NCBI GenBank assembly: GCA_902629465.1 | Contig: CACOQX010000001.1 | Span: forward strand, 17,632 to 81,631 | Source of the DNA: an uncultured SAR86 cluster bacterium | GTDB lineage: Bacteria > Pseudomonadota > Gammaproteobacteria > Magnimaribacterales > AG-339-G14 | Reading direction: 5' to 3' | Length of the DNA: 64,000 bases | Part shown: positions 1 to 64,000 of the stretch, one piece after another | Numbering within the stretch: the first letter of the stretch is position 1 | How the letters are laid out: every line of letters starts with the position of its first letter | Translations under genes and position numbers: made by a program | Notes under the pieces: model-generated | What the model was told of the DNA's origin: nothing | Databases searched by the model: none | Seen by the model: only the letters and a program-made list of their open reading frames with translations

Positions 1-609
1 AGCTCCCAGTAACCAATTAGATATTTCATGTCCTTCATGAGTTGGATACAGTAAGTGAACAAGAAACTGGAAAGAGATGAGAATAAAAAACCAAGAAAAC
101 TTATCAAACTTTTCATAAATCTTATATTGAATAGCATAATGCCAAAGTAAAAGTATAAAGCTTCCGATTAAAAGTCCTGAAGTCACATCCCCTAGGTCGT
201 GCACGCCTAAATACATTCTGCTAAAAGCAACTAACAAGATGAAAGTTATAGCTCCTATTGAGATGAATTTATTTTTAAATTCGTAAGCCAAAAGTCCCCA
301 TAAAGTTACAGCAATTTGAGCATGTCCGCTTGGCCAACCGTAACTAGTCCCAGTCCCTTCGTCCAACATTAAGTCTGCTGGAGGTCTTGGGTCCTGAAAA
401 AGATCTTTCAAAAAACTGTTCACTACTGCAGAAATAAATAGCAGCATTGCAACTCTTGAGAATCTTTGAGGCGACCAAAAAAAATATCCGAACGCTATGA
501 ATAAAAATAAAAAGATTGGGTAACCAGTTAAAGAAATGTTATAAAAAAAGAAATTAAGAAAAGGCGTTCTTATTCCCTCAACCCATGATATGTCATTCCA
601 AACAGACAT
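1..609 (-). CDS. PAP2-family phosphatase (phosphatidic acid / undecaprenyl-PP phosphatase type); C-terminus runs off the window start
   Basis: Absent from the ORF track because it runs off the edge. My own minus-strand translation from ATG 609..607 gives MSVWNDISWVEG... with the three PAP2 motifs KDLFQDPRP, PSGH and SRMYLGVHDLGD, plus several hydrophobic segments. Confidence 0.75.
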   Translation of the reverse strand, partial: MSVWNDISWVEGIRTPFLNFFFYNISLTGYPIFLFLFIAFGYFFWSPQRFSRVAMLLFISAVVNSFLKDLFQDPRPPADLMLDEGTGTSYGWPSGHAQIAVTLWGLLAYEFKNKFISIGAITFILLVAFSRMYLGVHDLGDVTSGLLIGSFILLLWHYAIQYKIYEKFDKFSWFFILISFQFLVHLLYPTHEGHEISNWLLGA

Positions 610-618
610 CTTTTTATT

Positions 619-1428
619 TTAAATGGAATCCCCTCCAAGAACAGCAGGAGTTTCGCAGTAAGTTTTCAAAATATAGTCCCGATGAGCAAGAATTCTGTCG
701 CTCAAAACTTCTTTGATTTCTGGAATCTTGGAATTTGCCTCAAAGAAAAAAAGCATTCCCTCATTCTGTTTGGTTTTTGGCATAATCTCCAAAGAAGCTG
801 GAAGGATTGTCATGCTGATAGTTGACCAGTAGATATCTACAGCAGAAATTTTTTCACCAATTAAATATTTAGAACCTTTTTCTTCCTGTTTTTTCAACTT
901 ATTATCAATCAGACTGATGATTTCTGCCATTTTGCTTGGGGCTTTGGAACTTGCGTCATCACTATAACCATATTTTCTTGCAAGTGGACTGTCCGACAAG
1001 ATTCTCATATTCCAAACAAGTCCATCTTCACCCAAAACTATGGCACACAGTCCAAACATATCTACTCTTTCTTGGTAATTATCTGGAATCAAATGGATGC
1101 TATCCGAAGAACCAATCTCTTCCGCTAAAGCAAGTTGCTCTATCCAAACGTTTCTAGGACGCTCTTCATCATGAAACATCGTAGGTAAAGATTTTTGACT
1201 GGTGAGTTCGTAAAGCCTAGCTTGACGATCTTTGCCAGTTTTTTTATCAATTCCCATAAAGGGGTGTAAAACTCTTGTGATTTTTATTTTTTTAACATAA
1301 CAGATATTTTTTAATGCTTCTGCATAAATTGCCTGAATTCCTGGAACAAATGTAATTCTCGTTCCTTCTTTCATTTTTGCAGCTTCATCAAGTGAAATGA
1401 ATTCTGGTGATGTAGTTTTTTTAGTCAT
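619..1428 (-). CDS. glutathione S-transferase-like protein (family-level guess)
   Basis: 269-aa ORF. The C-terminal half resembles a GST-C helical domain (KYLIGEKISAVDIYW). I cannot name a diagnostic motif. Confidence 0.4.
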   Translation of the reverse strand: MTKKTTSPEFISLDEAAKMKEGTRITFVPGIQAIYAEALKNICYVKKIKITRVLHPFMGIDKKTGKDRQARLYELTSQKSLPTMFHDEERPRNVWIEQLALAEEIGSSDSIHLIPDNYQERVDMFGLCAIVLGEDGLVWNMRILSDSPLARKYGYSDDASSKAPSKMAEIISLIDNKLKKQEEKGSKYLIGEKISAVDIYWSTISMTILPASLEIMPKTKQNEGMLFFFEANSKIPEIKEVLSDRILAHRDYILKTYCETPAVLGGDSI

Positions 1429-1555
1429 ATGCTCTCCCTGATATGTCTAAAGTTAAATTAAACAATTTAGGAATTTTTTACAAGACAAAGACTCTTAGTT
1501 ACTCATTATTTTTTGTGTATAGTACTTTTGAAAATTAACATTTTAGGAAAATATT

Positions 1556-2278
1556 GTGATTGAGTTAGAGAAAAAAGAATCTATTTATCATTTGAGTATG
1601 AACGCGGGCGAAAACCGTTGGAATACTACTTTTGTGAGAAAGTTTGCCGAAGCATTGGATGAAATTGAAAAAGATGAGGGTCCGGGAGCATTAATAACAT
1701 CTTCTAAAGATCCTAAATTCTTTTCAAATGGGTTGGATCTTGACTGGATGCAAAATCCAGAAGACTATCCTGAAAGTGGAGACAGAGAAGTTTTTGGTGA
1801 AGAATTTATGTACTTAATGGGAAGAATTATTACTTTACCAATCCCAAGCATTTGTGTGGTCAATGGTCATGCTTTTGGCGCAGGTTTTATGTTGGCTCTC
1901 TCGCATGATATTAGATTGATGAGAGAGGATCGAGGATTCCTTTGCGCAAATGAAATGCAACTAGGATTTAAAATTCCAAGGCCAGAATTAGCTCTGTTTA
2001 GACATAAAATTCCCGCGAATTCATTTTTTGAGACCGTTCAATTGTCCAAACGCTGGACAGGAGAAGCTGCTTTTGCAGCTGGAATTGTTCAAGGTAAAGG
2101 TTCTTTTGAAGAATTACCTGAGATAGCAATTAAAAAAGCAGAAGAATTGGCACCTCTAGCAAAAGATAGAAAACATTATGCAGCTCAAAAAGAAATGCTT
2201 TATGGAGAAAATGCAGCAATTAATCTAAACCATGGGCCGGCACATATGTTAAAGAATTCAAAAGAATTTGAACTTTAA
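1556..2278 (+). CDS. enoyl-CoA hydratase/isomerase (crotonase) family protein
   Basis: GTG start. VNGHAFGAGFMLALSHDIRLM is typical of the crotonase oxyanion-hole region. Confidence 0.8.
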   Translation: MIELEKKESIYHLSMNAGENRWNTTFVRKFAEALDEIEKDEGPGALITSSKDPKFFSNGLDLDWMQNPEDYPESGDREVFGEEFMYLMGRIITLPIPSICVVNGHAFGAGFMLALSHDIRLMREDRGFLCANEMQLGFKIPRPELALFRHKIPANSFFETVQLSKRWTGEAAFAAGIVQGKGSFEELPEIAIKKAEELAPLAKDRKHYAAQKEMLYGENAAINLNHGPAHMLKNSKEFEL

Positions 2279-2315
2279 TTAAAACTACTTCTTTTCAATT
2301 AACTTAAGAATGATA

Positions 2316-2927
2316 TTAGTCTTCGGGATATTTACACATTCTTTTAGCTCGAGTTTCTCCACCATCAACGAAAGTAAAGATCATATCTTCACCATCCATT
2401 CTTCGAGACACAGTATCAAACAAGTTAAATAATCTAAAAGTCATAACTTCGTCTCTAAAAAGAATGGCAGAGTTAAAGTTTTCACAAACTGGGCCAACAT
2501 CTCTTGCCCCATTTCTCAACGTTCCATCTAGACGAAAATCATGAATTAAATTATGGCCAGTCACTACGACACGATTCCCACATTGTTCAATTCTTTCTAA
2601 GAAACCTTTACGGCCTGATACGCCATGCCACAAACCTCTCATATCCACTATTCCTTCAGCCAAAGGCTCTGAGCATTCAGCCAAAATTGGCATCGGCACT
2701 TGAGAATAACCGCATCCCGGAGTGTAAGCTTTGGGGATATCATCAGCTGCCTTGGCAGAGCCATCAAGCTTCGGTAAAACGCAATAATTAACTGTTTTGC
2801 CATCTTTCAAGAAAATTGACGGGTCTGTTGTATCTAAAGGTCTTGGTAATAAAAATGCATAAACCATTAAAGAAGCAACTAAAAAAAGGAATATGCCAAT
2901 AAAGAGTAAAGATAATCTAAAAAACAC
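2316..2927 (-). CDS. hypothetical membrane-anchored protein
   Basis: 203-aa ORF with an N-terminal hydrophobic anchor (LSLLFIGIFLFLVASLMVYAFLL) followed by a Cys-containing soluble domain. No family recognised. Confidence 0.5.
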   Translation of the reverse strand: MFFRLSLLFIGIFLFLVASLMVYAFLLPRPLDTTDPSIFLKDGKTVNYCVLPKLDGSAKAADDIPKAYTPGCGYSQVPMPILAECSEPLAEGIVDMRGLWHGVSGRKGFLERIEQCGNRVVVTGHNLIHDFRLDGTLRNGARDVGPVCENFNSAILFRDEVMTFRLFNLFDTVSRRMDGEDMIFTFVDGGETRAKRMCKYPED

Positions 2928-3009
2928 CGAAAATTATATATAGATAAAATAATCTTTTAATGCAACGATTATAGTCTTAATTCTATAAGTTTCATGTAAT
3001 ATAAGTGTT

Positions 3010-3438
3010 ATGAAAAGATTTGTAATAGTTAGTAAGTTAAATACTATTATTCATTCACTGAGTAGCTTCGGTTTATCCATTGTCTATACTATAGGTCACG
3101 TATTTATTTCTTGGGTATGTGCCTCTCTGATTTTTAACGTAGATTTCCTTCTCGCATCAGCAGATGCAATTATAGAGCCTATAATAAATGGCTTCTGGTT
3201 TTATCTTCTTCATAAGTTTGCCCACGATAAATTGAGACCCACTGTTCTGGCAGTTGTTTATACTATAGGTCACTTTAGTATTGCCTCAATGTGGAGCTAT
3301 ACTTTTTTAAATGTAGCTCTTAACCTTGCAGTCTTAGATGCAATTATCGAACCGATATTAAATGGTTTCTGGTTTTTCGCTCTATTGTATTATTGGAATC
3401 TTCAAGATAGATCTGATAATCGATTTGTTAACGGCTAA
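3010..3438 (+). CDS. small integral membrane protein built from two tandem ~58-aa repeats (possibly DUF2061-like)
   Basis: 142 aa. The pattern VYTIGH...DAIIEPI(I/L)NGFWF occurs twice, and a DNA-level repeat is visible. Confidence 0.6.
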   Translation: MKRFVIVSKLNTIIHSLSSFGLSIVYTIGHVFISWVCASLIFNVDFLLASADAIIEPIINGFWFYLLHKFAHDKLRPTVLAVVYTIGHFSIASMWSYTFLNVALNLAVLDAIIEPILNGFWFFALLYYWNLQDRSDNRFVNG

Positions 3439-3495
3439 CAATAAGCTCCAAGCTTCAATTCTTGCCTAAAATAACCGTTTTTATAAATTTACTAA

Positions 3496-4344
3496 GTGGA
3501 AAAAAAGAAGAAAGCTCTAATTGTTGAAGGAGGCGGCCAAAGAGGTGTGTTTTCTTTCGGAATAACTGATACGTTTATTAAAAAAAATTATGATCCATTT
3601 GATATTTATATTGGTGTATCAAATGGCGTAGCTGTTCTTTACTGGTATTTAATAAGAGAAACAGAAAATAATTTAGATAAAATGCTCTACGCCGCTTCAG
3701 GTGATTATTTTAGTTATAAAAATATTTTCAATGGTAAAGATATATTCAATATTCATAAGATGTACAAAGATGGTGAAAAAATTTTTAAACCAGATGTTGA
3801 AAAAATAAAAAATAACTTAAATAAAAAAAAATATATTTCAGTAGTGACAGATGCGACAGAAGCAAATGCTGAATATTACTCTTTTGAAGATAAAGAATGG
3901 ATGCAGAAAATGATTGCCTCTGGAACTTTGCCCATATTGGTAAGAACGCCAAGCTTAATAAATGGCCGTAGGAAATTTGATGGAGGCATCACTGATCCTT
4001 TACCTGTGGAAAAAGCTTATGAAATGGGAGCTAAAAAAATAATTGTAATAAGAACATATGAAAAAGAATTCAGAAGAAAGCTGAAAATTGAAAACTACAT
4101 TGGTGCTTTACTGTCTCAAGGATATCCTAAATTGAGAAGAGCATTACTAAATCATGATAAAACATATAATAAAGCTCTAGATTTCATTAACAATCCTCCG
4201 AAAGATTGTGAAATTGTTCAATTGTGTCCTCCTGAAAAACTTAAGACAAAAAGAGATTCAAAAAATATTGAGCTTTTAAAAGGAGATTACGAAGAAGGAA
4301 AAAAAGTTGCTGAAAAATATTTAAAAGGATTAGCGAAACTATAA
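3496..4344 (+). CDS. patatin-like phospholipase
   Basis: GTG start. Contains GGGQRG (oxyanion hole), GVSNG (GxSxG nucleophile) and FDGGITDP (catalytic Asp). Confidence 0.8.
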   Translation: MEKKKKALIVEGGGQRGVFSFGITDTFIKKNYDPFDIYIGVSNGVAVLYWYLIRETENNLDKMLYAASGDYFSYKNIFNGKDIFNIHKMYKDGEKIFKPDVEKIKNNLNKKKYISVVTDATEANAEYYSFEDKEWMQKMIASGTLPILVRTPSLINGRRKFDGGITDPLPVEKAYEMGAKKIIVIRTYEKEFRRKLKIENYIGALLSQGYPKLRRALLNHDKTYNKALDFINNPPKDCEIVQLCPPEKLKTKRDSKNIELLKGDYEEGKKVAEKYLKGLAKL

Positions 4345-4347
4345 AAC

Positions 4348-4390
4348 AAGTTTTTTATTTATAAAGTTTCGATTGATAAAAAACTTTTTT
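4348..4390. terminator. AT-rich hairpin between convergent genes; possible bidirectional terminator
   Basis: Perfect 11-bp inverted repeat aagttttttat (4348-4358) / ataaaaaactt (4376-4386) with a 17-nt loop, followed by a T run on the + strand. The stem is all A/T except one pair. Confidence 0.35.
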
Positions 4391-4401
4391 ATCTTCGTAA
4401 G

Positions 4402-5478
4402 TTACTTCCCTACAAATCCAGGCCATGCCCCCATGTATTCTATGAATTTTTCGCTTAGGCCCTCTTTATTTAAATGAGCTTTTGAAACTGGAAGTTCTAT
4501 AGGTTCAAACTTTGGATTTTCCATCACCTTCAATGGAAAATCATGATGAAGAATAGCTGCCCTACCTATAGTTACAAAATCAACTTTGTTATTTAGAACC
4601 TTGTGAACATTTTCACCAGTTCTTATATTTCCCGCTACCGTTAACATAACATCTTTAAAATCAAGTTCCGTAAAATGTTCCAGTAAATTTTTTCCTTGAT
4701 GTTCTTCTTCTACAGGTTCTTTAAAAGAGTCCCAAAGTGACATATCCAAAAAATCGATTTTGTTAGTCTCAATAAGTTTTTTACAGACTTTTTTTGTTTC
4801 TCCCAATTTAATTCCAAATCTTTCCGCGGATAACCTAACTCCTAGTAGAAATTCAGAACCGCATTTATCTCTAATGCCGTCAATTATCTCAAAAATTATT
4901 CTAGACCTGTTTTCTAAATTTCCTCCATATTCATCGTCTCTTTTGTTGATATCAGAGCTTAAAAATTGACAAAGAATGTATCCATGAGCTCCGTGAATTT
5001 CTGCTCCCTCATACCCTGCTTTTTTAGCTCTAACCCCTGCCTCAATAAAGTCATCTCTTAATCTTTTGACTTCATCTATCGACAAGGCTCTTGAGTTTGT
5101 TTCCTCATCATCTGATGGACAGACAGGCTGTTCACCTATGATGTCCTCTGGCGACCTCATTCCAGCATGATGGAGTTGGGCGACAGCCAAACTATCATGA
5201 GATTTGATTTCATCAGTTAATCTTTTTAATCCTTCTATGTGTTCGTCTGCAAAAATACCCAATTGACCGGGAAAGCCTTTCCCAATTGCCTGCACGTGAG
5301 AAGCGCATGACATGGTTAATCCAAAATTTCCTTTGGCTCTCATAGTTAACCAGTTGTATTCCTCATCTGAAAGTTTTCCGTTTTCATAACTTTGAGTGTT
5401 TGTTAACGGAGCAAGCATAAACCTATTTTTCATAGTCAAGCCGCATGGAAATTTAATTTGATCGTTTAAATTTTTCAT
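4402..5478 (-). CDS. NADH:flavin oxidoreductase, Old Yellow Enzyme family
   Basis: 358 aa. Has the OYE-like N-terminus (FMLAPLTN), HGAHGYILCQFLS and a TIM-barrel FMN oxidoreductase pattern. Confidence 0.85.
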   Translation of the reverse strand: MKNLNDQIKFPCGLTMKNRFMLAPLTNTQSYENGKLSDEEYNWLTMRAKGNFGLTMSCASHVQAIGKGFPGQLGIFADEHIEGLKRLTDEIKSHDSLAVAQLHHAGMRSPEDIIGEQPVCPSDDEETNSRALSIDEVKRLRDDFIEAGVRAKKAGYEGAEIHGAHGYILCQFLSSDINKRDDEYGGNLENRSRIIFEIIDGIRDKCGSEFLLGVRLSAERFGIKLGETKKVCKKLIETNKIDFLDMSLWDSFKEPVEEEHQGKNLLEHFTELDFKDVMLTVAGNIRTGENVHKVLNNKVDFVTIGRAAILHHDFPLKVMENPKFEPIELPVSKAHLNKEGLSEKFIEYMGAWPGFVGK

Positions 5479-5529
5479 AGTTTGACTCCTTTTAAACGAT
5501 ACCTTTTAAGATAAAGTCCTTTATTATTA

Positions 5530-5880
5530 CTAATCATGACTAGCCCCATCTACTAAACCTATATGGATATTATCAGGCAAATCTAAGTCATCTAAACAAG
5601 CAAAATTGACTGCTATTTGATCTGGATATCTTCTTCTCTTGTGATGAGTATAAACTCCGCAAAGTTTACAAAAATAATGCTCAGCAATATTTTTATTCCA
5701 TTTATATAAACCTAAATTTTCGTCACCTTCCAATAAAGTAAATAATTCTTGAGATACCGGTTTCATTACAATAGATTTCTTTCTGCATAATGAGCAATTA
5801 CATCTATATAAATCCTCATAAGCGTTCTCAGCCTCTATTTGAAAACGAACTTTCTTACAGTGACAAGATCCTATAAACAT
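5530..5880 (-). CDS. GFA/CENP-V family zinc-binding protein (glutathione-dependent formaldehyde-activating enzyme-like)
   Basis: 116 aa with Cys clusters CHCKKVRF, CNCSLCRKK and FCKLCGV. Confidence 0.75.
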   Translation of the reverse strand: MFIGSCHCKKVRFQIEAENAYEDLYRCNCSLCRKKSIVMKPVSQELFTLLEGDENLGLYKWNKNIAEHYFCKLCGVYTHHKRRRYPDQIAVNFACLDDLDLPDNIHIGLVDGASHD

Positions 5881-6006
5881 TTACTAATCTTTCAAGACAC
5901 AAACTTTACGAACCTTTGAACTTACAAGCAAATTTTTTAGATGGATTGAAACAGTTAACATAAAAGTATATTTTGAAGCACATAAATATTTGTGCCCTTC
6001 ACTTTT

Positions 6007-6468
6007 TTAAAGAGACTGTCTCATTTCTTCTCCAATTTTTAAGAAACCATATTTTTCGTAAAAAGTCTGATTGTGTTTGGTAGATTCAAGCAGATAAAGC
6101 CCAAATTCTTTACAGCCCCTCTTCTTAGCTAATGTAAGAGTTTCTTCGATTAACATTCCGCCAACATTCTTTCCTCTAGCATCTTGATCAACAACTAACT
6201 CCTCCAATTGGCAGTATTCTCCGTTGTATCTAAGCGCAAGGTTGAAGGAAATGGATGCCATACCAAGAATTTTTCCATTTTCCTCCGCAATAATTAAACT
6301 GCCTCTCTCATTAGAAATTAATTTACTAAAAGTTTCTGAATCAAAAACTTCATATGAATCTGATGTAACTTCTGATGTAGCTGTAGCCAAAACATTGAGA
6401 AGCTCTGAACATCTTCGATGGTCTTCTGGTTTAGCAAGTCTTATATTCACACTCATGCTCATTCCCAC
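6007..6468 (-). CDS. GNAT-family N-acetyltransferase
   Basis: 153 aa with the acetyl-CoA binding region LVVDQDARGKNVGGMLIE. Its start overlaps the guaA stop by 10 nt. Confidence 0.75.
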   Translation of the reverse strand: MGMSMSVNIRLAKPEDHRRCSELLNVLATATSEVTSDSYEVFDSETFSKLISNERGSLIIAEENGKILGMASISFNLALRYNGEYCQLEELVVDQDARGKNVGGMLIEETLTLAKKRGCKEFGLYLLESTKHNQTFYEKYGFLKIGEEMRQSL

Positions 6469-8012
6469 TCAATAGTAGCTGGTGGTTTGCTAGAAATATC
6501 ATAAACAACTCTTGAAACCTTCGGAATTTCATTAATTATCCTGTCAGAAACTTTATTCAATAAATTGTGGTTGAGTTGGGAAGCTTTTGCCGTCATAAAA
6601 TCAATGGTCTCTGCAGCTCTTAAAGCAATCACGTATTCATAGCGCCTAGCATCACCTACTACACCGACGCTTTTGATTGGTAAAAATACCGCAAATGCTT
6701 GGCTTACTTTGTCATATAGATTTGCCGAAGACAGCTCTTCCATAAAGATATAATCTGCTTCCCTTAAAATGTCTAATTTTTCTTTCGTAATCTCTCCGAT
6801 TGTTCTTACTGCTAAGCCAGGACCTGGAAAAGGATGTCTACCGATCAAAGACTTTGGTAAGCCCAATGAAAGACCTATTTTTCTTACCTCGTCTTTGAAT
6901 AAAGAATTTAAAGGCTCTACCAAAGGTAACTTTAAGTAGGATGGCAAACCGCCAACATTGTGGTGAGATTTAATCACATGCGCCTTTCCACCTTTGATGC
7001 CAGAAGATTCAATTACATCGGGATAGATAGTGCCTTGCGCTAAAAATGAGACATCCTTAATTTTTTTTGCTTCCTTCAAAAAGACATCAATAAAATTTTT
7101 TCCTATTACTTTTCTTTTTTCTTCAGGATTTTTTTTACCTTTTAAGTTTTTAAGGAAAAATTTTTCAGAATCGGAAAAATGAATATTTATTTTTAAAGCC
7201 TTTTTTAAATCTTTAAGAACTTGTTTGGCTTCGTCTTTTCTTAACAAACCATTATCAACGAAAATACATTCCAATTGCTTACCAATCGCCTTTGATAAAA
7301 GCGCAGCAACCACTGAAGAATCAACTCCGCCAGAAATACCCAATAATACTTTTTTCTTACCTACTTGTTTTTTTATATCTTCAACAAGTTTTTCGACTAT
7401 ATTTTTTGGTCTCCATTTAGCCTGACAGCCGCATATTTCTCTGACAAAAGTTTTTAAAATTTGAGCGCCCTTTTCGGTATGTGTTACCTCTGGATGAAAC
7501 TGTAAGCCATATTTTTTTATTAAATTGTTTTCAAAAGCTGCAATTGGACTGTTTTTAGAGGAAGCAACTTTTTTAAAATTTTTGGGTAATTTAGTTACTT
7601 TGTCGCCATGGCTCATCCAAACATTAAGTGTAGAGATTTTGATATCTTGAAATAACTTACTTTTATTCAATTTAATTTCAGCATGGCCAAATTCTCTTTT
7701 CTTTGAAGTGTTTACTAAACCCCTAAAATGTTTTGACATGAGTTGCATGCCATAACAAATTCCTAAAACAGGTATTTCACTTTCTAAAATTTTAGGATCA
7801 ACTTTAAGGGTATTTTTTGCATTCACTGACTCTGGACCTCCAGAGACAATAATGCCTTTAGGATTAGCTTTAATAATGTTTCTATAAGGGGTATTGCAAG
7901 ACAGAATTTCGGAATAAACCCCAAGTTCTCTGATACGCCTAGCAATCAATTGAGTATATTGTGAACCACAATCCAGAATAATTATTTTTTCTGAATCAAT
8001 AGCGCTATTCAC
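6459..8012 (-). CDS. guaA: GMP synthase (glutamine-hydrolysing)
   Basis: 517 aa. Has a GATase domain (GICYGMQLM), the PP-loop SGGVDSSV and a C-terminus ending ATIEWE. Confidence 0.97.
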   Translation of the reverse strand: MNSAIDSEKIIILDCGSQYTQLIARRIRELGVYSEILSCNTPYRNIIKANPKGIIVSGGPESVNAKNTLKVDPKILESEIPVLGICYGMQLMSKHFRGLVNTSKKREFGHAEIKLNKSKLFQDIKISTLNVWMSHGDKVTKLPKNFKKVASSKNSPIAAFENNLIKKYGLQFHPEVTHTEKGAQILKTFVREICGCQAKWRPKNIVEKLVEDIKKQVGKKKVLLGISGGVDSSVVAALLSKAIGKQLECIFVDNGLLRKDEAKQVLKDLKKALKINIHFSDSEKFFLKNLKGKKNPEEKRKVIGKNFIDVFLKEAKKIKDVSFLAQGTIYPDVIESSGIKGGKAHVIKSHHNVGGLPSYLKLPLVEPLNSLFKDEVRKIGLSLGLPKSLIGRHPFPGPGLAVRTIGEITKEKLDILREADYIFMEELSSANLYDKVSQAFAVFLPIKSVGVVGDARRYEYVIALRAAETIDFMTAKASQLNHNLLNKVSDRIINEIPKVSRVVYDISSKPPATIEWE

Positions 8013-8014
8013 TT

Positions 8015-9484
8015 TTAACTTATTCTGTAATTTGGTGCTTCTTTTGTGACACTCACATCATGAACATGACTTTCATTTATTCCTGCTGAAGTAATCTGCA
8101 CAAATTTTGTTTTGGTTCTCATTGCTTTGACGTTTTTGCTTCCTGTGTAACCCATGCTTTGTCTTAAACCGCCAAGCATTTGATGAATAGTAGTTTCTAC
8201 CCAACCTTTATAAGGGACTCTGCCTTCGATTCCTTCTGGCACTAGTTTGTCAGAACTCGAAACATCATCTTGAAAGTATCGATCTCCAGAATTTGTCTCT
8301 CCAGACATAGCTCCAACCGAACCCATGCCTCTGTATGATTTATAACTTCTACCTTGAAAAAGTTCAACCTGTCCTGGGGCTTCTTCTGTTCCAGCCAATA
8401 TACTTCCTAACATCACTGTACTTGCTCCTGCAGCAATAGCTTTGGCAATATCCCCAGAAAATCTAATCCCGCCATCAGCAATGACTGGAATATTCTTCTT
8501 GCCAATGGCTTTGACTACATTTGCAATAGCAGAAATCTGAGGTACACCAACGCCAGTTACTATTCTGGTCGTACAAATCGATCCGGGACCTATTCCGACT
8601 TTAATGGCATCGGCACCTGCCTTGATTAAGTCTAAAGCACCATCACCCGTGGCGACGTTTCCCCCAATGACTTGAACACCTTTATTCATTTTCTTAATTC
8701 TTCGAACTCGATTAATAATGCCTTTGGAATGACCATGAGCACTATCAACAACGAGGACATCAACGCCTGCTTCAACAAGCGCATCCACTCTCTCATCGGT
8801 TTCTTCCCCATTACCTACGGCAGCTCCTACGAGAAGTCTGCCCTCGGTATCTTTTGAGGCTAAAGGAAAATCCTTATTTTTATTTATATCTTTCAAAGTT
8901 ACGAGACCTTTTAAGGTGAAACTTTTATCAACCAATAAGATTTTTTCTATTCTATTTTTATAAAGGAGGTTTTTTATAATATCTAATTTAGCGTCTTCCT
9001 CTGCAGTGACCAAACGTTTTTTTGGCGTCATGATGGATTCTACTGGAGCTGATAAATCAGAGACATTACGAAAATCTCTGGAAGTCACAATGCCAACTAG
9101 ATCGCCATCATTTACGACAGGCATGCCTGAAATATTCAAGTCTTGCGTAAGTTTGATTAATTCCCCAACACTTTTTTTAGAGGAAATGGTAATTGGGTCT
9201 CTTACCACTCCGCTTTCAAATTTTTTAACCAAAGAAACTTCTTTTGCTTGATCAGCAATAGATATATTTTTATGAATTATTCCAATTCCACCTAATTCCG
9301 CTAAGGCAATTGACATTCTACTTTCGGTTACCGTATCCATAGCTGCGGATACTATTGGGATTTTTAAATTAACCTGTTTGGTTAATTTTGTGCTTAAATC
9401 GGTTTCTTGAGGAAGGACGCTAGAATATTGCGGTACCAAAAGTACATCGTCGAAGGTCAAAGCTTGCTCTTCAATACGCAACAT
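8015..9484 (-). CDS. guaB: IMP dehydrogenase
   Basis: Start moved to ATG 9484 ([18 protein letters not shown]), giving 489 aa. Has a CBS pair and catalytic [11 protein letters not shown]. Confidence 0.97.
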
Positions 9485-9531
9485 TTTCAAATTATACAGA
9501 AAGAAAACAAAAAACAAAGTTACCCTAAAAA

Positions 9532-10755
9532 ATGAAGTTTAAAGGCTGGCAAATGGTTTATACCGGGATGATGATGGAATTCTCTGTAGTAGGCTTCATT
9601 TTTTATTGCTTTCCTTTGATGTTTAACGCCTTAGAGAGGGATTTAGGTGCTTCACAATCTCAACTTTCAGGTGCTTTGTCTCTTTGGTTTATAAGTTCTG
9701 CCGTAGCTTCAATTTTTCTTGGAAGATTATTAGATAAATTTTCCATAAAAAAAATAATGATGATTGGGGGAATAATTTTCAGTCTTGGGTTATTTTCCAT
9801 TTCCTTTGTTCAAAGCAGCTTTAGCCTGCTGTTAATCTATGCAACATTGCTTGCTATTGGTGGACCTGCTTTAGGAAATCTTTCTGTTACAAAATTAGTT
9901 GCTAATTGGTTTGAAAGTAATGCCGGCATGGCTCTCGGAATAGCTGCTATTGGTATATCCTTTTCTGGAGTGGTCTTGCCAATTTTAGTTGATCCGCTTA
10001 TCGAAATGATAGGTTGGCGAAACGTTTATATGGTTTTTGGCTTGATAGTAATTTTTTTATTGATTCCAACTGTTAGATATTTCGTAATCGATTCTCCTGA
10101 AGAGATTGGTCAATACAAAGATAATCTTCCTGATCAACCTGCCTTAGATTCTTCTCAAGATTTGATGGAAATAAAGGATTTTTTCAAACATGGCATTTTT
10201 TGGATTATCTCTCTTGCTTTTGCTTTTCAGTTTTTGGCAATGGGAGGAGTTTTACTTCACTTACCTTTGCATTCAGAAAATCAAGGCTTTCTAGGTACTT
10301 GGGCCATTTTAGGTTTTCCTATAAAACAGACTGTCTTCGCATACTCTTTTGCAGCCTTTGGTGGTGTGGTTGGTAAAGTTTTCTTTGGCTATCTCATGGA
10401 TAGATTAAATCCAAATATTCCTGTGATGATCATGATGGCAATGCAATCAATTGGAATCTTTGGTTTAACTTTGATTGATAATTATCTTGTCTTCACAATT
10501 TTTTGTTTTGTTTTTGGTTTAGGATTTGGTGGCGCTATGGTTCTTATGAGCGCTTGTTTTCTGAAAGCTTTTGGTTCACAAAATCTAGGCTCTGTTAGAG
10601 GAGTATCGGCGTTATTAATCGTACCTGTCCAACCCATAGGTATGGTTTTGGTAGGTACAGCTTTTGATTTAAACCTTTATATTGAGTCCTTCTTGTTGAT
10701 GGGAGCAGTTACACTAATTGGTTTTGCGATTGGTTCGAGAATAATTATTCGCTAA
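9532..10755 (+). CDS. MFS transporter
   Basis: 407 aa with about 12 hydrophobic segments and a central hydrophilic loop. The 3' end overlaps the convergent PCD gene by 11 nt. Confidence 0.8.
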
Positions 10756-11086
10756 ACAAAGCATCCGTTTTAGCGGCTGCTATAAAGTCATTCTTATGCA
10801 ATCCTTTAATTTTGTGGGACCACCAATTAACAGTGACTTTTCCCCATTCCAAAATTATTTCAGGATGATGATCTTCTTCTTCTGCGAGATGGGCAACTCT
10901 TTTTAAAAAATCTAGACCCGAAAGATAATCTTTGAAAGCAAAAGCACAAGTAAGTTGTTCTATACCGTCAACCTCTATTAAATCCCAACCGGGAATTTGT
11001 GGCATCAATGTTTTTCTCTCTTCAAGGGTCACTAGAGGAGCGTCAGCTTTACAAGCTACGCATTTTCCTTCGATAAGTTTTTCCAT
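10745..11086 (-). CDS. phhB: pterin-4-alpha-carbinolamine dehydratase
   Basis: 113 aa with the PCD/DCoH signature around EEEDHHPEI. Its ATG shares nt 11086 with the fumC TAA (TAATG). Confidence 0.85.
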   Translation of the reverse strand: MEKLIEGKCVACKADAPLVTLEERKTLMPQIPGWDLIEVDGIEQLTCAFAFKDYLSGLDFLKRVAHLAEEEDHHPEIILEWGKVTVNWWSHKIKGLHKNDFIAAAKTDALFSE

Positions 11087-12495
11087 TAATTGATTCCACC
11101 TTTAGTTAATTTTGCCGGATTTAATAATTTTTGTAATTTAGCTTTTGATATGTTCGTTTCTTCCAAGGCAACATCGATTATTGCTCTATTTTCTTTATAA
11201 GCTTTTTTTGCTATAGCTGCTGCTTTTGCATAGCCTATGATGGGGTTTAAAGCTGTAACCAAGATAGGATTTTTATCCAAAGATGCTTGAATAGATTTTT
11301 GATTTACCTTGAAAGTTTTTATGGCTTTAGATGCCAAAACATTCATGCCGCCACTTAAAATATTTATGCTCTTTAAAAGATTGTATGCAATTACGGGTAA
11401 CATAACGTTGAGCTGAAAGTTTCCTGATTGTGCGCCAATACTAATGGCAACATCATTTCCAATAACATCAGCAGCAACCATTGCCACTGCTTCTGGAATG
11501 ACTGGGTTAACTTTCCCAGGCATGATGCTACTTCCAGGTTGTAGAGCTTGAAGTTCAATTTCTGATAAGCCTGCCAAAGGACCGCTGTTCATCCAACGGA
11601 GGTCATTTGAGATTTTTAATAAAATAGTTGCTAAGTTTTTTAGCTCTCCAGAAACTTGAACAGCAGTATCTTGAGCACTTAATTCATGAAAAAAATTATC
11701 GCTTGGAACATTTTTGCATTTTCCTCCACTTAACTTATTTAATTCTTTAGCAAATAACTTTGCAAATCTTGGATGAGCATTAATACCTGTTCCAACTGCA
11801 GTCCCGCCTAAGGGCATCTCCAGCATTCTTGTTTCTAAGAACAAAAGAGTTTTTTTTGAATTTTTTAATTGAGCTATCCAAGCAGAAAGTTCTTGACGAA
11901 AATCTAATGGCATTGCATCCATCAAATGAGTTCTTCCTGTTTTTACCAAACCTTTTAAAGAATTTGCTTTTTTTTCAGTAACCTCAATAAGTTTATCCAA
12001 TGCAGGAAGAAGTTTTTTAGTTAGATCCATGTGTGCGCTTACCTTTATTGCGGTTGGAATAACATCATTACTGCTTTGACTCATGTTTACATCATCATTA
12101 GGGTCAATAAGTGTTTTAGCAAATTTGCTAGCCAAATTAGCTATGACTTCATTGGCGTTCATATTTGAACTAGTACCTGAGCCTGTTTGAAAAACATCTA
12201 TCGGGAATTGTTTGTTATGTTTGCTCTGCCAAACCTCTTTTGCAGCTTTTGATATAGCATTGGCCTTCTTAGAAGATATAAGACCAAGTGATTTATTAGC
12301 TCTAGCAGCAGCATCTTTTATAATACCCAGTGAGTCGATAAATGAATTAGTGAAAGGAAAATCCATTTTAATTCCACTAATCGGGAAATTATCAATTGCT
12401 CTTTGGGTTTGTGCTCCATATAAAGCAGAATTAGGAACGTAGACCTCACCCAAACTATCTTTTTCTATTCTGAAACCTTTTCTTTTCTTGGGCAT
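11086..12495 (-). CDS. fumC: class II fumarate hydratase (fumarase/aspartase superfamily)
   Basis: 469 aa with GSSIMPGKVNP. GAQTQR and SQSSND favour FumC over AspA. Confidence 0.82.
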   Translation of the reverse strand: MPKKRKGFRIEKDSLGEVYVPNSALYGAQTQRAIDNFPISGIKMDFPFTNSFIDSLGIIKDAAARANKSLGLISSKKANAISKAAKEVWQSKHNKQFPIDVFQTGSGTSSNMNANEVIANLASKFAKTLIDPNDDVNMSQSSNDVIPTAIKVSAHMDLTKKLLPALDKLIEVTEKKANSLKGLVKTGRTHLMDAMPLDFRQELSAWIAQLKNSKKTLLFLETRMLEMPLGGTAVGTGINAHPRFAKLFAKELNKLSGGKCKNVPSDNFFHELSAQDTAVQVSGELKNLATILLKISNDLRWMNSGPLAGLSEIELQALQPGSSIMPGKVNPVIPEAVAMVAADVIGNDVAISIGAQSGNFQLNVMLPVIAYNLLKSINILSGGMNVLASKAIKTFKVNQKSIQASLDKNPILVTALNPIIGYAKAAAIAKKAYKENRAIIDVALEETNISKAKLQKLLNPAKLTKGGIN

Positions 12496-12573
12496 AATTT
12501 TTTTATTAAAATGGATTATAAATTGTACAAAATATTAAGTTAGAATATCGAAGAATTTTAAGGAGAAGATGAA

Positions 12574-13395
12574 ATGTCAGACGAAAAAGAAATAATACTA
12601 CCTATCGATACTTCTTTAGGGAAACTTCCTCAAAAAACCAAAGGTTCCATTGTTCCAGTTGAATGTAAAACGATGGAAGAAATTAGAAGACATCAATTAG
12701 AAAGACTGGCTGCAGGCTTTAGGATGTTTTCGCATTTTGGTTATGACGAAGGTATTGCAGGACATATAACTTTAAGAGATCCAGAATACCCTCACTATTT
12801 TTGGGTTAATCCTTTTGGAATGCACTTTGGTCAAATCTGCATATCTGATTTAATTTTAGTAGATAGAGAAGGAAATATTGTACAAGGCGAAGATAAGATG
12901 CTGAATACTGCTGCCTTCGCCATTCACTCTAGACTTCATGAAGCGAGGTCAGATGTAAATGCTGCTGCTCATTCTCATTCAATGTATGGAAAATCATTTT
13001 CAACTCTAGGCAGACTTTTAGAACCTATTACACAAGATTCATGTGCATTCTATGACGACCATGTTTTATTCGATGACTATACCGGAGTTGTTCTAGAAAC
13101 CGATGAGGGAGACAGAATCGCAGAAGCACTTGGTGATAAGAGAGCTGCCATTTTAAAAAATCATGGCTTGTTAACAACCGGTGAATCTGTGGATGCTGCT
13201 TTGTGGGCGTTTTTATCCATGGATAGGTGTTGTCAATCTCAGCTTTTGGCTGAGGCCGCAGGACAGATGGAGCGAATTTCTGATGATGTTGCCAAGCTGA
13301 CTAAAACACAAGTTGGCACAGAGATGGCAATGTGGGCTAGTTTTCAGCCTCTTTATGACTTGATGCTTGAAAAAGACGACAGTTTCTTAAATTAA
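12574..13395 (+). CDS. class II aldolase/adducin-domain protein
   Basis: 273 aa with the His cluster AAHSHS and an adducin-head-like pattern. Confidence 0.75.
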   Translation: MSDEKEIILPIDTSLGKLPQKTKGSIVPVECKTMEEIRRHQLERLAAGFRMFSHFGYDEGIAGHITLRDPEYPHYFWVNPFGMHFGQICISDLILVDREGNIVQGEDKMLNTAAFAIHSRLHEARSDVNAAAHSHSMYGKSFSTLGRLLEPITQDSCAFYDDHVLFDDYTGVVLETDEGDRIAEALGDKRAAILKNHGLLTTGESVDAALWAFLSMDRCCQSQLLAEAAGQMERISDDVAKLTKTQVGTEMAMWASFQPLYDLMLEKDDSFLN

Positions 13396-13414
13396 TCAAT
13401 TAAGGGCGCTTAGA

Positions 13415-14518
13415 ATGCCAGAAATTTTTCAGCCTGTTTATTTGGCTACATTTTCTTTTTTGTTTTTCATCAGTCTAATTATTCATTTTTTATTTAGAGT
13501 AATTTTAAAAAGATTAAAAATTGTTGACATACCTGATGGCGAAAAAAAGAAACACAAAAGATTAGTCCCTATCTCAGGTGGAATATCAGTCATGTTTTCT
13601 TTGGTTGTAGTTGGAAGCCTTTATTTACTTTTAAGTTATTCGCAATTTTTAGAGATCTTTTTTGAAACGGAATCTTTAAAAGTATCAACTTGGTATCTAG
13701 ATATGAAAACAGGATTTTTGATTGGTATCACTGGCTTAATTGTTGCTTCTGTTTCTTTCTTTGATGACGTTTTGGAGCTCCCCGTTTGGTTTAGATTCAT
13801 GACCTTAATTTTATGTTCTGGAATAGTAATTGGAATTACTGATTTAAGCCTCACCTCACTTGGAAATCTTTTTGGCTTTGGAGAAATAAAGCTAAATAAC
13901 TTTATTGGTCCAATTTTTACAATCTTTTGTGTTGTAGGTGTAGCAAATGCTTTCAATTGGATTGATGGGTTGGACGGTCTTTTTTCTACTCAGGTTTTAA
14001 TTGCAGCATCTGGAATATTTTATTTTAGTGGTGGAAATGGAATTTTCTTTGCAATATTTCTATTGGCTTTCCTGCCCTATCTTTTGATGAATTTAAGTTT
14101 TTTTGGGAAGAAAAATAGGGTTTTTATGGGAGATCATGGTTCTATGGCAATTGGTTATTCCGCTGCCTGGTTCTTGATTAGTGCAGCTGAAATTGAAGTG
14201 ATGAGTCCTATAACTGCTCCTTGGTTAATAGCTTTAGTTCTTTTAAATGCCTTAAGAGTCATGTTCAAAAGAGCAACTCTAGGGGTATCGTTATTCAGAT
14301 CGGATAGAGAACATATTCACCATTTCTTTTTAGATAATAGCTTTTCAAAAGGTCAAAGCCTCTTGATAGTGACTTTAATAAGTATCTTTCTTACTTTAGT
14401 TGGAATAATGTTTGAACTAAATCAAATATCAGACTACATATCTTTTTATTTCTTCATATCAGCTTTTATCGTTTGGAGCTTCTTAAGTTCCAATTTGAAA
14501 AAAAGATTTGAAAATTGA
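13415..14518 (+). CDS. polyprenyl-phosphate HexNAc-1-phosphate transferase (WecA/MraY family)
   Basis: 367 aa, multi-TM. Motifs DIPDGEKKKHKRLVPISGG, NAFNWIDGLDGL and MGDHGS. Confidence 0.8.
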   Translation: MPEIFQPVYLATFSFLFFISLIIHFLFRVILKRLKIVDIPDGEKKKHKRLVPISGGISVMFSLVVVGSLYLLLSYSQFLEIFFETESLKVSTWYLDMKTGFLIGITGLIVASVSFFDDVLELPVWFRFMTLILCSGIVIGITDLSLTSLGNLFGFGEIKLNNFIGPIFTIFCVVGVANAFNWIDGLDGLFSTQVLIAASGIFYFSGGNGIFFAIFLLAFLPYLLMNLSFFGKKNRVFMGDHGSMAIGYSAAWFLISAAEIEVMSPITAPWLIALVLLNALRVMFKRATLGVSLFRSDREHIHHFFLDNSFSKGQSLLIVTLISIFLTLVGIMFELNQISDYISFYFFISAFIVWSFLSSNLKKRFEN

Positions 14519-14522
14519 AATA

Positions 14523-15122
14523 TTATTTTGAAAGTAATTCTTCTATTTGCCAAAGAGTATCTTTCCCAAAAAACATCTCATCTTCAACAAAAAATGTAGG
14601 AATGCCAAATACTCCTCTTTCCACAGCAGCCTCGGTATTTGAAATTAGTTTGGCTTTTACCTCTGGATCTTGCATTTGAGACATTAATTTTTCACCATCA
14701 AAGCCCGATTCTTCATAAGCTTTCTTTATGACTTCAGGGTCGTCCATTTTTTTTGGCTCTTCCCACATATGGACTAAAACTTTATCAATATAATCCTCTA
14801 AATAACCATCCATTTCAGCTGCAATAGCTCCACGAATAATTTGAAGGCTTATTACTGGAAAATGAGGATTCATTTTAAAATCATTTAGTTCATGTCTTTC
14901 AATGAATCTCTGCATTTCTAAGTTTTGGTACTCATTCTTATTTTTGACGCCAAAAAATTGCTCCATTGGGGGTTTGTTGTTTGTTGCTTTAAAAATTCCT
15001 CCAAGTAAAACAGGGATGTAGTTAACTTCTACGCCGGTTTTCTCTTTAATTTTTTTTATAACTTTATGGCTCAGATAAGCATTTGGACTAGCAAAGTCAA
15101 AGTAAAAATCTATTTTTTTCAT
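14523..15122 (-). CDS. DsbA-family 2-hydroxychromene-2-carboxylate isomerase-like protein
   Basis: 199 aa with the N-terminus IDFYFDFASPNAYL characteristic of the family. Confidence 0.7.
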   Translation of the reverse strand: MKKIDFYFDFASPNAYLSHKVIKKIKEKTGVEVNYIPVLLGGIFKATNNKPPMEQFFGVKNKNEYQNLEMQRFIERHELNDFKMNPHFPVISLQIIRGAIAAEMDGYLEDYIDKVLVHMWEEPKKMDDPEVIKKAYEESGFDGEKLMSQMQDPEVKAKLISNTEAAVERGVFGIPTFFVEDEMFFGKDTLWQIEELLSK

Positions 15123-15125
15123 TTC

Positions 15126-16910
15126 TCACTCTCCTTGTAAACATTTCTCATTATAAAAAGAAATGGCATCTTTTTCATAGGCGTTTTGAACTAAATTGTT
15201 TAGAAATTTACATTTGGTTTTATCCTTTTTGATTCTTGAGTCTGCATACAATCTCTTGAATTCATCAATTCTTTTTAATTCAAAGTTGCTCATGCCAATG
15301 CCTTGGTCATTTTGAGAGTCTAAGATTAAAAATTTCTCTCCTGAGCTCGACCAAGAATTCCATTTTGGTAAATTATTATCTCTACCTTTACCGGGATCTC
15401 CAGAGTAGGCAAATTCAGCCCAATAAGACTGCATGGCAATGGACAATCTAATGGCGTCTGGAAGATTTTCATCATTAAACATAAATCTTTCTATTCCAAG
15501 AAGCTTCATAGTCCCAGTAATAAATGGTATTTCCATAGCATGGGCCGCTCCAAAGATTTTTGAAAAATCCATCCACAACAACTTTCCTTGTTCATCCCAA
15601 TCAAATCTATATGCAAATACATCTTTTTTACCGGAAGAAACCATATCTCTTGCAGGATTATCAACTGCAGAGATTTTCCAATTATTTGAAGCATATTCAG
15701 CTGTTAAGTCATACATCTCTTGATTACGAACAACGATTAACCTATTAAAGAGACTGGTTGAGTAATCGGATTCCATGGCAGCAAAAAGTTTTGTTTCGTC
15801 TCGATTGGTACCAAAGATTACAGGTACATCGTTGTAAAACTTTTTCCTAGAAAATTGCATACCTCGTTTGGGAATGACATGGCCATCGCTTAAAACTCTT
15901 GGAATCATTTTTTTTCCAACTTGTTTAGATTTATCTATTTCTTTGTACACTTTAAAGATTTGCCTTAAATCTAATCCTTGCATTAGCTCTAGAAGCTTAA
16001 ATTCATTCATTGAATCTTGGGCAATATTTGCTTCAAACGAATCTTTAGAACTTTCGGAAGAAACCAATAATTTGCTGATAACTTCTTTTGAAGAAGTTAG
16101 TAAAGAAGATTCTTTGTTATCAAAAAACTTAGATGCTTCTTTTAGATCAAATGTATTAGTTGCCCCGCTTTGAGAAATTGCTTTATGAAAAAGGCCTTTG
16201 GCAAGAGGTGAGCTCAATAAAGCAAAAACATTATGTCCACCAGCTGACTCACCAAATATAGTTACATTATTCTTATCTCCTCCAAAATCCCCGATATTTT
16301 GTTTTACCCATTTCAAAGCCATAATTTGGTCGAGTGTCCCAAAATTTCCTGATTTATCTTCTAGATTGTTAGATGTTGCTGCAAAAGCTGGATGATAAAA
16401 CCAGCCTAAGAAGCCTAGTCTGTAATTTATGGAAACAACAACTAGTTCGTGAGCATTAACCAACTTACTGAAATCATATGAAGCAGACTCTCCAGAGGTA
16501 TTTCCACCTCCATGAATCCAAAACATTACTGGAAGTTTTTTATCTGAAGTTAATTTTTTTGGAGTAAAAACATTTAGATAAAGACAGTTTTCCGTTCCAG
16601 TATATTCACCCTTTCCTCCTCTATCTAGAGAAATAGAAGGGACCTGGGGGCAAGGATCGCTGAATTTAAGAGCCTTAACTATATCTTTTTGCTTCGTAAG
16701 AGCTCTTGGAGCTTTCCAACGCAAACCGCCTTCGGGAGGCTCAGCATAGGGGATACCTAACCATTGATGGCTATTATTCAGTTCGATACCAACATATTTG
16801 CCTGAGATTGAAGAAATAAGTTTGGTTTCTTCAAAGTTTTCTTTTTTTGTTGCATCAATAGCACAAGCTGAAATAAAAATTGTAAAAAATAAAAAAGAAA
16901 TTTTTTTCAT
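15126..16910 (-). CDS. type-B carboxylesterase, probable lipoprotein
   Basis: 594 aa. Signal peptide with lipobox FISAC, nucleophile elbow FGESAGG, and HGGG. Confidence 0.85.
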   Translation of the reverse strand: MKKISFLFFTIFISACAIDATKKENFEETKLISSISGKYVGIELNNSHQWLGIPYAEPPEGGLRWKAPRALTKQKDIVKALKFSDPCPQVPSISLDRGGKGEYTGTENCLYLNVFTPKKLTSDKKLPVMFWIHGGGNTSGESASYDFSKLVNAHELVVVSINYRLGFLGWFYHPAFAATSNNLEDKSGNFGTLDQIMALKWVKQNIGDFGGDKNNVTIFGESAGGHNVFALLSSPLAKGLFHKAISQSGATNTFDLKEASKFFDNKESSLLTSSKEVISKLLVSSESSKDSFEANIAQDSMNEFKLLELMQGLDLRQIFKVYKEIDKSKQVGKKMIPRVLSDGHVIPKRGMQFSRKKFYNDVPVIFGTNRDETKLFAAMESDYSTSLFNRLIVVRNQEMYDLTAEYASNNWKISAVDNPARDMVSSGKKDVFAYRFDWDEQGKLLWMDFSKIFGAAHAMEIPFITGTMKLLGIERFMFNDENLPDAIRLSIAMQSYWAEFAYSGDPGKGRDNNLPKWNSWSSSGEKFLILDSQNDQGIGMSNFELKRIDEFKRLYADSRIKKDKTKCKFLNNLVQNAYEKDAISFYNEKCLQGE

Positions 16911-17000
16911 AAGAACTATTAAAAGGATTTTTGAATATTGAATAAAAGTATATAGTAAAACTTAATTATTTAACTTAATAAAAACAATTTAGAGAGAGAT

Positions 17001-18218
17001 ATGCAAATTTCACCAATACCCACTTTATCTGATGATATAAATGATATTAGATTAAGAACTGCAAACATAGTTGCTGAAAAAATTATTCCAAATGAAAAAG
17101 AAATTTATTCAAAAGGAGAAAATTCTTCTTCGGTTAGAAAAGAAATTAGAGAACAAGTAAAGAAAGAAAAGTTATGGGCACCTCATCTTCCAGAAGAATA
17201 TGGAGGTATGGGTATCGGTTTTATGGCGCATGCTTATATGAATGAAATCCTTGCTTGGTCGCCTCTTTCAAACAGACTTTTTGGGGTTATTGCACCTAAC
17301 TCAGGAAATCAAAAGGTCTTGCTTAAATATGGCTCTGAAGATCAAAAAAAGAAATGGCTCGAACCCTTGATTGCAGGAGAAATGGAGTCAGCATTCTCTA
17401 TGACTGAGCCTGATAATGCAGGTTCCGACCCAAGATCTATCCAAACTACTGCAAAAAAGGAAGGTGACGAATGGGTCATTAACGGTCACAAAGTCATGAC
17501 CTCAAATGGAATCAAGGCAGATTTTGCAATTGTAATGTGCAGAACAGAAGAAGAAGGTGAAGATGGCGAGGTCAATTCTCGAATGACCCAGATAATTGTT
17601 CCTACTGATACGCCTGGATTTAATGTCATTCGTTCTGTACCTATTTGGGGACATACAGGAGGAGATCACGTTGAAATAAAATATGAAAATGTCAGAGTTC
17701 CTGTTGAAAATCAATTAGGTGCAAGAGGAACTGGACATGCTGCAGCTCAAGATAGATTAGGCGCTGGAAGAGTCTTCCACTGTATGAATAGTATTGGTCA
17801 AATGTGGAGAGCTTTTGATCTAATGCTGCAAAGAACCATCACTCGAGAGGTTCATGGTGGAAAGCTGGAGACAAAGCAATTGATTCAAGGCTTTATCGCC
17901 GATTCATACATTGATATTCAAACAGCGAGATTGATGACAATTCATTGTGCTGAAGTTATGGATAGTGAAAATGATCCCAGAGTAGATATTTCTGCAATTA
18001 AAATCTATGTTCCTGAAGCGATGCATAGAGTAGTTGATAGAGCTATTCAAGTTTATGGGTGGAAAGGAGTTTCTGCTGACCTGCCTTTATTTGGAATGTA
18101 TCAAGGAGCTAGGACTCTAAGACTAGCTGATGGTCCAGATGAGGTACATAGAATTTTAATTGCTAAACAAGTCCTAAAAAAATATCACCAAGGTTTATCA
18201 TGGGATTTTGGAATTTAA
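17001..18218 (+). CDS. acyl-CoA dehydrogenase
   Basis: 405 aa with the ACAD pattern (SAFSMTEPDNAGSDP; C-terminal helical domain ending with the RILIAKQVL region). Confidence 0.9.
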   Translation: MQISPIPTLSDDINDIRLRTANIVAEKIIPNEKEIYSKGENSSSVRKEIREQVKKEKLWAPHLPEEYGGMGIGFMAHAYMNEILAWSPLSNRLFGVIAPNSGNQKVLLKYGSEDQKKKWLEPLIAGEMESAFSMTEPDNAGSDPRSIQTTAKKEGDEWVINGHKVMTSNGIKADFAIVMCRTEEEGEDGEVNSRMTQIIVPTDTPGFNVIRSVPIWGHTGGDHVEIKYENVRVPVENQLGARGTGHAAAQDRLGAGRVFHCMNSIGQMWRAFDLMLQRTITREVHGGKLETKQLIQGFIADSYIDIQTARLMTIHCAEVMDSENDPRVDISAIKIYVPEAMHRVVDRAIQVYGWKGVSADLPLFGMYQGARTLRLADGPDEVHRILIAKQVLKKYHQGLSWDFGI

Positions 18219-18667
18219 GATTTTATTATTTTTGCGTCTTTAGCTATATTGTCTTTAAGAAAATCTTTCTGAGACCCTTCAATTTTTACCAGTTTTAAAC
18301 TGGATGATGCGGTAGCAATTATTTCACCTTCTTGATGAAGTTCTGCACTGGCAAAACCAATCGATTTTCCTAATTTTATAATTTTAGATTTACAATCTAA
18401 TTGTCCTGGCCTTCCTGCAGCCAAAAATGAGACGTTTATATCGATCGACATTGGTGTGTAAATGAAATCTGTTAGTTCCATTACTAAAAAAGCCATACAT
18501 GAATCCATCATTACCGTAGTAAAACCTCCTTGAATGATTGTCCCGTTTGAATGGCAAATATCTTCAGTAGCTAGAAATGACATTCTTAAAGACTGAGATT
18601 TGAAATTAATTTCCAAAACTTTCCCGGACAACTGTTTCATATATTCGGGAGTGTTATCTTTTTTCAT
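18215..18667 (-). CDS. PaaI/YbgC-type hotdog thioesterase
   Basis: 150 aa with the motif GTIIQGGFTTVMMD, typical of PaaI-type thioesterases. Confidence 0.7.
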   Translation of the reverse strand: MKKDNTPEYMKQLSGKVLEINFKSQSLRMSFLATEDICHSNGTIIQGGFTTVMMDSCMAFLVMELTDFIYTPMSIDINVSFLAAGRPGQLDCKSKIIKLGKSIGFASAELHQEGEIIATASSSLKLVKIEGSQKDFLKDNIAKDAKIIKS

Positions 18668-20064
18668 TTTTCTTTATTTTGAAATGAGGAAAATACTTCA
18701 ATAGCTTTTTTTCTAGACTCTTTTAAGTCAACTAAATGATTACTATACCCTAGGTCATTTCTTTCATCAGTTGATGGGTCATGAATATTTTTAACAGATG
18801 ATATTTCGGGAACCCATTTTTTTATGAAATCTCCTTTTTTATCAAATTTTTCAGATTGGGTAATGGGATTAAATATTCTGAAATATGGTGCGGCGTCTAC
18901 TCCTGTTGATGCACTCCACTGCCAGCCTCCATTATTTGAGGCAAAATCAGCATCAATCAAATTTTGCATAAAATATTTCTCTCCCTTTCGCCAATCTATG
19001 AGTAAATTTTTTGAAAGATACATTGCAACTATCATTCTAAGTCTGTTGTGCATCCAACCAGTAGAATTTAATTGTCTCATTGCAGCATCAATTATTGGTA
19101 CTCCAGTCTCGCCATTTGACCAAGCAATAAAATGAACTTTATTATCTGACCATGGAAACTCATCATATTTTTCTGAAAAAGATAAATTTTTACTAACTCT
19201 TTGATTATGAAAAAGAATGTATTTATAAAATTCTCTCCAGATAATCTCATTTACCCAAGTCTTGACCCCTTCTTCCTCTTCTGAGAGTTTTTCAAAAACT
19301 TCAAAAAGACATTGCTTTGAAGATAAAACTCCTGAGGAGAGGTAAGGCGAAAGCGAACTTGTTCCATCAATTGCAGGAAAGTCTCTTTTTTCTTTGTACA
19401 TAAGTATTTTTTGAGCAATAAATTCATCTAATTTACCAAGCGCATATTCTTCACCTGCCCTGTAAAGCTCTAAGGTTTTTTTTCTCTCAGCATTTAAAGA
19501 AATGTTTTCAACTTCATCACTTTCTTGAGTCTTATGCTTTTGTTTTTTTGGCAAGCCTAATACTTCAATTTTTTTTGTAAGAAGTTTTGATCTAAATGCT
19601 CTTGAAAATGGGGTGAAAACTTTAAAAAATGTATCGCTTTGAGTCTTGATACTTTCGGGATGAAAAACAGAAGAATCAAATGAGTTGAGTTTTTTATTTA
19701 AATCAATTAATTCCTTTTCTAGATTTTGGTCTCTATTTATTTCATTGATACCATATTCTTTATTAATAAATACTTCGTTTATATTGTTACTTTTTACAAA
19801 CTCAATAACTTTTTGGTTTTCTTCACCTATTCCCTCGGCGTGAATGACTTTAAAAGATATGTTGAGCTCAGTTAATCTTTTAGAAATGTTTTTTAAATTT
19901 TCGATTTGAAAAGCAATTTTTAAATCACTTTCATTATGACTTTGCCATTTTTTAGGGTTATTAATGAACATTGCAACTAAAGACTCACCATTTTCAGCGG
20001 CATGATAAAGAGCAGGATTATCTCTTAATCTAAAATCTGTATTGAAAATAAATAAATTTGTCAT
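18664..20064 (-). CDS. phrB: deoxyribodipyrimidine (CPD) photolyase
   Basis: The ORF-track TTG extension was trimmed to ATG 20064 (MTNLFIFNTDFRLRDNPAL). The FAD-binding C-terminus includes WREFY and NNGGWQWSASTG. Confidence 0.9.
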   Translation of the reverse strand: MTNLFIFNTDFRLRDNPALYHAAENGESLVAMFINNPKKWQSHNESDLKIAFQIENLKNISKRLTELNISFKVIHAEGIGEENQKVIEFVKSNNINEVFINKEYGINEINRDQNLEKELIDLNKKLNSFDSSVFHPESIKTQSDTFFKVFTPFSRAFRSKLLTKKIEVLGLPKKQKHKTQESDEVENISLNAERKKTLELYRAGEEYALGKLDEFIAQKILMYKEKRDFPAIDGTSSLSPYLSSGVLSSKQCLFEVFEKLSEEEEGVKTWVNEIIWREFYKYILFHNQRVSKNLSFSEKYDEFPWSDNKVHFIAWSNGETGVPIIDAAMRQLNSTGWMHNRLRMIVAMYLSKNLLIDWRKGEKYFMQNLIDADFASNNGGWQWSASTGVDAAPYFRIFNPITQSEKFDKKGDFIKKWVPEISSVKNIHDPSTDERNDLGYSNHLVDLKESRKKAIEVFSSFQNKEK

Positions 20065-20127
20065 ATTTTGGTGACAAGACAATGTGTATAGTTGCGCCCA
20101 ACATAAAATTTAACACATCATCTCGCC

Positions 20128-20163
20128 AAAAAAAGCGAGTCTTTTATGGGGGAAAGACTCGCT
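20128..20163 (-). terminator. rho-independent terminator downstream of the 20273..21451 gene
   Basis: Perfect 11-bp stem agcgagtcttt (20134-20144) / aaagactcgct (20153-20163) with an 8-nt loop. On the minus strand it is followed by a T7 run (plus-strand A run 20128-20134). Confidence 0.75.
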
Positions 20164-20272
20164 AAATCCAGATTTAGGAGAGTTTCTTTGGGAGAAAATG
20201 AAAATCTGAATAAAGTATATGATATATAAATAAAATTTATATTGGGTTATAAAATACTTAAATTTAGTTATA

Positions 20273-21451
20273 TCAAGAAAGCTCTTCGAAAGTAATACCT
20301 GCTTTCATTAACCTACTTATTAAAGGATTGCCTAGTCCTACTGCTGAAGTTAAAACTCCTCCGAATTCGTTCCCAAATGGCAAATCATCTGAAAAAGCTA
20401 AAGTTAGGGCTGATTCACAAACCATTTTTGAGGTAGATTTATAACCCGGATCACCTGAACCAAAAATTTCAAATCGTCTTTCATCACCATCCTGAAGCTT
20501 TGCTACAAATAATCCTCTAAACCAACCATTATCTCTAGTTTCTTTATCTGGTCCTTCTCCAGGCTTTAACAAAAAAGGTCTCACTAGACGTCTCAATGGA
20601 GTAGCTATTACAAGAAAGGCTGACATCAATATGAAACTAGTTATTCGAGCCACAGCTTTAGATGGGTATCTTCCTAACTCTTTGAAAGTGAAATCTTTAC
20701 CATAAGATTTTTGATTTAAATCAAACAGGGCTGCACTTCTTCTAACAACTCTTGTATTAGCAAATGCCATTAATCCCATTCCTGAAAATTCGTTGGTACC
20801 TGGGATAGGTTCGATAGTGAAACCATCAGCACTACTATTTTTTTGTTTCTCTGAAACAGTATCTTGAGGATTCAATAAAAAAGGATCTCTCATTTCTTTT
20901 GGTAAAGGACCCATAGTGAACATTGTTTCAGTTGTACCTCCACTAGCTCCTCCTTTTGCAGAATGATAAACAGTTACATGAGAAACTGGTTTTTCTGATC
21001 TAGTTACTGAAAAGAAAACTCCCATATCAGAAGGAATTGAATCATAGCCGCAAGAAGGAATGATTCTTGTTCCATCTAAGGCTGCCTTATCATGAAATCT
21101 TTCAATCAAACCTTTAACCCAATGATTTTCTCCTGTAATGTCTGTGTAATGAGTTTTGTTCTCAACACAAGCTTCTACAACTTTTGTACTATATCTTGCA
21201 AAAGGTCCCGCAGCAGAGAGTACAACTTTAGTTTGTTTTACAAAACTTTGAATTGCCTCATAGTCATCAGAGTCAGCAACGAAGATATCGCAAGCCAAAT
21301 TAAGTTCCTTTTTTAAATCTTCTAACTTTTCTTTATTTCTTCCTGATATAGCCCAACTTAAATCTGGATAATTTGATTGAAAATATTCGGCACATAATCT
21401 TCCTGTAAAGCCTGTGGCACCATATAAAATTATTTGATATTGCCTTTCCAT
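20273..21451 (-). CDS. saccharopine dehydrogenase-like NAD(P)-binding oxidoreductase
   Basis: 392 aa with the N-terminal Rossmann motif ILYGATGFTGRL. AGGAGAG RBS upstream. Confidence 0.8.
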   Translation of the reverse strand: MERQYQIILYGATGFTGRLCAEYFQSNYPDLSWAISGRNKEKLEDLKKELNLACDIFVADSDDYEAIQSFVKQTKVVLSAAGPFARYSTKVVEACVENKTHYTDITGENHWVKGLIERFHDKAALDGTRIIPSCGYDSIPSDMGVFFSVTRSEKPVSHVTVYHSAKGGASGGTTETMFTMGPLPKEMRDPFLLNPQDTVSEKQKNSSADGFTIEPIPGTNEFSGMGLMAFANTRVVRRSAALFDLNQKSYGKDFTFKELGRYPSKAVARITSFILMSAFLVIATPLRRLVRPFLLKPGEGPDKETRDNGWFRGLFVAKLQDGDERRFEIFGSGDPGYKSTSKMVCESALTLAFSDDLPFGNEFGGVLTSAVGLGNPLISRLMKAGITFEELS

Positions 21452-21478
21452 AACTAATCTCTCCTATTTGAGTGTATT

Positions 21479-21507
21479 AAAAAAGGGAGTCACAAGACTC
21501 TCTTTTT
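21479..21507 (-). terminator. rho-independent terminator after the 21509..22219 gene
   Basis: 7-bp stem gggagtc (21485-21491) / gactctc (21496-21502) with one G-U pair and a 4-nt loop. It is flanked by A6 and T5, so a U-tract is present on either strand. Confidence 0.6.
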
Positions 21508-21508
21508 A

Positions 21509-22219
21509 TCAATTCGTAGAATAAGTTTGCTCACATTCCTCAAAGTTATCAGAGATCACCTCGTATCCAACAGCTTGAAGAGCTGCCCATTCAGATGCCC
21601 AAGGTGCTTTTCCGTCAAAATAGTCGTCAAAGATTTTTCCATGTGATGAAGCATCCGGAGTAATTGCTCTCACCATCAATGTTTTAGCTTCGTGAGTCCC
21701 TCCGCCAAGAGGAACGAAAATACCCACAAAAAAATCATTTCCCGCATCGATGACTGCTTCTTCAAAAGCAGTCATAGCAGCTACAAAATCTTGAAGTTTG
21801 CTAGTTTGCACAATCACACGCTGAACTCTTTCGTATCCAGGATCAAGCCTGAAGGGTTTTAGAGGCTTCCAAGTAACTCCATACTTCGCATCCCTTAATC
21901 TTGCAAATGCTGGAGAAGCTTGCTGTGGGTCGTATTTTAAGGATCCCTCTAAAGCCGCTTGAACACTTGGAAATGCGCTCCAAACCATCATTTGGCCATC
22001 ATATTCGTTACCAGATCTAGTTATGCAAACACCTGCATCTGTAGCTCCAGTTGCTTTGAATGCAGTCGTATTAGACTTTAAAGTTTCTATATACCTTTCC
22101 ACATTTGTAGCTGAAAGCATTAATGTAGTGAATGCTCCATCAGTAGTTCCTCCATTTTTGGCTTGAGCACTGATAGCACAAGAAATAACAATTAATAATA
22201 TTAAAAATGTCTTTTTCAT
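21509..22219 (-). CDS. secreted protein of unknown function
   Basis: Start moved to ATG 22219, preceded by AAGGAGAGAAAA. Signal peptide MKKTFLILLIVISCAISAQA. No family recognised. Confidence 0.6.
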   Translation of the reverse strand: MKKTFLILLIVISCAISAQAKNGGTTDGAFTTLMLSATNVERYIETLKSNTTAFKATGATDAGVCITRSGNEYDGQMMVWSAFPSVQAALEGSLKYDPQQASPAFARLRDAKYGVTWKPLKPFRLDPGYERVQRVIVQTSKLQDFVAAMTAFEEAVIDAGNDFFVGIFVPLGGGTHEAKTLMVRAITPDASSHGKIFDDYFDGKAPWASEWAALQAVGYEVISDNFEECEQTYSTN

Positions 22220-22286
22220 TTTTCTCTCCTTAAAATTTATTAACTCTGTAATCAAACCACAAATAAAGATTAAAATCACTAGAATT

Positions 22287-22363
22287 TGGTCGGGGTGGCG
22301 GGATTTGAACCCACGACCACTTGACCCCCAGTCAAGTGCGCTACCAGGCTGCGCTACACCCCG
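22287..22363 (-). tRNA. tRNA-Pro (anticodon GGG), CCA encoded
   Basis: Reverse complement: CGGGGTGTAGCGCAGCCTGGTAGCGCACTTGACTGGGGGTCAAGTGGTCGTGGGTTCAAATCCCGCCACCCCGACCA. Acceptor CGGGGTG/CACCCCG, anticodon loop CTGGGGG, GTTCAAATC T-loop. Confidence 0.95.
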
Positions 22364-22684
22364 TTAGGTTTTTAATATTTTTAAAACCTCTTTTAGAGAT
22401 TCTATTATTTCTACGTCAAGCTCCAAAGAAAAATCTCCTTCTTCCAAGACTTTTTTAATAGCCTTTAGATTTAAACCTCTCTCAGAGAGTTCCTTTATTT
22501 TTAAAAAAGTGACCAAGTCTGATTTCTGAAACATTCTTCTATTCGAAATTCTTTTAACAGTAAAATAATTTTTAAATGCTTTTTCCCAATATCTCAAAAT
22601 ATGATCTTTTACACCTAATAAGTTACTTGCCTCTCCCATTGAAAAGTATTTTTTATCAGGCAAGCTGGCTAGGTCAATTTCCAA
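22364..22684 (-). CDS. MerR-family HTH transcriptional regulator
   Basis: 106 aa with the HTH YFSMGEASNLLGVKDHILRYWE. Its position after ihfA and before tRNA-Pro matches Pseudomonas-type synteny (from memory). Confidence 0.75.
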   Translation of the reverse strand: MEIDLASLPDKKYFSMGEASNLLGVKDHILRYWEKAFKNYFTVKRISNRRMFQKSDLVTFLKIKELSERGLNLKAIKKVLEEGDFSLELDVEIIESLKEVLKILKT

Positions 22685-22686
22685 TT

Positions 22687-22962
22687 TTACAAAGACTCTC
22701 TAAGTTTTTTTGATGCTTTAAAAGAAACAACATTTCTATCGGAGATTTTATATGGTTCGCCTGTTTTTGGATTTCTTCCAGGTCTACTTTTTTTATGCTT
22801 AACAACAAAATTTCCAAGCTTTGGAATTTTTATTTCTTCTCCTCTTTCTAAGCCTTTACTAATTTCCTCGAAATAAGCATTAACTATTTTTAAACAATCT
22901 TTTTTTGGAAGGCCCAACTGCTCTCTTAATACATCTACTATATTTGCCTTTGTTTGGGTCAT
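22687..22962 (-). CDS. ihfA: integration host factor subunit alpha
   Basis: 91 aa with the HU/IHF fold signature GFGNF-like (LGNFVVKHKKSRPGRNPKTGE). Confidence 0.9.
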   Translation of the reverse strand: MTQTKANIVDVLREQLGLPKKDCLKIVNAYFEEISKGLERGEEIKIPKLGNFVVKHKKSRPGRNPKTGEPYKISDRNVVSFKASKKLRESL

Positions 22963-24982
22963 TTATCTTAAAGTTGCTCCAAGGTTTTTTTGCATATTGG
23001 AAATAATAAGATTAGCTTCTTCATTAATCTCTTCTTCAGATAAAGTTTTTTTATTTGAGCCCCATGAAACCCTAAATGCAATACTTTTTTTTGCCATCAG
23101 GAATATTTTTACCATCGTAAACATCAAAAATTTTTGTGCCAACCAAAAAATTTTTTGATGAAATATGAATGCAATTTTCTATCTGTTCGTATGAAACTTT
23201 ATTATCTATTTCAAAAGAAAAATCTCTTTGAGATATGGGATAAATTGAAGGCGCTATTAATTTTCCAAGATCATTTCTTGGTAAAGATTCAACCTTTATT
23301 TCAAAATATAAGAAAGCTTTATTAAGTCCAAGTGATTTTATAAACCTTGGATTGATGCTCCCAAGAGAACCAACGAGCTTATTTTTTATATAAATGTCTG
23401 CAGACGCGTAAGGATGTAATAAATCATTCTGAGATTTTTTCCAGAATATTTTCTCTATTCTGAATTCTGCAAAGAGGTTTTCCAAGATTCCTTTCAAATA
23501 GTAAAAATCATAATTTTGATTTGTATTCCAATTTTTAAATTTTTCATCATCGTAAATTAATCCAGCAAGATTTAACTCTTCCGTATGAGTATCGTTTGAG
23601 AAGGATTTACCCATCTCGAAAATACTTAAGAAATTTTGCCCTCTATTGATATTAAATTCTAAATTTGTTGCCAAGCTGGGTAGTAAAGAAGTTCTTAAAG
23701 TGTTTAAAGAATTATTAAGAGGATTTTTTATAGAAATACTTTCGTTTTCTATGTCTAAATTTTTCAAAATCTGTCTATCAAGAAAAGAATAGTTTATGAC
23801 TTCATTGAATCCTTTATTTATCATAAAAGTTTTGACCTCATTGATAAAATCGTAATCTGATTTTTCATAGTGCTGAGTTATTGGGTCGTTTTTAATTTGA
23901 GGTAAATTGTCATAACCAACAATTCTTGCAACCTCTTCAATTAAGTCCTCTTTAATTGATAAATCAAAACGATGGCTAGGTACTTCGAAAGTTAAAAAGT
24001 TTTTATTTTTTTTGATCAATTTAATTTCAAGTCTATTCAAAATAGACTTGATTGTATTTTCTTTAAGTTCAGTCCCAAGTTTAAGGTTCACGTCGTCTGT
24101 GGAAATGTTTATGACTTTTTTCTTAGGAAAATGCTTATTTTTTATTGTCTCTACATTAGAAATATCCACCTGGTAAATTTCTTGAATAATGGCGAGTGCC
24201 TCTTTTAAAGCATCCTCATGCAGATTAAAATCAACACCTCTTTCAAATCTTTGTGAAGCGTCAGTTTGAAACCCATATCTTCTTGCTTTTCCTTTAACAA
24301 TGCTGGGACGAAAAAAAGCAGATTCGATTAGAAAATTTTGTGTTTTTTTAGAAACTGAATGATTTAAACTTCCTGATATTCCCGCAAAAGCGATAGGTTC
24401 TTTTTCATCGGCAATAACAAGGCAGTCTTTAGAAAGTTTAAGATTCTTTTCGCCTAAAATTTTTATTTGTTCTTTTGTTTTTGCAAACCTAACTTCAATA
24501 TCTCCCTCAATTTTATCTTGATCAAAGACATGCATTGGCTGACCGCTTTCTAACATGACAAAATTCACAATATCCACTAAAGGATGGATGGATTGAATCC
24601 CAGCCGCTTTAAGAGTCTTTTTTATATAATTCGGAAACTTCTTTATTAATTTTAAATTTGAAATAGAAACGGCTGAGTAAGCTGGACATGCATCTTTTGC
24701 AAATAATTTAATTTTTTTATTAAATTTTGTTTGCCCTTTGAAAGATTTTTTTGTTACTGAAGAAAATTTTTTATCTTTGAATGCACAATAATCTCTCGCT
24801 AAACCTTTTACAGAAAAGCAATCTCCCCTATTAGGAGTTAAATCAAAATCAATTATCTTATCTCCTTGAAAAGACTTTATCTCATCAACTTCTATGCCTA
24901 TTAATGTCAGGTCCTCGCACAGATTCTCAATTTTTGGTTTAGCCTTAATAGCCTTAGTAATATTTGAATATAAAACTTTCAT
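22963..24982 (-). CDS. pheT: phenylalanine--tRNA ligase beta subunit, interrupted by a 1-nt frame error in an A8 run; lacks the B2 tRNA-binding domain
   Basis: The ORF-track frame 23072..24982 shows B1, B3_4 (TPNRGDCFS), B5 and B6/7 similarity and stops at TAG 23072. Skipping one A at 23085-23092 restores GKKSIAFRVSWGSNKKTLSEEEINEEANLIISNMQKNLGATLR*, ending at TAA 22963-22965 and abutting the ihfA ATG. Confidence 0.9.
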
Positions 24983-24984
24983 TG

Positions 24985-25962
24985 CTATTGAGATAGAAAT
25001 TTTATGTCATTTGAAAATAGAGATCGCATATCTTCTATTTCATAAGAAAGCTTAGCCATTCTTTCGATTCCCATTCCAAAAGCAAAGCCGGAAAATTTCT
25101 TAGATTCCAAACCTGCCATATCTATTACGTTAGGATGTACTAAACCACAGCCCATGATTTCTAGCCAATTTTTGGACTTTTTATCCATAATATCCACTTC
25201 TGCAGAAGGTTCTGTAAAGGGAAAATAAGAAGGTCTAAACCTAACTTTGGTATCTGGCCCAAAAAAGAAATCTATGAAGGTCATAATTTCATTTTTAAGA
25301 TGGCCAAAATTAACATTTTCGTCAATAACTAGACCTTCTATTTGATGAAACATAGGCGTATGTGTTTTATCTGCATCACTTCGATAAACTTTTCCAGGAC
25401 AAATAATTTTTAAGGGTGCGCCTCTCTTTTCAATGGATCTTATTTGAACAGGAGAAGTATGTGTTCTCAAAAGATTTCCATTATCTAAATAAAAGGTGTC
25501 GTGCATATCGCGAGCAGGATGATCTTTGGGAATATTCAAAGCATCAAAATTATAATAATCACTTTCAATCTCAGGACCATCTTCAATCAAGTATCCCTTG
25601 GATGAAAAGAAATCTGTAATTCTTTTGGTGGTTATTGTCAAAGGATGGAGCTTACCTTGAGATTTAAACGTGCCTGGAAGGGTTACGTCTATTCTATCTT
25701 TTTCAAGCGATTCGTTGATAATTTTTAATTCAATCTTTTCTTGGAAAGAGTCTAAAAGGTCTTCACAAAGACTTCTTAATTCACCAATTCCTTTACCGAA
25801 AATTGGTCTTTCTTTTGAAGGTAAGTTTTTAATGTTTTTTGAAAGTTCAGTAATCTGCCCTTTTTTTCCAAGATACTTAACTTTGAGTTGATTTAATTCC
25901 TCTTGAGAGACTATTTCTTGAAAATCTTTAACAAGATTTGCTTTTAAAGCATCTAAATCCAT
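24985..25962 (-). CDS. pheS: phenylalanine--tRNA ligase alpha subunit
   Basis: 325 aa with class II aaRS motifs (HPARDMHDTFY, FRPSYFPFTEPS, GFAFGMGIERM). Confidence 0.96.
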   Translation of the reverse strand: MDLDALKANLVKDFQEIVSQEELNQLKVKYLGKKGQITELSKNIKNLPSKERPIFGKGIGELRSLCEDLLDSFQEKIELKIINESLEKDRIDVTLPGTFKSQGKLHPLTITTKRITDFFSSKGYLIEDGPEIESDYYNFDALNIPKDHPARDMHDTFYLDNGNLLRTHTSPVQIRSIEKRGAPLKIICPGKVYRSDADKTHTPMFHQIEGLVIDENVNFGHLKNEIMTFIDFFFGPDTKVRFRPSYFPFTEPSAEVDIMDKKSKNWLEIMGCGLVHPNVIDMAGLESKKFSGFAFGMGIERMAKLSYEIEDMRSLFSNDIKFLSQ

Positions 25963-25968
25963 GCTTCA

Positions 25969-26325
25969 TTATGCGACATTTTCCTTGGCAAGAGATACTA
26001 AATTAGAAAAAGCTTCACTATCTTCAGCAGCTAATTCAGCAAGCACGCGTCTATCTAAATCTATATTCATTTTCTTTAAAGCCGACATGAACTTGCTATA
26101 AGTCAAACCGTTTTCTCTTACTGCTGCATTGATTCTTATAATCCATAAAGACCTGAAGTCTCTTTTTTTAACTCTTCTGTCCCTGTAAGCATACTGACCA
26201 GCTCTAGTGACTGCTTGCTTTGCAACCTTAAAAGTCCGGCTCCTAGCTCCTCTGTATCCTTTAGCTAGTTTTAGAACTTTTTTATGTTTTCTACGAGATT
26301 CGACTCCTCTTTTAACTCTAGCCAC
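25969..26325 (-). CDS. rplT: 50S ribosomal protein L20
   Basis: 118 aa, [27 protein letters not shown]. Confidence 0.97.
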
Positions 26326-26522
26326 TATGATCTCTCCCTGAACATTCTTTTTACTAGTTTTTCATCTCCATCAGCAAGTGAAGTTGTCCCCCTAAGTTGT
26401 CTTTTGGACTTAGTAGACATTTTAGTAAGAATATGCCTTTTATTAGCATGTTTTCTTTTCAAGCCAGTTCCAGTTTTTTTAAACCGTTTTGCGGCACCGC
26501 TATGTACTTTTATCTTAGGCAT
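26325..26522 (-). CDS. rpmI: 50S ribosomal protein L35
   Basis: 65 aa, [20 protein letters not shown]. Confidence 0.95.
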
Positions 26523-26527
26523 AATTT

Positions 26528-27070
26528 TTACTTAGTTTTGGCTGGGGATAATAACATAACTAACTGCCTACCTTCGGATAAAGGAGCTTGTTCTACTGAA
26601 CCTCGACCATCAAGATCTTCTTCTACTCTTTTTAGTAGGTCAAACCCGATATTTTGGTGAGCCATTTCTCTTCCTCTGAATCTCATAGTTATTTTTGCTT
26701 TGTCTCCTTCATCTAAAAATTTAATAATTTTTTTGAGTTTAATTTGATAATCATTTTCTTCGGTTCCTGGTCTAAATTTGACTTCTTTGATTTGAGTTTT
26801 CTTTTGTTTCTTCTTAGAAGCAGATTTTTGTTTTTTCTTATCAAATAAATGCTTTCCATAATTCATAAGTTTGCATACTGGAGTATCTTTATCATCGTTA
26901 AGTTGAACTAAATCTAAATTCTCCTCGGAAGCAATGCTTAGGGCATCATCTATACTTTTAATACCCAATTGTTCTCCAGAACTTGAAATTAACCTAACTT
27001 TAGCTGCTTTAATAAACTTATTTATAGGTTGCTTATTTTCTTTTTTGTAGTTTCTCTTTGCTAAAGCCAT
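26528..27070 (-). CDS. infC: translation initiation factor IF-3
   Basis: 180 aa with [22 protein letters not shown] and the C-terminal domain [15 protein letters not shown]. The start appears to be ATG. Confidence 0.95.
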
Positions 27071-27111
27071 ATCTATTTAGCTAAAAAAGAAAAAAATCTT
27101 TTATGTACCAA

Positions 27112-29040
27112 TCAAACCTCCTTAGATTCAATTTTTTTAGTTAAAATTTCACTAAATGCCTCTATCGACATTGAGCCTAAATCAGATCCTTTTCTGTCTC
27201 TAATAGCCAACGAAGATGATTCTATTTCCTTATCTCCTAAAACTATGATGAAAGGAATTTTTTGCATAGAGTGGTGGCGGATTTTATAAGCGATTTTCTC
27301 ATTCCTCAAGTCTGAATTTACTCTAAATCCTTTATTTTTGAGAATATTAGTAATTTCTTTGGTTTTTTCAGCATGTTTTTCAGATATATTTATTGCAACA
27401 GCCTGAATTGGTGCTAACCATAAAGGAAACTCTCCTGCATATTGCTCAATGAGTATTCCTATAAATCTTTCGAAAGAACCTAAAAAAGCCCTATGCAACA
27501 TTACCGGGACATGTCTTTCACCGTCTGTTCCTACATAAGATGCGTCTAATCTCTCAGGCATATTGAAATCTGCTTGCAAAGTACCGCACTGCCACTCTCT
27601 ATTTAAAGAGTCGGTAAGAACAAAATCTATTTTTGGACCATAAAAAGCTCCATCTCCTTCTGCAATTTCATAAGATATGCCTTGCTTATTGATAGCAGCC
27701 TCTAAGGCCTTTTCAGCTTTATCCCAAATTTCATCTGCTCCTACTCGTCGCTCAGGTCTGGTCGACAACTTTATATCCAACTTATTAAAACCTAATTCAT
27801 TATATATTTCTGAAAGAATATTAATAAAAGATCCGGCCTCCTCTTCAATTTGGTCTTCAGAACAAAAGATATGGCCATCATCCTGAGTCATTTGTCTTAC
27901 TCTCATCAGACCATGCAAAGTTCCTGAAGGTTCATACCTATGACAAGAACCAAATTCTGAATATCTTATAGGTAAGTCTCTGTAAGATTTCAAACCTTGG
28001 TTGTATACTTGAACGTGACAAGGACAACTCATTGGCTTCAAAGCATTTACTCTTTTTTCGTTAGCTTGCTCCTCATCGATTTCAGTTATGTACATATTTT
28101 CTCGGTATTTATCCCAATGGCCAGATTTTTCCCAAAGTTTTCGATCTACAACCTCCGGAGTTTTTATTTCTTCATATCCCGAAATAATCAGCTTATCTCT
28201 TATGTAATCTTCTAATATCCTAAATATAGTCCAGCCTTTTGGATGCCAAAAAACCATTCCAGGCGCTTCTTCTTGAAAGTGAAATAAGTCGTATTTTTGA
28301 CCTAATTTTCTGTGATCTCTTTTTGAAGCTTCTTCTAAATTATAGATATATTGCTTTAATTCTTTATCTGTATTCCATGCAGTACCATATATTCTTTGAA
28401 GCATTTTTCCTTTTGAATCTCCTCGCCAATATGCTCCAGATACGTTTAACAATTTAAAACTTTTTAAATGTCTCATTGAAGTGACATGCGGACCCTTGCA
28501 CATGTCGATGTATTCTTCATGATAGTAAAGAGCGATAATTTCTTCTTCGGGAATATCGTCAATTATTTTGAGCTTGTATTCTTCTTTTCTATCCTTAAAA
28601 ACTTTTTGAGCTTCTTTTCTGGATACTATTTTTTTTATAACTTTGTACTCTTTTGAGGCAAGCTCTCTCATTCTATCTTCTATCTCAATCAAATCTTCTT
28701 CAGTTAATTTTTTTTCTAAATCAATATCGTAATAAAAACCATCATCAATAACTGGACCTATTGCCATCTTTGCTTCTGGATAAATTTGTTTAAGAGCGTG
28801 ACCAAATAAATGAGCACAAGAATGCCTTATGATTTCTAAGCCTTCTTGATCAGAATTTCTTATGATTTCTAAAGAACAATCTTTTTCCAAGAGATCAGAA
28901 CCGTCTTTCAATACACCATCTACCTTTCCAGCAATGGTAACTTTAAAGAGGCCTTTGCCTATATCAGCAGCAACATCTTCAATTGAAATTGATGAATCAA
29001 AAGATCTTTTGGAGTTGTCTGGAAGTGTTATTGTGACCAT
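27112..29040 (-). CDS. thrS: threonine--tRNA ligase
   Basis: 642 aa with a TGS domain, editing domain (HSCAHL) and class II core ([18 protein letters not shown]). Confidence 0.97.
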
Positions 29041-29087
29041 AATTTTGACCTATACGAGGGGCCTAAAAGCTTATTATATCCAAAATA

Positions 29088-29687
29088 TTAGGGCGATAAA
29101 AGATGACTGCTCCACTTTCGATTATCTGAAAGAATATATTTAAGTCTTTCATGAGTTCTATTATCTCGCTCTTGCCAGAACTCAACCGCATTTGGAATTA
29201 CGGTATACAGACCGCAATGATCGGGTCTTTTTATTGAAGATTCGTCATTTTGCTCAAGGTAATTATCTATTTGATTTGTTAAATCTTCATAGGAAGAAAT
29301 CGTCGAACTTTGATTAGAAATGATTGCGGATACTCTTGATTTCAGCGGTCTTGAATTAAAATAATCATCAGAATCTTCTTCAGATCCTTTTTCGATAAAT
29401 CCTTCTATTCTGATTTGTTTTTTTAATTCTCTCCACCAAAAATTCAATGCAACTTTGGGATTTAGCTCGATCTCTTTTCCCTTTCTGCTATTGTAATTTG
29501 TATAAAACATCAATCCGTCATCTGATATTTTTTTTAAAAGAACCATTCTTGAACTGGGTTGGTTCATTTGATCTACAGAAGAAATATTCATAGCATTCCA
29601 ATCAACAAGATTTGCAGATTCAGCCTCTTCAAGAGTTTTTAATATCCCAATGAATGGTTCATGAGAAATTTTACCTTTCTCAATCAC
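29088..29687 (-). CDS. pdxH: pyridoxamine 5'-phosphate oxidase
   Basis: 199 aa with RMVLLK, FYTNYNSRKG, IRIEG and a C-terminal LSP. Confidence 0.9.
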   Translation of the reverse strand: MIEKGKISHEPFIGILKTLEEAESANLVDWNAMNISSVDQMNQPSSRMVLLKKISDDGLMFYTNYNSRKGKEIELNPKVALNFWWRELKKQIRIEGFIEKGSEEDSDDYFNSRPLKSRVSAIISNQSSTISSYEDLTNQIDNYLEQNDESSIKRPDHCGLYTVIPNAVEFWQERDNRTHERLKYILSDNRKWSSHLLSP

Positions 29688-30176
29688 TTATTTTCTTCTT
29701 ACCCAATAATCTAAGGATAGATAATTACCTCCTCCAAAAATAAGAGGTATTGCAAGAATCACTATATAAGTGGCTGCCATTTCATATCCGCCTGCATCCG
29801 CATTCCAACCATTTGGAAAATGAAAATAAGCGGCAACAAACATTGCTAAAATAATAGGAACGCTAGCCCATCTTGTAAATAAGCCCATTAATAAAAGAAT
29901 TGCTCCTCCAGCTTCTGCAAAAATTACAAGCCAAGCAAAGAAAGTTGGAAAGATAAAGTTTAAATTGTCAGATCCTCCAGGACCTAAGAATTCAGCAAAT
30001 CTTGGATTCACACTCGGTACTCCATCGTTCCAAGAAAGTTTATTGGATGAAGTGCCTGCTCCCCAAAAAATAAAGAAAAGGTAAATCCTTATAATAAATA
30101 AAATTACAAAATCCAGAAAAACTAGGCTTTTAAGAAAGTCATCGATTTTAAAGAAAACATTTTTAATTAAGTTCAT
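29688..30176 (-). CDS. DoxX-family membrane protein
   Basis: 162 aa with 4 hydrophobic segments and a DoxX-like pattern. Confidence 0.7.
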   Translation of the reverse strand: MNLIKNVFFKIDDFLKSLVFLDFVILFIIRIYLFFIFWGAGTSSNKLSWNDGVPSVNPRFAEFLGPGGSDNLNFIFPTFFAWLVIFAEAGGAILLLMGLFTRWASVPIILAMFVAAYFHFPNGWNADAGGYEMAATYIVILAIPLIFGGGNYLSLDYWVRRK

Positions 30177-30188
30177 AAGGTTAAATTA

Positions 30189-30920
30189 TCACTTTTGATA
30201 TCTTTTTTCTAACTCTTCATAAGCATCTTGTATTTCAATAAATTTTTCTTTAGCTTTTCCAATAAACTCCTCAGGAAGTCCCTTGCCGATGAGGGTATCT
30301 GGATGAAACTCTTTTCTTTTTTTTAAATAAGCTTTTTTTATTTCATTGAAAGAAGCATTTTCATCTACCCCAAGAGTTTTGAAATAATCATTTGATCTAT
30401 CAACAAATTTTTCGTAAAGAGACTCATAAACTTTTTCGTCAAATCTGAAAATTCTTGGAATTTTTTTTAAAAGGTCGTTTTCTTTGGGATGAAGGATGCC
30501 ATCAGCAAGAGCCAATTCAAAAAGCATTTCATAGAAAACTAATAATGAATTTGTACTTGAAGAAAGAATCTGATAAAGATTAGATGCATAAGCTTCAAAA
30601 CTTATATTATCGTCTTTTGCCTTTTGAAAAATGTTAATGGCAAAATTTCTATGTTCTCTGTTCAAGTTCAACTTAACTGAAATGATTTCTTCTATTTTTT
30701 TTATCTCAACTTCATCAACTCTTCCGTCAGCTTTTGCTATTTTTGCAAGACAAGCGAAAAGAGCTGCAAAAAAAGCTACTTGTTGATCAAAATTATTAGG
30801 TTTTCTTCTCTTAGATCTAGATGAAATATTCGAACCGATTACGCTTCCAATTAAAGCTCCAATTGGCCCCATTACAACAAATCCAAGAAGACCACCAGTA
30901 ATACCTCCCCAAATACTCAT
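30189..30920 (-). CDS. djlA: DnaJ-like membrane co-chaperone DjlA
   Basis: 243 aa: Gly-rich N-terminal TM segment, TerB-like middle region, and C-terminal J domain (DYFKTLGVDENASFNEIKKAYLKKRKEFHPD). Confidence 0.8.
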   Translation of the reverse strand: MSIWGGITGGLLGFVVMGPIGALIGSVIGSNISSRSKRRKPNNFDQQVAFFAALFACLAKIAKADGRVDEVEIKKIEEIISVKLNLNREHRNFAINIFQKAKDDNISFEAYASNLYQILSSSTNSLLVFYEMLFELALADGILHPKENDLLKKIPRIFRFDEKVYESLYEKFVDRSNDYFKTLGVDENASFNEIKKAYLKKRKEFHPDTLIGKGLPEEFIGKAKEKFIEIQDAYEELEKRYQK

Positions 30921-30985
30921 AATATAAATGTTTAAATTTCCTGTTTTTTTTGCTTCAATGTACTTTTAAAAGGGGAGATGAACAA

Positions 30986-31399
30986 GTGGCAGAAAAAAGT
31001 TTACCAGCAGTAAGCTATCTCAAAATTCCAGACGATGGGGACCCCTATCTGGAAGGTCATAAATGTGGAGGATGTGGAGCTGTTTTTCTTGGCGAAAGAT
31101 CAGTCTGTTCAAAATGTTTTGCTAGAGATAAAATTTCAACTGTAAAGCTCAAAGATACAGGAGTTCTTCATTCTTTTTCTGTCGTTTATAGGTCTTTTCC
31201 TGGAATCGATGTTCCTTATGTATCAGCAATAGTAGATTTAGATGGTGGAGGAACGGTTAAAGGAAATCTTATAAACATTGAACCTGACCCAGAAAAAATA
31301 AAATTCGGTATGAAGGTAAAACTGATTTATCAAGATGCCCTGGGAAGAAAAGACAAAGAAGGAAACTCTTACTTGAGTTATTTCTTTGAACCAGCATAA
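30986..31399 (+). CDS. DUF35 OB-fold / zinc-ribbon protein (thiolase partner)
   Basis: Start moved to GTG 30986, which follows GGGGAG. Zinc ribbon CGGCG...CSKC precedes an OB-fold region. It sits immediately upstream of the thiolase. Confidence 0.75.
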   Translation: MAEKSLPAVSYLKIPDDGDPYLEGHKCGGCGAVFLGERSVCSKCFARDKISTVKLKDTGVLHSFSVVYRSFPGIDVPYVSAIVDLDGGGTVKGNLINIEPDPEKIKFGMKVKLIYQDALGRKDKEGNSYLSYFFEPA

Positions 31400-31421
31400 A
31401 ATACATTTAAAAGGAGAAATT

Positions 31422-32561
31422 ATGAGTGATGTATACGTTTTGGGAGTTGACATGATCAAGTTTGGAAGATTTCCAGACAGAACTGTGCCAAATATTGGTG
31501 CTGAAGCAGCGTTAATGGCTCTTGACGACGCAGGTTTGACTATAAAAGACATGCAAGCCATGTATTGCGGAAACCTTGGTCAAGCTAATGCAATGGTCGG
31601 TCAAAGAATACTTCAAGAAATAGGTCAAACAGGTATTCCAGTGGTAAATTGCGCAAATGCGTGTGCGACGGGTGCTACTGCCTTTAGAGAAGCATGGATG
31701 TCAATTAAAGCAGATATGTATGACGTAGTTCTCGCTGTAGGAGTTGAGCAAATGGGTAAAGGCCTTCTTGGAGGAGCTGGTGGTGGAGATGGTATTCCAA
31801 AAGAAGGATTGCTAGGTTCAGGAACAATGCCTTGTGTTTTCGCAGAAGCAGGTATGGAACACTCAAAAGAACATGGAACTACTTTTGAGCAGTTTGCAAA
31901 AATTTCAGTAAAAAATCATCATCATTCAACAATGAATCCAAAAGCAATGTATCAAATTGAAACACCCCTTGATGTGGTTATGAATGCTGAAATGATTTCG
32001 TACCCCAATACAAAGCTTATGTGTTCTGTCAACGTAGATGGTTCTGCAGCAGCGGTCTTGGTTTCAGAAAAAAAAGCAAAAGAACTAGGTATGGGAAGAG
32101 CAGTTAAAGTAAGAGCATCCGCTATGGCAAGTGATCCCTATACTGATAGAGACCTTGTAATGCCAGATGTTAATGCTTGTACAAGATTAGCTGCCGAACA
32201 GGCATACGAAATGGCAGGAGTAGGTCCTGAAGATATTAACTTAGTTGAACTTCATGATTGTTTTGCAACTGCAGAAATGCTTCATTATGAAAACTTAGGT
32301 CTTTGTCAGGATGGTGAGGCAGGAAAAATGATAGATGAGGGACATGTAGAACTTGGAGGCAAAGTTCCAGTTAACGTTTCTGGTGGTCTTCTTTCTAAAG
32401 GGCATCCCTTAGGTGCAACAGGAATAGCAAATATTTATGAGGTTTGTACTCATCTGAGAGGTGAAGCTGGAGAAAGACAGGTTGAAGGTGCAACTCTAGG
32501 AATGACACATGTTATAGGTCTTGGAACAGCCTGTGGCATTCATATTCTAGAAAAAGTCTAA
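31422..32561 (+). CDS. SCP-x / nonspecific lipid-transfer-type thiolase
   Basis: Start moved to ATG 31422, which follows AAAGGAGA. Active-site region NCANACATGATAF plus C-terminal HDCFA and GGLLSKGHPLGATG. Confidence 0.85.
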   Translation: MSDVYVLGVDMIKFGRFPDRTVPNIGAEAALMALDDAGLTIKDMQAMYCGNLGQANAMVGQRILQEIGQTGIPVVNCANACATGATAFREAWMSIKADMYDVVLAVGVEQMGKGLLGGAGGGDGIPKEGLLGSGTMPCVFAEAGMEHSKEHGTTFEQFAKISVKNHHHSTMNPKAMYQIETPLDVVMNAEMISYPNTKLMCSVNVDGSAAAVLVSEKKAKELGMGRAVKVRASAMASDPYTDRDLVMPDVNACTRLAAEQAYEMAGVGPEDINLVELHDCFATAEMLHYENLGLCQDGEAGKMIDEGHVELGGKVPVNVSGGLLSKGHPLGATGIANIYEVCTHLRGEAGERQVEGATLGMTHVIGLGTACGIHILEKV

Positions 32562-32564
32562 TTT

Positions 32565-33053
32565 GTGAAAATTGGCGTTACCGGAGATACGCATAATAAT
32601 CTCAAAAACATAAAAAAAATCTGCTCCATTTTTAATCAAAACGGAGCAGAACTAGTATTACATACTGGTGATGTTACTCTACCAAAATCACTCAGTGCCT
32701 TTAAGGATTTGAAATGTCCTTTAATCGTAATCCTAGGGAATAATGATGTTGACGAAAGAGAGGGTTTAGAAGCTGTATCATCAGATTTTAAATGCAGTAT
32801 TTTTGATGAGCCCTTTTCAACCGAGTTAGATCAGATAAAAATTTCAGTGGTTCACCATCCGGATTTGATTGACATTAAAATGCTTGAAAATAATGACTTG
32901 ATCTTACATGGTCATACTCACAGATATAGACTGGAAGAAAAAGAAGGATGTTTAATTTTTAATCCAGGAGAGTGTGCAGGATTCCTAAAAAACAAAAATA
33001 ATATTGGCATAATTGATCTTCAAGAATTAATTCCCAAAATTATTAGTTTTTAG
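32565..33053 (+). CDS. YfcE/MJ0936-family metallophosphoesterase
   Basis: 162 aa with GDTHNN, HTGDV, GNND and HGHTH motifs. Confidence 0.8.
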   Translation: MKIGVTGDTHNNLKNIKKICSIFNQNGAELVLHTGDVTLPKSLSAFKDLKCPLIVILGNNDVDEREGLEAVSSDFKCSIFDEPFSTELDQIKISVVHHPDLIDIKMLENNDLILHGHTHRYRLEEKEGCLIFNPGECAGFLKNKNNIGIIDLQELIPKIISF

Positions 33054-33342
33054 CCTTAAATCTATTGATGCTCAGAGTTACTAGAAAACTGATTACGAAA
33101 GTAGCAATAAATGGTCTTATGAGCCTGAATATTCCATTTTCAGGTAAAACAAAAAGCTCAAGAAAAAATATAGATAAAATTGGTGCCAAATTATTTGAAC
33201 CAGGATAAGTAAACCAAAAACTACACAACATAGAGAAAGAAAAACTAAAAATAAATATCTTAAAAAGCTGTCTTTTTGCAAATAAAGACACAAGATATGA
33301 AATTAGAATCGAGAGGAGAACGTAAAAAATAAAAAAAATCAT
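33043..33342 (-). CDS. small hydrophobic membrane protein
   Basis: 99 aa, almost entirely hydrophobic. Its start shares nt 33342 with the rnd stop. No family recognised. Confidence 0.45.
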   Translation of the reverse strand: MIFFIFYVLLSILISYLVSLFAKRQLFKIFIFSFSFSMLCSFWFTYPGSNNLAPILSIFFLELFVLPENGIFRLIRPFIATFVISFLVTLSINRFKAKN

Positions 33343-34202
33343 TAAAAAAACTCTTTCATAAAACTTTCTACAAAATCAGAGTCTCCGATTATTTTCATAA
33401 GCTTTCTTTTATAATCTTTTTCTTCTTTTACAATTTTGCTTAGCTCTGAAATAAACTTATCTTTGCAGATAAAGCTTATAGGTAAATTTGCTTCCATCGC
33501 AATTTTTTCTCTCCATAAAAATATTTTTTTTTCTTTAGGCGAAAACTTAGAATTTATTTTTGAAAATCTTGAACTGCTTAAATCTTGACTGCCAAGTTTG
33601 ATTTCATGTTGAGATTCTTTAAAAGTTTCTGGTAGCTTGTCTACATTATTTAATACTTTTTTTTGAAAAAAATGAATGTCTAGCAAATAATCCACATCAG
33701 CTGCAGCATAAGTAATTTGCTTGTCGGTTAAAGGTCGTCTTAACCAATTTGAATTTGTTTCTGATTTATTTAATTGAATCGAGAAATATTTAAATACTAT
33801 TTCTGCATAATTTTTAATTTTTCCTGCATCAAGTATTTTTTCTGCAACTTGTATATCGAAAACGTTTTTAATTTTAATATTTAAACAATTGAATATTACC
33901 GTTGCATCACTTCTACATGAATGAAAAATTTTTAAGTAGGTAGGATCCTCTAAATATTTTTTTAATAGGTTCCTTGCGTCAAAAGACAGACAGTCTATTA
34001 TGAATATCTTTTTTTTTGTCCCAATTTGAATTAAAGATAAATTAGGAAAATAAGTTCTTCGCCAGTCAAATTCTGTATCTACAGAAAGAATTTTTTCTTT
34101 ATCTATTGTTTTTTTTAGCTGAGAATAATCGCTATCCTTTTTTAAAAAAAAAATTTGTTTTTTTTTCTTAAAATAACTTCTAATTTTATGTTTAAAAATC
34201 AT
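33342..34202 (-). CDS. rnd: ribonuclease D-like 3'-5' exonuclease (short form)
   Basis: 286 aa with DEDDy motifs VDTEFDW, HSCRSD and YAAADVDYL. ATGA overlap with galU. Confidence 0.8.
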   Translation of the reverse strand: MIFKHKIRSYFKKKKQIFFLKKDSDYSQLKKTIDKEKILSVDTEFDWRRTYFPNLSLIQIGTKKKIFIIDCLSFDARNLLKKYLEDPTYLKIFHSCRSDATVIFNCLNIKIKNVFDIQVAEKILDAGKIKNYAEIVFKYFSIQLNKSETNSNWLRRPLTDKQITYAAADVDYLLDIHFFQKKVLNNVDKLPETFKESQHEIKLGSQDLSSSRFSKINSKFSPKEKKIFLWREKIAMEANLPISFICKDKFISELSKIVKEEKDYKRKLMKIIGDSDFVESFMKEFF

Positions 34203-35089
34203 AAATCTTTTAAAAATTTTAGGATGTCTTTTTTGATTTCTTTATTAGAAAAAGATAAAGCCAAATTAGCTTTCAAGTAATCAGTCCATTCCCCACAATC
34301 ATAATATTCATCTTCATAGATATATCCGACAACTTTATTCTCGGACAATATGTATTCATGAATAGCATCTGTAAGTTGTATTTCTTGATTTGTATCTGGA
34401 TTTATTGATTCAAGATATTTAAAAAAATTATTTTTAAAAATATATCTACCTACTGCAAATAAATTAGAGGGGGCTTTTTTTAAAGATGGCTTTTCAAAAA
34501 TTTTTTCAATATCGCCATATTTTATGCCTTCAGATTTTATGATTTTTTTTAATTTTGCTACCCCATATGAAGTGATTTTATTTTTTGGAGCACGGGCTAA
34601 AAGAATTGAGGAGTGATTATTAACTTCAAAATTATTTTTCATTTTCTTAAAGAATATTCTTTTTTTATTTTCTAATGAGTCAGATAAGATCATATCGGGC
34701 AGGACTACTCCGAAAGGCTCATTGCCTATTAATTTTTTAGCAATTAAAACCGCATGTCCTAGTCCTAAGGCTTCCCCCTGACGTATGCTTGAAATATTCA
34801 AATCCAACTTTGAGATTGCTTTTATTTCTCTAAGCTTTGACCTTTTCACTCTCTTCTCTAAAGTTGCTTCTAACTCAAAACTTTTATCAAAATGATTTTC
34901 TATCGAATATTTGCTGGAATGAGTAACAAATATTACCTCTTTAAATCCCGAGAGTGCTATCTCCTCGACAATATACTGAATAATAGGTTTGGAGAAAATA
35001 GGAAGCATTTCTTTGGGAATTGCTTTTGTTGCAGGAAGAAGTCTAGTTCCTAACCCGGCAACCGGAATAATTACTTTGTTAACTCTCAT
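34199..35089 (-). CDS. galU: UTP--glucose-1-phosphate uridylyltransferase
   Basis: 296 aa, IIPVAGLGTRLLPATKAIPKEMLPI. Confidence 0.9.
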   Translation of the reverse strand: MRVNKVIIPVAGLGTRLLPATKAIPKEMLPIFSKPIIQYIVEEIALSGFKEVIFVTHSSKYSIENHFDKSFELEATLEKRVKRSKLREIKAISKLDLNISSIRQGEALGLGHAVLIAKKLIGNEPFGVVLPDMILSDSLENKKRIFFKKMKNNFEVNNHSSILLARAPKNKITSYGVAKLKKIIKSEGIKYGDIEKIFEKPSLKKAPSNLFAVGRYIFKNNFFKYLESINPDTNQEIQLTDAIHEYILSENKVVGYIYEDEYYDCGEWTDYLKANLALSFSNKEIKKDILKFLKDL

Positions 35090-35872
35090 TTATTTAGATT
35101 CATTTTTTTCATAATAATAAAGTCTTTCAATATCTTCCTCTGTAGTTGCATCTCCGTACTGAATTTCAATAATTACACAATCTTTATTTGTATCGTTGAT
35201 TATTTGATGCCACTCTCCCTTTTTTACAAAAAAAGTATCGTGTTTTCTTAATTTATGCTCTTCTACCTTTTTAGGATCTTGTTTTGAATACCTAACCTTG
35301 CAACTGCCTTCCTTGATAAACCATATTTCATTCCTTTTAAAATGTCTCTGGAAGCTCATTCCCTTCCCTTTCAAAACGTTTAGTTCCTTTACCTTGGTAT
35401 TATTATTTGCATAAATGTCAAAAAAACTCCCCCAAATTCTTTTTTCTTCCTGATGATTCCATTTTTTTAAAATTGTACTGCTTGAATTAAGTTTATTATT
35501 ACCTCCAACTCCAAACTGAAATTTAATGTTGGTAAGACTCATCTCTGGAATATTTTTTTTTGTTCTATCTCCTCCATTGCAGAATATTATCTGTTGATTC
35601 GGATAACTTGAAGAAATTGACTTCAAGGCATTTATTACACTTCCTGAGTCATCATCTTTAAAAGATATTACTTCATCTACGTTTTTTAGATTTTCCAGAA
35701 TTTCTTTTCTTTCTTCAAAAGGTAAAAAGAATTTACCTTTCTTCTTAATTAACCATGCGTCACTGTTAAGAGCAACAATTAGCTTATCGCCGTAATTTGC
35801 AGCGCTATTTATATAAGAAATATGTCCGGAATGAACTGGATCAAACCCTCCGCTTACTACAGAAATTTTCAT
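35090..35872 (-). CDS. fusion: HldC/RfaE-domain-II-like nucleotidyltransferase + type-II phosphomannose-isomerase-like cupin
   Basis: The N-terminus (SGGFDPVHSGH, LIVALNSDAWL) resembles heptose-1-P adenylyltransferase. The C-terminus (RIWGSF...KGKGMSFQRHFKRNEIWFIKEG) resembles the ManC C-terminal cupin. Confidence 0.7.
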   Translation of the reverse strand: MKISVVSGGFDPVHSGHISYINSAANYGDKLIVALNSDAWLIKKKGKFFLPFEERKEILENLKNVDEVISFKDDDSGSVINALKSISSSYPNQQIIFCNGGDRTKKNIPEMSLTNIKFQFGVGGNNKLNSSSTILKKWNHQEEKRIWGSFFDIYANNNTKVKELNVLKGKGMSFQRHFKRNEIWFIKEGSCKVRYSKQDPKKVEEHKLRKHDTFFVKKGEWHQIINDTNKDCVIIEIQYGDATTEEDIERLYYYEKNESK

Positions 35873-35896
35873 GACTAAAATAGAGTTTTAGATAAG

Positions 35897-37090
35897 TTAC
35901 ATTTTATCATCTAAATATCTACTTTTTTCTTCATGCTGGAAGTCAGGAAGGATATCAAAAAAAAGTTTTAATATGTCTCGTTTAGTCCACGTTCCTTTTT
36001 CAGATAGTTTTTCTAATGAATTTAAAAAATAAGTCATTGACTCCTTATTTGAAGCCGTCTTATTTTTTATAACCCCAATAGATTTATATGTTTCCAAATC
36101 AAGAATCTCTGATGAATCATAAAATTCTTCAATAAATTTCTCTCCAGTTGTATCACTTTGTTCAAAATAACATGGCCACTTACCCTTTGAAATAAGATCT
36201 TCCGCATTTCTTCTTGCCTCTTCTTCCGTGCTGCATTCATATGGTTCATAGCCTAAAAGAGAAATGTATTTTTTTGCAATGGTTGTAAAATCATATAAAT
36301 CAGATTCTTTAGACATTTTGGGAAAGAAAATATCTCTATTTTCTCCCATGAGTCCTGATAAGACACATAGCTCTCCGGATTCCTCTTTTGTCAGTAAGTA
36401 TCTCTTTATATTTGTTGGTGCAGTTATAGGTTGTTTTTTTTTGTATCGTTGATTAAACCCAAAAAGAAGAGAGCCATCAGAAAAAGCAACATTTGCGAAC
36501 CTTGCAGAGGAAACATTATGAGAGATGCCTTTATCAAATAACATTCTTTCCATTATGATTTTTGTTGCTCCCATGAGATTCTCAGGATTGGTTGCCTTGT
36601 CAGTAGATACAGAAAAATAATTTTTCAAATTTTTATCTTTGATCATCTTAAGAAGTTTAGATAAAAAGGTTATGTTTACCTTAATCATCCTCATTAAGGA
36701 ATAAGGATCCTTTTCACTTCTTACATGCTTTAAGGCAGAAAAATTAAATATGTAATCATATGGTTCAGTTTCATTAAAAAATACTTCAAACTCTCTTGAG
36801 CCGTAGTCAATGCAAAAAGTTTTAAACTCTCCTGTTATGTAACCTTTGCTACTTCTTAAATCTCTCACGAGTTCAACTAAATTATTTTCGCTGATATCGA
36901 CAACATTAAGAACTTTTGGGTTTCTAAAAAAAATTTTCTTTGTTACGGCTTGTCCGATTGTTCCAGCGGCTCCGATAATTAAAAAACTTGAATTCTCTAT
37001 CTCTTCAGACAAGAGATCTTCATTTTTTTTAAAATCTTCTTTAAATATTGAACGATTTCTGTTTAACAAATCATATGGGTTGATATTCAA
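35897..37090 (-). CDS. soluble WbpM/PglF/CapD-family NDP-HexNAc 4,6-dehydratase
   Basis: 397 aa with Rossmann IIGAAGTIGQA and STDKATNPENLMGATK, i.e. Met in place of the SDR Tyr, as in WbpM/PglF (from memory). Confidence 0.75.
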   Translation of the reverse strand: MNINPYDLLNRNRSIFKEDFKKNEDLLSEEIENSSFLIIGAAGTIGQAVTKKIFFRNPKVLNVVDISENNLVELVRDLRSSKGYITGEFKTFCIDYGSREFEVFFNETEPYDYIFNFSALKHVRSEKDPYSLMRMIKVNITFLSKLLKMIKDKNLKNYFSVSTDKATNPENLMGATKIIMERMLFDKGISHNVSSARFANVAFSDGSLLFGFNQRYKKKQPITAPTNIKRYLLTKEESGELCVLSGLMGENRDIFFPKMSKESDLYDFTTIAKKYISLLGYEPYECSTEEEARRNAEDLISKGKWPCYFEQSDTTGEKFIEEFYDSSEILDLETYKSIGVIKNKTASNKESMTYFLNSLEKLSEKGTWTKRDILKLFFDILPDFQHEEKSRYLDDKM

Positions 37091-37092
37091 TG

Positions 37093-38280
37093 TTAATCTC
37101 TCGTTCCTTTAAAAACATTTGTTTTTGAATTTTTATTATCCTTGTCAATTAACTTCTTATAAACATTCAAGTAACTTGAACCCATTTTGTCAGCTGTAAA
37201 TAGGTCGTCAAATCTCTTCCTAGCATTATTTCCAAATTTTGTGGCAAGTTCTTCATTTAAATAAATTTTTTTCATTGCATTTGCAAGTAAGGTAGGATCC
37301 TCAGGATTTACCACTATTCCAGAATAATTATCTAGATTTGCAAATGAAGTCCCAGTTTCTATTTCGCATGAAACTAAAGGCTTACCATAAATAGCTGCTT
37401 CCAAAAGAACTATTCCAAAAGCCTCTGATCTTAAGTGAGATGGCAGAACAAGGCCTTTTGAGTTTTTTATAAGGCAGATTTTTTCGGTATTCGATACTTC
37501 ACCAATCATCGAGATATTTTTATACTTTTTAGATTCCTCAATATAAAATTTTCCCGTATCTAAATCCCCTGGTTGAGTGGCACCAGCAATAGCAATTTTG
37601 AAATCAACTAAATTAGATGCAGGAAATAAAAAGTCTAAACCTTTATATTTTCTGAGGACGCCAATAAAGAGAAAATATTTATTTTTTTTTAATTTAAATT
37701 TATTTAGAATTTTTTTATCATCAATTTCATTTTCATGTTTCTGATATTCTTTTTTATCTAATCCTAAACTAATGTATTTTAACTTTTTTTTATTTTTTAT
37801 ATTTTTTAATACTTTACTAGAATCTAAATATCTTGGAGATGTTGCAACAATTATATCCATTCTATTCAACATAAATTTCATTAATGGGTTATAAAGTTTG
37901 CTTAAAATTCCCTTTCCGACAACATCAGAATGATAAGTCATAACAGATTTTTTCCTGATGAAAGAAAAAAGATAAAGCAGATCTGCAAAAGGCCAAGGAA
38001 AATGAAAATGGAGAATATCTGCCCATTTCACTAATGCTCTAAATTCTAAAAAAGAATCTATAAGTCCCATATCATTGTGGCCCGGTGAAAACCAAGATTT
38101 AGACCTAATAATCTCTCCCTCTTCTGTTTTAATTTTTTTTGGCGAAGGATTTTTTGATAAACAAAATATTTTTGATTCTACTCCGTGTTTTGAAGTATGG
38201 AGAGAAATCTGTCTAATGGCTTCTTGAAGGCCCCCCGGGGTATCTGGAAAATAGGCTTTATAAATTTGAAGAACTTTCAT
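37093..38280 (-). CDS. GT4-family (group 1) glycosyltransferase
   Basis: Start taken at MKVLQIY. Has the EX7E region SEAFGIVLLEAAIYGKPLV. Confidence 0.8.
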   Translation of the reverse strand: MKVLQIYKAYFPDTPGGLQEAIRQISLHTSKHGVESKIFCLSKNPSPKKIKTEEGEIIRSKSWFSPGHNDMGLIDSFLEFRALVKWADILHFHFPWPFADLLYLFSFIRKKSVMTYHSDVVGKGILSKLYNPLMKFMLNRMDIIVATSPRYLDSSKVLKNIKNKKKLKYISLGLDKKEYQKHENEIDDKKILNKFKLKKNKYFLFIGVLRKYKGLDFLFPASNLVDFKIAIAGATQPGDLDTGKFYIEESKKYKNISMIGEVSNTEKICLIKNSKGLVLPSHLRSEAFGIVLLEAAIYGKPLVSCEIETGTSFANLDNYSGIVVNPEDPTLLANAMKKIYLNEELATKFGNNARKRFDDLFTADKMGSSYLNVYKKLIDKDNKNSKTNVFKGTRD

Positions 38281-39022
38281 TTTTCTCAAAAAAAACCATT
38301 GCGGTAGATGGAAATATAAACTGCAGAAAAGGAAAGAGACTCATTATTAAATAGTAAAGAGTTTCTATGAATCCTAATCTTGAATGGAAATAAGGTGTAT
38401 ATATTATTTTAAAATCAAGTTTTTCTTGAGTTGCCATTTTTTTTAAATCGCTCGGTATCAATAAATCTTCTCTAATTTCTGGTCTCTTTTTGTTGACTCT
38501 CCAAAAAGCAAGAGGGTACCAAAATTTCTGCGTAACTGGCTCAAATATATACACAGCACTTCCTCCTTTTTTTAAAATTCTAGAAAGTTCTTTAATAGTT
38601 TCTTTGTGAGTAATGAAGTGATGTGCAGATGCAAAAGTAAAAATGAAATCTGTTGAATTATCATTTTCTTTTGTTTTTTCACTTAAACAACTATATTTGT
38701 GGTCAACTTTAACATCAAACAGCTTTTCCCAATCTGTAACTGACTCCAAAGCAAAAGAAGATATATCTGTTGTAGTGATATGAAGATTTGGATATTTTTT
38801 TTTTAAAATGCAGGAAGCCCAACCTTGGCCTCCCCCAAGTTCTAAAACTCTTTTTTTATTTGTAAAATTTATATTTAAAATATCCAATGAGTCTAAGAGT
38901 ATCTTACCCATGGAAATTTTTTCCAAGACCATTCTAAGAGAATTTGCACCAGGCTTTTCTTCTTCTGAAAATTTCCAGAAAAGAATTTCTTTTTCCCTTA
39001 TTTTTTTTAATTTATCTTTCAA
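38258..39022 (-). CDS. class I SAM-dependent methyltransferase
   Basis: 254 aa with motif I VLELGGGQGW. Confidence 0.75.
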   Translation of the reverse strand: MKDKLKKIREKEILFWKFSEEEKPGANSLRMVLEKISMGKILLDSLDILNINFTNKKRVLELGGGQGWASCILKKKYPNLHITTTDISSFALESVTDWEKLFDVKVDHKYSCLSEKTKENDNSTDFIFTFASAHHFITHKETIKELSRILKKGGSAVYIFEPVTQKFWYPLAFWRVNKKRPEIREDLLIPSDLKKMATQEKLDFKIIYTPYFHSRLGFIETLYYLIMSLFPFLQFIFPSTAMVFFEKNESSSNL

Positions 39023-39927
39023 ACTAAATTTTCTATCATATTCAACATGATGAATGCGTCATCTTCAAAAGAGTCCTTTCTATTTTCATTTTGATTTTTG
39101 CAGTAGGATAAAAATTCTTCAATCATTATTTCAAAAGGGTCTTTTATAACGATCCTTTTCTCATGAATATTACTTTTTAAAAAGAAATTTAGGCATTTCG
39201 AAGAATCAATAAAGAGGATTCTCTCATAAAAATCTTCATTAATCTTAAAAGAAAAAATTTTTTTTTGATTTTTTTTGTTACTAAAAAAAAACTTAACTTT
39301 CACATCGTTATAAAAAAAAGACGCTGAAAATTCGGTTTTTGTTATTTTTTTTTCAAATAATGAAATTTCTCCTCGGCCGACTAATTCTAATAACATAGCA
39401 AGGCCATGAGGCATTAAATCCACACCAATATTTGAATAAGTATTTGTACCATTAGTATGAAAGTTGAATTCAAAAGTTTTTATAGATTTATATCTCTTAA
39501 TTTGAGAAATATAAAATTTACTTGAGGTATTAACAAATAAAGATCTATTTTTGTGTTCTCTAAGAAATTCCAAACTTTCTAAAAAGTCTTTTTTACTTAG
39601 ATTTGAGTTCCAAAATAGAGGCTTTTCACAAAGAATATTTATTTTATGATTAAGCAGCTTCTTTAAATAAAAAAAATGCATTTCGTTTGGTACGCATAAA
39701 CTTACCGTATTTACTGAAGACGATTCAAGTAAATCATCAATACTATAATATGGCTTGGCATCCATCTTATAAATCTGGTTGAGATTGTTTGTAGTTGAGA
39801 GAGAAGATTTTTCTGAGCTTCCTAAAATAGAAGAAATAAATATTTTATTTTTTTTTAGTATCCGCGCATGGACTGAACCAATACCACTTGCACCAATCAA
39901 AGCATAGTTTATTTGAGCTTTTTCCAT
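39019..39927 (-). CDS. Gfo/Idh/MocA-family oxidoreductase
   Basis: 302 aa with N-terminal ALIGASGIG and the EKP motif (ILCEKPL). Confidence 0.75.
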   Translation of the reverse strand: MEKAQINYALIGASGIGSVHARILKKNKIFISSILGSSEKSSLSTTNNLNQIYKMDAKPYYSIDDLLESSSVNTVSLCVPNEMHFFYLKKLLNHKINILCEKPLFWNSNLSKKDFLESLEFLREHKNRSLFVNTSSKFYISQIKRYKSIKTFEFNFHTNGTNTYSNIGVDLMPHGLAMLLELVGRGEISLFEKKITKTEFSASFFYNDVKVKFFFSNKKNQKKIFSFKINEDFYERILFIDSSKCLNFFLKSNIHEKRIVIKDPFEIMIEEFLSYCKNQNENRKDSFEDDAFIMLNMIENLV

Positions 39928-39948
39928 ATAGATATTAATTTATTTATT

Positions 39949-40926
39949 TCAAATCTTTTTATTCTTCATGAATTGATATGTTATTTCTATTCCTGTCCTG
40001 ATGTCAGTTCTGAACTTCCAATTTAGTTCTTTCTCAATAAAGGAGCAATCAGAAATGCCAGCAAAATATGCATCTCCTGATACTGCGGAAACATTTTCAA
40101 TATTTGCTTTTGATTCTGAGATTTCCTCACAAATCTCAATAATTTGATTCGTTGAGGTTTTTACTCCAGTGCCAATATTAAAAGTTCTAAAATCCCTTGG
40201 AGAAAGTAGAATTTTGAAAATCGCCTCTACAGCATCATCAATATAAAGCCAATCTCTTACGGCCTCTCCATCACCATATTTCTCGATTTTTTCTCCAGTT
40301 ATAATAGAATTGAGAACCCTCCAAACAAACATATCATGCCTGCATCTAGGACCATACATTGGCTGCATTCTGGTAATAGAAAGAGGAATATTTGTATTAA
40401 AAAAATTACAATAAAATAAACTCTCTGCAGCGGCTTTGGTTGCGCCATATGGGTTTATAGGTCTAAATAAATCTGTCTCTCTTATAAATGCGTCAGCTGA
40501 ACCCTTTTCTCCTATAGCGCTTCTGCTTGAAACAAAAACAATATGCTCTAGAGAATTGGCATTTTTGAGAGAATCAATAACATTTTGACTTCCATGCACA
40601 TTAGTTTCAATAAAATCATGAGGAATTAACATACTTAATCTATCCATCACTAAAGAGGCACAATGAATAATAAAGTTAGGGTCTTCTTTGATGATAACTC
40701 CTGAAATCTCCTTTCTATTTCTAATATCTGATTTGTAAAATTTAAAATTCTTAAGCTCTTGCGATTTTTTTTTTAAAATCTTCAAGTTTTGTTCTTTTTC
40801 AGTGGAATCAGTAGTTTCGGAATTAAGTATATCTACGACAATAGTTTCATAACCCAGTTCTATGGCCTTAATGGCTAAATGACTTCCAAAAAAACCTGCC
40901 CCACCAGTAATAAGAATTTTTTTCAT
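39949..40926 (-). CDS. NAD-dependent NDP-sugar epimerase/dehydratase (extended SDR)
   Basis: 325 aa with ILITGGAGFFGSHL, YGATKAAAE and GDGEAVRDWLYIDD. Epimerase versus 4,6-dehydratase cannot be resolved by eye. Confidence 0.85.
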   Translation of the reverse strand: MKKILITGGAGFFGSHLAIKAIELGYETIVVDILNSETTDSTEKEQNLKILKKKSQELKNFKFYKSDIRNRKEISGVIIKEDPNFIIHCASLVMDRLSMLIPHDFIETNVHGSQNVIDSLKNANSLEHIVFVSSRSAIGEKGSADAFIRETDLFRPINPYGATKAAAESLFYCNFFNTNIPLSITRMQPMYGPRCRHDMFVWRVLNSIITGEKIEKYGDGEAVRDWLYIDDAVEAIFKILLSPRDFRTFNIGTGVKTSTNQIIEICEEISESKANIENVSAVSGDAYFAGISDCSFIEKELNWKFRTDIRTGIEITYQFMKNKKI

Positions 40927-41975
40927 TTAGCAAAAGATTTACAAAGTAATTTTTTAAGCTGATTCTTTTGCAAGCTAGAGCTGTACTTTGTCACGATAGG
41001 ATGAATCTCACCTGAAAGTTTTTCATTTATTCTAGTTGCTTTTTTAATTAAAGAATTGATGTCTCTTATTTGATAAGGAGAAAAATAATGCGCATAATCT
41101 TCGCAAACTTCTCTATGAACTTCTATATCCGAAGCAGCTACAGGCGTTTTAAAATAGAAAGCTTCTAAAGGAGGAATGCCAAATCCTTCATAGAATGAAG
41201 GATATATTAAGCATTTTGCATTAATGTAACATGCTGACAAAGCTCCTCCTTTTAAATGGCCTGTATATATGATTTTTTCTGATTGGTAGGACATTGTAGT
41301 AGCTTTTTCATTGAAGTGAGAATATTTGTTTCCTACTATGACAAGGTCTTCGCTTATATTTTCTTTTAGGTATATTTCTATTAATTGAGATAAGTTTTTT
41401 CTAGGATCATTACTTCCAATAGCTAATATATATTCTTTTCCTGACAAAATTTCAGGCAATAAAGGCTTTTCTGTTTCTCTAAATAGATGATCGACTGTAT
41501 TATTCACAATCATCACGTCAGAAATATTGTATTTTTCTTCAAATTCTTTTTTTGTAAACTTACTTACAGCTGCAATTTTTAAATTCCTCCTAGAAACTAA
41601 ACTAAATGCTACCCTATAAAAATACCTATATAGCAAACTATAAAATTTAGGATATTTTAAAAAAGAAATGTCATGAACAAAATAGATTATCTTTTTATAA
41701 ATCAAAGAAGGAGCCCCACAAAAACTAATTAAAATAGAATTTGTGAAAATGCAATAAAGGGGGAGATCGATTTGCTCCCATAAATGCCCCTTAAAAATTC
41801 CAAATTGTTTAATATTAAGCTTTTCTTTTAAATTAAGATCAATTTTTCCTTTTGGAGCTAGATATGTAAATTCGTAGTCTTCCATGCTATTAAGCGCTAA
41901 GGAACATTCTTCGGCAAACCTTTGCACTCCTGTTGTTTCTTGGGTCGCAAACCTTGAATTAATTACAATTTTCAA
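40923..41975 (-). CDS. GT4-family glycosyltransferase
   Basis: 350 aa, YEGFGIPPLEAFYFKTPVAASD. Confidence 0.8.
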   Translation of the reverse strand: MKIVINSRFATQETTGVQRFAEECSLALNSMEDYEFTYLAPKGKIDLNLKEKLNIKQFGIFKGHLWEQIDLPLYCIFTNSILISFCGAPSLIYKKIIYFVHDISFLKYPKFYSLLYRYFYRVAFSLVSRRNLKIAAVSKFTKKEFEEKYNISDVMIVNNTVDHLFRETEKPLLPEILSGKEYILAIGSNDPRKNLSQLIEIYLKENISEDLVIVGNKYSHFNEKATTMSYQSEKIIYTGHLKGGALSACYINAKCLIYPSFYEGFGIPPLEAFYFKTPVAASDIEVHREVCEDYAHYFSPYQIRDINSLIKKATRINEKLSGEIHPIVTKYSSSLQKNQLKKLLCKSFAK

Positions 41976-43327
41976 TTTAGAGATTCTTCTGAAATAATTT
42001 TTGAAACTATATCTTTAGCAGTTGTTTTGATAGAAGGTCGTGAAAAACCAGATAAGAATTTATTGTAATCTAACAATATTGAATCATCCAGATTGATTAA
42101 ATGATTAAATATTTCATCAGGGCTTCTAATTATATTTTTGAAAAGATTTTTGGAAAGAATATCTAAATGCTGATAATTGGCTAATCTTTCAAAAAAAAGT
42201 GAATGTTTAGAAAATGAATTTTTTAAGAAGTTTGCATCTAAATGTAATATAGGTTTATTAGAGAAAGCGAATTCAAGCGTATATGTTGAGCCTGCACTTA
42301 TCAAAACGTCTGCTTCAAAAAAATCTGCTATCTTTTTTTTAGCATTTCTTTCAAAAGATATATTTTCATTTTGATTCCCTAACCTTGGTATGTTTGAGAA
42401 ATTATGATGATCAAAAATTTCAATTAGAGGATTATCTGCTAGTTTTTTATGAAGGATTTTTTTTCCCTTGGAAGGATATCTCCTAAAAATAATTTTGAAA
42501 TTTGGTACTTTATTTTTTAGGAGATCTGCCAAATCACTTATAAAATTAACTTCTTTTTCAAACATAATCTCATCAGATTCGGGAAATACACCTGCATATA
42601 AAACTTTAATTTCTTTAGAATAACTTTTTTGTAAAGAATTGTTTTTTAATGATTTTAAAAATTCTTCTTCTTCAAAAAGATAATCATGCATTAAGGAACC
42701 TGATATGTGTATTTTCTCCTCTTGAATATTGTAATGCTTGATGAGTTCATTTTTGTTTATGTAGTTCCAAACAAAATAACCGTCTGAAAATCTATTTAAA
42801 GTAGAGTAATGAGTGTTATCCCAAGAATAGACTATGCTAAAAATTTTTCTTGCTTCTTTTCTCGCATAAACAATTAATGGGTTCAAATTTAGAGTATGTC
42901 TTAAGTTTGCGTCTACAACACATATATCGTTTTTATTAATGTAATTACTATAATTTTTTCTAGAATATAAAAGTTTACAGATTGAGCTATAGTAAGGAAG
43001 AAGTTTAAGCGTACTCAATAAATATTTTACTTGAGCCAAAAGGCTAATAATCACTTTAAACTTTCTGTAATAGTTTCTCTTAAAAAACTCCTTTTCTTGC
43101 CTAGTTTTAATGTTTTTGTAAAACATTAAAAAAAATTTTTCTACTGCAGTCTGTTTATGATTAAAAAATAAATGCTTACATGGATAATCTTCATCCAAAT
43201 GGATATTAGTTACTACAGTGACATTAAATTTTTTTTTTAAAAAAATTAAGAGAGAGATGATATTGGGATTTAAAGCATCTAAGGTAAAAAAAACTATTCT
43301 TTGAGATTTAGGATTGTTTTGTTTCAT
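41972..43327 (-). CDS. orphan protein, possibly GT-B-like transferase
   Basis: 451 aa, soluble and Lys/Asn-rich. The C-terminal segment DVLISAGSTYTLEFAFSNKPILHL is reminiscent of TagF/KpsS-type transferases. No confident family. Confidence 0.45.
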   Translation of the reverse strand: MKQNNPKSQRIVFFTLDALNPNIISLLIFLKKKFNVTVVTNIHLDEDYPCKHLFFNHKQTAVEKFFLMFYKNIKTRQEKEFFKRNYYRKFKVIISLLAQVKYLLSTLKLLPYYSSICKLLYSRKNYSNYINKNDICVVDANLRHTLNLNPLIVYARKEARKIFSIVYSWDNTHYSTLNRFSDGYFVWNYINKNELIKHYNIQEEKIHISGSLMHDYLFEEEEFLKSLKNNSLQKSYSKEIKVLYAGVFPESDEIMFEKEVNFISDLADLLKNKVPNFKIIFRRYPSKGKKILHKKLADNPLIEIFDHHNFSNIPRLGNQNENISFERNAKKKIADFFEADVLISAGSTYTLEFAFSNKPILHLDANFLKNSFSKHSLFFERLANYQHLDILSKNLFKNIIRSPDEIFNHLINLDDSILLDYNKFLSGFSRPSIKTTAKDIVSKIISEESLN

Positions 43328-44666
43328 AAACCTTCGTGATTTTGCACATTAAACTAAAAACAATTAAACAGAAAACAAATAAGATAAACCTCGAACTAAT
43401 TATTGCATTTGTGATTGTTATAAAAAGGAATGTCATCGAAAAATAAAGAAAAAGAGATTTTCTAGTTAAAGATAATTCATTAAAGTTTTTATTGAAAATA
43501 ATTGGAACTGAAAAAATTAATATTGATGAAAAGACATAGATCCCTATCCAACCATAATCATAACCAAGAGCTCCAAAGGCAGTAACTAAATTAAATCTAC
43601 CAATATATGGCAATGTTTGAAATAAAACTGAGGATTCTACAACTGTTTCTGATTGTTCTTCTGTAAAGAAGCTTAAAAGAGCTGGGGAAAAATTCTGAAG
43701 AGTTTTAAACGATGAATCACCCAAGTTTGCATGTTCTCTTATACAGATAATTAAGCTATCAAAATTTATTACTCCATAACCATATGCCCATGCAAGAGGA
43801 CTTGGAAGGTTTTCAGAAAATCCTCCATAGTTTTGAATACTAAAAGAAAACTCATCTACAAAGCCCCCTTCAGTGATAGAAGATCTTAAGGCTCCAATTA
43901 TTGAAAAACCTATTAAAATTGAAAAAACAGGAATGAGGGATAGTGTAATTTTTCTTAAGTATGAGCTTTGAGAAAAAATAAAATATGAAATGAAAACTAT
44001 CGACAACATATATATTAGGGATCCTCTAGCAACCATTAAGACACTATGAATTGAGTACAAAATAACCAATATAATTAAAACTTTCTTGGCGGGATTAAAT
44101 TTATATTGAACGATGCTTAGAATTGCTGCCATCAAAAGAAGCATCTGATGAGACATAGAATAAAAAATAGGAATTCTGTAATTTGTTCTAGATTCATTCA
44201 AAATTACTGAACCTAAACTAAAGTCAAAAATAGGTACTCCATTTAAGATAAGATCTAATAAAAGAATTGAGAAGCTAAAATAAGTTAAAAAGGAAACTAA
44301 CTTTAACAATGCATCAAATCTAATGTTTTGCATAGGATCTTCGAAAGTTTCACTTATTAAAAGTAAGTTTCTTCTTTGAACTAGGCCTGATAAAAAAAAT
44401 AAAATTATTGTTGGCAGAAAAAAAACTAAACTCATTAAAATCTGTTCATGCCACTCCCAACTTATTTGGAGATTAGATAATTTAAGTCTATTGAAGATTA
44501 TTAAAAAAGACCAAAAAATATTAATTATCAACAAAAATTGGATTTTATAAGATTGAACTTTTCCATAAAAAAATAAAGATGTGATAATTATTAAGAAAGA
44601 TAAGGTAAAGCTTAAAAAGTCTGAGGTACCAAAATCTAAATATTCCTGCTCGAATGCATTATTCAT
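43308..44666 (-). CDS. wzy: O-antigen/oligosaccharide repeat-unit polymerase (Wzy-like)
   Basis: 452 aa with more than 10 TM segments and one large loop. Sits next to wzx. Assigned by topology and context, not by motif. Confidence 0.6.
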   Translation of the reverse strand: MNNAFEQEYLDFGTSDFLSFTLSFLIIITSLFFYGKVQSYKIQFLLIINIFWSFLIIFNRLKLSNLQISWEWHEQILMSLVFFLPTIILFFLSGLVQRRNLLLISETFEDPMQNIRFDALLKLVSFLTYFSFSILLLDLILNGVPIFDFSLGSVILNESRTNYRIPIFYSMSHQMLLLMAAILSIVQYKFNPAKKVLIILVILYSIHSVLMVARGSLIYMLSIVFISYFIFSQSSYLRKITLSLIPVFSILIGFSIIGALRSSITEGGFVDEFSFSIQNYGGFSENLPSPLAWAYGYGVINFDSLIICIREHANLGDSSFKTLQNFSPALLSFFTEEQSETVVESSVLFQTLPYIGRFNLVTAFGALGYDYGWIGIYVFSSILIFSVPIIFNKNFNELSLTRKSLFLYFSMTFLFITITNAIISSRFILFVFCLIVFSLMCKITKVYETKQS

Positions 44667-44670
44667 TTTT

Positions 44671-45948
44671 CTAAGCTTTTTGAAGGATAAATATTTGCTT
44701 GTAAAAAAATCTTATTCTGAGAATTAACTCTAAAATAGATACTATGGTTATCAAAAGCATTACTGAATTAAAATGAAGTTCTATTTCTAGTGATGAATTA
44801 TAAATCATAGGAATACAAAAATACGGTAAAGCAATTAATAAAGTAAGTATATTAGAGAACCAGAAAAATTTAATTTGTCCAAAAATTGGGCCAGAAGCTG
44901 ATATGTAAGTGTTTGCAAGTACAGACAGACCAACTGCGGCAAAGAGAAAATAAAAACTATAAGTAAATTGATTAAAGAAATATTTAGCAACAGGCTCTGA
45001 TACAAAACATACGATTGTAAGAAGTAACACTAAGGCAAACAATTGGAAAAAAAGCTTGATAACAGACTTATAAGTTTTTATTTGAGAAAAATTAGGAATA
45101 TCCTTTATCAAAGACTGATAATTTTTTGCTATATATGGGAAAGAAAACAAACTTGATATCACAGATACAAATGACCAAAAAAATGAATAAATACCCTGTA
45201 TATCAAGTCCTAAGGCGACAGATAAAAAAGTTCTTTCCAAAACCATGATTAGGTTATTAATTTGATTTTGTACAAATTGTGGTCCTGATATAAAAAATAA
45301 GTCTTTCGTGCTTGATAAAATATTTTTTGGAACAAAGAAGTCAGAGATAATGATTTTTCTTATAATCCCAAAACTTAATGATTCAAATATTATTAAAGAA
45401 AATAAACATAAAATATATAAAGACAAGGTCTCGAAAACTAGAATAGTATCGAAGAAAAGTAATGAGAAAAAAATAGTTATCGCAAGAATTATTGAGCGAA
45501 TTAAGTCTCTAAATGAGGCATATAAAACATATCCTAAATTTCTATAAAACTTTCCAAATTCTAGTGAAAGTGATTCTATTGAAATTAAAAGAGGAATAAG
45601 AATTAAAAAAGCAGGAAAAGAAAGAAAAGAAAAAAGAAAAAAACCTATCAATCCTAAAATAATTGCAAGAAAATTTATTCTTAAACCTTGTTTAAGAAAT
45701 AGGTTAAAAACTTGTATTTTTCCTCTCTGATCTTCGCCAACATACTTGGATGAAAAAAATAGACCTAAATCAAGGCCTACTAATGTAGCGCCAAAAGTAA
45801 GAATTGAAATGGAAAGATAATAAACTCCTAAATTTTCTTCGGAAGATAACCAAATTATAGAAATAGGAATAATTGTCCTTATAAGTGTCGCGACAATTCT
45901 TAAAAATAAAGCTAAATCAATATCTTTGAGTAAGTTCTTAAGCGTCAC
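44671..45948 (-). CDS. wzx: MOP-superfamily polysaccharide flippase (Wzx-like)
   Basis: 425 aa with about 12 TM segments, in cluster context. Confidence 0.7.
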   Translation of the reverse strand: MTLKNLLKDIDLALFLRIVATLIRTIIPISIIWLSSEENLGVYYLSISILTFGATLVGLDLGLFFSSKYVGEDQRGKIQVFNLFLKQGLRINFLAIILGLIGFFLFSFLSFPAFLILIPLLISIESLSLEFGKFYRNLGYVLYASFRDLIRSIILAITIFFSLLFFDTILVFETLSLYILCLFSLIIFESLSFGIIRKIIISDFFVPKNILSSTKDLFFISGPQFVQNQINNLIMVLERTFLSVALGLDIQGIYSFFWSFVSVISSLFSFPYIAKNYQSLIKDIPNFSQIKTYKSVIKLFFQLFALVLLLTIVCFVSEPVAKYFFNQFTYSFYFLFAAVGLSVLANTYISASGPIFGQIKFFWFSNILTLLIALPYFCIPMIYNSSLEIELHFNSVMLLITIVSILELILRIRFFYKQIFILQKA

Positions 45949-46754
45949 CTGATACTGTAGCCCCCATCAATAACCAAAGATTGGCCTGTGATGTAACTGG
46001 ATGCGTCAGAACTTAAAAATAAGATTGCAGGAATGATCTCCTCAGCTCTTGCTAATCTGCCCAAAGGGACTTTTTTATTGTAATTCTTAGTAAATGTTGA
46101 ATCTTGATTGGAACTATCTTCTATACCTCCTGGTACAATGCAATTTACTTTAATTTTTTTCTTGCCCCAATAGCCAGCTAACCATTTTGTGAGACCAATA
46201 ACTCCAGCTTTTGAAGCAGAATACACTGCGGGAGATGACATTATTTCTTTCTTGTACTTTGAATTTTTATAAATATCAAAATCTGGAGAAACTATCCCAT
46301 ATATTGATGAGATTTGTATTATCGATCCTCCGTTTTTATTATTTAAAAATTCCTTACCTACAAGTTTAGACATCAAAAACATTGAGTTTAAATTTACTTC
46401 CATAACTTCCTGCCACGTATCTAAACTGTAGTCTTCAAATTTCCTGAAGAATTCTTTTAAATTTTCTGTTTTAGTAGCTGCATTGTTTATCAAAACATCA
46501 AAACGTTTAAATTGGTTTTTAATTTTTGATAAAGCTTTTCTTATTTCAAGTTCATTTTTTATATTGCATTTCACATAAATGAAGTTTTCATTTTTATCAA
46601 AAGCCATATTGTGTGATGCTTCTAGGTCTAAGCCAGCGACTTTTGCATTGTTTTTAAGACATTCTTCGACAAGACTTCTTCCCAAAAGGCCATTACATCC
46701 TGTAATCAAAATTACTTTTCCTGAGATATCAAATTCTGACAAAGTCATATTCAA
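45945..46754 (-). CDS. short-chain dehydrogenase/reductase
   Basis: 269 aa with ITGCNGLLG and YSASKAG. Confidence 0.85.
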   Translation of the reverse strand: MNMTLSEFDISGKVILITGCNGLLGRSLVEECLKNNAKVAGLDLEASHNMAFDKNENFIYVKCNIKNELEIRKALSKIKNQFKRFDVLINNAATKTENLKEFFRKFEDYSLDTWQEVMEVNLNSMFLMSKLVGKEFLNNKNGGSIIQISSIYGIVSPDFDIYKNSKYKKEIMSSPAVYSASKAGVIGLTKWLAGYWGKKKIKVNCIVPGGIEDSSNQDSTFTKNYNKKVPLGRLARAEEIIPAILFLSSDASSYITGQSLVIDGGYSIR

Positions 46755-48076
46755 TTAAGTCTTTCAAAACCTGAGTGTTTTACCTCAGAATTTAAAAAGC
46801 TTTTTGGTTTATTTGAAGACATAGCTTTTTTTATAACTTCAAAACTACTAGATACTGCGGCCTTGAATTTGTTAAAAACGCTTTTGTTATATGCAAAAGA
46901 AGAATAAACACTCGACCCGGCTAAAAAATTGCGCTTTAGCATTTCTTGGGTATAAATAGTTTCTAAAATTTTTGGCTCCTTGTGTAAGAAAGTAATTTTA
47001 GTAAGCGGTTCGATTCCAGAAATATCGATTTCAATGTTATTTTCTGTAGCTGCATCAATCCAAATTTTATTAACTTTTTTTCCTCCTTCAATGAGTTTTA
47101 AGGGAACTTTTTTTTCTTCAAATTTCTCAATTGTTGCCAAGGCGGCAACGTATCCTACTCTTTCGGTCCAATAAGTAGAGCTTATAAATGTATCTTGGGC
47201 TGCATCCATTACATCTTTTTTTCCAATCACAGCAGAGATCGGGAAGCCATTTCCTAAGGCTTTTCCAAAAATTGCCATATCAGGATTTACATTAAGTTTT
47301 TTATGAATACCTCCTATGGTTTCTCGAAAACCTGATGTAATTTCATCAAAAATCAAAATTATATTTTCTTTGTTGCAAATCTCTCTTATTTCTTCAAGAT
47401 AACCTTCAACAGGAAGACTATTTCGGACCGGCTCCATACAAATTGCTGCTATTTTATTTTTATGAATTTTGATGAGTTTTTTTAAAGATGCAATATCATT
47501 GTATTTGAAAGGAAATGAGGTTCCGGTGAGGTTTTTAGAAACTCCCTTTGACTCTAATCCCGCAAGAAGATGTTGATTTAGGTTGGATTTATTCTTCAAG
47601 TTTGTAGAGATATACCAATCGTGCCAACCATGATAACCACAAAATAAAATAACTTCTTTTCCAGAAGAAGCTCTTGCAATCCTAATAGCTATTGAACATG
47701 CCTCACCTCCACCTCTTGAGAATCTTGCCATATCTGCCCAAGGATGAAGAGATATTAATTTAGAAGCTAAACTCACTTCTTCAAATGAATTTAGGGTGGA
47801 CATTGAACCTGAGTTTATTGCTTGTTTTACTTTGTTATTAACAAAGTTATCAGAAAAACCTAAAGCACAAGCTCCTATACCCATGGTGGCAAAGTCATAA
47901 AATTGATTACCATCTAAATCCCAAACCTTGCATCCTTTTGCTTTGGAATAATATGATGGCCAAAGTTTAGGAAGAAACATCTCTGGTCTTTTTGATAAAA
48001 GTTGATTGCCTCCTGGAATTATTTCTTTAGCAGTTTTCCAAAGATTCTGTCCTGTTTTTTTTCTTTTTAGTTCCAT
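46751..48076 (-). CDS. class III PLP aminotransferase (glutamate-1-semialdehyde aminomutase-like)
   Basis: 441 aa with DEITSGFR and FGKALGNGFP (PLP lysine). Confidence 0.85.
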   Translation of the reverse strand: MELKRKKTGQNLWKTAKEIIPGGNQLLSKRPEMFLPKLWPSYYSKAKGCKVWDLDGNQFYDFATMGIGACALGFSDNFVNNKVKQAINSGSMSTLNSFEEVSLASKLISLHPWADMARFSRGGGEACSIAIRIARASSGKEVILFCGYHGWHDWYISTNLKNKSNLNQHLLAGLESKGVSKNLTGTSFPFKYNDIASLKKLIKIHKNKIAAICMEPVRNSLPVEGYLEEIREICNKENIILIFDEITSGFRETIGGIHKKLNVNPDMAIFGKALGNGFPISAVIGKKDVMDAAQDTFISSTYWTERVGYVAALATIEKFEEKKVPLKLIEGGKKVNKIWIDAATENNIEIDISGIEPLTKITFLHKEPKILETIYTQEMLKRNFLAGSSVYSSFAYNKSVFNKFKAAVSSSFEVIKKAMSSNKPKSFLNSEVKHSGFERLN

Positions 48077-48720
48077 ATTTTGTTTATTTTAAAATTATCA
48101 AAAAGCTTGTAACTAGAGGGATTCCCAGTAAATACCTTATTTTCAGCCAATTCAAAATCCTTAACAAGAGAATTAGATCCTACTGAACAGTTTTTTTTAA
48201 TTACTGATTTTCCAATAATCGAGGCTCCAGGATGAAGAGTCAAATATTCACCCAAAATCGGTGAATTACCCTTGTTGTCACCTATTCCACATCTTTGATA
48301 AACCACTAAAAAATCTGAATATTTTGCTCTTCCTAGAACAGTTCCCAAGGGATGAATGAATATAAAAATCTTAGGAAGCTCTACTTCATAGTAAGCGTCA
48401 ATACCATGGAGATACTTATTTAAAAGATAAATTTTGGTAGCTAAATCTAAATATTCACTATCTATGTAAATTTGATTAGAGAGGATGTAAAGAAACATTG
48501 CATATTGATCGCCGTTAAGATGATTAAATATCACTTCTTTATCATTTTTGAAATACTTATTGTTTATTTTTGAAAAACAGTATTCCGTCCTAGTTAAAGA
48601 AACTTCCATTGAAAGATTTAGTTTTGCTGAGTAGTCATTGTATTTCTCATCAGGGAAAAAATTAGATAGCTGATTAGCTAAATAACTAATAAGATTTTTT
48701 TTGGATAAAGTTTTTTTCAT
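48067..48720 (-). CDS. left-handed beta-helix acyltransferase, serine-acetyltransferase-like
   Basis: 217 aa with a helical N-domain followed by IHPLGTVLG...CGIGDN hexapeptide repeats. Confidence 0.55.
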   Translation of the reverse strand: MKKTLSKKNLISYLANQLSNFFPDEKYNDYSAKLNLSMEVSLTRTEYCFSKINNKYFKNDKEVIFNHLNGDQYAMFLYILSNQIYIDSEYLDLATKIYLLNKYLHGIDAYYEVELPKIFIFIHPLGTVLGRAKYSDFLVVYQRCGIGDNKGNSPILGEYLTLHPGASIIGKSVIKKNCSVGSNSLVKDFELAENKVFTGNPSSYKLFDNFKINKIWN

Positions 48721-48724
48721 TTAA

Positions 48725-49498
48725 TTAACTTTCTAAATTTCTTACATTATCAAGAATATTACTGATATATATTCTAGATTTTTCAAATCCATTTCCAATA
48801 AAGTTAAAAAGGTTTCCAGTTCCTACTGCTGATACTTCCCTATATTTTAAAGCCTCTACAAAGTGTTCCGGTTTTCCAGCACCTCCACAAATTATAAGTG
48901 GCATAGATAATTCTGGTAAAGAATTCAATATCATAGGATCGAACCCTATTCCTGTTCCATCTCTATCAATGTCGTTAATCATAATTTCGCCTACTCCTAA
49001 CTTCTGAAATAGTTTTAGATGTTCATCAAATTTTAAATATCTATTTTCTCCATTGTCACAGTATGTTAAGACCTCACCTTGCTCTCTTTTGAAGTCTATA
49101 GAACCAACTACAGCTTGTGCTCCATATTTTTCAATACAAGACGAAATAAAGTTTGTATTTTTAGATATAACTGAGTTAAGCACAATTTTATCTGCGCCTG
49201 AATCAAAATAATTTTGTACTTTATCATGATTTATGACACCCCCACCCAAAGAAAGAGGTACAAAAATATTTGTCATGATTTGTTTTACGGCGAGGGTAAA
49301 AATTTCATTATTATTTTGATATTTATTTCTAGAAACATCTAGGATAACTAATTCATCAATAAAATTTCCTATCTGAGAAAAGTTGAACTTATCAATAAGC
49401 CACCTTACATCTCCAACTTCTTGAAGTCGAAAATTTCTACTCAAGCAAAAAACTCCCTCTTTATAGAAGAGAATGAAAATCAATCTTTTTTTTAGCAT
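48725..49498 (-). CDS. hisF: HisF paralogue (WbuZ-type glycosyl amidation cyclase subunit)
   Basis: 257 aa TIM-barrel HisF pattern (DELVILD, GGGV, DRDGTG, GGAG), sitting in a polysaccharide context. Confidence 0.85.
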   Translation of the reverse strand: MLKKRLIFILFYKEGVFCLSRNFRLQEVGDVRWLIDKFNFSQIGNFIDELVILDVSRNKYQNNNEIFTLAVKQIMTNIFVPLSLGGGVINHDKVQNYFDSGADKIVLNSVISKNTNFISSCIEKYGAQAVVGSIDFKREQGEVLTYCDNGENRYLKFDEHLKLFQKLGVGEIMINDIDRDGTGIGFDPMILNSLPELSMPLIICGGAGKPEHFVEALKYREVSAVGTGNLFNFIGNGFEKSRIYISNILDNVRNLES

Positions 49499-50103
49499 GT
49501 ACAGAATTCTTTTAGAATTTTTAGTCCTAAGATTCCAGATTTTTCAGGGTGAAATTGTGTTGCAAATATATTATTAAGTTTGATTGTGGAAATGATATCA
49601 ATTGTTCCATATTGAACAGAACTGTACTTAACATTTTTTATATCTCTTTTTGAAGCTCCATAAGAATGAATGAAATAAAAATCTTTTTTGTAGACTAAAT
49701 CTTTAAAAAAACCATCATCTTCACAGTGAGAAACTTCATTGAAACCAACATGCGGTATTTTTTCATTACATCCTAAATTTTTTAAATTTTTTACATTTAA
49801 ATCTAATAAACCCAAACCCTTTCTTAATCCTTCTTCACTATCTTTACAAAGAAGTTGCATGCCCAGACAAATACCTAATATTTTTGTGTTTGCAAAATCT
49901 AACTTTTTTAAAGAATCAAATAAATCTGCTTTTTCTAATGCGTCAACTCCGGAATCAAAGGAGCCTACGCCTGGAAGTATGAGGTGAGAGAAAGTTCCTA
50001 AATTTGATTTCGATTTTATGGTTTCAAAATTAACTTCTAGATTTTTAAGAGCATTTTGGAGAGAGCCAATATTGTTTATTCCTAAATCAATTATTCCAAT
50101 CAT
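49492..50103 (-). CDS. hisH: HisH paralogue (WbuY-type glutamine amidotransferase subunit)
   Basis: 203 aa with GICLGMQLL (catalytic Cys) and FHPEKS. Confidence 0.85.
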   Translation of the reverse strand: MIGIIDLGINNIGSLQNALKNLEVNFETIKSKSNLGTFSHLILPGVGSFDSGVDALEKADLFDSLKKLDFANTKILGICLGMQLLCKDSEEGLRKGLGLLDLNVKNLKNLGCNEKIPHVGFNEVSHCEDDGFFKDLVYKKDFYFIHSYGASKRDIKNVKYSSVQYGTIDIISTIKLNNIFATQFHPEKSGILGLKILKEFCTC

Positions 50104-51212
50104 ACAATCTCAAAAGAGGGAATCCATTTATTATCAATCTTTTCAAATAAGTCTTTGTTGGCCCATTTATCTATAACTTCGTTAAATTCATCTTTGCTCA
50201 TTTGGAAATACTCTAAGTATTCATCTAAATACTCTTCGGGCAACTGGTTATCATAAATATTTACCAATTGAATCGCCTGTTCCCTAGTCATAGCTCCCCT
50301 TCTAATATCAATTCCCGCATCTTGGGTAGCTCTTCCAAATCCAAATTTTAGATACATTAAGTAGGTATGTAAGTCATAAAGAACATTATCGTTCTGCGCG
50401 AAATTTGTATAAGTTCCGGTATTTTGTGATTCTCTTTCTTGAAGTCCACAATTCTCCTTAGCTATAAGGTAATTTCTATAAGGGTCCCAAGCCTCAAAAT
50501 ATGACCAATGTGCCATTTCGATATTCAAATTTGTCTCTGGAAATTCCCAAAAATAAAGGTCCTCTTTTGAAAGATTTTTATAAGTTACGTCATGATGTTT
50601 CTCTAAATATATTTCTTTAGTAAATTCAGGAGAAAAAGTTGCAGAGTATTTTGAAAAATTTGATCCACCATACTCAATTTCTCCATCTTCTCCATACATG
50701 ATAAGAGAAATCCCAAAATTACTTGCAACTCTTGAAACAGCTGTAAATATTGCTGTTGTCCATCCATAAAGGGGTCTTCCTTGCTCAATGAATCCTCTTT
50801 TATTCATCTGCATGAGAGTTTCATAGGGAAGGTTAACTTCGATAAGGGGAAACCCACTTTTTTTAAAATTCTCTAAATTTATAAAGCCAATTTCTGATCT
50901 AGTAGGAGGATGAACTGTTATACAAAGTGGATTGAGGCCGTATCTATTTTTGCATGTATAAGCCACGTAACTTCCATCTTTACCGCCACTAACTGGGACT
51001 AAAATATCAAATGGAGAGTCGTTTTTGTGTTTTTTAATTAATTCTAAAAGTTCTTTTTCTCTAGATTCCCAATCAATCTTCTCCTTCTCTTTTGACCACT
51101 TACAAGCATTACAAACACCATCCTCATCAAACTCAATTCTTGGTCTAGTAGACATGTTCAAACAAGATGAACACCAAAAAAATTGTTTCTCGTTATTATT
51201 TTTAGAATTCAT
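50100..51212 (-). CDS. N-acetyl-sugar amidotransferase (WbpG/PseA family, PP-loop)
   Basis: 370 aa with an N-terminal Cys4 cluster (CSSC...CNAC) and the PP-loop VPVSGGKDGSY. Confidence 0.8.
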   Translation of the reverse strand: MNSKNNNEKQFFWCSSCLNMSTRPRIEFDEDGVCNACKWSKEKEKIDWESREKELLELIKKHKNDSPFDILVPVSGGKDGSYVAYTCKNRYGLNPLCITVHPPTRSEIGFINLENFKKSGFPLIEVNLPYETLMQMNKRGFIEQGRPLYGWTTAIFTAVSRVASNFGISLIMYGEDGEIEYGGSNFSKYSATFSPEFTKEIYLEKHHDVTYKNLSKEDLYFWEFPETNLNIEMAHWSYFEAWDPYRNYLIAKENCGLQERESQNTGTYTNFAQNDNVLYDLHTYLMYLKFGFGRATQDAGIDIRRGAMTREQAIQLVNIYDNQLPEEYLDEYLEYFQMSKDEFNEVIDKWANKDLFEKIDNKWIPSFEIV

Positions 51213-51219
51213 AAGTCTT

Positions 51220-51933
51220 TTAAAGAAATTTTTTTGATAAATATTCTGCTATGTAGAAGTCTTCTATTGAATCTATCTCAATGTTCTTAAATTTTGGCAT
51301 TTCTTTGGCAATGGTACGCTCATGATGGAAACTTCTTTTTTTTAACAAAGTCTCAGTTTTGGAGATATAAATACTACCATCTAAAAAATATAAATCTTCT
51401 AATTCTTGTCTTCTTAATGCTCTGAATTTTTTAAATCCTACATAGGGTTTCATAAATGAGTTTTTATCAATTTTTATCGAAAAACTTGGATGAGAGTCAA
51501 TTAATTTGCCAACAGATATAAGAGCATCTGCATTTTTTCTTTTTTTATGAAGGAGATTAAGACAATTTGAGATATCTTCAGAGGTAGTCAATGGTGAAGT
51601 AGGTTCAAGCATTACAATATATTCAAAATATTGATTCTGTTTTTGATAAAATTTTATTGCATGTTCCAAAACATCAATTGTGGTCGCTGAAGAAGAAGAA
51701 ATATGTTTTGGTCTCAAAAAAGGAGCTTCAGCCCCATATTCAATTGCGAGTTTCTGATACTCTATAGAATCAGTTGATACTAAAACTTTATCTATAATCT
51801 TATTTTCTTTTAATGCCTTTAATGGCCAAGTTAAAAGAGGATGTCCTTTAAAATTTAAAATATTTTTATTTTTTAAACCCTTTGAACCTGATCGGGCAGG
51901 TACAATTCCTAATACTTTTTGTTTTTTAATCAT
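51220..51933 (-). CDS. neuA: CMP-nonulosonic acid synthetase (acylneuraminate cytidylyltransferase family)
   Basis: 237 aa with GIVPARSGSKGLKNKN. The symbol is family-level only. Confidence 0.85.
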   Translation of the reverse strand: MIKKQKVLGIVPARSGSKGLKNKNILNFKGHPLLTWPLKALKENKIIDKVLVSTDSIEYQKLAIEYGAEAPFLRPKHISSSSATTIDVLEHAIKFYQKQNQYFEYIVMLEPTSPLTTSEDISNCLNLLHKKRKNADALISVGKLIDSHPSFSIKIDKNSFMKPYVGFKKFRALRRQELEDLYFLDGSIYISKTETLLKKRSFHHERTIAKEMPKFKNIEIDSIEDFYIAEYLSKKFL

Positions 51934-52985
51934 TAAGAAAATTTAATTTCTTCTGCCTTAGAAATATCTTCAGGTTTTCCAACATCTACCCAAGATTCAT
52001 AAATTGGATAAATGATAGTTTTATATTTCCTATCCTTTAACCTAAGAAATAAATCCGGCATATCACAATACTCATTTTCACTTAATTCCGATATGCATCT
52101 GTGGTTTAGTACATATACTCCCGCATTTATCAGGCTGTAAGAAATTGGTTTTTCTTCAAAGCCGGTAATATTAAAGCCATCCGCATGAACGACTCCATAA
52201 GAATTTTGGTGCATAAAACTGTTGACTGCCATAGTTGCATGAGAATTTCTTTTTGAATGAAATCTAAGTATTTTATGATAATTCAAGTTTGTAAGAACAT
52301 CAGCATTTGTAACTAAAAATGGTAAATCCGTATCTGGTCTAAACAAAGAAATAGCTCCAGCTGTTCCTAAAGGCTTTCTTTCCTCAATGAATTTTATGTT
52401 GACTCCGAAATTTTCATTTCTCTCTAAAAATTCTACAATTCTATTTTTTAGATAATTTAAAGAGATATAAAAATTTATGAATCCTTCTTCTTTTGCATTT
52501 TCTATTATTCTTTGAATTAAGGGTTTTCCAGAAACTTCGACCATTGGCTTAGGCTTATCTTTAGTAATGCTTCCAAGTCTAATACCCTTACCGCCTGCCA
52601 TTATTAAGAAAGGATTATCAATTTTTGAACTGACTCCCGATGACATCAAATCAAAAACTCCAGCGACTTTACTATCTTCAATAATTGGTAGTTTTTGAAT
52701 TTTTTTATTTAGCATTAATTCTTTTGCGGCTTCAAAATCAATTGAGTTATTGGTGATAACAGGGTTTGGATTCATAGCTAAATATACGGGAGATTTTAAA
52801 TCTATCTTTTTTAGTATTGCTCTCCTAATATCCCCATCAGTAAGAGTACCAATGAATTCATCATCTTTGTTAACAACCAAAAGTATCTGTAGCCCACTTT
52901 TTTCAAGAGTTTTTATAGCCTTAATAAGAGAGGATTCTTTAAAAATTAAAGTTTTTTTCCATTTTTTTTCTTCTAATTTATTCAT
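51933..52985 (-). CDS. CBS-pair + sugar-1-phosphate nucleotidyltransferase (PtmE-like)
   Basis: 350 aa with N-terminal tandem CBS domains, then MAGGKGIRLGSITKDKPKPM. Confidence 0.8.
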   Translation of the reverse strand: MNKLEEKKWKKTLIFKESSLIKAIKTLEKSGLQILLVVNKDDEFIGTLTDGDIRRAILKKIDLKSPVYLAMNPNPVITNNSIDFEAAKELMLNKKIQKLPIIEDSKVAGVFDLMSSGVSSKIDNPFLIMAGGKGIRLGSITKDKPKPMVEVSGKPLIQRIIENAKEEGFINFYISLNYLKNRIVEFLERNENFGVNIKFIEERKPLGTAGAISLFRPDTDLPFLVTNADVLTNLNYHKILRFHSKRNSHATMAVNSFMHQNSYGVVHADGFNITGFEEKPISYSLINAGVYVLNHRCISELSENEYCDMPDLFLRLKDRKYKTIIYPIYESWVDVGKPEDISKAEEIKFS

Positions 52986-52994
52986 GTTTTAAGA

Positions 52995-53588
52995 TCAATT
53001 ATTATCTTTCACCAAAGATGCAGCTTTTATAAAGGAATTTTTTCTTAATTTTACTCCTTGTATTACTGTGGACCCCGCTCCAATATAAGAGTCGTTACCA
53101 ATATCTACGTCCCCACATATGCAAGAAGAAGGCGCAACATGAGTATTTTTTCCAATTAAAGAATTATGATCAATTGAAACTCTTGAATTTATAATACAAT
53201 TATCACCTATCGAAACCTTTGTTTGAACTATTGAGCCAGCCATTATTTGAATACCTTCACCTAAAACCACATCTTCTGCTACATATGAAAAAGGGTGAAT
53301 TAAGTTAGGTATCGAAAATCCATTTTTCTTTATTTTTTCGAAGACTTCATTTCTTTTATTTTCTGAGGGTTTTGCTCCCAATCCTAAGGCAATATTGTAT
53401 TTGGATGCATCTAATTTAAGCAAAGCGTTATCGCTGCCTAATACTTTTAAATCATTCCATGATTCATTATTTTTCACTTCTTCAAAGACAGGATCGCAAA
53501 CTCCTTCTATAGGATATTTTAAATCTTTCAAAAGCCTACAAACGACCTCGCCGTGACCACCAGTACCCAGAATAATAAAAGGCTTCAT
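52995..53588 (-). CDS. NeuD/PglD-family sugar N-acetyltransferase
   Basis: 197 aa with an N-terminal Rossmann-like ILGTGGHG followed by hexapeptide repeats. Confidence 0.8.
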   Translation of the reverse strand: MKPFIILGTGGHGEVVCRLLKDLKYPIEGVCDPVFEEVKNNESWNDLKVLGSDNALLKLDASKYNIALGLGAKPSENKRNEVFEKIKKNGFSIPNLIHPFSYVAEDVVLGEGIQIMAGSIVQTKVSIGDNCIINSRVSIDHNSLIGKNTHVAPSSCICGDVDIGNDSYIGAGSTVIQGVKLRKNSFIKAASLVKDNN

Positions 53589-53597
53589 ATTTTTTTA

Positions 53598-54671
53598 TTA
53601 ATCGATTGAATCATTCTCAGAATAATTTTTATTGGATATCGTGCCGAGGAGATTCCAGTAATTTTCTGGATACAAACCAGTCTCTGCTCTAATGATTTTC
53701 AGGTTTTTAGAAGAAAATTTTTCCCCCTTTTTAATTTTTCTAGATGCCACAATTTTCTTTCTTACTTTGTCTCTAACTTCCCACTCATTCTTTTGAGTTT
53801 TTTTTATACCATCGCCTAAAGCATTTTCTAAAGATCTTATATTCTCTATCAGTCTCTTTAATTCTTTGGGCTCTAAAGAGGAGCTGTGGTCTGGACCATC
53901 TAAATTTTTATCTAGGGTTAAATGCTTTTCAATAATTTTTGCACCCAAAGCTATTGCTCCTATAGGTAAATGTATGCCTAGAGAATGATCTGAAAACCCA
54001 ACCGTAATCTTGAAAGCTTTTTTTAAAGTTTTGATAGCATTTAAATTTATTTCATTATCTTTTGCAGGATAATTTGATAGGCAGTGAAGAATTGAAACTT
54101 TTTTTCGAAATTTTTTTATATCCAACTTAGACCATAAAGCCCAAACTTCGTCTAAATCTTTAGGCTGAGTCTCAGAAATAAATCCGTGATTTAAAACTGC
54201 CAAGGCGAGTTCAATATCTGAGAGATTGGACATTCCTGTAGAGAGGATTACATTTTTCTTTAAATTTGCAATTTTCCATAAAAATGGAAGATTATTTATT
54301 TCTCCTGAGGGAATTTTAAAGAAAGGAACCCTTAAAGAATTAAGAAAACTGAGACTTTCATAGTCAAAAGGAGTTGAGATAAAATCTATTTTCATTTTTC
54401 TAGCATTCGAAATTAAATCTTTATAGAACGACTTTGGTAGTTCAAGTTTTTTTAGCATTTCATACTGCGAAGAAACATCTTTTGAAGATTTTTTTTGATA
54501 ATTAGCTTTCTCTAAAGTCTTGCTTGTGATCTTTTTTGCATTAAAAGTTTGAAATTTAATTGCATTTGCACCGGCCATTGCAGCTTCTTCTATTAACCTA
54601 ATAGCCATAGCTTTGTCACCGTTGTGATTTACACCCGCTTCAGCAATGAAATATGTTTTATTTTGGTTCAT
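53598..54671 (-). CDS. neuB: nonulosonic acid synthase (NeuB/LegI family) with C-terminal SAF domain
   Basis: 357 aa with FIAEAGVNHNGD and DAIKFQ-like (NAIKFQTF). The symbol is family-level only. Confidence 0.9.
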   Translation of the reverse strand: MNQNKTYFIAEAGVNHNGDKAMAIRLIEEAAMAGANAIKFQTFNAKKITSKTLEKANYQKKSSKDVSSQYEMLKKLELPKSFYKDLISNARKMKIDFISTPFDYESLSFLNSLRVPFFKIPSGEINNLPFLWKIANLKKNVILSTGMSNLSDIELALAVLNHGFISETQPKDLDEVWALWSKLDIKKFRKKVSILHCLSNYPAKDNEINLNAIKTLKKAFKITVGFSDHSLGIHLPIGAIALGAKIIEKHLTLDKNLDGPDHSSSLEPKELKRLIENIRSLENALGDGIKKTQKNEWEVRDKVRKKIVASRKIKKGEKFSSKNLKIIRAETGLYPENYWNLLGTISNKNYSENDSID

Positions 54672-55339
54672 TTAATTTCTTTTAAAAGCATGAAGGATTC
54701 AGCTGCCAATGTTCCGGATTGTGCTCCTCTCAAGACTGCAAGAGCATTTATTGCCTTTTCACTTCTTGGAAAAGGAAATTTATTTATTTCTGATTTGTAG
54801 ATTTTCATAATAGAAATTTTTTTCTTGATAAATTTTGAAATATCTATGAAAACATTCGGATTAAAAGTTTCTGAAAAGCTTTTTACTGAACCAAAATCTG
54901 TTTCGGAAATAGTTTCATAAACATAAAGAGATTTTAATTTTTTATTCCGAAAAGTTTTTGATGCGGCAATAATAGAATTGAAAACAACTTTATGATCACT
55001 GTGCACGTCATTTTTAAATGGAATGTACATGATTTCTGGCTGAATTTTTTTTAATACTCTAGAGAATTCTTTAATAATTTCTGCCATAGGTTTAGTATCT
55101 AAATAAGAGGTTTCAAAACCAGATCTTAAAACCTCATTAAATTTATAGGCTTTTGAGACTTTTTCTATCTGTTTGTTCCTTTCGATGATTTCTTTTTCAG
55201 AATAACCTCCTTGTGAATTCATCTCAGTGACTATTAACCAATAGATTTCATCACCTTGTGCTTGATGCTTTAAGATGGTTCCTCCGCACCCTAAAGTCTC
55301 ATCATCTGGATGAGGTGCCACTACTAAAACTTTACTCAT
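54668..55339 (-). CDS. PIG-L/LmbE-family de-N-acetylase
   Basis: 223 aa with VVAPHPDDETLGCGG and HSDH. Confidence 0.85.
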   Translation of the reverse strand: MSKVLVVAPHPDDETLGCGGTILKHQAQGDEIYWLIVTEMNSQGGYSEKEIIERNKQIEKVSKAYKFNEVLRSGFETSYLDTKPMAEIIKEFSRVLKKIQPEIMYIPFKNDVHSDHKVVFNSIIAASKTFRNKKLKSLYVYETISETDFGSVKSFSETFNPNVFIDISKFIKKKISIMKIYKSEINKFPFPRSEKAINALAVLRGAQSGTLAAESFMLLKEIK

Positions 55340-56237
55340 AAAAAAATTCTCCTTCGATTTTATCTTTAAATTGTTTTTTGCTAAATGAGATGGCCATGTC
55401 TCCAGTTTTCACAATCAGTTCTTTAGAATTGTTTTTAATTATTCTTCCGGGTTCTTGGTTATCTATTTTTATATTCACTATTTTTGAGTTACTTACAAGA
55501 AATTTTTTTTTATTGTAGATGAAATAAGCTCCGGGATATGGATCTGCAAGTGCTCTTACCAAATTATAAATGTTTTTACTATTCATTCTCCAATCTATCT
55601 TTCCATCAATTTCACTTCTTTTTCTCCAAACATTAGAATCTTTTTTTAGTTGTCGAATAGGATTTATTGAATCGTTAATAAAATTATCAATAATTTCATT
55701 TATCTGAACGGGAATAACCTTGAGAACCTTATTGTATAAGTCCTTTGCGTAATCCTTATTAGAAATTTTGATGATTTTTTGATTTAAAATGTCTCCCGCG
55801 TCAGGTTCTTTAGTTAAGAAGAAGAATGTCGAAGCTGTTTTCTTTAATCCTAGTACTAAAGCCCATATTAGGGGATGCCTTCCTCTATTTTTTGGGAGTT
55901 CAGCTGGATGAAACCCAATAATTTTATTTTTATAAAAACTTAAAACAGGTTCTTTAATGATTTTTGACCAACCTATGACAAATACTAAGTCTATTTTGTG
56001 ATTATCTAAGATTTTTCTTTGAACATTGAAATCTTTGATATTTTCTTCATAAAAGAAATCAATCTTTTTTTTCTTTGCCTTCTTTCCAAGATCTACAAAA
56101 TCTGAATTGAAGGTTGATTTTTTTGAGCAAATAAGAAGTTTAAAATTTATCTTTTTATTTTCTAAAAGCGCATCAAAGGCAATGTCGCTTGATTTGACGC
56201 AGCCTATAAGGCAAACATTTAGTTTTTTAAAGATCAT
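55332..56237 (-). CDS. formyltransferase-family protein (Fmt/ArnA N-domain-like)
   Basis: 301 aa with IIGFHPAELPKNRGRHPL and EPDAGDIL, plus a C-terminal Fmt-like beta-barrel domain. Confidence 0.75.
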   Translation of the reverse strand: MIFKKLNVCLIGCVKSSDIAFDALLENKKINFKLLICSKKSTFNSDFVDLGKKAKKKKIDFFYEENIKDFNVQRKILDNHKIDLVFVIGWSKIIKEPVLSFYKNKIIGFHPAELPKNRGRHPLIWALVLGLKKTASTFFFLTKEPDAGDILNQKIIKISNKDYAKDLYNKVLKVIPVQINEIIDNFINDSINPIRQLKKDSNVWRKRSEIDGKIDWRMNSKNIYNLVRALADPYPGAYFIYNKKKFLVSNSKIVNIKIDNQEPGRIIKNNSKELIVKTGDMAISFSKKQFKDKIEGEFFYE

Positions 56238-57381
56238 GAAATTCTTTTAAAAGAATATTTTGAAGATTTATTTTAGAAATTATTTTATGTATTTTTTTAG
56301 ATGCCCCTTTTTTACCATAAGGAGTTTCTTTCCTATTAGCAATATTTTTAAATTCTTTAGAAAGACCTTTTTTAATAGATAAAAAGATTTGTTTTGAATT
56401 ATAAGTTGAATGCAAAACAGATGGTGCCTTTATCCTTCCTTGTTGTCTTACTCCGATATCTAAACTCGGAGTACCAAGATAAGGTGCCTCTATTATCCCA
56501 CTCGAAGAATTGCCAATGACCAAATCGGAAATGTTCATTAATGATGAATAAATTTTTGAACCAAGAGACTCAAAATAGAAAATGTTGTTATTTTTTTTGA
56601 ATTTTAATCTTTGTGTTTCTTTTCTTATTTTTTCTCCCCAGGTATCTGCATTATTGCCAGTAATTACGATGGTGCCATCAAACTTTAAGAGATTTTTTAA
56701 AATATTTTTAAAAATGATTTCTTCATCGATACTACCAAGAGTTACAGGATGAAAGGTAAATAAAAAAATAGGAGGTTTCAAAGTAATTTTTAGAATTTTT
56801 TCAAGTTCGTTTGTATTTAGAAAATTACTTCTTATCAAATTATCATATCCCAAAGCGCCAACATTCCAAATAGAACTTGGTTTTTCACCAAGCTGAATGA
56901 GTCTTTTTTTGTATTTTTGACAGGATACAAAGTGAAGATGTGACATTTTTGAAATACTATGTCGAATTGCTTCATCAATTAAGCCAAAAGTGCTTTCTCC
57001 TCCATGAATATGTGCAATCGGGATTCTGTGTATCATTGCAGCTTGTGCAGCTGCAAGAGCCTCATATCTATCGCCTAAAATGATTAATAAATCTGGCTTT
57101 AGAGAGAATAAAACTTCAGATGTTTTCCTTACTGCCAGAGACAAAGATTTAGAAATACCCTTTGGTGAATCATCTTTGGTGAGGATTTTAAATTTAGAGC
57201 TAATTTTAAAGTTATCCTTCTGAATTTGTTTCCAAGTGCTGCCAAACTTCTTTTCTAGATGAGATCCTGTAACAATCATATTAAAAATTATATTTTTATC
57301 TTCTTTGACGATTTCCATGAGAGGTTTCATTAGCCCGTAGTCAGCTCTACTTCCTGTAAAAAAAGCTACATTTCTTTTCAT
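56227..57381 (-). CDS. neuC: hydrolysing NDP-HexNAc 2-epimerase (NeuC/LegG family)
   Basis: 384 aa with LGDRYEALAAAQAA and HIHGGE. The symbol is family-level only. Confidence 0.85.
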   Translation of the reverse strand: MKRNVAFFTGSRADYGLMKPLMEIVKEDKNIIFNMIVTGSHLEKKFGSTWKQIQKDNFKISSKFKILTKDDSPKGISKSLSLAVRKTSEVLFSLKPDLLIILGDRYEALAAAQAAMIHRIPIAHIHGGESTFGLIDEAIRHSISKMSHLHFVSCQKYKKRLIQLGEKPSSIWNVGALGYDNLIRSNFLNTNELEKILKITLKPPIFLFTFHPVTLGSIDEEIIFKNILKNLLKFDGTIVITGNNADTWGEKIRKETQRLKFKKNNNIFYFESLGSKIYSSLMNISDLVIGNSSSGIIEAPYLGTPSLDIGVRQQGRIKAPSVLHSTYNSKQIFLSIKKGLSKEFKNIANRKETPYGKKGASKKIHKIISKINLQNILLKEFHDL

Positions 57382-58532
57382 TTTTTTTTAATTATGGGAG
57401 AACTAGGAAGATTTATGAGCCTTTCCCAAATATTTTGCGAAACGGTTAAATCCGTTGGGAAACAATTTTTGAACATTGGCAAGGCATTCATTAAACTCCA
57501 GGCGGGCCTTACATAAATTTTTCTTTTATTTAAATAATTGATCATTCTTTTTCTTTCTTTAATGTTTGGAGCCAAAATAGCATTTAACCAATAATTAGAA
57601 CGTGCTTCCGGAGGTTCTTTAAAAAATAGATAATCGCTTCCGTCATAAAAATCTTTATATAAATTTGCAATTTTTCTCTTAGAAGAAATATATTTATCAA
57701 TTTTTTTTAGCTGGGATATGCCTAAAGAAGCATTTAAGTTAGGTAACCGATAATTATATCCAATAGCGTCATGGAAAAATTCTAGAGGATTTTTTTTTGC
57801 TGTGGTGGATAAATGCCTTGATAATGTTCCCGCTTTTTTGGACTTACATATAAGTGCTCCACCCCCTCCAGTAGTAATGATTTTATTTCCATTAAAGCTT
57901 AAAGTTCCAAAGTTACCAAATGTCCCCGTATGCTTATTTTTATAAGTAGTGCCTAGACTCTCCGCGGCGTCTTCAATAACTTTTACATTTTTTTTTCTAC
58001 AAATATTTATAATTTTGTCTATCAGTGCAGGATGTCCATAAGTGTGCATTACAATCAAAGCTTTTATTGGTCTTTTAGACTTTTTTTCTAAACAAGTTCC
58101 AAATTTATTCATTACAGTATGTTCGTCAAAAAATTCTTTTAATTTTTCGGGGCAGATGCTGAGAGTTTTAGGTGAAATATCAATAAATATTGGGTCTGCC
58201 AAGAGGTAAGAAATACAATTTGCAGCCGCAACGAAATTAAATGCTTGTGAGATAACAAAATCATTTTTCTTTACTCCGCTCATGATGAGCGAAAGATGTA
58301 AAGCTGAAGTTCCATTTACAGTAGAAACTACATCTGTTGCATTTGTATATTTCTGTAACTTGATTTCAAATTTCGAAACATTTTTTCCGTAGGTAGAAAC
58401 ATATGAACTTTTTATGGATGATGTAACAGAACTTATGTCCTCTTTAGAAAAATAAGGTTCATGAAGGCTTATGTCTTTCTTGCCTCTGTAAATTTCTCTT
58501 ATAAAGCTTTCTGAATCTTTTAAAACATTCAT
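57378..58532 (-). CDS. DegT/DnrJ/EryC1/StrS-family sugar aminotransferase (LegC/PglE-like)
   Basis: 384 aa with the PLP-lysine region SFNGNKIITTGGGG. Confidence 0.9.
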   Translation of the reverse strand: MNVLKDSESFIREIYRGKKDISLHEPYFSKEDISSVTSSIKSSYVSTYGKNVSKFEIKLQKYTNATDVVSTVNGTSALHLSLIMSGVKKNDFVISQAFNFVAAANCISYLLADPIFIDISPKTLSICPEKLKEFFDEHTVMNKFGTCLEKKSKRPIKALIVMHTYGHPALIDKIINICRKKNVKVIEDAAESLGTTYKNKHTGTFGNFGTLSFNGNKIITTGGGGALICKSKKAGTLSRHLSTTAKKNPLEFFHDAIGYNYRLPNLNASLGISQLKKIDKYISSKRKIANLYKDFYDGSDYLFFKEPPEARSNYWLNAILAPNIKERKRMINYLNKRKIYVRPAWSLMNALPMFKNCFPTDLTVSQNIWERLINLPSSPIIKKK

Positions 58533-59455
58533 TTAGCTTTATTATTAGAACTGTAAATGGCCCAAACTATTGAAATAATTAAACCTATAAGAAAACCAAA
58601 TATTCCAAGAGAAAGTCTTGAAGGGTAGGATTTCTTTTCAGGTACAAAGGGTTTATCGATAATTTCCAATAAGTACTCATCTGAAATTTCAGTCATCATT
58701 TTCACTTCGAGTTGCTTTTCAATCAGTTTTGAGATTGATTTATTGAGAAAATCTAAAGAATTTTTTGCTGACTCCATTTGCAAGAATAATATCGCTTTTT
58801 CTGCATTCTCTTTGTCTCTCGATCTTGAGATTAGGTTGATTTCTCTGATAATTACATCGAGTAGATTTTTAGAAAAAACTGGAGAAATATGTTCGGCTGA
58901 CATCTTTATATGCCCCGTAAGTTTATTTTTGCTGATTTTAAATACTTCCTTGATATAGACTTCATGAGCTTCAAGATAAGAAGGTTTTTCTTTTTCAGAA
59001 AAAAATGATTTTTTTTTCCATATTTTTTGTCTTGAATCATACAAAGATTCATCAAATTCTAATATATTGTCAATTGAATTAAACTGCTTTGGAGCCATAA
59101 GCGATGGCAAAACCCATTCATACTTATATATCAAAGTTTCTAAAAAGGACCTTGAAGTAGATATAGCAATTGCCAAATCAGCTTTTTCGTCTCCAGATAA
59201 AGCTTCACCAACTCCAAAAGAAGCTGCTAATCCAGCTAACTCAGAAAACCCGGCCTGAGAATCATTCAAGTTATCATTTGAAACTGCCAATAAAGATTCA
59301 GATTTATAGTAATTTGGTATAAATAAAGAAAATAAAGAAAACAAAATCATTAAAAGAAAAGAAGATAAAAGTATAAAAAGCGATCTATTCCTTATTATAT
59401 GAATAAGGTTTTCAATATTTAACTTGCTATTATTTTCTTGGCCTTCAAAGTTCAT
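58529..59455 (-). CDS. wzz: polysaccharide chain-length determinant (Wzz, PCP-1 type)
   Basis: 308 aa with TM segments at both ends, a coiled-coil-like middle and no kinase domain. Confidence 0.75.
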   Translation of the reverse strand: MNFEGQENNSKLNIENLIHIIRNRSLFILLSSFLLMILFSLFSLFIPNYYKSESLLAVSNDNLNDSQAGFSELAGLAASFGVGEALSGDEKADLAIAISTSRSFLETLIYKYEWVLPSLMAPKQFNSIDNILEFDESLYDSRQKIWKKKSFFSEKEKPSYLEAHEVYIKEVFKISKNKLTGHIKMSAEHISPVFSKNLLDVIIREINLISRSRDKENAEKAILFLQMESAKNSLDFLNKSISKLIEKQLEVKMMTEISDEYLLEIIDKPFVPEKKSYPSRLSLGIFGFLIGLIISIVWAIYSSNNKAK

Positions 59456-59460
59456 AACTG

Positions 59461-59547
59461 TGGTACCTGGGGCCGGACTTGAACCGGCACGAAGTTGCCT
59501 TCGAGGGATTTTAAGTCCCTTGTGTCTACCAATTCCACCACCCAGGC
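59461..59547 (-). tRNA. tRNA-Leu (anticodon UAA), CCA encoded
   Basis: Reverse complement: GCCTGGGTGGTGGAATTGGTAGACACAAGGGACTTAAAATCCCTCGAAGGCAACTTCGTGCCGGTTCAAGTCCGGCCCCAGGTACCA. Has a long variable arm and anticodon loop CTTAAAA. Close to E. coli leuZ (from memory). Confidence 0.95.
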
Positions 59548-59583
59548 TTTGGAGAGTACTTTATACTAAATTCATAATAATAG

Positions 59584-59613
59584 TTTATAGAAATCTCTCA
59601 TAGATTCTATCAA
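59584..59613 (-). promoter_or_regulatory. candidate sigma70-type promoter between tRNA-Cys and tRNA-Leu
   Basis: On the minus strand: TTGATA (59613-59608), 18-nt spacer, TATAAA (59589-59584). Matches like this arise easily by chance in DNA this AT-rich. Confidence 0.25.
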
Positions 59614-59620
59614 GTTTAAA

Positions 59621-59694
59621 TGGAGGCTGAGGTCGGAATCGAACCGGCGTAGACGGATTTGCAATCCGCTGCATGACCACTCTGCCACTCAGCC
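59621..59694 (-). tRNA. tRNA-Cys (anticodon GCA), CCA encoded
   Basis: Reverse complement: GGCTGAGTGGCAGAGTGGTCATGCAGCGGATTGCAAATCCGTCTACGCCGGTTCGATTCCGACCTCAGCCTCCA. Confidence 0.95.
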
Positions 59695-59716
59695 GCTGAG
59701 CTATTATATATTTGTT

Positions 59717-60244
59717 TCAAACAATCCATTCATTTAAGTATCGCAAAAAAGAGTACCAAGAAAATACAGCGCTTAAAAAAACTAAACTTAAGCTAACGAG
59801 GAAGACAACATCTGAAGATAAGGGAGAGATTAATATTAATCCTAGCCCGATCATCTGAAGAGCAGTTTTAAATTTTCCTAATCGATTAGATTTTACTTCT
59901 TTAAAATCTTTTGATTGAGCGATTACAAATAATCGCAAATAACTAATAGAGATTTCTCTAGACACTATAAGAACCGCTGATATTAAGATTACAAGACTTT
60001 CAAAATTAAAAGTCATCCATATTAACAATATGGATACGAAAAGCTTATCTGCTAATAAATCCAAAAAGGCTCCTAAATCCGAAGTTTGGCCATTCTTTCG
60101 AGCAAAATAACCATCTAAGAAATCAGTAATAGATGCCGTTATGAAAACTACAAGAGAAAATAAAAAGAAATTATTTTCAAACAAAATAATAATGGGTATC
60201 AGAAAGAGTATTCTTGAAATAGATAAGATATTGGGCAGATTCAT
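59717..60244 (-). CDS. pgsA: CDP-diacylglycerol--glycerol-3-phosphate 3-phosphatidyltransferase
   Basis: 175 aa with the CDP-alcohol phosphatidyltransferase motif DGYFARKNGQTSDLGAFLDLLADK. Confidence 0.9.
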   Translation of the reverse strand: MNLPNILSISRILFLIPIIILFENNFFLFSLVVFITASITDFLDGYFARKNGQTSDLGAFLDLLADKLFVSILLIWMTFNFESLVILISAVLIVSREISISYLRLFVIAQSKDFKEVKSNRLGKFKTALQMIGLGLILISPLSSDVVFLVSLSLVFLSAVFSWYSFLRYLNEWIV

Positions 60245-60245
60245 T

Positions 60246-62060
60246 TTAGTTATTTAAAAAATAAAATATTTTCTCTGCCTTACTTTTTCCTATTCCCGGA
60301 GCAGATTTTAAATCATCTAGAGATGCTTGCTTAAGCTTATCAATTCCTCCAAAAAATCTGACTAAATCTTTTTTCAATTTAGGTCCTAATCCCGCAATAC
60401 CATCTAAACTTGAGGAAAGAAGTTCCTTAGATCTTCGCCTTCGATGATGATTGATTGCAAATCTATGAGATTCGTTTCTAATTAATTGGATAAGTTTGGA
60501 TATATCAACTAACTTACTTAATTCGTAGCTCTTGTTGTCATAGTGCAAAACATCATATTTTTCTTTTCTATTTGGACCTTTTGAAACAGAGATAAACTTT
60601 ATGTTTTCAAGATATTTTTTATCAAGATTTTTGCTCACTGTGTTCAATTGGCCCTTACCTCCATCAAGTAAAATCACCTCTGGAAAATCCAAATTATTTT
60701 TTTTCAAGTTTTTACATCTTCTTTGAATTGCTTCGCTCAAGGCTAAATAATCATCGTTGAAGTCATTTTTAATATTCATAATTCTGTAATTTTTTTTATT
60801 TGGTCCATCTTTTGATATCGATACACAGGAAGCTGAAACATTTTTTCCCGAAGTGTGACTAATATCAAAACCTTCTATTGTGTTGATGCTTTCTACTTGT
60901 AAAAAATTTGCTAGAGACTCTAAACAATCTTGAATCCAAGAAAAATTATTATTTCTTGATAATGCATCTTCAGCCTGAGATGCACAAATATCGATTAAAT
61001 TCTTGTTATGCTTATTAGGCTTATGAGTGACAATTCTAGGTGCTTTTAAAAAGGTTAAGAAATCTTTTGTTTCTTTTAAAATTTCTCCGTTAAATAGTAA
61101 ATTGATTATTCTTCTATTTTTATTATTGATTACATAACTCTCCAAAAAGACCGATAAGAGCTCTTGATCGGAGATGTTTTCTTTTGAATCTGGATAAAAA
61201 TTTTGAGAACTCGTTATCCAGCCATCTTCAATTCTCAGAACGCTAAGACAACAATTAAATTTATTTCTTTTTATGACAAAAACATCTAAATCATCAAACC
61301 CTGTTAAGACATTCTGTTTTTTTTGAGTGTCTCTTATGGACTGAACTTTATCTCGATATATGGCAGCTCTTTCGTAATCTTTTTTATTGGAATAAAAATC
61401 CATCTTTTTTTGAAGTTCCAATATTATGTTTTTTGTATCTCCTGAAAGAAAGTTAATTGTATTTTTTACATCAAATGCATAATCTTCTTTAGAAATATTT
61501 CCTACGCAAGGAGCTGAACATCTATTCATTTGATACTCAATGCATGGACGAGATCTATTTTTGAAATTTATGTCTTTACAATTTCTTATTTTGAAAAGAG
61601 ACCTTATCAAACTGACATTAAGCCTCATTGCACGAACATTCGCAAAAGGTCCAAATATGGTATTAGAGAGGTCCTTTTGTCTGGAAACATAAATTGCAGG
61701 AAAATCTTTTGAAGTTGACAAATGTATTGCCGGATAGGATTTATCATCTCTAAACTGGACATTGAATTGAGGTCGTTTTTTTGAAATCAAACCTTGTTCT
61801 AAAATTAAAGCATCAGATTCAGTATTGGTGATAATTGTCTCAACAAATTTAATTGAAGACTTGAGTTTGCCTATTCTTTTTCCTTCACTTTTTCTGACAT
61901 TTAAATAACTTTTAACTCTATTTTTAATATTTTTAGCTTTTCCAATGTAAATAATTTCGTGATTTGAATTAAAAAATTTATAGACGCCAGGTAATTCTGG
62001 AAAATCTACATTCTTGTCAAACAGTATTTTTTTATTCGTAAACTGCGCTTGCTTTTCCAT
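60246..62060 (-). CDS. uvrC: excinuclease ABC subunit C
   Basis: Start taken at MEKQAQF (62060). Has a GIY-YIG domain (PGVYKF...IYIGKAKNIKNRV) and a C-terminal HhH (LDGIAGLGPK). Overlaps the ggt 3' end by 29 nt. Confidence 0.92.
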   Translation of the reverse strand: MEKQAQFTNKKILFDKNVDFPELPGVYKFFNSNHEIIYIGKAKNIKNRVKSYLNVRKSEGKRIGKLKSSIKFVETIITNTESDALILEQGLISKKRPQFNVQFRDDKSYPAIHLSTSKDFPAIYVSRQKDLSNTIFGPFANVRAMRLNVSLIRSLFKIRNCKDINFKNRSRPCIEYQMNRCSAPCVGNISKEDYAFDVKNTINFLSGDTKNIILELQKKMDFYSNKKDYERAAIYRDKVQSIRDTQKKQNVLTGFDDLDVFVIKRNKFNCCLSVLRIEDGWITSSQNFYPDSKENISDQELLSVFLESYVINNKNRRIINLLFNGEILKETKDFLTFLKAPRIVTHKPNKHNKNLIDICASQAEDALSRNNNFSWIQDCLESLANFLQVESINTIEGFDISHTSGKNVSASCVSISKDGPNKKNYRIMNIKNDFNDDYLALSEAIQRRCKNLKKNNLDFPEVILLDGGKGQLNTVSKNLDKKYLENIKFISVSKGPNRKEKYDVLHYDNKSYELSKLVDISKLIQLIRNESHRFAINHHRRRRSKELLSSSLDGIAGLGPKLKKDLVRFFGGIDKLKQASLDDLKSAPGIGKSKAEKIFYFLNN

Positions 62061-63741
62061 CAGGTCTTCTCTTATCCGAAAATGCTTCCACAATATTTTT
62101 TTTTATTAAAATAGAATGAATTTCGCCCAATTTCCTATTAATTAATTTTTTTTCTTTTTTTATAGATTCTATTAGCGTTGGGTCAAATTGTTCATGAAAT
62201 AAAATATCCGGTAAGTGTTGATAGTGTATTCGGCTTTTTTCAGAAGATTCTTCTAAAGACATTTTAAAATCAATTACATTTAAAATCTCTTGTAATACAC
62301 TTGTAATGATTGTTGAACCACCAGGAGAGCCAGTTATTAAAAAAGGCTTTTTATTTTTAAAAACTATTGTAGGAGACATAGACGAAAGAGGTGTCTTCTT
62401 TGGTTCTATTTTATTTGCTTCAGACCCTATCAAACCATAAACATTAGGAAACCCAGGTTTCGATGAAAAGTCGTCCATTTCGTTATTCATGAGTATTCCC
62501 GTCCCTGTAGGAATTATGCCAGAACCATAAGCGGTATTTAAAGTATAGGTATTACTTACTGCATTGCCCCATTTGTCTATAATTGAGAAGTGGGTTGTTT
62601 CCTCGCCTTCTATAAGATTTACATTCGCTTTTATTGGTAATTCATTTTTTTGTATTGATTGATAAATTTCATTAGCATATTTTTTTGATAAAAGTAGCTT
62701 TTGTGGTACATCATAAAAATCTGGATCTCCAAGATACTTTGCCCTATCTCGGTAAGCATAATCCATGGCTGAAATTAAAACTTTTAGATATTCCTTTGAA
62801 TTATGGTCTAGTTTATTTAATTCAGTTCTTTCAAGAATATTTAAAATCTGAATTAGCGAGATTCCTCCAGAACTTGGCGGAGCCATTGAACAAATCTTGA
62901 AAAGTCTATAACTTCCACAAACCGGCTTTAAAATTCTAACCTTGTATTTATTTAGGTCCTCAAGACTTAGAATGCCTCCATTGTTTTGAAAAAAATTTGA
63001 AATTTTATTTGCGGTATCTCCTGAGTAAAACTCTTTTTGTCCATTTTTAGATATTCTCTCTAAAGTACCAGCAAGATTTGTTTGAACTAAAATATCTCCT
63101 TTGAGAAATCCATTTGGTCTTGTAAAAGTTTTTTTCGCCTCTGTGTTTTTTAAAAATTTTTGCTTATATTTATTGAGATTTTTTGCCTGAAAATCAGATA
63201 AAACAAAACCTTTGCTTGCGAGTTCAATTGACGGTTTTATCAAAGATTTGATATCCAATGTTCCATATTTTTCTGCCGCATAAAACATACCCGAAACTGT
63301 GCCCGGGACTCCTGAAGCCAAAATAGAGTTTAAACTTAATCCTTTGATTACTTTTCCAGAATCATCTTGGAACATTTTTTCATAAGACTTCAGCGGTGCT
63401 CGTTCCCTATAGTCAATGGAGATAGTTTCATTTTTTTCCTTCAAATAAATTAGCATAAAGCCGCCGCCGCCAAGATTGCCAGCTGATGGATTCACAACAG
63501 CTAATGCAAATGCCACAGCCACCGCAGCGTCAATAGCATTTCCACCTTCTTCTAAAACTTTCATCCCTATGTCCGTGGCAAGATGATGTCTTGATGCAAC
63601 AGCGTAAGTATCTAACTTTGCAATAGAAGAATAAAATATTAATAGAATTAAGAAAAACGCTATTAATGGGACTTTAGGAGAACAGATTTTTCTAGCTTGG
63701 CTTGTCTTCAGTATGCCTTTCACCATTAAATATTGCAGCAA
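62032..63741 (-). CDS. ggt: gamma-glutamyltransferase
   Basis: 569 aa with an N-terminal anchor/signal, autoprocessing Thr in GEETTHFSIID, and GSPGGSTII. The start could be 63729 instead. Confidence 0.9.
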   Translation of the reverse strand: MLQYLMVKGILKTSQARKICSPKVPLIAFFLILLIFYSSIAKLDTYAVASRHHLATDIGMKVLEEGGNAIDAAVAVAFALAVVNPSAGNLGGGGFMLIYLKEKNETISIDYRERAPLKSYEKMFQDDSGKVIKGLSLNSILASGVPGTVSGMFYAAEKYGTLDIKSLIKPSIELASKGFVLSDFQAKNLNKYKQKFLKNTEAKKTFTRPNGFLKGDILVQTNLAGTLERISKNGQKEFYSGDTANKISNFFQNNGGILSLEDLNKYKVRILKPVCGSYRLFKICSMAPPSSGGISLIQILNILERTELNKLDHNSKEYLKVLISAMDYAYRDRAKYLGDPDFYDVPQKLLLSKKYANEIYQSIQKNELPIKANVNLIEGEETTHFSIIDKWGNAVSNTYTLNTAYGSGIIPTGTGILMNNEMDDFSSKPGFPNVYGLIGSEANKIEPKKTPLSSMSPTIVFKNKKPFLITGSPGGSTIITSVLQEILNVIDFKMSLEESSEKSRIHYQHLPDILFHEQFDPTLIESIKKEKKLINRKLGEIHSILIKKNIVEAFSDKRRPDGKASAVYE

Positions 63742-64000
63742 ATTCTAAAATCTCTCCAGAATCATTAAAAACTCTATGAAATGCTCCATCTGGAACTGGA
63801 ATGACGTCTCCTTGTTTAACCTCGAATTTTGAATCGTCTATCTGCATTATTCCTGTGCCTTTATAAAAAACGTAAACTTCTTCTTGGCCTTCATGTTTGT
63901 GGCCAGAGGTACTTTTGTTTGGATTTAACTTGGTTATGCTTGGAACAAGTTTCGACAAAGAGCTGTTGTCTAATACAACGTATCTATCATCTTCTTTCAC
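63692..64000 (-). CDS. cupin-domain protein, possibly 5'-truncated by the window end
   Basis: 102 codons reaching the window edge (GTG at the edge). Cupin motifs GHKHEGQEEVYVF and PDGAFHRVFN. Confidence 0.6.
   Translation of the reverse strand: MKEDDRYVVLDNSSLSKLVPSITKLNPNKSTSGHKHEGQEEVYVFYKGTGIMQIDDSKFEVKQGDVIPVPDGAFHRVFNDSGEILEFAAIFNGERHTEDKPS

Follow-up and report, generated by a model that had tools for sequence, protein, structure and literature searches.

How should a single-nucleotide frame error in pheT, an essential gene, be read: as a slip in the recorded sequence, as a real indel in the organism, or as a site of recoding? The question arises in a stretch of 64,000 nucleotides from an uncultured SAR86 cluster bacterium (hereafter the window). 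Its GC content is 32.3%, against 36.4% in HIMB1674, the only SAR86 isolate, which this difference excludes as the source; the genomes nearest to it belong to the SAR86 cluster of marine Gammaproteobacteria and were assembled from single cells or metagenomes. The 67 ORFs of the window lie close together, with 96.7% of the sequence coding, and the sole unexplained gap beside a broken gene is the 109 nt that follow a premature stop in pheT. The affected gene lies in the block thrS-infC-rpmI-rplT-pheS-pheT-ihfA-merR, the order and gene lengths of which are the same in three related loci (L016-L018), the length of pheT excepted. Scans for promoters and terminators around the pheT site returned nothing above shuffled expectation.

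The lesion itself is simple (Table 1). A T8 run with C and G flanks on the plus strand of the window corresponds to A8 on the coding strand, and the minus-strand codons CCT GAT GGC AAA AAA AAG TAT TGC ATT TAG lead from this run to a stop four codons later (TAG, 23074-23072), the unrepaired protein ending in ...PDGKKKYCI. From the start of pheT to the stop at 22963 there are 2,020 nt, a multiple of three plus one. Deletion of one A from the run yields a protein of 672 aa with the C-terminus ...PDGKKSIAFRVSWGSNKKTLSEEEINEEANLIISNMQKNLGATLR, closed by TAA at 22965-22963, which the ihfA ATG at 22962 adjoins without a gap (TAAATG). The preliminary description of this DNA had proposed that pheT is split by a 1-nt frame error in the A8 run; removal of the one A bears this out, and the positions it gave for the TAG, the T8 run, the TAA and the ihfA ATG were each found to be exact on re-reading.

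Table 1. Features at the pheT lesion and in the rnd region, in window coordinates
Feature	Position	Strand	Description
ihfA	22687..22962	-	91 aa; NF001401 IHF alpha
pheT +1-frame tail	22963..23085	-	40 codons S633-R672 (SIAFRVSWGS...GATLR) plus TAA at 22965-22963
A8 homopolymer	23085..23092	-	Frameshift site within GGC AAA AAA A/AG (slash, point of shift); one A more than the A7 of relatives
pheT zero-frame ORF, unrepaired	24982..23072	-	636 aa; residues 1-632 native, then K-Y-C-I
pheT junction reading			Repaired ...NIPDGKKSIAFR versus unrepaired ...GKKKYCI
pheS	24985..25962	-	325 aa, intact, directly upstream of pheT; TIGR00468
99-aa ORF	33043-33342	-	1-nt overlap with rnd; very hydrophobic, reads as a membrane protein
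rnd	33342-34202	-	286-aa short RNase D, C-terminal HRDC region missing

Several profile searches indicate what the premature stop removes. In the unrepaired protein, Pfam recognises the B3_4 and B5 domains, the tRNA_synthFbeta core and only positions 1-58 of the 94-position FDX-ACB domain (46.6 bits). After repair, the FDX-ACB match spans 1-94 of 94 at 91.1 bits; this domain (B8) is complete only after removal of one A, and the repaired gene encodes a regular member of bacterial PheT, with B3_4, B5, a catalytic-like core and a full FDX-ACB domain. The NCBIfam equivalog TIGR00472 (pheT_bact) responds in the same manner: the matched span extends from 158-761 to 158-798 of the 798 profile positions, and the score is 590.6 bits with the repair versus 554.7 without it, both above the curated cutoff of 402.65. 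The repaired tail also reaches the C-terminal end of solved PheT chains (2rhs_B, 710-800 of 800), in an alignment that includes FDVYEGEHLEKGKKSVAIRL against FDVYDGKNIPDGKKSIAFRV, and the 40-aa tail is near-identical to the C-termini of the 72 closest homologues.

That the shifted frame holds the rest of the PheT FDX-ACB domain had been proposed earlier, together with an HMM search of that frame as a check. Pfam, TIGR00472 and the PDB alignment all agree with the proposal, and the 40-aa tail by itself matches FDX-ACB positions 55-94 of 94 at 33.8 bits, above the cutoff of 31.1. Judged by these matches, the restored tail is genuine PheT sequence and no chance match, and can be assigned to the C-terminal part of the FDX-ACB (B8) anticodon-binding domain that is absent from the unrepaired product. 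The break point falls inside a ferredoxin-like fold, at FDX-ACB position 58 of 94, and removes 40 of the 94 domain residues; a domain truncated in this way would presumably not fold. In the PheRS of Thermus, the FDX-ACB domain stacks on the anticodon base G34 (PMC9976931).

At its other end, the protein departs from the family for a reason of its own. The N-terminal B1-B2 (tRNA_bind) region gave no Pfam tRNA_bind hit and only a weak B1, and the TIGR00472 match begins at profile position 158. E. coli-type PheT is roughly 795 aa long and carries an N-terminal tRNA-binding module. The SAR86 proteins, namely that of the window and those of its relatives (P0001-P0072 and L001-L012), are of a short 672-aa form without the B2 region, and the SAR86 clade appears to have lost the N-terminal tRNA-binding module of PheT. 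Because the closest homologues in the clade are also 672 aa long (71 of 72), this shortness is unrelated to the frameshift. Compared with bacterial PheT as modelled by TIGR00472, the window gene is thus alike in reaching the full end of the profile after repair and differs by its short N-terminus.

The decisive question is whether any relative shares the A8 run. Among the 72 closest PheT homologues (65-91% identity), all but one are 672 aa long, the exception being 674 aa, and every one of the 72 reads uninterrupted from ...[GD]KKS[IV]A[FI]R... through to ...LR. At the nucleotide level, an alignment of orthologous pheT 3' ends, which the preliminary description had suggested as a check, gives the same answer in all 12 related SAR86 genomes (L001-L012): GGN or GAT is followed by AAA AAA AGT, that is, A7. 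The run GGN AAA AAA AGT of the relatives encodes Gly-Lys-Lys-Ser. The TAAATG junction between pheT and ihfA is likewise present in 11 of these 12, L010 having a 2-nt spacer. Three further SAR86 PheT homologues (P0073, P0075 and P0078) are cut to 381-441 aa, with aberrant C- or N-termini, P0075 ending in ...NPKNVFTPKLSYKFSI; this suggests frameshifts or contig breaks elsewhere in other SAR86 assemblies.

Evidence from the same population is more direct. An exact-sequence look-up of the IhfA protein of the window led to short metagenome contigs of the same population, sampled independently by Tara Oceans, JGI and others. Seven such contigs, from separate samples, match the window at 98.1-99.9% identity over the site, each of them with A7. 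Among the samples with contigs at ≥99.8% identity are JGI 3300027774 and TARA SAMEA2622923, SAMEA2622715 and SAMEA6000907. One of them, L049, shows no mismatch to the window in 1,137 bp, and two others, L052 and L055, show one mismatch each; in all three, the extra A is the only gap. The flanks of the run in the near-identical A7 contigs are the same as those of the window. A degenerate scan of a metagenome collection across the SAR86 clade found the A8 allele in no contig and the A7 pattern in 27, a result of limited power on its own, as the scan missed L049, which was later recovered by protein look-up. Counting every locus fetched that holds the site, A7 is present in 50 of 50 and A8 in none. 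Since this count includes the near-identical contigs, the A8 frameshift is, on the sequences compared, private to this one assembly.

Elsewhere in the window, at 10200-11830, 25470-26480, 28840-36180 and 58190-63290, identity to metagenome contigs is 99.8-100% over kilobases, and these contigs stem from many ocean samples (Tara Oceans, JGI and others). The strain or population represented by the window is therefore widespread.

The window shows no general weakness at homopolymers. A/T homopolymers of at least 8 nt inside ORFs number 82 in 64 kb and reach 10 nt, and 68 of the 82 are poly(A) runs on the coding strand, a very high density of coding homopolymers. All the same, 81 of these runs are in frame, and the pheT run alone breaks its frame. 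Further near-identical contigs were obtained through exact look-ups of L20, MerR, PhhB, DoxX and PgsA; unique window sequence thus covered amounts to 17.7 kb at ≥97% identity, 16.3 kb of it at ≥99%. Of the A/T runs of 7 nt or longer, 58 were open to comparison in the 17.7 kb, and no indel of any kind appeared there except in the A-run of pheT. The preliminary description had observed that longer homopolymers in neighbouring ORFs keep their frames and that systematic homopolymer error is not evident; the 81 other runs in frame uphold the first observation and, together with the indel-free remainder of the 17.7 kb, the second. No second homopolymer error was found nearby, either among the 81 other runs or in the comparison with contigs over 17.7 kb. 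All ORFs with a clear NCBIfam equivalog match it end-to-end, among them guaA, guaB, photolyase, thrS, infC, pheS, rplT, galU, neuB, neuC, uvrC and ggt. A search of the 67 ORFs for other split genes, by stop-to-stop frames and NCBIfam coverage, recognised none, with about 25 ORFs that have no family hits lying outside the reach of the method. The event is sporadic, not a systematic homopolymer problem. The absence of systematic error is no argument against a single sporadic error, and the accuracy of the window fits a single technical error as well as it fits a single real mutation.

A second frameshift was suspected in rnd, the ORF of which matches positions 4-252 of the 363-position RNase D model TIGR01388 and is followed by a small ORF (Table 1). 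This candidate was rejected because the relatives are alike: rnd is 286-287 aa long in L016, L017, L018 and L071, and a small ORF (100 aa) follows it in two of the four (L017 and L018). On the minus strand, from about 35900 to 59620, lies a cluster of about 24 kb for glycan and nonulosonic-acid biosynthesis. It includes genes for NeuB, NeuC, a LegC-type aminotransferase, a PseF-like cytidylyltransferase and the WbuX/HisH/WbuZ amidotransferase, as well as formyltransferase and dTDP-glucose dehydratase-like genes and several ORFs without family hits. One contig (L076) follows the window at 99.9% identity down as far as position 59619, beside pgsA, and then carries different genes, whereas another (L077) stays with the window sequence; by this pattern, the cluster looks like a strain-variable surface-glycan island.

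Programmed recoding of pheT would mean an evolved +1 ribosomal frameshift, or a programmed transcriptional realignment, yielding a short and a long product or regulating PheRS. It can appeal to nothing beyond the slippery A-run and a shifted frame that is open to a proper stop. These features the site does share with programmed +1 frameshifting of the prfB type and with the programmed A-run slippage of dnaX and IS elements, which likewise combine a slippery A-run of Lys codons with an open +1 frame. Programmed frameshift sites are conserved among orthologues, however, and the frameshift is present in 0 of 50 related loci. Near-identical contigs carry A7 with the same flanks, so there is no co-evolved stimulator; no GGAGG-like motif or other Shine-Dalgarno-like stimulator lies upstream, and the A-site codon is Lys AAG, neither a stop nor a hungry codon. 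The zero-frame product, moreover, would be without part of a single fold, not without a separable domain, and has no plausible function of its own. Given this lack of conservation, programmed recoding and a maintained, slippage-rescued indel are effectively refuted, and we consider programmed recoding extremely improbable. A functional split gene, in which a 636-aa PheT would do without the final 40 residues or pair with a tail peptide translated on its own, is scarcely conceivable. A TTG-initiated ORF of 59 aa (23142..22963) does cover the tail, but it was rejected as a separately translated unit, its first 19 residues being out-of-frame junk that overlaps pheT; the break lies inside the ferredoxin-like fold, and no relative examined has such an arrangement. 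The preliminary description had left three explanations open, namely a sequencing or assembly error, a real indel rescued by slippage and +1 recoding. With all 50 loci at A7, a private event, be it error or real indel, stands, while conserved +1 recoding or a maintained slippage-rescued indel does not.

Between the two kinds of private event, the choice is less clear-cut. A genuine slip-strand mutation from A7 to A8, private to the sampled cell, clone or population, is a reading that we hold to be unlikely, though worth serious consideration. The cell would either have been doomed by a fresh loss of function or have lived on a trickle of full-length PheT, supplied by an RNA polymerase that drops one A or by a +1 slip of tRNA-Lys on AAA-AAA-A, neither of which would be an evolved mechanism. 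Elsewhere the sequence is clean, so that no error model singles out the pheT site, and A7/A8 runs are natural hotspots of replication slippage; against these points, none of the 50 other loci has A8, not even the seven at 98-99.9% identity, and the metagenome scan found no A8 either. Rescue has some attraction in that +1 re-pairing of tRNA-Lys on A8 would give the ancestral G-K-K-S exactly, and low-level rescue of homopolymer indels is known in endosymbionts and in herpesvirus thymidine kinase (PMC5009743). The frame can be restored from A8 only if the mRNA loses one A or gains two, or if the ribosome slips by +1. Measured across the transcriptome, slippage in A/T runs is overwhelmingly by addition (PMC5574713), which makes a 1-nt deletion on a run of 8 the disfavoured direction; deletions inside homopolymers are rare, and of all deletions they make up <1% in E. 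coli and, in Buchnera, 16 of 57 (PMC5574713). Classical bacterial transcriptional slippage occurs on runs of 9 A or T (PMC5009743), and the pheT run, at 8 nt, falls below this usual threshold of at least 9. No Shine-Dalgarno-like motif or slow codon stands beside the site (CCT GAT GGC AAA AAA AAG TAT), and because poly(A) tracts of this length or longer occur 68 times on the coding strands of the window, high slippage at A8 would harm many genes. Nor does the indel persist across strains, as the seven contigs at 98.1-99.9% identity all have A7. That A8 is real in a viable cell, with leaky rescue by a one-base polymerase deletion or a tRNA-Lys +1 slip supplying enough PheT, is quite improbable.

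The poly(A) frameshifts of Buchnera and Blochmannia, as they are cited in PMC5009743 and with the rates given in PMC5574713, bear a superficial likeness to the pheT lesion. They too concern AT-rich, streamlined genomes with many poly(A) runs, and an indel in a coding poly(A) tract that a change of run length in the mRNA can correct. In the endosymbionts, however, the tracts are longer, the populations are tiny and bottlenecked, and the frameshifts persist across strains, whereas the window presents an 8-nt run in which a deletion, the rare direction, is needed, in a free-living ocean bacterium whose conspecifics lack the indel.

Taken as a whole, the evidence makes it probable that the A8 run of pheT is a one-off error of sequencing, amplification or assembly. 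The variant occurs in a single assembly, and the independent data agree on A7, as a technical error would have it. The single-base deletion that restores both the 672-aa length of the homologues and the TAAATG junction supports the same reading. A population could hardly carry A8, because the gene is essential and single-copy and the FDX-ACB domain, which contacts the tRNA anticodon (PMC9976931), would lose 40 of its 94 residues. Two points weigh against a technical error: the window is otherwise very accurate, so that nothing points to an error-prone platform, and if the mutation were genuine and private, it would present exactly the same picture. On balance, we infer a technical cause rather than a real mutation in the sampled DNA. 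An ordinary SAR86 pheT with the conserved A7 would then have been recorded as A8, through a slip at the homopolymer during sequencing, during whole-genome amplification (from a single template) or during consensus building or contig merging. The extra base would shift the frame and produce four wrong codons, the TAG and the loss of the last 40 residues. The true gene of the organism would be an intact 672-aa pheT, with neither recoding nor rescue involved. As far as the evidence goes, A8 is not a biological feature.

Such a technical error has familiar counterparts in the sporadic homopolymer errors of draft, single-cell and metagenome-assembled genomes, which are often annotated as frameshifted pseudogenes. 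As in those cases, a single base is changed in an A/T run of a conserved essential gene, the change is seen in one assembly only, and taking one base out restores the length of the orthologues. The pattern expected of an error-prone platform differs, as ORF and contig checks found no second error in the 64 kb.

For annotation, these results mean that pheT is best regarded as an intact gene or flagged as a probable frameshift error, and that neither the label of pseudogene nor that of recoding candidate is appropriate; in tallies of essential genes or of completeness for this SAR86 genome, it should not be counted as lost. The analysis also demonstrates a quick form of triage, in which exact-protein look-ups of neighbouring genes lead to near-identical environmental contigs and thereby to the allele of the population. 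Were A8 to be confirmed, the locus would offer a modest test of whether slippage can rescue a gene in a free-living bacterium with an AT-rich genome. Leaky rescue, if true, would extend the 'polymerase infidelity rescue' of endosymbionts to a bacterium that is abundant and free-living in the ocean and has very many poly(A) runs in its coding sequence.

Follow-up and report, generated by a model that had tools for sequence, protein, structure and literature searches.

Gene content and boundaries of the island

The window, that is the whole 64-kb stretch of DNA analysed, carries between positions 34199 and 59455 an array of 26 co-directional genes on the minus strand, with intergenic gaps of at most 24 bp. 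All ORFs of the array are intact and tightly packed, and tRNA-Leu and rnd flank it. The tRNA-Leu(taa) gene (59461–59547, minus strand, ARAGORN) lies 6 bp from a wzz-like gene; together with tRNA-Cys (59621–59694) it marks the island's 5′ limit, downstream of pgsA. The eight ORFs named in the initial annotation were all recovered at their exact coordinates, on the minus strand and in the correct families. E-values of the family assignments range from 1e-50 to 1e-137, which excludes chance.

Core enzymes of the 5′ module

The 5′ module has the core order legC-neuC-[fmt-PIG-L]-neuB-pglD-ptmE-CMP-transferase (genes described below are on the minus strand unless indicated). Its LegC-type PLP aminotransferase (57378–58532; TIGR04181, 457.7 bits for a cutoff of 420) has PglE as best PDB match (1O61, 215 bits), is 44–49% identical to aminotransferases of gammaproteobacterial Leg operons and groups in the LegC/PglE-like clade. 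It is predicted to turn NDP-4-keto-6-deoxy-GlcNAc into the 4-amino sugar. For the NeuC/LegG-type hydrolysing 2-epimerase (56227–57381; TIGR03568, 438.7 bits), the best PDB match is 5XVS, the GDP/UDP-diNAcBac 2-epimerase of A. baumannii (265 bits; human GNE, 153 bits). The NeuB-family synthase, of LegI type (53598–54671), reaches 437.3 bits on TIGR03569 (cutoff 399.65) and 273.8 bits on the PseI model, under the cutoff of 340. It carries the KIPSGEI motif of Leg-operon NeuBs, is sister to them in an NJ tree and shares with them 43–49% identity, compared to 36% with PseI and 31% with N. meningitidis NeuB. A SAF domain had been attributed to this protein; Pfam gave no separate SAF match at 1e-5, although the C-terminal domain aligns with PseI and N. 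meningitidis NeuB.

The module further encodes a PglD/NeuD-type LbH N-acetyltransferase in the LegH role (52995–53588; NeuD/PglB/VioB-type LbH family, TIGR03570, 185 bits for a cutoff of 160.8; PF17836, PglD_N), a PtmE/LegX-like CBS-nucleotidyltransferase (51933–52985) and a CMP-NulO synthetase (51220–51933; PF02348, CTP_transf_3), which scores 156 bits on TIGR03584, under the cutoff of 205.7. Curated cutoffs were exceeded by LegC, NeuC, NeuB and NeuD/PglD, as well as by WbuX (see below). NeuB, NeuC and LegC fall with Leg-type enzymes and not with those of Neu5Ac or Pse. The resemblance of 51933–52985 to PtmE was borne out: the protein combines CBS and NTP_transferase domains and has homologues in 33 Leg-operon loci, with 30–38% identity to their PtmE-like genes. 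Its six best PDB matches are guanylyltransferases (HddC, GMPPB). The pathway had been described as complete, and its enzyme set is indeed whole within the island.

A soluble 4,6-dehydratase at the opposite end

The dehydratase gene (35897–37090; PF02719) encodes a soluble 397-aa NDP-GlcNAc 4,6-dehydratase of the 3PVZ/Elg1 subfamily, 54% identical to PDB 3PVZ (460 bits; PglF, 73 bits). It reads STDKATNPENLMGATK, with Met at the SDR Tyr position as initially reported, and thereby carries the PglF-type motif TDKx8Mx3K, a catalytic signature named in PMC8987622. The designation 'WbpM/PglF-type' holds for PF02719 and for this TDKxnMx3K motif, but the protein is no orthologue of PglF or WbpM: it is without membrane anchor (no TM segment was predicted) and its own C-terminal extension of ~110 residues aligns with 3PVZ and not with PglF or other PF02719 structures. 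No other 4,6-dehydratase candidate was found within the 64-kb window, the part of the genome covered here; a LegB-type gene may lie elsewhere in the genome.

Members of this family occur in two contexts, either as first gene of PtmE-containing Leg operons or with a PglC-like transferase gene coming next, and only four alignment columns divide the two classes. The window's enzyme keeps 142 of the 160 near-invariant family columns and is an outlier, 52–57% identical to its best 80 GTDB relatives, which share 67–76% among themselves. At the four diagnostic columns it has none of the Leg-operon-class residues, one being class-B-like and three neither; it is divergent and fits neither class by sequence. 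By position, it belongs to the class found beside the PglC-like transferase in SAR86 relatives, a transferase that presumably handles UDP sugars. That a PF02719 dehydratase accompanies PtmE had been read as leaving the carrier ambiguous; it is no special feature of this island but the standard architecture, since the ~397-aa soluble subfamily normally heads PtmE-containing Leg operons. Our literature search found no published nucleotide specificity for any enzyme of this ~397-aa (3PVZ-type) subfamily; GDP specificity has been shown for RmlB-like LegB enzymes, which belong to a distinct subfamily (PMC5378307).

As initially noted, the dehydratase lies apart from the remaining pathway genes: ~21 kb separate it from them, and it sits at the other end of the island. 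The position that it usually holds in related operons is occupied here by the wzz-like gene (58529–59455). A recombination breakpoint was located at 37140–37150, upstream of the dehydratase and ~50 bp from its start codon: in 5 of 10 metagenome contigs 99% identical to the window, homology ends there (blastn; L087, L091, L094–L096), and L087 has an epimerase and a UDP-sugar dehydrogenase at this place. The 3′ module, composed of the dehydratase, a cytidylyltransferase-cupin fusion (35090–35872) and GalU (34199–35089), is conserved at 99% in L087–L096 and is common to island variants. The module recurs at >99% identity in several Tara samples. Close relatives, with a ThrS 91–95% identical, have different island edges beside rnd and are devoid of this dehydratase. 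The break in homology so close to the dehydratase indicates that its separation reflects modular recombination in a hypervariable island. The Leg module, devoid of its usual heading dehydratase, would depend on the dehydratase housed in the 3′ module.

Predicted tailoring enzymes and polymer assembly

Two genes lie between neuC and neuB. The first encodes a formyltransferase-family protein, a putative N-acyl tailoring enzyme (55332–56237; N- and C-terminal domains PF00551 and PF02911), with Gly at the catalytic Asn and a motif, GFHPAELPKNRGRHP, common to the copies of Oceanisphaera pacifica (L050) and Marinospirillum insulare (L084). The second encodes a PIG-L family de-N-acetylase (54668–55339; PF02585, 80.8 bits; HPDD motif at residue 10), 45–50% identical to copies in the Leg operons L050, L084, L069 and L081. 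By gene content, Ca. Kuenenia stuttgartiensis and Halorubrum sp. PV6 likewise have a deacetylase and a formyltransferase between early and late Leg genes; the Gly for catalytic Asn distinguishes the window's protein from theirs. In Ca. Kuenenia, the two enzymes go with CMP-NulOs carrying a free or formylated amine (bioRxiv 10.64898/2026.04.20.719630), and 5-N-formyl-Leg is known in Halorubrum (PMC6137143).

Downstream of the CMP-transferase gene, WbuX (50100–51212; TIGR03573, 334 bits for a cutoff of 203), a HisH-like protein (49492–50103; TIGR01855, 180 bits) and a HisF/WbuZ-like protein (48725–49498; TIGR03572, 191 bits, under cutoff) form an amidotransferase trio (48725–51212) predicted to convert an N-acetyl into an acetamidino group. 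L037, L070, L086 and L024 likewise have this trio after the CMP-transferase gene. An accessory trio comprises an LbH acyltransferase-like protein (48067–48720), a class III aminotransferase (46751–48076) and a PtmA-like SDR (45945–46754); L063 and L075 also have the aminotransferase-SDR pair, downstream of ptmE, and SDR homologues occur in 10 loci.

The Wzz-like chain-length determinant encoded by the first gene of the array (PF02706, 28.2 bits for a cutoff of 25.5) has two terminal TM segments and a 32%-identical homologue upstream of the Colwellia Leg operon L042. Together with a multi-pass Wzy-like polymerase (43308–44666; TIGR04370, 42.5 bits for a cutoff of 40), it suggests a polymerised repeat unit. 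An orphan 425-aa multi-pass membrane protein, a possible flippase (44671–45948), has, like the Wzy-like protein, about 9 hydrophobic segments; just 3 homologues of it turned up in a search of 5.8 billion proteins. The protein encoded at 41972–43327 (AlphaFold model, pLDDT 94.3) adopts a GT-B fold according to Foldseek (MshA, TarL, WaaG; TM about 0.5). Among 41 aligned members of its family, 8 match NF046086, the BFO_1060 family, and 13 match TIGR04396. BFO_1060 is a putative NulO-derivative transferase (PMC5420450), and the NulO transferase of the island is probably this related GT-B enzyme. The initial annotation had listed neither this candidate nor the formyltransferase-like/PIG-L pair and the WbuX/HisH/HisF trio.

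The remaining genes specify two GT4-family glycosyltransferases (40923–41975 and 37093–38289), a methyltransferase (38258–39022), a Gfo/Idh/MocA oxidoreductase (39019–39927) and a second, extended SDR (39949–40926; best PDB match GalE, 4ZRM). The latter had been put forward as an alternative dehydratase, a role ruled out because the dehydratase residues [ST]D[EK] or [ST]SE are absent; its motif VSSRSAIGE...YGATK follows the epimerase/reductase pattern SSRS...YGATK (motif table, PMC8987622). It is also the sole TIGR04180 match in the window, with 111.7 bits for a cutoff of 475. Outside the island, a WecA/WbpL-like polyprenyl-phosphate HexNAc-1-P transferase (13415–14518, plus strand; PF00953, 89.5 bits) is a candidate initiating transferase; in the SAR86 locus L048, a homologue with 38% identity is found next to the island.

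Comparison with other Leg operons

We surveyed the best 80 GTDB loci holding the dehydratase family. The arrangement dehydratase-legC-...-neuB...ptmE was found in 35 of them, and a PtmE homologue in 31 of the 32 Leg loci with at least 8 kb downstream. L050 and L084 read dehydratase-legC-neuC-fmt-PIGL-neuB-pglD-ptmE-CMP-transferase, so the window reproduces their order over eight consecutive genes (with a ~1.3-kb legC-neuC gap in L084). Both operons start with the soluble ~397-aa 3PVZ-subfamily dehydratase, whereas that of the window is ~21 kb off.

The same families in the same order are found in the elg/lea/lga modules of E. coli O61 and O161, the A. baumannii capsule loci KL5/7/8/12, Vibrio and Plesiomonas shigelloides, which are embedded in Wzx/Wzy-type loci. 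Elg-type modules hold an Elg1-type dehydratase, aminotransferase, 2-epimerase, synthase, LbH acetyltransferase, CBS-nucleotidyltransferase and cytidylyltransferase. The E. coli O-antigen locus L103 has this core (RefSeq annotation), with identities to the window of 53 (Elg1 position), 46, 44, 44, 28, 37 (Elg6 position) and 30% from dehydratase through cytidylyltransferase. The elg genes of E. coli O61 yield 8eLeg5Ac7Ac (PMC3628348; PMC7685785), the O161 O-antigen cluster specifies a Leg derivative, and P. shigelloides, with Leg shown on flagella, has a 395-aa LegB and PtmE (PMC4481668). Unlike these modules, the window has a non-adjacent and divergent dehydratase allele and an added formyltransferase-like/PIG-L pair, and a homologue of the E. 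coli module's Gfo/Idh/MocA gene is undetectable at that position.

Two other systems share parts of this set. The GDP route of Campylobacter jejuni and Tannerella forsythia has the same reaction logic, and homologues of LegC, LegG, LegI, LegF and PtmE are present in the window; PtmE implies a supply of GDP-GlcN(Ac) as in that pathway. Their LegB, however, is a GDP-GlcNAc-specific RmlB-like SDR (TIGR04180), in place of which the window has a PF02719 Mx3K enzyme. With the UDP-diNAcBac route of Legionella pneumophila (PglF/E/D-like enzymes, NeuC, NeuB, NeuA), the window shares a PglF-motif dehydratase and PglE- and PglD-like enzymes, but it has PtmE in addition and its dehydratase is of soluble 3PVZ type, not membrane-anchored as PglF/WbpM. 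The LPS of serogroup 1 L. pneumophila contains the 5-acetamidino form of the product, a tailoring step that the WbuX/HisH/HisF trio of the window matches.

Proposed pathway and nucleotide carrier

From homology and gene order, the 5′ module and the displaced dehydratase of the 3′ module probably constitute an elg/lga-type pathway for a sialic-acid-like surface sugar of the legionaminic acid (Leg) family, a 5,7-diamino-nonulosonate, in a mosaic island. The 397-aa dehydratase would generate NDP-4-keto-6-deoxy-GlcNAc, to which LegC would add an equatorial 4-amino group, and PglD would acetylate the product. Nucleotide removal and C2 epimerisation by NeuC/LegG would follow, then condensation with PEP by NeuB/LegI and formation of the CMP-sugar by the cytidylyltransferase. 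For tailoring, PIG-L would take off one N-acetyl group, leaving an amine for the formyltransferase-like enzyme to re-acylate; WbuX/HisH/HisF would convert an N-acetyl to an acetamidino group, and further modifications of the sugar may come from the accessory trio of LbH protein, class III aminotransferase and SDR. Stereochemistry at C7/C8 is not predictable, because E. coli O61 and A. baumannii make 8-epi-Leg or other isomers with operons of this core.

A GDP-linked route appears more likely than a UDP-linked one since a PtmE/LegX gene is present. Leg synthesis depends on PtmE/LegX, which also serves as a marker for it: genetically, the gene is needed for Leg in Brevundimonas, and Caulobacter required it when Leg synthesis was reconstituted there (bioRxiv 10.1101/2022.03.25.485807). 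A UDP-linked pathway as in L. pneumophila, in which NeuC would hydrolyse UDP-diNAcBac derived from the UDP-GlcNAc pool and PtmE would be dispensable or serve another role, is possible but distinctly less probable. The dehydratase family and a LegC-like protein (~42% identical to that of the window) adjoin a PglC-like Bac_transf in 35 loci, with PtmE within 10 kb in only one, so evidently neither family depends on PtmE to supply a GDP pool. That just four columns separate the context classes argues against a large change of the nucleotide pocket, the window's enzyme is of the PglC-associated type by position, it shares its catalytic motif with PglF and WbpM, which use UDP-GlcNAc (PMC8987622), and PglD accepts both carriers (PMC5378307). 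Against this stand the intact PtmE kept here and in nearly all comparable operons, its resemblance to guanylyltransferases and the genetic requirement above. The carrier question raised initially is legitimate and applies to the entire operon class, not to this island alone.

It is unlikely that the dehydratase acts outside the NulO pathway, providing UDP-4-keto-6-deoxy-GlcNAc from which QuiNAc, FucNAc or bacillosamine would be made for the repeat unit, while the Leg dehydratase is encoded elsewhere in the genome. SAR86-like relatives do pair the same-edge member with a reductase-like SDR or an aminotransferase and a PglC-like initiating transferase, island variants that differ in upstream content retain the gene, and a further epimerase/reductase-type SDR and a WecA-like transferase are at hand. 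However, the island has neither a Bac_transf gene nor a second sugar aminotransferase, comparable operons all have the dehydratase adjacent, and the window offers no other candidate; a dual role, equally possible, would not contradict the proposed Leg-type pathway. Pseudaminic acid or true sialic acid (Neu5Ac) as product is highly improbable: NeuB and NeuC reach the cutoffs of TIGR03569 and TIGR03568, models named for Neu5Ac enzymes, and NeuB has Ser at position 184 (N. meningitidis numbering) as in PseI (PMC7371886), but NeuB stays under the PseI cutoff and is far closer to Leg-operon NeuBs than to N. meningitidis NeuB, its SGE motif has Gly where PseI has Phe, PseG and GNAT PseH are absent as the initial preference for a legionaminic route had held, the closest NeuC relative is a diNAcBac epimerase, and dehydratase, LegC, PglD and PtmE would be useless to a Neu5Ac pathway.

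The locus is a known type of Leg-family gene set, unusual only in its displaced first enzyme and extra tailoring genes. The 25-kb region 34199–59455 is a strain-variable surface-polysaccharide island, a hypervariable modular mosaic, in an abundant uncultured marine gammaproteobacterium with SAR86-like synteny.

Layout of the surface island

The legionaminic acid (Leg) genes belong to a surface-polysaccharide island of 26 genes on the minus strand (34199-59455), in which no intergenic gap exceeds 24 bp and overlaps between genes are frequent. The ORF check and family models recovered all eight ORFs listed by the initial annotation, at the same coordinates. The island is bounded on one side by tRNA-Cys, tRNA-Leu and pgsA and on the other by rnd (RNase D). 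Both tRNA genes, tRNA-Leu(taa) (59461-59547) and tRNA-Cys (59621-59694), are carried by the minus strand between pgsA and the first island gene, which lies 6 bp past tRNA-Leu. Such tRNA edges are typical hot spots for variable islands. A third tRNA gene, tRNA-Pro (22287-22363), is found downstream of pheT.

The core enzymes are of the legionaminic acid type

As judged from sequence placements, the pathway is of the Leg type and not of the pseudaminic acid (Pse) or Neu5Ac type. The DegT aminotransferase LegC (57378-58532) scores 457.7 bits with TIGR04181 (cutoff 420), compared to 206 bits with the PseC model (cutoff 423.5). Its best PDB match is PglE, it falls in a LegC/PglE-like clade, and its closest relatives (44-49% identity) are gammaproteobacterial Leg-operon enzymes. 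NeuC (56227-57381) reaches 438.7 bits with TIGR03568; its best solved relative is the Acinetobacter baumannii GDP/UDP-diNAcBac hydrolysing 2-epimerase 5XVS (265 bits), compared to 153 bits for human GNE and about 40 for non-hydrolysing epimerases. NeuB (53598-54671) scores 437.3 bits with TIGR03569 (cutoff 399.65) and 273.8 with the PseI model (cutoff 340). In a neighbour-joining tree it is sister, at 43-49% identity, to 30 NeuBs of class A operons (described below), which are Leg-operon references by operon context and include no biochemically characterised LegI. Identity is 31% to Neisseria meningitidis NeuB, 36% to PseI and 40% to SpsE. NeuB also carries KIPSGEI, as do the Leg-operon NeuBs; the corresponding motif is KIASFE in PseI and KIGSGE in N. 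meningitidis NeuB. A published active-site rule considers Gly or Phe at residue 132 and expects Tyr at 184 for Leg (PMC7371886). Position 132 in that numbering supports Neu/Leg. The rule for position 184 does not generalise: the window NeuB shares Ser with PseI at this residue, and the Leg-operon NeuBs have Thr.

The other core genes encode a NeuD/PglD-type LbH acetyltransferase with a PglD_N domain (52995-53588), a PtmE-like protein of CBS plus NTP_transferase architecture (51933-52985) and a CTP_transf_3 cytidylyltransferase (51220-51933). The six best solved relatives of PtmE are guanylyltransferases, and it is homologous to the PtmE-position genes of 33 comparison loci and of an Escherichia coli O-antigen locus. 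PtmE/LegX is a marker of Leg clusters (bioRxiv 10.1101/2022.03.25.485807). No PseG, GNAT PseH or PseB-type enzyme was detected in the island (61 bits with the PseB model, cutoff 407), and the pseudaminic-pathway set of PseI, PseG, GNAT PseH and inverting PseB was not encountered. The island has a LegC/PglE-type aminotransferase, a hydrolysing 2-epimerase, a NeuB placed with Leg operons, and PtmE. The Leg-type assignment holds because of the placements of NeuC, NeuB, LegC and PtmE together with this absence of Pse enzymes. The initial preference for a Leg over a pseudaminic route is therefore borne out by family scores, by the NeuB tree and by the affinity of NeuC to 5XVS; the placement check that it called for put neither NeuB nor NeuC in Neu5Ac or Pse clades. 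Sequence predicts neither the stereochemistry of the product (Leg, a D-glycero-D-galacto 5,7-diamino-nonulosonate, or its 8-epi and other isomers) nor its N-acyl pattern.

A divergent member of the 3PVZ/Elg1 dehydratase subfamily

The dehydratase (35897-37090) is a PF02719 protein whose motif region reads STDKATNPENLMGATK. It carries the TDKxnMx3K catalytic signature given for PglF and WbpM (PMC8987622). It aligns over its full length with PDB 3PVZ (460 bits, 54% identity), a 399-aa protein titled 'UDP-N-acetylglucosamine 4,6-dehydratase', and scores only 73 bits with PglF. No hydrophobic segment or N-terminal membrane domain was detected in it. The WbpM/PglF-type label initially given to it is thus right as to family, signature and Met replacing the SDR Tyr, and wrong as to orthology. 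Members of its subfamily, soluble dehydratases of about 397 aa, stand at the head of Leg operons; here the gene does not adjoin the operon, and its product is a candidate for the C5-retaining NDP-GlcNAc 4,6-dehydratase of the Leg pathway.

The initial annotation also proposed a second SDR (39949-40926) as an alternative dehydratase. This candidate was rejected: its motif VSSRSAIGE...YGATK is an epimerase/reductase pattern, the 4,6-dehydratase residues [ST]DE, [ST]DK and [ST]SE of the published motif table (PMC8987622) are absent from it, and among solved structures it comes closest to a GalE and to UDP-GlcA 4-epimerases. With the LegB model TIGR04180 (cutoff 475) it gives the best score of the window, 111.7 bits, so that no protein of the window reaches the cutoff. 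Its identity to the reductase-like SDR found beside the dehydratase in a SAR86 locus (L008) is only 22%.

To place the dehydratase, the subfamily was collected from GTDB representative genomes (at least 580 confirmed stretches) and all island proteins were mapped by tblastn onto the best 80 loci (L007-L086). Among these best 80 of at least 580 loci, two mutually exclusive contexts were observed. In class A (35 loci), the dehydratase is directly followed by a LegC-like aminotransferase, then by pglD, neuB, neuC, a PtmE homologue and a cytidylyltransferase; PtmE is present in 31 of the 32 class A loci with at least 8 kb downstream. In class B (35 loci), a small PglC-like Bac_transf gene directly follows the dehydratase, an aminotransferase or a reductase-like SDR usually comes before the dehydratase, and PtmE is nearby in only one locus. 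A distance tree splits the two classes, with nearest-neighbour class agreement in 69 of 70 cases, and places 3PVZ among Vibrio class A sequences. Class A dehydratases share 76% identity on average and those of class B 70%, compared to 67% across the two classes, and only four alignment columns separate A and B (window residues 223, 248, 308 and 310). On this operon evidence, a PF02719 Mx3K dehydratase accompanied by PtmE is the standard architecture of a large Leg-operon class. Their pairing, from which the initial annotation derived an ambiguous carrier, is not peculiar to this island.

The window dehydratase is itself an outlier, with 52-57% identity to its relatives in all 80 best loci. The closer relatives found in a search of 5.8 billion proteins are limited to one with 87% identity and a few with 60%, and those with 60% sit in a class B context. 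At the diagnostic residues it has one class B match and no class A match; assignment to the GDP- or the UDP-associated class by this route fails, as there are only four columns and neither class is matched.

Mosaic structure and the displaced dehydratase

The dehydratase indeed lies apart from the remaining Leg genes, as initially pointed out, 21 kb away at the opposite end of the island. The flanking genes rnd, thiolase and thrS-infC-rpmI-rplT-pheST share synteny with single-cell genomes of SAR86 and with related MAGs (the SAR86 affinity is based on synteny with single-cell loci L048, L008 and L057), and these genomes carry a class B dehydratase and a PglC-like gene at the same island edge. 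In five of ten metagenome contigs that are more than 99% identical to the window, homology is lost some 50 bp upstream of the start of the dehydratase gene, at 37140-37150. At this breakpoint one contig (L087) has an insert encoding an epimerase and a UDP-sugar dehydrogenase, and the nucleotide identity of its glycosyltransferase gene is only 85%. Genomes with ThrS 91-95% identical have different gene content beside rnd, without a window-type dehydratase. A 3′ module (dehydratase, cytidylyltransferase-cupin, galU) is common to some island variants, and the 5′ Leg module starts with wzz, where related operons carry the dehydratase. The homology breaks, the variant edges in relatives and the GC content (30.0% for the island versus 34.1% for the left flank) indicate that the island is a mosaic. 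In the simplest reading, the Leg module would use the dehydratase resident in the 3′ module.

The cytidylyltransferase-cupin gene (35090-35872) encodes a 260-aa fusion of a PF01467 cytidylyltransferase-like domain and a PF01050 mannose-6-phosphate-isomerase-type cupin. Several island variants (L087-L096, L102) keep it beside rnd or galU; L101 has a cupin without the cytidylyltransferase-like domain. In marine metagenomes, ThrS (thrS, 27112-29040) is represented by more than 100 protein clusters at 90-95% identity, from which we take the lineage to be very abundant. The dehydratase, 7 kb from thrS, has one relative above 60%, a contrast between conserved core and hypervariable island. Another locus (L054, PAGT01000012.1) shares synteny with the window and SAR86 (rnd, thiolase at 88%, DjlA-like), and its bin label, Flavobacteriales bacterium MED779, looks inconsistent with this gene content.

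Tailoring, transfer and export genes

While the core of the initially listed enzyme set is borne out, that list left out a formyltransferase/PIG-L pair, a WbuX/HisH/HisF trio, an accessory trio and a candidate nonulosonic acid (NulO) transferase. The formyltransferase-family gene (55332-56237) and the PIG-L de-N-acetylase gene (54668-55339), both on the minus strand, lie between neuC and neuB. The order legC-neuC-fmt-PIGL-neuB-pglD-ptmE-cytidylyltransferase is also found in Oceanisphaera pacifica (L050) and Marinospirillum insulare (L084), with the dehydratase directly before legC. A Leg-like cluster with deacetylase and formyltransferase is described in Ca. Kuenenia, with CMP-NulOs bearing a free or formylated amine (bioRxiv 10.64898/2026.04.20.719630), and 5-N-formyl-Leg is known in Halorubrum (PMC6137143). 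The window protein and its counterparts in L050 (9632-10474) and L084 (14330-15205) carry G-[FY]-H-P-A-x-L-P, compared to the canonical N-x-H-x-S-L-L-P. As Gly replaces the catalytic Asn (G-[FY]-H versus N-x-H), the acyl group used is uncertain, and the Asn-less formyltransferase-like proteins of Leg operons may form a distinct acyl-transfer subfamily.

After the cytidylyltransferase, WbuX, HisH-like and HisF/WbuZ-like genes (48725-51212, minus strand) form an amidotransferase trio linked with acetamidino sugars, present at the same position in several class A loci. Then follow genes for an LbH protein, a class III (GSA-aminomutase-like) aminotransferase and a PtmA-like SDR (45945-48720, minus strand). 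The aminotransferase-SDR pair is also found downstream of ptmE in L063 (about 17.4-19.5 kb) and L075 (about 18.0-20.1 kb). Possible roles of this pair are oxidation and transamination of a hydroxyl of the NulO, or assembly of an N-acyl substituent. In Candidatus Njordibacter (L011, 163-1461), an aminotransferase with 50% identity is encoded close to a PseI-like NeuB. No homologue of the window Gfo/Idh/MocA gene or of its 217-aa LbH protein, considered as possible PtmF-/GlmU-like partners, was found in the 80 loci or the E. coli locus.

The product of 41972-43327 is a candidate NulO transferase. Its AlphaFold model (pLDDT 94.3) has a GT-B fold, and 8 of 41 aligned family members match the BFO_1060 glycosyltransferase family, BFO_1060 being a putative NulO-derivative transferase of Tannerella forsythia (PMC5420450). 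Its profile found no match among PDB sequences and Foldseek returned a generic GT-B fold only.

Predicted export functions give only moderate support for a Wzy-dependent polymer. The Wzz match (PF02706) is only just over the cutoff and Wzy scores 42.5 with TIGR04370 (cutoff 40). The flippase candidate (44671-45948), in flippase/ligase position, is an orphan 425-aa membrane protein with about 9-10 TM segments, no Pfam or NCBIfam match and three homologues only (93%, 92% and 33% identity) among 5.8 billion proteins. No initiating transferase was found in the island; a WecA/WbpL-like polyprenyl-phosphate HexNAc-1-P transferase (PF00953) is encoded at 13415-14518 on the plus strand, 20 kb outside. 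Its homologue lies directly beside the island in SAR86 locus L048.

Nucleotide carrier and possible products

The carrier may be GDP-linked. PtmE/LegX is intact in the operon, near-universal in class A and most like guanylyltransferases, and genetics showed it to be needed for Leg in Brevundimonas and for heterologous reconstitution (bioRxiv 10.1101/2022.03.25.485807). The TIGR04180-type GDP-GlcNAc-specific LegB of the Campylobacter-type route is not encountered in the window, and the LegB enzymes proven GDP-specific are RmlB-like, of another subfamily (PMC5378307). UDP-linked or dual use may also be considered, since class B dehydratases and LegC-like aminotransferases occur beside PglC-like transferases without PtmE, only four columns tell class A from B, and the outlying window copy has its ~60% relatives in class B with one class B residue and none of class A. 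The literature searched gave no published nucleotide specificity for the 3PVZ subfamily and one unrelated mention of 3PVZ itself.

Two related possibilities, which we jointly consider rather improbable, go further. In the first, the single, divergent dehydratase at the edge of the island would be promiscuous for GDP- and UDP-GlcNAc and shared by the Leg route and a second 6-deoxy-HexNAc route, which would provide a natural case of pathway modules swapping their committed first enzyme. In the second, the tailoring genes (PIG-L, the formyltransferase-like gene without the catalytic Asn, WbuX/HisH/HisF and the SDR/class III aminotransferase/LbH set) would together give an undescribed NulO at the surface of one of the ocean's most abundant bacteria, for example a triamino or an N-formyl/N-acetimidoyl derivative of Leg.

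Relation to known systems and significance

The E. coli O-antigen locus (RefSeq) encodes a UDP-GlcNAc 4,6-dehydratase, a LegC family aminotransferase, NeuC, NeuB, an acetyltransferase, a nucleotidyltransferase, a Gfo/Idh/MocA protein and a cytidylyltransferase, to which the window proteins are 28-53% identical. This gene set matches the lga module of A. baumannii and Elg1-Elg7 of E. coli O61, which has 8eLeg5Ac7Ac in its O antigen (PMC3628348; PMC7685785); in O61 the same core leads to 8eLeg (PMC3628348). Plesiomonas shigelloides, which has flagellar legionaminic acid, carries a cluster with a 395-aa Elg1-like LegB and PtmE (PMC4481668). By gene content, the window system belongs to the well-known elg/lga class of Leg-type clusters and its gene set is otherwise conventional, its local peculiarities being the displaced and divergent first enzyme, the deacetylase/formyltransferase-like editing pair and the further tailoring genes.

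No paper linking NulOs and SAR86 was found in the literature searched. The present analysis documents a predicted Leg-type pathway that is encoded in a hypervariable surface island, in a marine gammaproteobacterium that is uncultured and very abundant. Hypervariable surface islands are thought to govern recognition by phage and grazers. More generally, the Elg1/3PVZ family divides cleanly into a Leg class found together with PtmE and a class linked to PglC-like transferases, and the window, with its single divergent copy, offers a convenient test case for the GDP-versus-UDP question.

What the first reader, a model, noticed from the sequence alone, without database searches (positions are those of the whole stretch)
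54668..56237. PIG-L de-N-acetylase + atypical formyltransferase inserted between the NulO synthase and 2-epimerase genes
Two genes overlap each other by 8 nt (55332-55339). The pair overlaps neuC-like by 11 nt and neuB-like by 4 nt, so it is embedded in the NulO core. A zinc deacetylase (PHPDDE, HSDH) next to a formyltransferase-fold enzyme suggests removal of an N-acetyl group and re-acylation, for example to N-formyl. Such a group is chemically known on some Pse/Leg derivatives, but I am not aware of an assigned enzyme pair. The transferase motif reads IIGFHPAELPKNRGRHPL. The catalytic His and downstream Asp (EPDAGDIL) are present. The Asn two residues before the His in Fmt/PurN/ArnA (INVHGSLLP, LNIHPSLLP, FNLHGSLLP, from memory) is Gly here, and SLLP becomes AELP. 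That may indicate altered chemistry or a different acyl donor.
Basis: partly seen in the sequence, partly recalled or inferred. Interest (0 to 1): 0.6.

Follow-up and report, generated by a model that had tools for sequence, protein, structure and literature searches.

The report
Deacetylase plus atypical formyltransferase sugar-editing pair
Two overlapping genes inside a legionaminic-acid (bacterial sialic-acid-like sugar) cluster belong to a widespread, biochemically untested two-enzyme module that most likely swaps the sugar's 5-N-acetyl group for a formyl group, using a formyltransferase subfamily that lacks the usual catalytic asparagine.

Summary
On the minus strand, a 301-aa Formyl_trans_N+C protein (55332-56237) and a 223-aa PIG-L deacetylase (54668-55339) overlap each other and the neuC-like and neuB-like genes by 11, 8 and 4 nt. 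They sit in a legionaminic-acid-type cluster.

The Asn-to-Gly change is real and ungapped against ArnA, Fmt and canonical sugar formyltransferases. It is not specific to this gene: Gly108, His110, Pro111 and Asp146 are invariant in 236 relatives.

The pair is a conserved module. At least 464 species-representative genomes carry a relative. PIG-L lies directly downstream in 77 of 78 testable loci, and neuC directly upstream in 59 of 73.

Haloarchaea have the same module. One locus matches the gene order and sizes reported for Halorubrum sp. PV6, which makes 5-N-formyl-legionaminic acid. Eleven of 80 loci also carry a canonical Asn-x-His formyltransferase, mostly where the LegH acetyltransferase was not detected. 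That suggests the Gly-type enzyme has a separate, position-specific role.

Best reading (confidence about 0.55): PIG-L removes the acetyl group that becomes N5, and the Gly-type enzyme formylates that amine. No enzyme assay exists. A 2018 paper and a 2026 preprint propose similar putative assignments. I rate this a new variant of a known kind, of moderate interest.

The parts
55332..56237 (-). Gly-type (GxHP) formyltransferase-fold enzyme, 301 aa, with N-terminal catalytic domain and C-terminal Fmt/ArnA-like domain
   Evidence: Pfam PF00551 66.1 bits and PF02911 72.3 bits. Below the cut-off of every NCBIfam equivalog: fmt 118 vs 201.5, ArnA 145 vs 777, PRK06988 147 vs 316. AlphaFold model pLDDT 92.5. 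Best PDB folds are the ArnA formyltransferase domain and Fmt, TM 0.82-0.85 at no more than 24% identity.
55869..55922 (-). Active-site loop IIGFHPAELPKNRGRHPL (residues 106-123): Gly108 replaces the canonical Asn, His110 is retained, Ala112 replaces the canonical Ser, and the LP..RG folate loop is retained
   Evidence: G108, H110 and P111 are invariant in 236/236 relatives; position 112 is Ala in 218/236.
55785..55808 (-). EPDAGDIL (residues 144-151) containing the catalytic Asp146
   Evidence: Aligns with ArnA Asp140. D146 is invariant in 236/236.
54668..55339 (-). PIG-L/LmbE-family zinc de-N-acetylase, 223 aa
   Evidence: Pfam PF02585 80.8 bits. Below the BshB1, BshB2 and MshB cut-offs. Nearest solved relatives are diacetylchitobiose deacetylase and TT1542. 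Motifs PHPDDE (55298-55315) and HSDH (54992-55003) located.
56227..57381 (-). NeuC/LegG-like hydrolysing NDP-sugar 2-epimerase
   Evidence: TIGR03568 438.7 bits against a cut-off of 235.9. Lies immediately upstream of the Fmt-like gene in 59/73 related loci.
53598..54671 (-). NeuB/LegI-like nonulosonic acid synthase
   Evidence: TIGR03569 437.3 bits against a cut-off of 399.65; PF03102 304.7 bits.
57378..58532 (-). LegC-family aminotransferase
   Evidence: TIGR04181 457.7 bits against a cut-off of 420.
52995..53588 (-). NeuD/LegH-type sugar N-acetyltransferase; predicted to acetylate the 4-amino group that becomes N7
   Evidence: TIGR03570 185.2 bits against a cut-off of 160.8; PglD_N plus Hexapep domains. 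The N7 role is inferred.
51933..52985 (-). PtmE-like CBS + sugar-1-phosphate nucleotidyltransferase (marker of the GDP-sugar route)
   Evidence: PF00571 plus PF00483. A homologue is present in 56/80 related loci.
51220..51933 (-). CMP-nonulosonic acid synthetase (LegF-like)
   Evidence: PF02348 88 bits. The PseF model scores 156 bits, below its cut-off of 205.7.
48725..51212 (-). WbuX amidotransferase (50100-51212), HisH-like (49492-50103) and HisF-like (48725-49498): an N-acetyl to acetamidino conversion set. It is an accessory, not part of the pair.
   Evidence: TIGR03573 334.3 bits against a cut-off of 203.2. GATase and His_biosynth domains on the identical contigs. A WbuX homologue is present in only 11/80 related loci.
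35897..37090 (-). Candidate LegB-type NDP-GlcNAc 4,6-dehydratase of the same island
   Evidence: PF02719 Polysacc_synt_2 128.6 bits. The assignment to the Leg pathway is inferred.
59461..59694 (-). tRNA-Leu(taa) and tRNA-Cys(gca) bounding the glycan island just 5' of the Wzz gene (58529-59455)
   Evidence: ARAGORN; Wzz domain.

Best explanation
The two genes form an 'N5 acyl-swap' module of a GDP-linked legionaminic acid pathway.

The core enzymes (PtmE, a LegB-type dehydratase, LegC, LegH, LegG/NeuC, LegI/NeuB, LegF) build a 2,4-diacetamido-2,4,6-trideoxy-hexose and then the nine-carbon sugar. The 2-N-acetyl group, which becomes N5 of the final sugar, is inherited from GlcNAc. It can only be changed by removing it.

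The proposed steps are:
1. The PIG-L zinc hydrolase removes that acetyl group.
2. The Gly-type formyltransferase-fold enzyme re-acylates the free amine with formyl from N10-formyl-tetrahydrofolate, using the retained His110/Asp146 pair.
3. The product is Leg5Fo7Ac, activated as the CMP-sugar.

Shown here: the domain families, the motifs, the Gly substitution, the tight and phylum-spanning FMT-PIG-L-NeuC linkage, and the alternation between LegH and a canonical formyltransferase.

Inferred: the substrate position (N5), the formyl donor, and the stage at which the swap occurs. Gene order suggests it happens between LegG and LegI. The preprint's CMP-sugar data only place it before glycan assembly.
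For: 1. Obligate pairing. PIG-L lies directly downstream of the Fmt-like gene in 77/78 loci, and neuC directly upstream in 59/73. The loci span Proteobacteria, Campylobacter, Leptospira, Nitrospira, Prochlorococcus, Bacteroidota, Bacilli and Clostridia; 464 species genomes matched. A deacylase that always accompanies a transacylase is most simply an acyl swap.

2. Context is always Leg-type: homologues of NeuB in 64, PtmE in 56, LegC in 49 and LegF in 49 of the 80 loci.

3. Haloarchaeal orthologues (G-M-H-P, 125 sequences) sit in LegG(385 aa)-FMT(317)-NeuD(208)-PIG-L(222)-NeuB(347) (L089). This order, and the 1158, 954, 627 and 1044 bp gene sizes, match HrrPV6_1049, 1050, 1051 and 1053 (PCR products of 1163, 953, 629 and 1053 bp) of Halorubrum sp. 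PV6. Its glycan ends in 5-N-formyl-legionaminic acid, and 1050 was proposed there as the N-formyltransferase (PMC6137143). The unmentioned gene 1052 would be the PIG-L.

4. Division of labour. Among the 56 loci longer than 15 kb, 35 have LegH only, 6 have a canonical Asn-x-His formyltransferase only, 2 have both, and 13 have neither. In Halorussus the canonical enzyme best resembles dTDP-4-amino-4,6-dideoxyglucose formyltransferase. The 4-amino group (N7) is therefore served by LegH or a canonical enzyme, leaving N5 to the Gly-type enzyme plus PIG-L.

5. All known substrates of the solved PIG-L relatives are 2-acetamido sugars (established knowledge of MshB, BshB and diacetylchitobiose deacetylase).

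6. The fold, the His, the Asp and the LP..RG folate loop are conserved.

7. Independent mass-spectrometry data: a leg-like cluster with a deacetylase and a formyltransferase in Ca. Kuenenia accompanies CMP-nonulosonic acids that are deacetylated and formylated.
Against: - No member of this clade has been assayed.
- The canonical oxyanion-stabilising Asn is Gly in every member, and the Ser two residues after the His is Ala in 218/236. Formyl transfer by this active site is therefore unproven.
- I could not retrieve the Halorubrum PV6 or Kuenenia sequences. Both links rest on gene order, gene sizes and text descriptions.
- Three Lachnospiraceae loci carry LegH, a canonical formyltransferase and the Gly-type enzyme together (L018, L036, L065). 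The simple scheme does not explain this.
- N-formyl legionaminic acids are rarely reported, yet the module is common.
- A GFHP-type relative in S. meliloti pSymB has no PIG-L or nonulosonic-acid genes nearby.
Confidence: 0.55

Rival explanations
1. Different chemistry. The Gly-type enzyme is not an N-formyltransferase. Loss of Asn and Ser opens the pocket for another acyl or one-carbon donor, or the protein works as a hydrolase or as a non-catalytic partner of PIG-L. The module would then install a non-formyl group, or none, at N5.
For: Gly108 is invariant and Ala112 nearly so at two canonical catalytic positions. New clade-wide invariants appear: D46 and G89-W90-S91. The clade scores below the cut-off of every curated formyltransferase equivalog. 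It co-occurs with canonical formyltransferases in 11/80 loci. N5 substituents other than acetyl or formyl are known in legionaminic acids (established knowledge).
Against: His110, Asp146 and the folate-loop LP..RG..P are invariant. The fold is that of ArnA and Fmt. HypX shows that a modified triad can still use N10-formyl-THF (PMC6802093). The inferred Halorubrum orthologue accompanies an N-formyl product.
Confidence: 0.15
2. Kuenenia-type outcome. The Fmt-like enzyme formylates the 4-amino group (future N7). PIG-L simply leaves N5 as a free amine, giving a zwitterionic Leg5N7Fo.
For: The preprint reports CMP-nonulosonic acids with one free and one formylated amine from a leg-like cluster with a deacetylase and a formyltransferase.
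Against: A LegH-type acetyltransferase for the 4-amino group is present in this window and in 46/80 loci. Where it was not detected, a canonical formyltransferase sometimes appears in addition to the Gly-type one (6 of 19 such loci longer than 15 kb). The Halorubrum product is 5-N-formyl.
Confidence: 0.12
3. Early-step role. The Fmt-like enzyme formylates GDP-GlcN, the PtmE product that has a free 2-amine, so that the whole pathway runs on 2-formamido intermediates. PIG-L supplies or recycles the amine by deacetylating GlcNAc-1-P or GDP-GlcNAc.
For: A PtmE-like GlcN-1-P nucleotidyltransferase accompanies the module in 56/80 loci. No N-acetyltransferase for GDP-GlcN is encoded in the cluster. 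In C. jejuni that step was ascribed to GlmU (established knowledge: Schoenhofen et al. 2009).
Against: The module is glued to neuC and neuB rather than to ptmE. Every downstream enzyme would have to accept formamido substrates. PIG-L would be dispensable, yet it is present in all 78 loci with room for it (adjacent in 77, elsewhere in the locus in one).
Confidence: 0.1
4. Transient protection, following ArnA/ArnD logic. An amine is formylated to pull an unfavourable step forward, and PIG-L later removes the formyl group. The final sugar would carry no formyl.
For: The closest solved relative is the ArnA formyltransferase domain. This would explain why N-formyl legionaminic acids are rarely reported.
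Against: No arn genes are present. ArnD belongs to a different family (CE4), whereas PIG-L enzymes are known as de-N-acetylases. LegH already pulls the LegC transamination forward. Halorubrum and Kuenenia both retain formyl in the final or CMP-activated sugar.
Confidence: 0.08

Closest known systems
Halorubrum sp. PV6 legionaminic acid cluster (HrrPV6_1046-1053; Zaretsky et al. 2018, PMC6137143), product 5-N-formyl-legionaminic acid
   Same: It has the legG-formyltransferase-neuD-[1052]-legI arrangement. A haloarchaeal metagenome locus with the same order and near-identical gene sizes (L089) carries a G-M-H-P orthologue and a PIG-L. The Halorussus orthologue shares 29% identity over 97% of the window protein.
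   Different: Only the formyltransferase was proposed in that paper, and it was not tested; the deacetylase was not mentioned. The haloarchaeal enzymes lack the bacterial N117 and H121 (NRGRHP becomes GRGRAP). I could not read the PV6 sequences themselves.
Ca. Kuenenia stuttgartiensis leg-like cluster with deacetylase + formyltransferase (SugarBase preprint, 10.64898/2026.04.20.719630)
   Same: A deacetylase and a formyltransferase lie between leg genes, and CMP-nonulosonic acids with a deacetylated and a formylated amine were measured.
   Different: Its product keeps one free amine, and no LegH is mentioned in that cluster. Whether its enzymes belong to the Gly-type clade and this PIG-L subfamily is unknown, because the sequences were not retrievable here.
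ArnA N-terminal formyltransferase domain and methionyl-tRNA formyltransferase (Fmt)
   Same: Same two-domain fold (TM 0.82-0.85). The His, the Asp and the folate loop align without gaps.
   Different: Identity is no more than 24%. The Asn is Gly and the Ser is Ala. Scores fall far below the ArnA and fmt equivalog cut-offs. The partners and pathway differ. The public annotation 'methionyl-tRNA formyltransferase' is a misnomer.
Canonical sugar N-formyltransferases (WlaRD, FdtF, QdtF, VioF, WbkC; Asn-His-Asp triad)
   Same: Folate-dependent fold acting on amino sugars in surface-glycan clusters. Such enzymes (INCHAGxLPxYRGRN) sit beside the module in 11/80 loci.
   Different: They keep the Asn and are not paired with PIG-L. 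They appear to substitute for LegH rather than for the Gly-type enzyme.
PIG-L/LmbE de-N-acetylases (MshB, BshB1/2, diacetylchitobiose deacetylase, TT1542)
   Same: PF02585 domain and the PHPDD / HxDH zinc motifs. Their substrates are 2-acetamido sugars.
   Different: Scores are below all curated equivalog cut-offs. This subfamily is defined by its adjacency to the Gly-type formyltransferase in legionaminic acid clusters.

Membership tests
Formyl_trans_N / Formyl_trans_C superfamily (PF00551, PF02911) | Both domains score above the Pfam gathering thresholds | tested here: met
   66.1 bits vs 26.1 and 72.3 bits vs 21.1. The predicted fold matches ArnA and Fmt.
Formyl_trans_N / Formyl_trans_C superfamily (PF00551, PF02911) | Catalytic His and Asp (ArnA His104 and Asp140) | tested here: met
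   His110 and Asp146 align without gaps and are invariant in 236/236.
Formyl_trans_N / Formyl_trans_C superfamily (PF00551, PF02911) | Catalytic Asn two residues before the His (PurN Asn106, ArnA Asn102) | tested here: not met
   Gly108 occupies this position. It is Gly in 236/236 clade members.
Formyl_trans_N / Formyl_trans_C superfamily (PF00551, PF02911) | Ser two residues after the His (HxSLLP; called part of the triad for FDH in PMC6802093) | tested here: not met
   Ala112 occupies this position. The column is Ala in 218, Ser in 9 and Thr in 9 of 236.
Formyl_trans_N / Formyl_trans_C superfamily (PF00551, PF02911) | N10-formyl-THF-dependent formyl transfer | not testable with these tools
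   Only the LP..RG..P folate loop could be checked, and it is conserved.
Methionyl-tRNA formyltransferase (TIGR00460), the usual public annotation | Score above the equivalog cut-off | tested here: not met
   118.1 bits against a cut-off of 201.5.
ArnA / ArnD lipid A Ara4N pathway | ArnA equivalog score; arnB/C/D/T neighbours; CE4-type deformylase | tested here: not met
   144.7 bits against a cut-off of 777. The neighbours are leg genes. The partner is a PIG-L, not a CE4 enzyme.
PIG-L / LmbE deacetylase family (PF02585) | Domain score plus the zinc/catalytic motifs (A/P)HPDD and HxDH | tested here: met
   80.8 bits against a cut-off of 28.2. PHPDDE at residues 9-14 and HSDH at residues 113-116.
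BshB1 / BshB2 / MshB equivalogs | Score above the equivalog cut-off | tested here: not met
   60.2 vs 182.5; 47.5 vs 195.25; 19 vs 224.35 bits.
Legionaminic acid (GDP-route) biosynthesis cluster | LegC-family aminotransferase, hydrolysing 2-epimerase, NeuB-type synthase and NeuD/LegH acetyltransferase, all above their cut-offs | tested here: met
   TIGR04181 457.7 vs 420; TIGR03568 438.7 vs 235.9; TIGR03569 437.3 vs 399.65; TIGR03570 185.2 vs 160.8 bits.
Legionaminic acid (GDP-route) biosynthesis cluster | PtmE-type CBS-nucleotidyltransferase, CMP-sugar synthetase and LegB dehydratase | tested here: inconclusive
   The domain architectures fit. No curated equivalog was passed: PseF scores 156 bits against a cut-off of 205.7. 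The LegB candidate at 35897-37090 is assigned by a Pfam domain only.
Legionaminic acid (GDP-route) biosynthesis cluster | Leg stereochemistry of the sugar actually produced | not testable with these tools
   Requires NMR or DMB-HPLC-MS of the sugar.

The most novel reading that the evidence does not exclude
The Gly-type (GxHP) proteins form a distinct enzymatic class within the formyltransferase fold. Having lost both the Asn and the Ser of the canonical site, they would catalyse something other than ordinary N-formylation: a different acyl or one-carbon donor, or a different mechanism built around the new invariants Asp46 and Gly-Trp-Ser 89-91. Together with their dedicated PIG-L partner, they would be the general N5-editing device of legionaminic-type sugars in hundreds of bacterial and archaeal species, including abundant marine and gut lineages.
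Probability: 0.15. Interest if true: 0.75.

Novelty: new variant of a known kind. Interest (0 to 1): 0.5.

Why it matters
How the N5 substituent of legionaminic and pseudaminic acids is changed from the inherited acetyl group has no biochemically proven enzymes. These substituents determine surface charge, serotype, phage receptors and immune recognition.

This work shows that the gene pair in the window is one copy of a tightly linked module. It is present in at least 464 species, including SAR11, SAR86 and SAR116 relatives, Prochlorococcus, Lachnospiraceae and Roseburia of the gut, Campylobacter concisus, Leptospira and haloarchaea. Its transferase is a uniformly Asn-less clade that public databases mislabel as methionyl-tRNA formyltransferase.

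That gives a concrete enzyme pair to test, named culturable hosts to test it in, and a natural experiment on whether the 'essential' Asn of formyltransferases is dispensable.

Tried and rejected
1. Nine literature searches. Only the Halorubrum PV6 paper and the SugarBase preprint touch this pair. The papers on nonulosonic-acid clusters in Vibrionaceae, Clostridium, Tannerella, Geobacillus and C. coli do not discuss it.

2. I could not fetch the Halorubrum sp. PV6 (CP030064/MH673034) or Ca. Kuenenia (NZ_LT934425.1) sequences. The single genome scan kept only the best 80 of 464 loci. The haloarchaeal clusters carried no organism names. The Halorubrum link therefore rests on gene order and gene sizes.

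3. I considered that another Asn replaces the missing one. N117 is invariant in the bacterial sequences but is Gly in haloarchaea, so it is rejected as a universal substitute. Asp46 and Ser91 remain candidates. Model coordinates are not exposed by the tools, so their distance to His110 could not be measured.

4. ArnA/ArnD membership is rejected on scores and context.

5. The Fmt annotation is rejected on score.

6. The plasmid search mostly returned remote relatives (about 29-30% identity) in Sinorhizobium, Rhizobium and Pantoea. The S. meliloti copy is GFHP-type but lies in a polysaccharide cluster without nonulosonic-acid genes, so it does not inform the function here.

7. I did not identify the source organism. 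The best species-level relatives share only 44-47% identity.


Full report
**1. What is in the sequence**

Six-frame ORF listing shows an unbroken run of minus-strand genes from about 59.5 kb down to 33.3 kb. The two genes of the finding are 55332-56237 (301 aa) and 54668-55339 (223 aa).
- They overlap each other by 8 nt.
- The 301-aa gene overlaps the upstream neuC-like gene (56227-57381) by 11 nt.
- The 223-aa gene overlaps the downstream neuB-like gene (53598-54671) by 4 nt.

The junctions were read directly.

Pfam assigns the 301-aa protein to Formyl_trans_N plus Formyl_trans_C and the 223-aa protein to PIG-L, all well above threshold. The quoted motifs are present at the stated places.

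**2. The surrounding pathway**

NCBIfam identifies these neighbours:
- a LegC-family aminotransferase: TIGR04181, 457.7 bits against a cut-off of 420
- a hydrolysing 2-epimerase: TIGR03568, 438.7 bits
- a NeuB-type synthase: TIGR03569, 437.3 bits
- a NeuD/LegH-type acetyltransferase: TIGR03570, 185.2 bits
- a WbuX amidotransferase: TIGR03573, 334.3 bits

Pfam adds a CBS-nucleotidyltransferase (PtmE-like) and a cytidylyltransferase. HisH-like and HisF-like genes follow. Farther along the island there is a Polysacc_synt_2 dehydratase, together with glycosyltransferases, a methyltransferase and oxidoreductases.

This is a legionaminic-acid-type, GDP-route cluster inside a surface-glycan island. 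The island is bounded by tRNA-Leu and tRNA-Cys and has lowered GC. Identical arrangements occur on independent marine metagenome contigs.

**3. The Asn-to-Gly substitution**

HMMER aligns residues 80-292 with the ArnA formyltransferase domain without gaps through the active site. Gly108 pairs with Asn102, His110 with His104, and Asp146 with Asp140.

A MAFFT alignment gives the same column.

The substitution is not private to this gene.
- The 120 best database relatives all carry x-G-[FY]-H-P-x-x-L-P-x-N-R-G-R-H-P.
- In a joint alignment of 236 bacterial, haloarchaeal and rhizobial relatives, G108, H110, P111 and D146 are invariant.
- The Ser that follows the His in canonical enzymes is Ala in 218/236.
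- New clade-wide invariants appear: D46 and G89-W90-S91.

The protein falls below the cut-off of every curated formyltransferase model: fmt 118 vs 201.5, ArnA 145 vs 777, PRK06988 147 vs 316.

A confident AlphaFold model (pLDDT 92.5) matches the ArnA formyltransferase domain and Fmt at TM 0.82-0.85, but at no more than 24% identity. No solved structure belongs to this clade.

**4. The pair is a conserved module**

A motif-guided scan of one genome per species found 464 genomes with a relative. The 80 best loci span:
- Gamma-, Alpha- and Betaproteobacteria
- Campylobacter concisus, Leptospira, Nitrospira
- Prochlorococcus, Pelagibacteraceae, SAR86, SAR116
- Bacteroidota, Bacilli and many Clostridia, including Roseburia faecis

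Neighbours were scored with phmmer using the window's own proteins.
- PIG-L lies immediately downstream in 77 of the 78 loci with room for it. The single exception has a PIG-L elsewhere in the locus.
- neuC lies immediately upstream in 59/73.
- Homologues are present in the 80 loci as follows: NeuB 64, PtmE 56, LegC 49, LegF 49, LegH 46, WbuX 11.

A Lachnospiraceae contig shows the same core with precomputed Pfam calls.

**5. A second, canonical formyltransferase**

Eleven of the 80 loci carry a further formyltransferase with the ordinary I-N-C-H-A-G-x-L-P-x-Y-R-G-R-N motif, next to neuB. Among the 56 loci longer than 15 kb:

| Content | Loci |
|---|---|
| LegH only | 35 |
| Canonical formyltransferase only | 6 |
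| Both | 2 |
| Neither | 13 |

A Halorussus plasmid repeats the pattern. It has neuC-PIG-L-neuB, a divergent Gly-type enzyme (LGMHPAPLPRGRGRAP), a 239-aa canonical enzyme and no annotated acetyltransferase. The best NCBIfam match of the 239-aa enzyme is dTDP-4-amino-4,6-dideoxyglucose formyltransferase.

So the 4-amino group (future N7) appears to be acylated either by LegH or by a canonical formyltransferase. The Gly-type enzyme plus PIG-L is the constant element and must do something else. The obvious remaining target is the inherited 2-N-acetyl group (future N5).

**6. Link to a known product**

Halorubrum sp. PV6 decorates its S-layer and a viral spike protein with 5-N-formyl-legionaminic acid. 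Its cluster is described as legG (1049), a predicted formyltransferase (1050), neuD (1051) and legI (1053), with PCR products of 1163, 953, 629 and 1053 bp (PMC6137143).

A haloarchaeal contig carrying the 317-aa orthologue P0226 has LegG (385 aa), FMT (317 aa), NeuD (208 aa), PIG-L (222 aa) and NeuB (347 aa) in that order. The order and sizes match, and the PIG-L falls where the unmentioned gene 1052 would be. All 125 haloarchaeal orthologues read G-M-H-P.

This is an inference from synteny and size. I could not read the PV6 sequences.

Independently, a 2026 preprint reports that Ca. Kuenenia makes CMP-nonulosonic acids with one free and one formylated amine. It points to a leg-like cluster containing a deacetylase and a formyltransferase.

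**7. Most likely mechanism**

PIG-L relatives with known function hydrolyse the 2-acetamido group of GlcNAc-type sugars (established knowledge of MshB, BshB and diacetylchitobiose deacetylase). The simplest scheme has three steps.
1. The core enzymes make the 2,4-diacetamido sugar.
2. PIG-L frees the 2-amine.
3. The Gly-type enzyme formylates it from N10-formyl-THF with His110 and Asp146. The sugar ends as CMP-Leg5Fo7Ac.

Gene order (LegG, FMT, PIG-L, LegI) suggests the swap happens on the free hexose between epimerase and synthase. That is only a hint. The preprint's data say only that it precedes glycan assembly.

HypX is a precedent for a modified triad that still uses formyl-THF (PMC6802093). 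I put this reading at about 0.55.

Rivals:
- non-formyl chemistry or a non-catalytic role: 0.15
- N7 formylation with a free N5 amine: 0.12
- formylation of GDP-GlcN early in the pathway: 0.10
- transient ArnA/ArnD-like protection: 0.08

**8. Comparison with what is known, and novelty**

The enzyme works like a sugar N-formyltransferase and shares the fold. It fails two of the sequence features usually treated as defining the active site (the Asn and the Ser), and it fails every curated equivalog. It should be filed as a distinct clade, not as Fmt or ArnA. The PIG-L is a family member by domain and motifs, but it belongs to no characterised subfamily.

The idea that a deacetylase and a formyltransferase edit legionaminic acid is already in the literature as a prediction (2018, 2026).

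What I did not find described in the searched literature:
- the clade-wide loss of the Asn
- the near-obligate FMT-PIG-L-NeuC linkage across about ten phyla and haloarchaea
- the alternation between LegH and a canonical formyltransferase

I rate it a new variant of a known kind, with interest 0.5.

**9. Limits**
- No assay exists for any member of this clade.
- The Halorubrum and Kuenenia links are indirect.
- Three Lachnospiraceae loci carry LegH, a canonical formyltransferase and the module together, which remains unexplained.
- The source organism was not identified.

Noticed in passing
window 59461-59547 and 59621-59694 (minus); island 33342-59455: tRNA-Leu(taa) and tRNA-Cys(gca) lie directly 5' of the Wzz gene. 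The roughly 26-kb all-minus-strand glycan cluster runs from there to a 3'-5' exonuclease gene (33342-34202). GC drops to 0.27-0.30 at 34-46 kb. It looks like a variable surface-glycan island next to tRNA genes.
   Followed up: partly
window 48725-51212 (minus): WbuX (TIGR03573, 334 bits), HisH-like and HisF-like genes follow the CMP-sugar synthetase. This is an N-acetyl to acetamidino amidotransferase set, so the final sugar may also carry an acetimidoyl group. A WbuX homologue accompanies the module in only 11/80 related loci.
   Followed up: partly
window 41972-45948 (minus): Three consecutive ORFs of 451, 452 and 425 aa have no Pfam hit. They could be a polymerase, a flippase or nonulosonic-acid transferases of the island.
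   Followed up: no
L009, L010, L018, L036, L037, L044, L065, L086 (next to neuB); L087:11099-11821: A second, canonical Asn-x-His formyltransferase (INCHAGxLPxYRGRN) sits beside neuB in several related loci, mostly where LegH was not detected. The Halorussus copy best matches dTDP-4-amino-4,6-dideoxyglucose formyltransferase. This predicts doubly formylated legionaminic acids.
   Followed up: partly
L018, L036, L065 (Lachnospiraceae): LegH, a canonical formyltransferase, the Gly-type enzyme and PIG-L all occur together. The simple one-acyl-group-per-amine scheme does not explain this.
   Followed up: no
L088 (S. meliloti 1021 pSymB 800981-801808): A GFHP-type relative (29% identity, motif GFHPAALPRLRGRG) has no entry in the PLSDB gene table. 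It lies in a Wzy/Wzz/sulfotransferase/PglF-like dehydratase/glycosyltransferase cluster with no nonulosonic-acid genes and no PIG-L. The Asn-less clade is therefore broader than the legionaminic acid module.
   Followed up: partly
L043 (Prochlorococcus sp. AG-686-P16 contig, 8087 bp): NeuB-PIG-L-FMT appears as an inverted duplicate at both ends of the contig with identical scores. This is probably a chimera from single-cell genome assembly.
   Followed up: no
Database annotations of P0023, P0110, P0121 and others: Members of this clade are routinely named 'methionyl-tRNA formyltransferase', although TIGR00460 scores 118-119 bits against a cut-off of 201.5. One paper even interpreted such a gene in C. 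coli clade 2 as affecting translation initiation (PMC12102941); whether that C. coli gene belongs to this clade was not checked.
   Followed up: partly
window 35090-35872 (minus): A 260-aa protein combines a cytidylyltransferase-like domain with a mannose-6-phosphate isomerase C-terminal/cupin domain. This is an unusual fusion within the glycan island.
   Followed up: no
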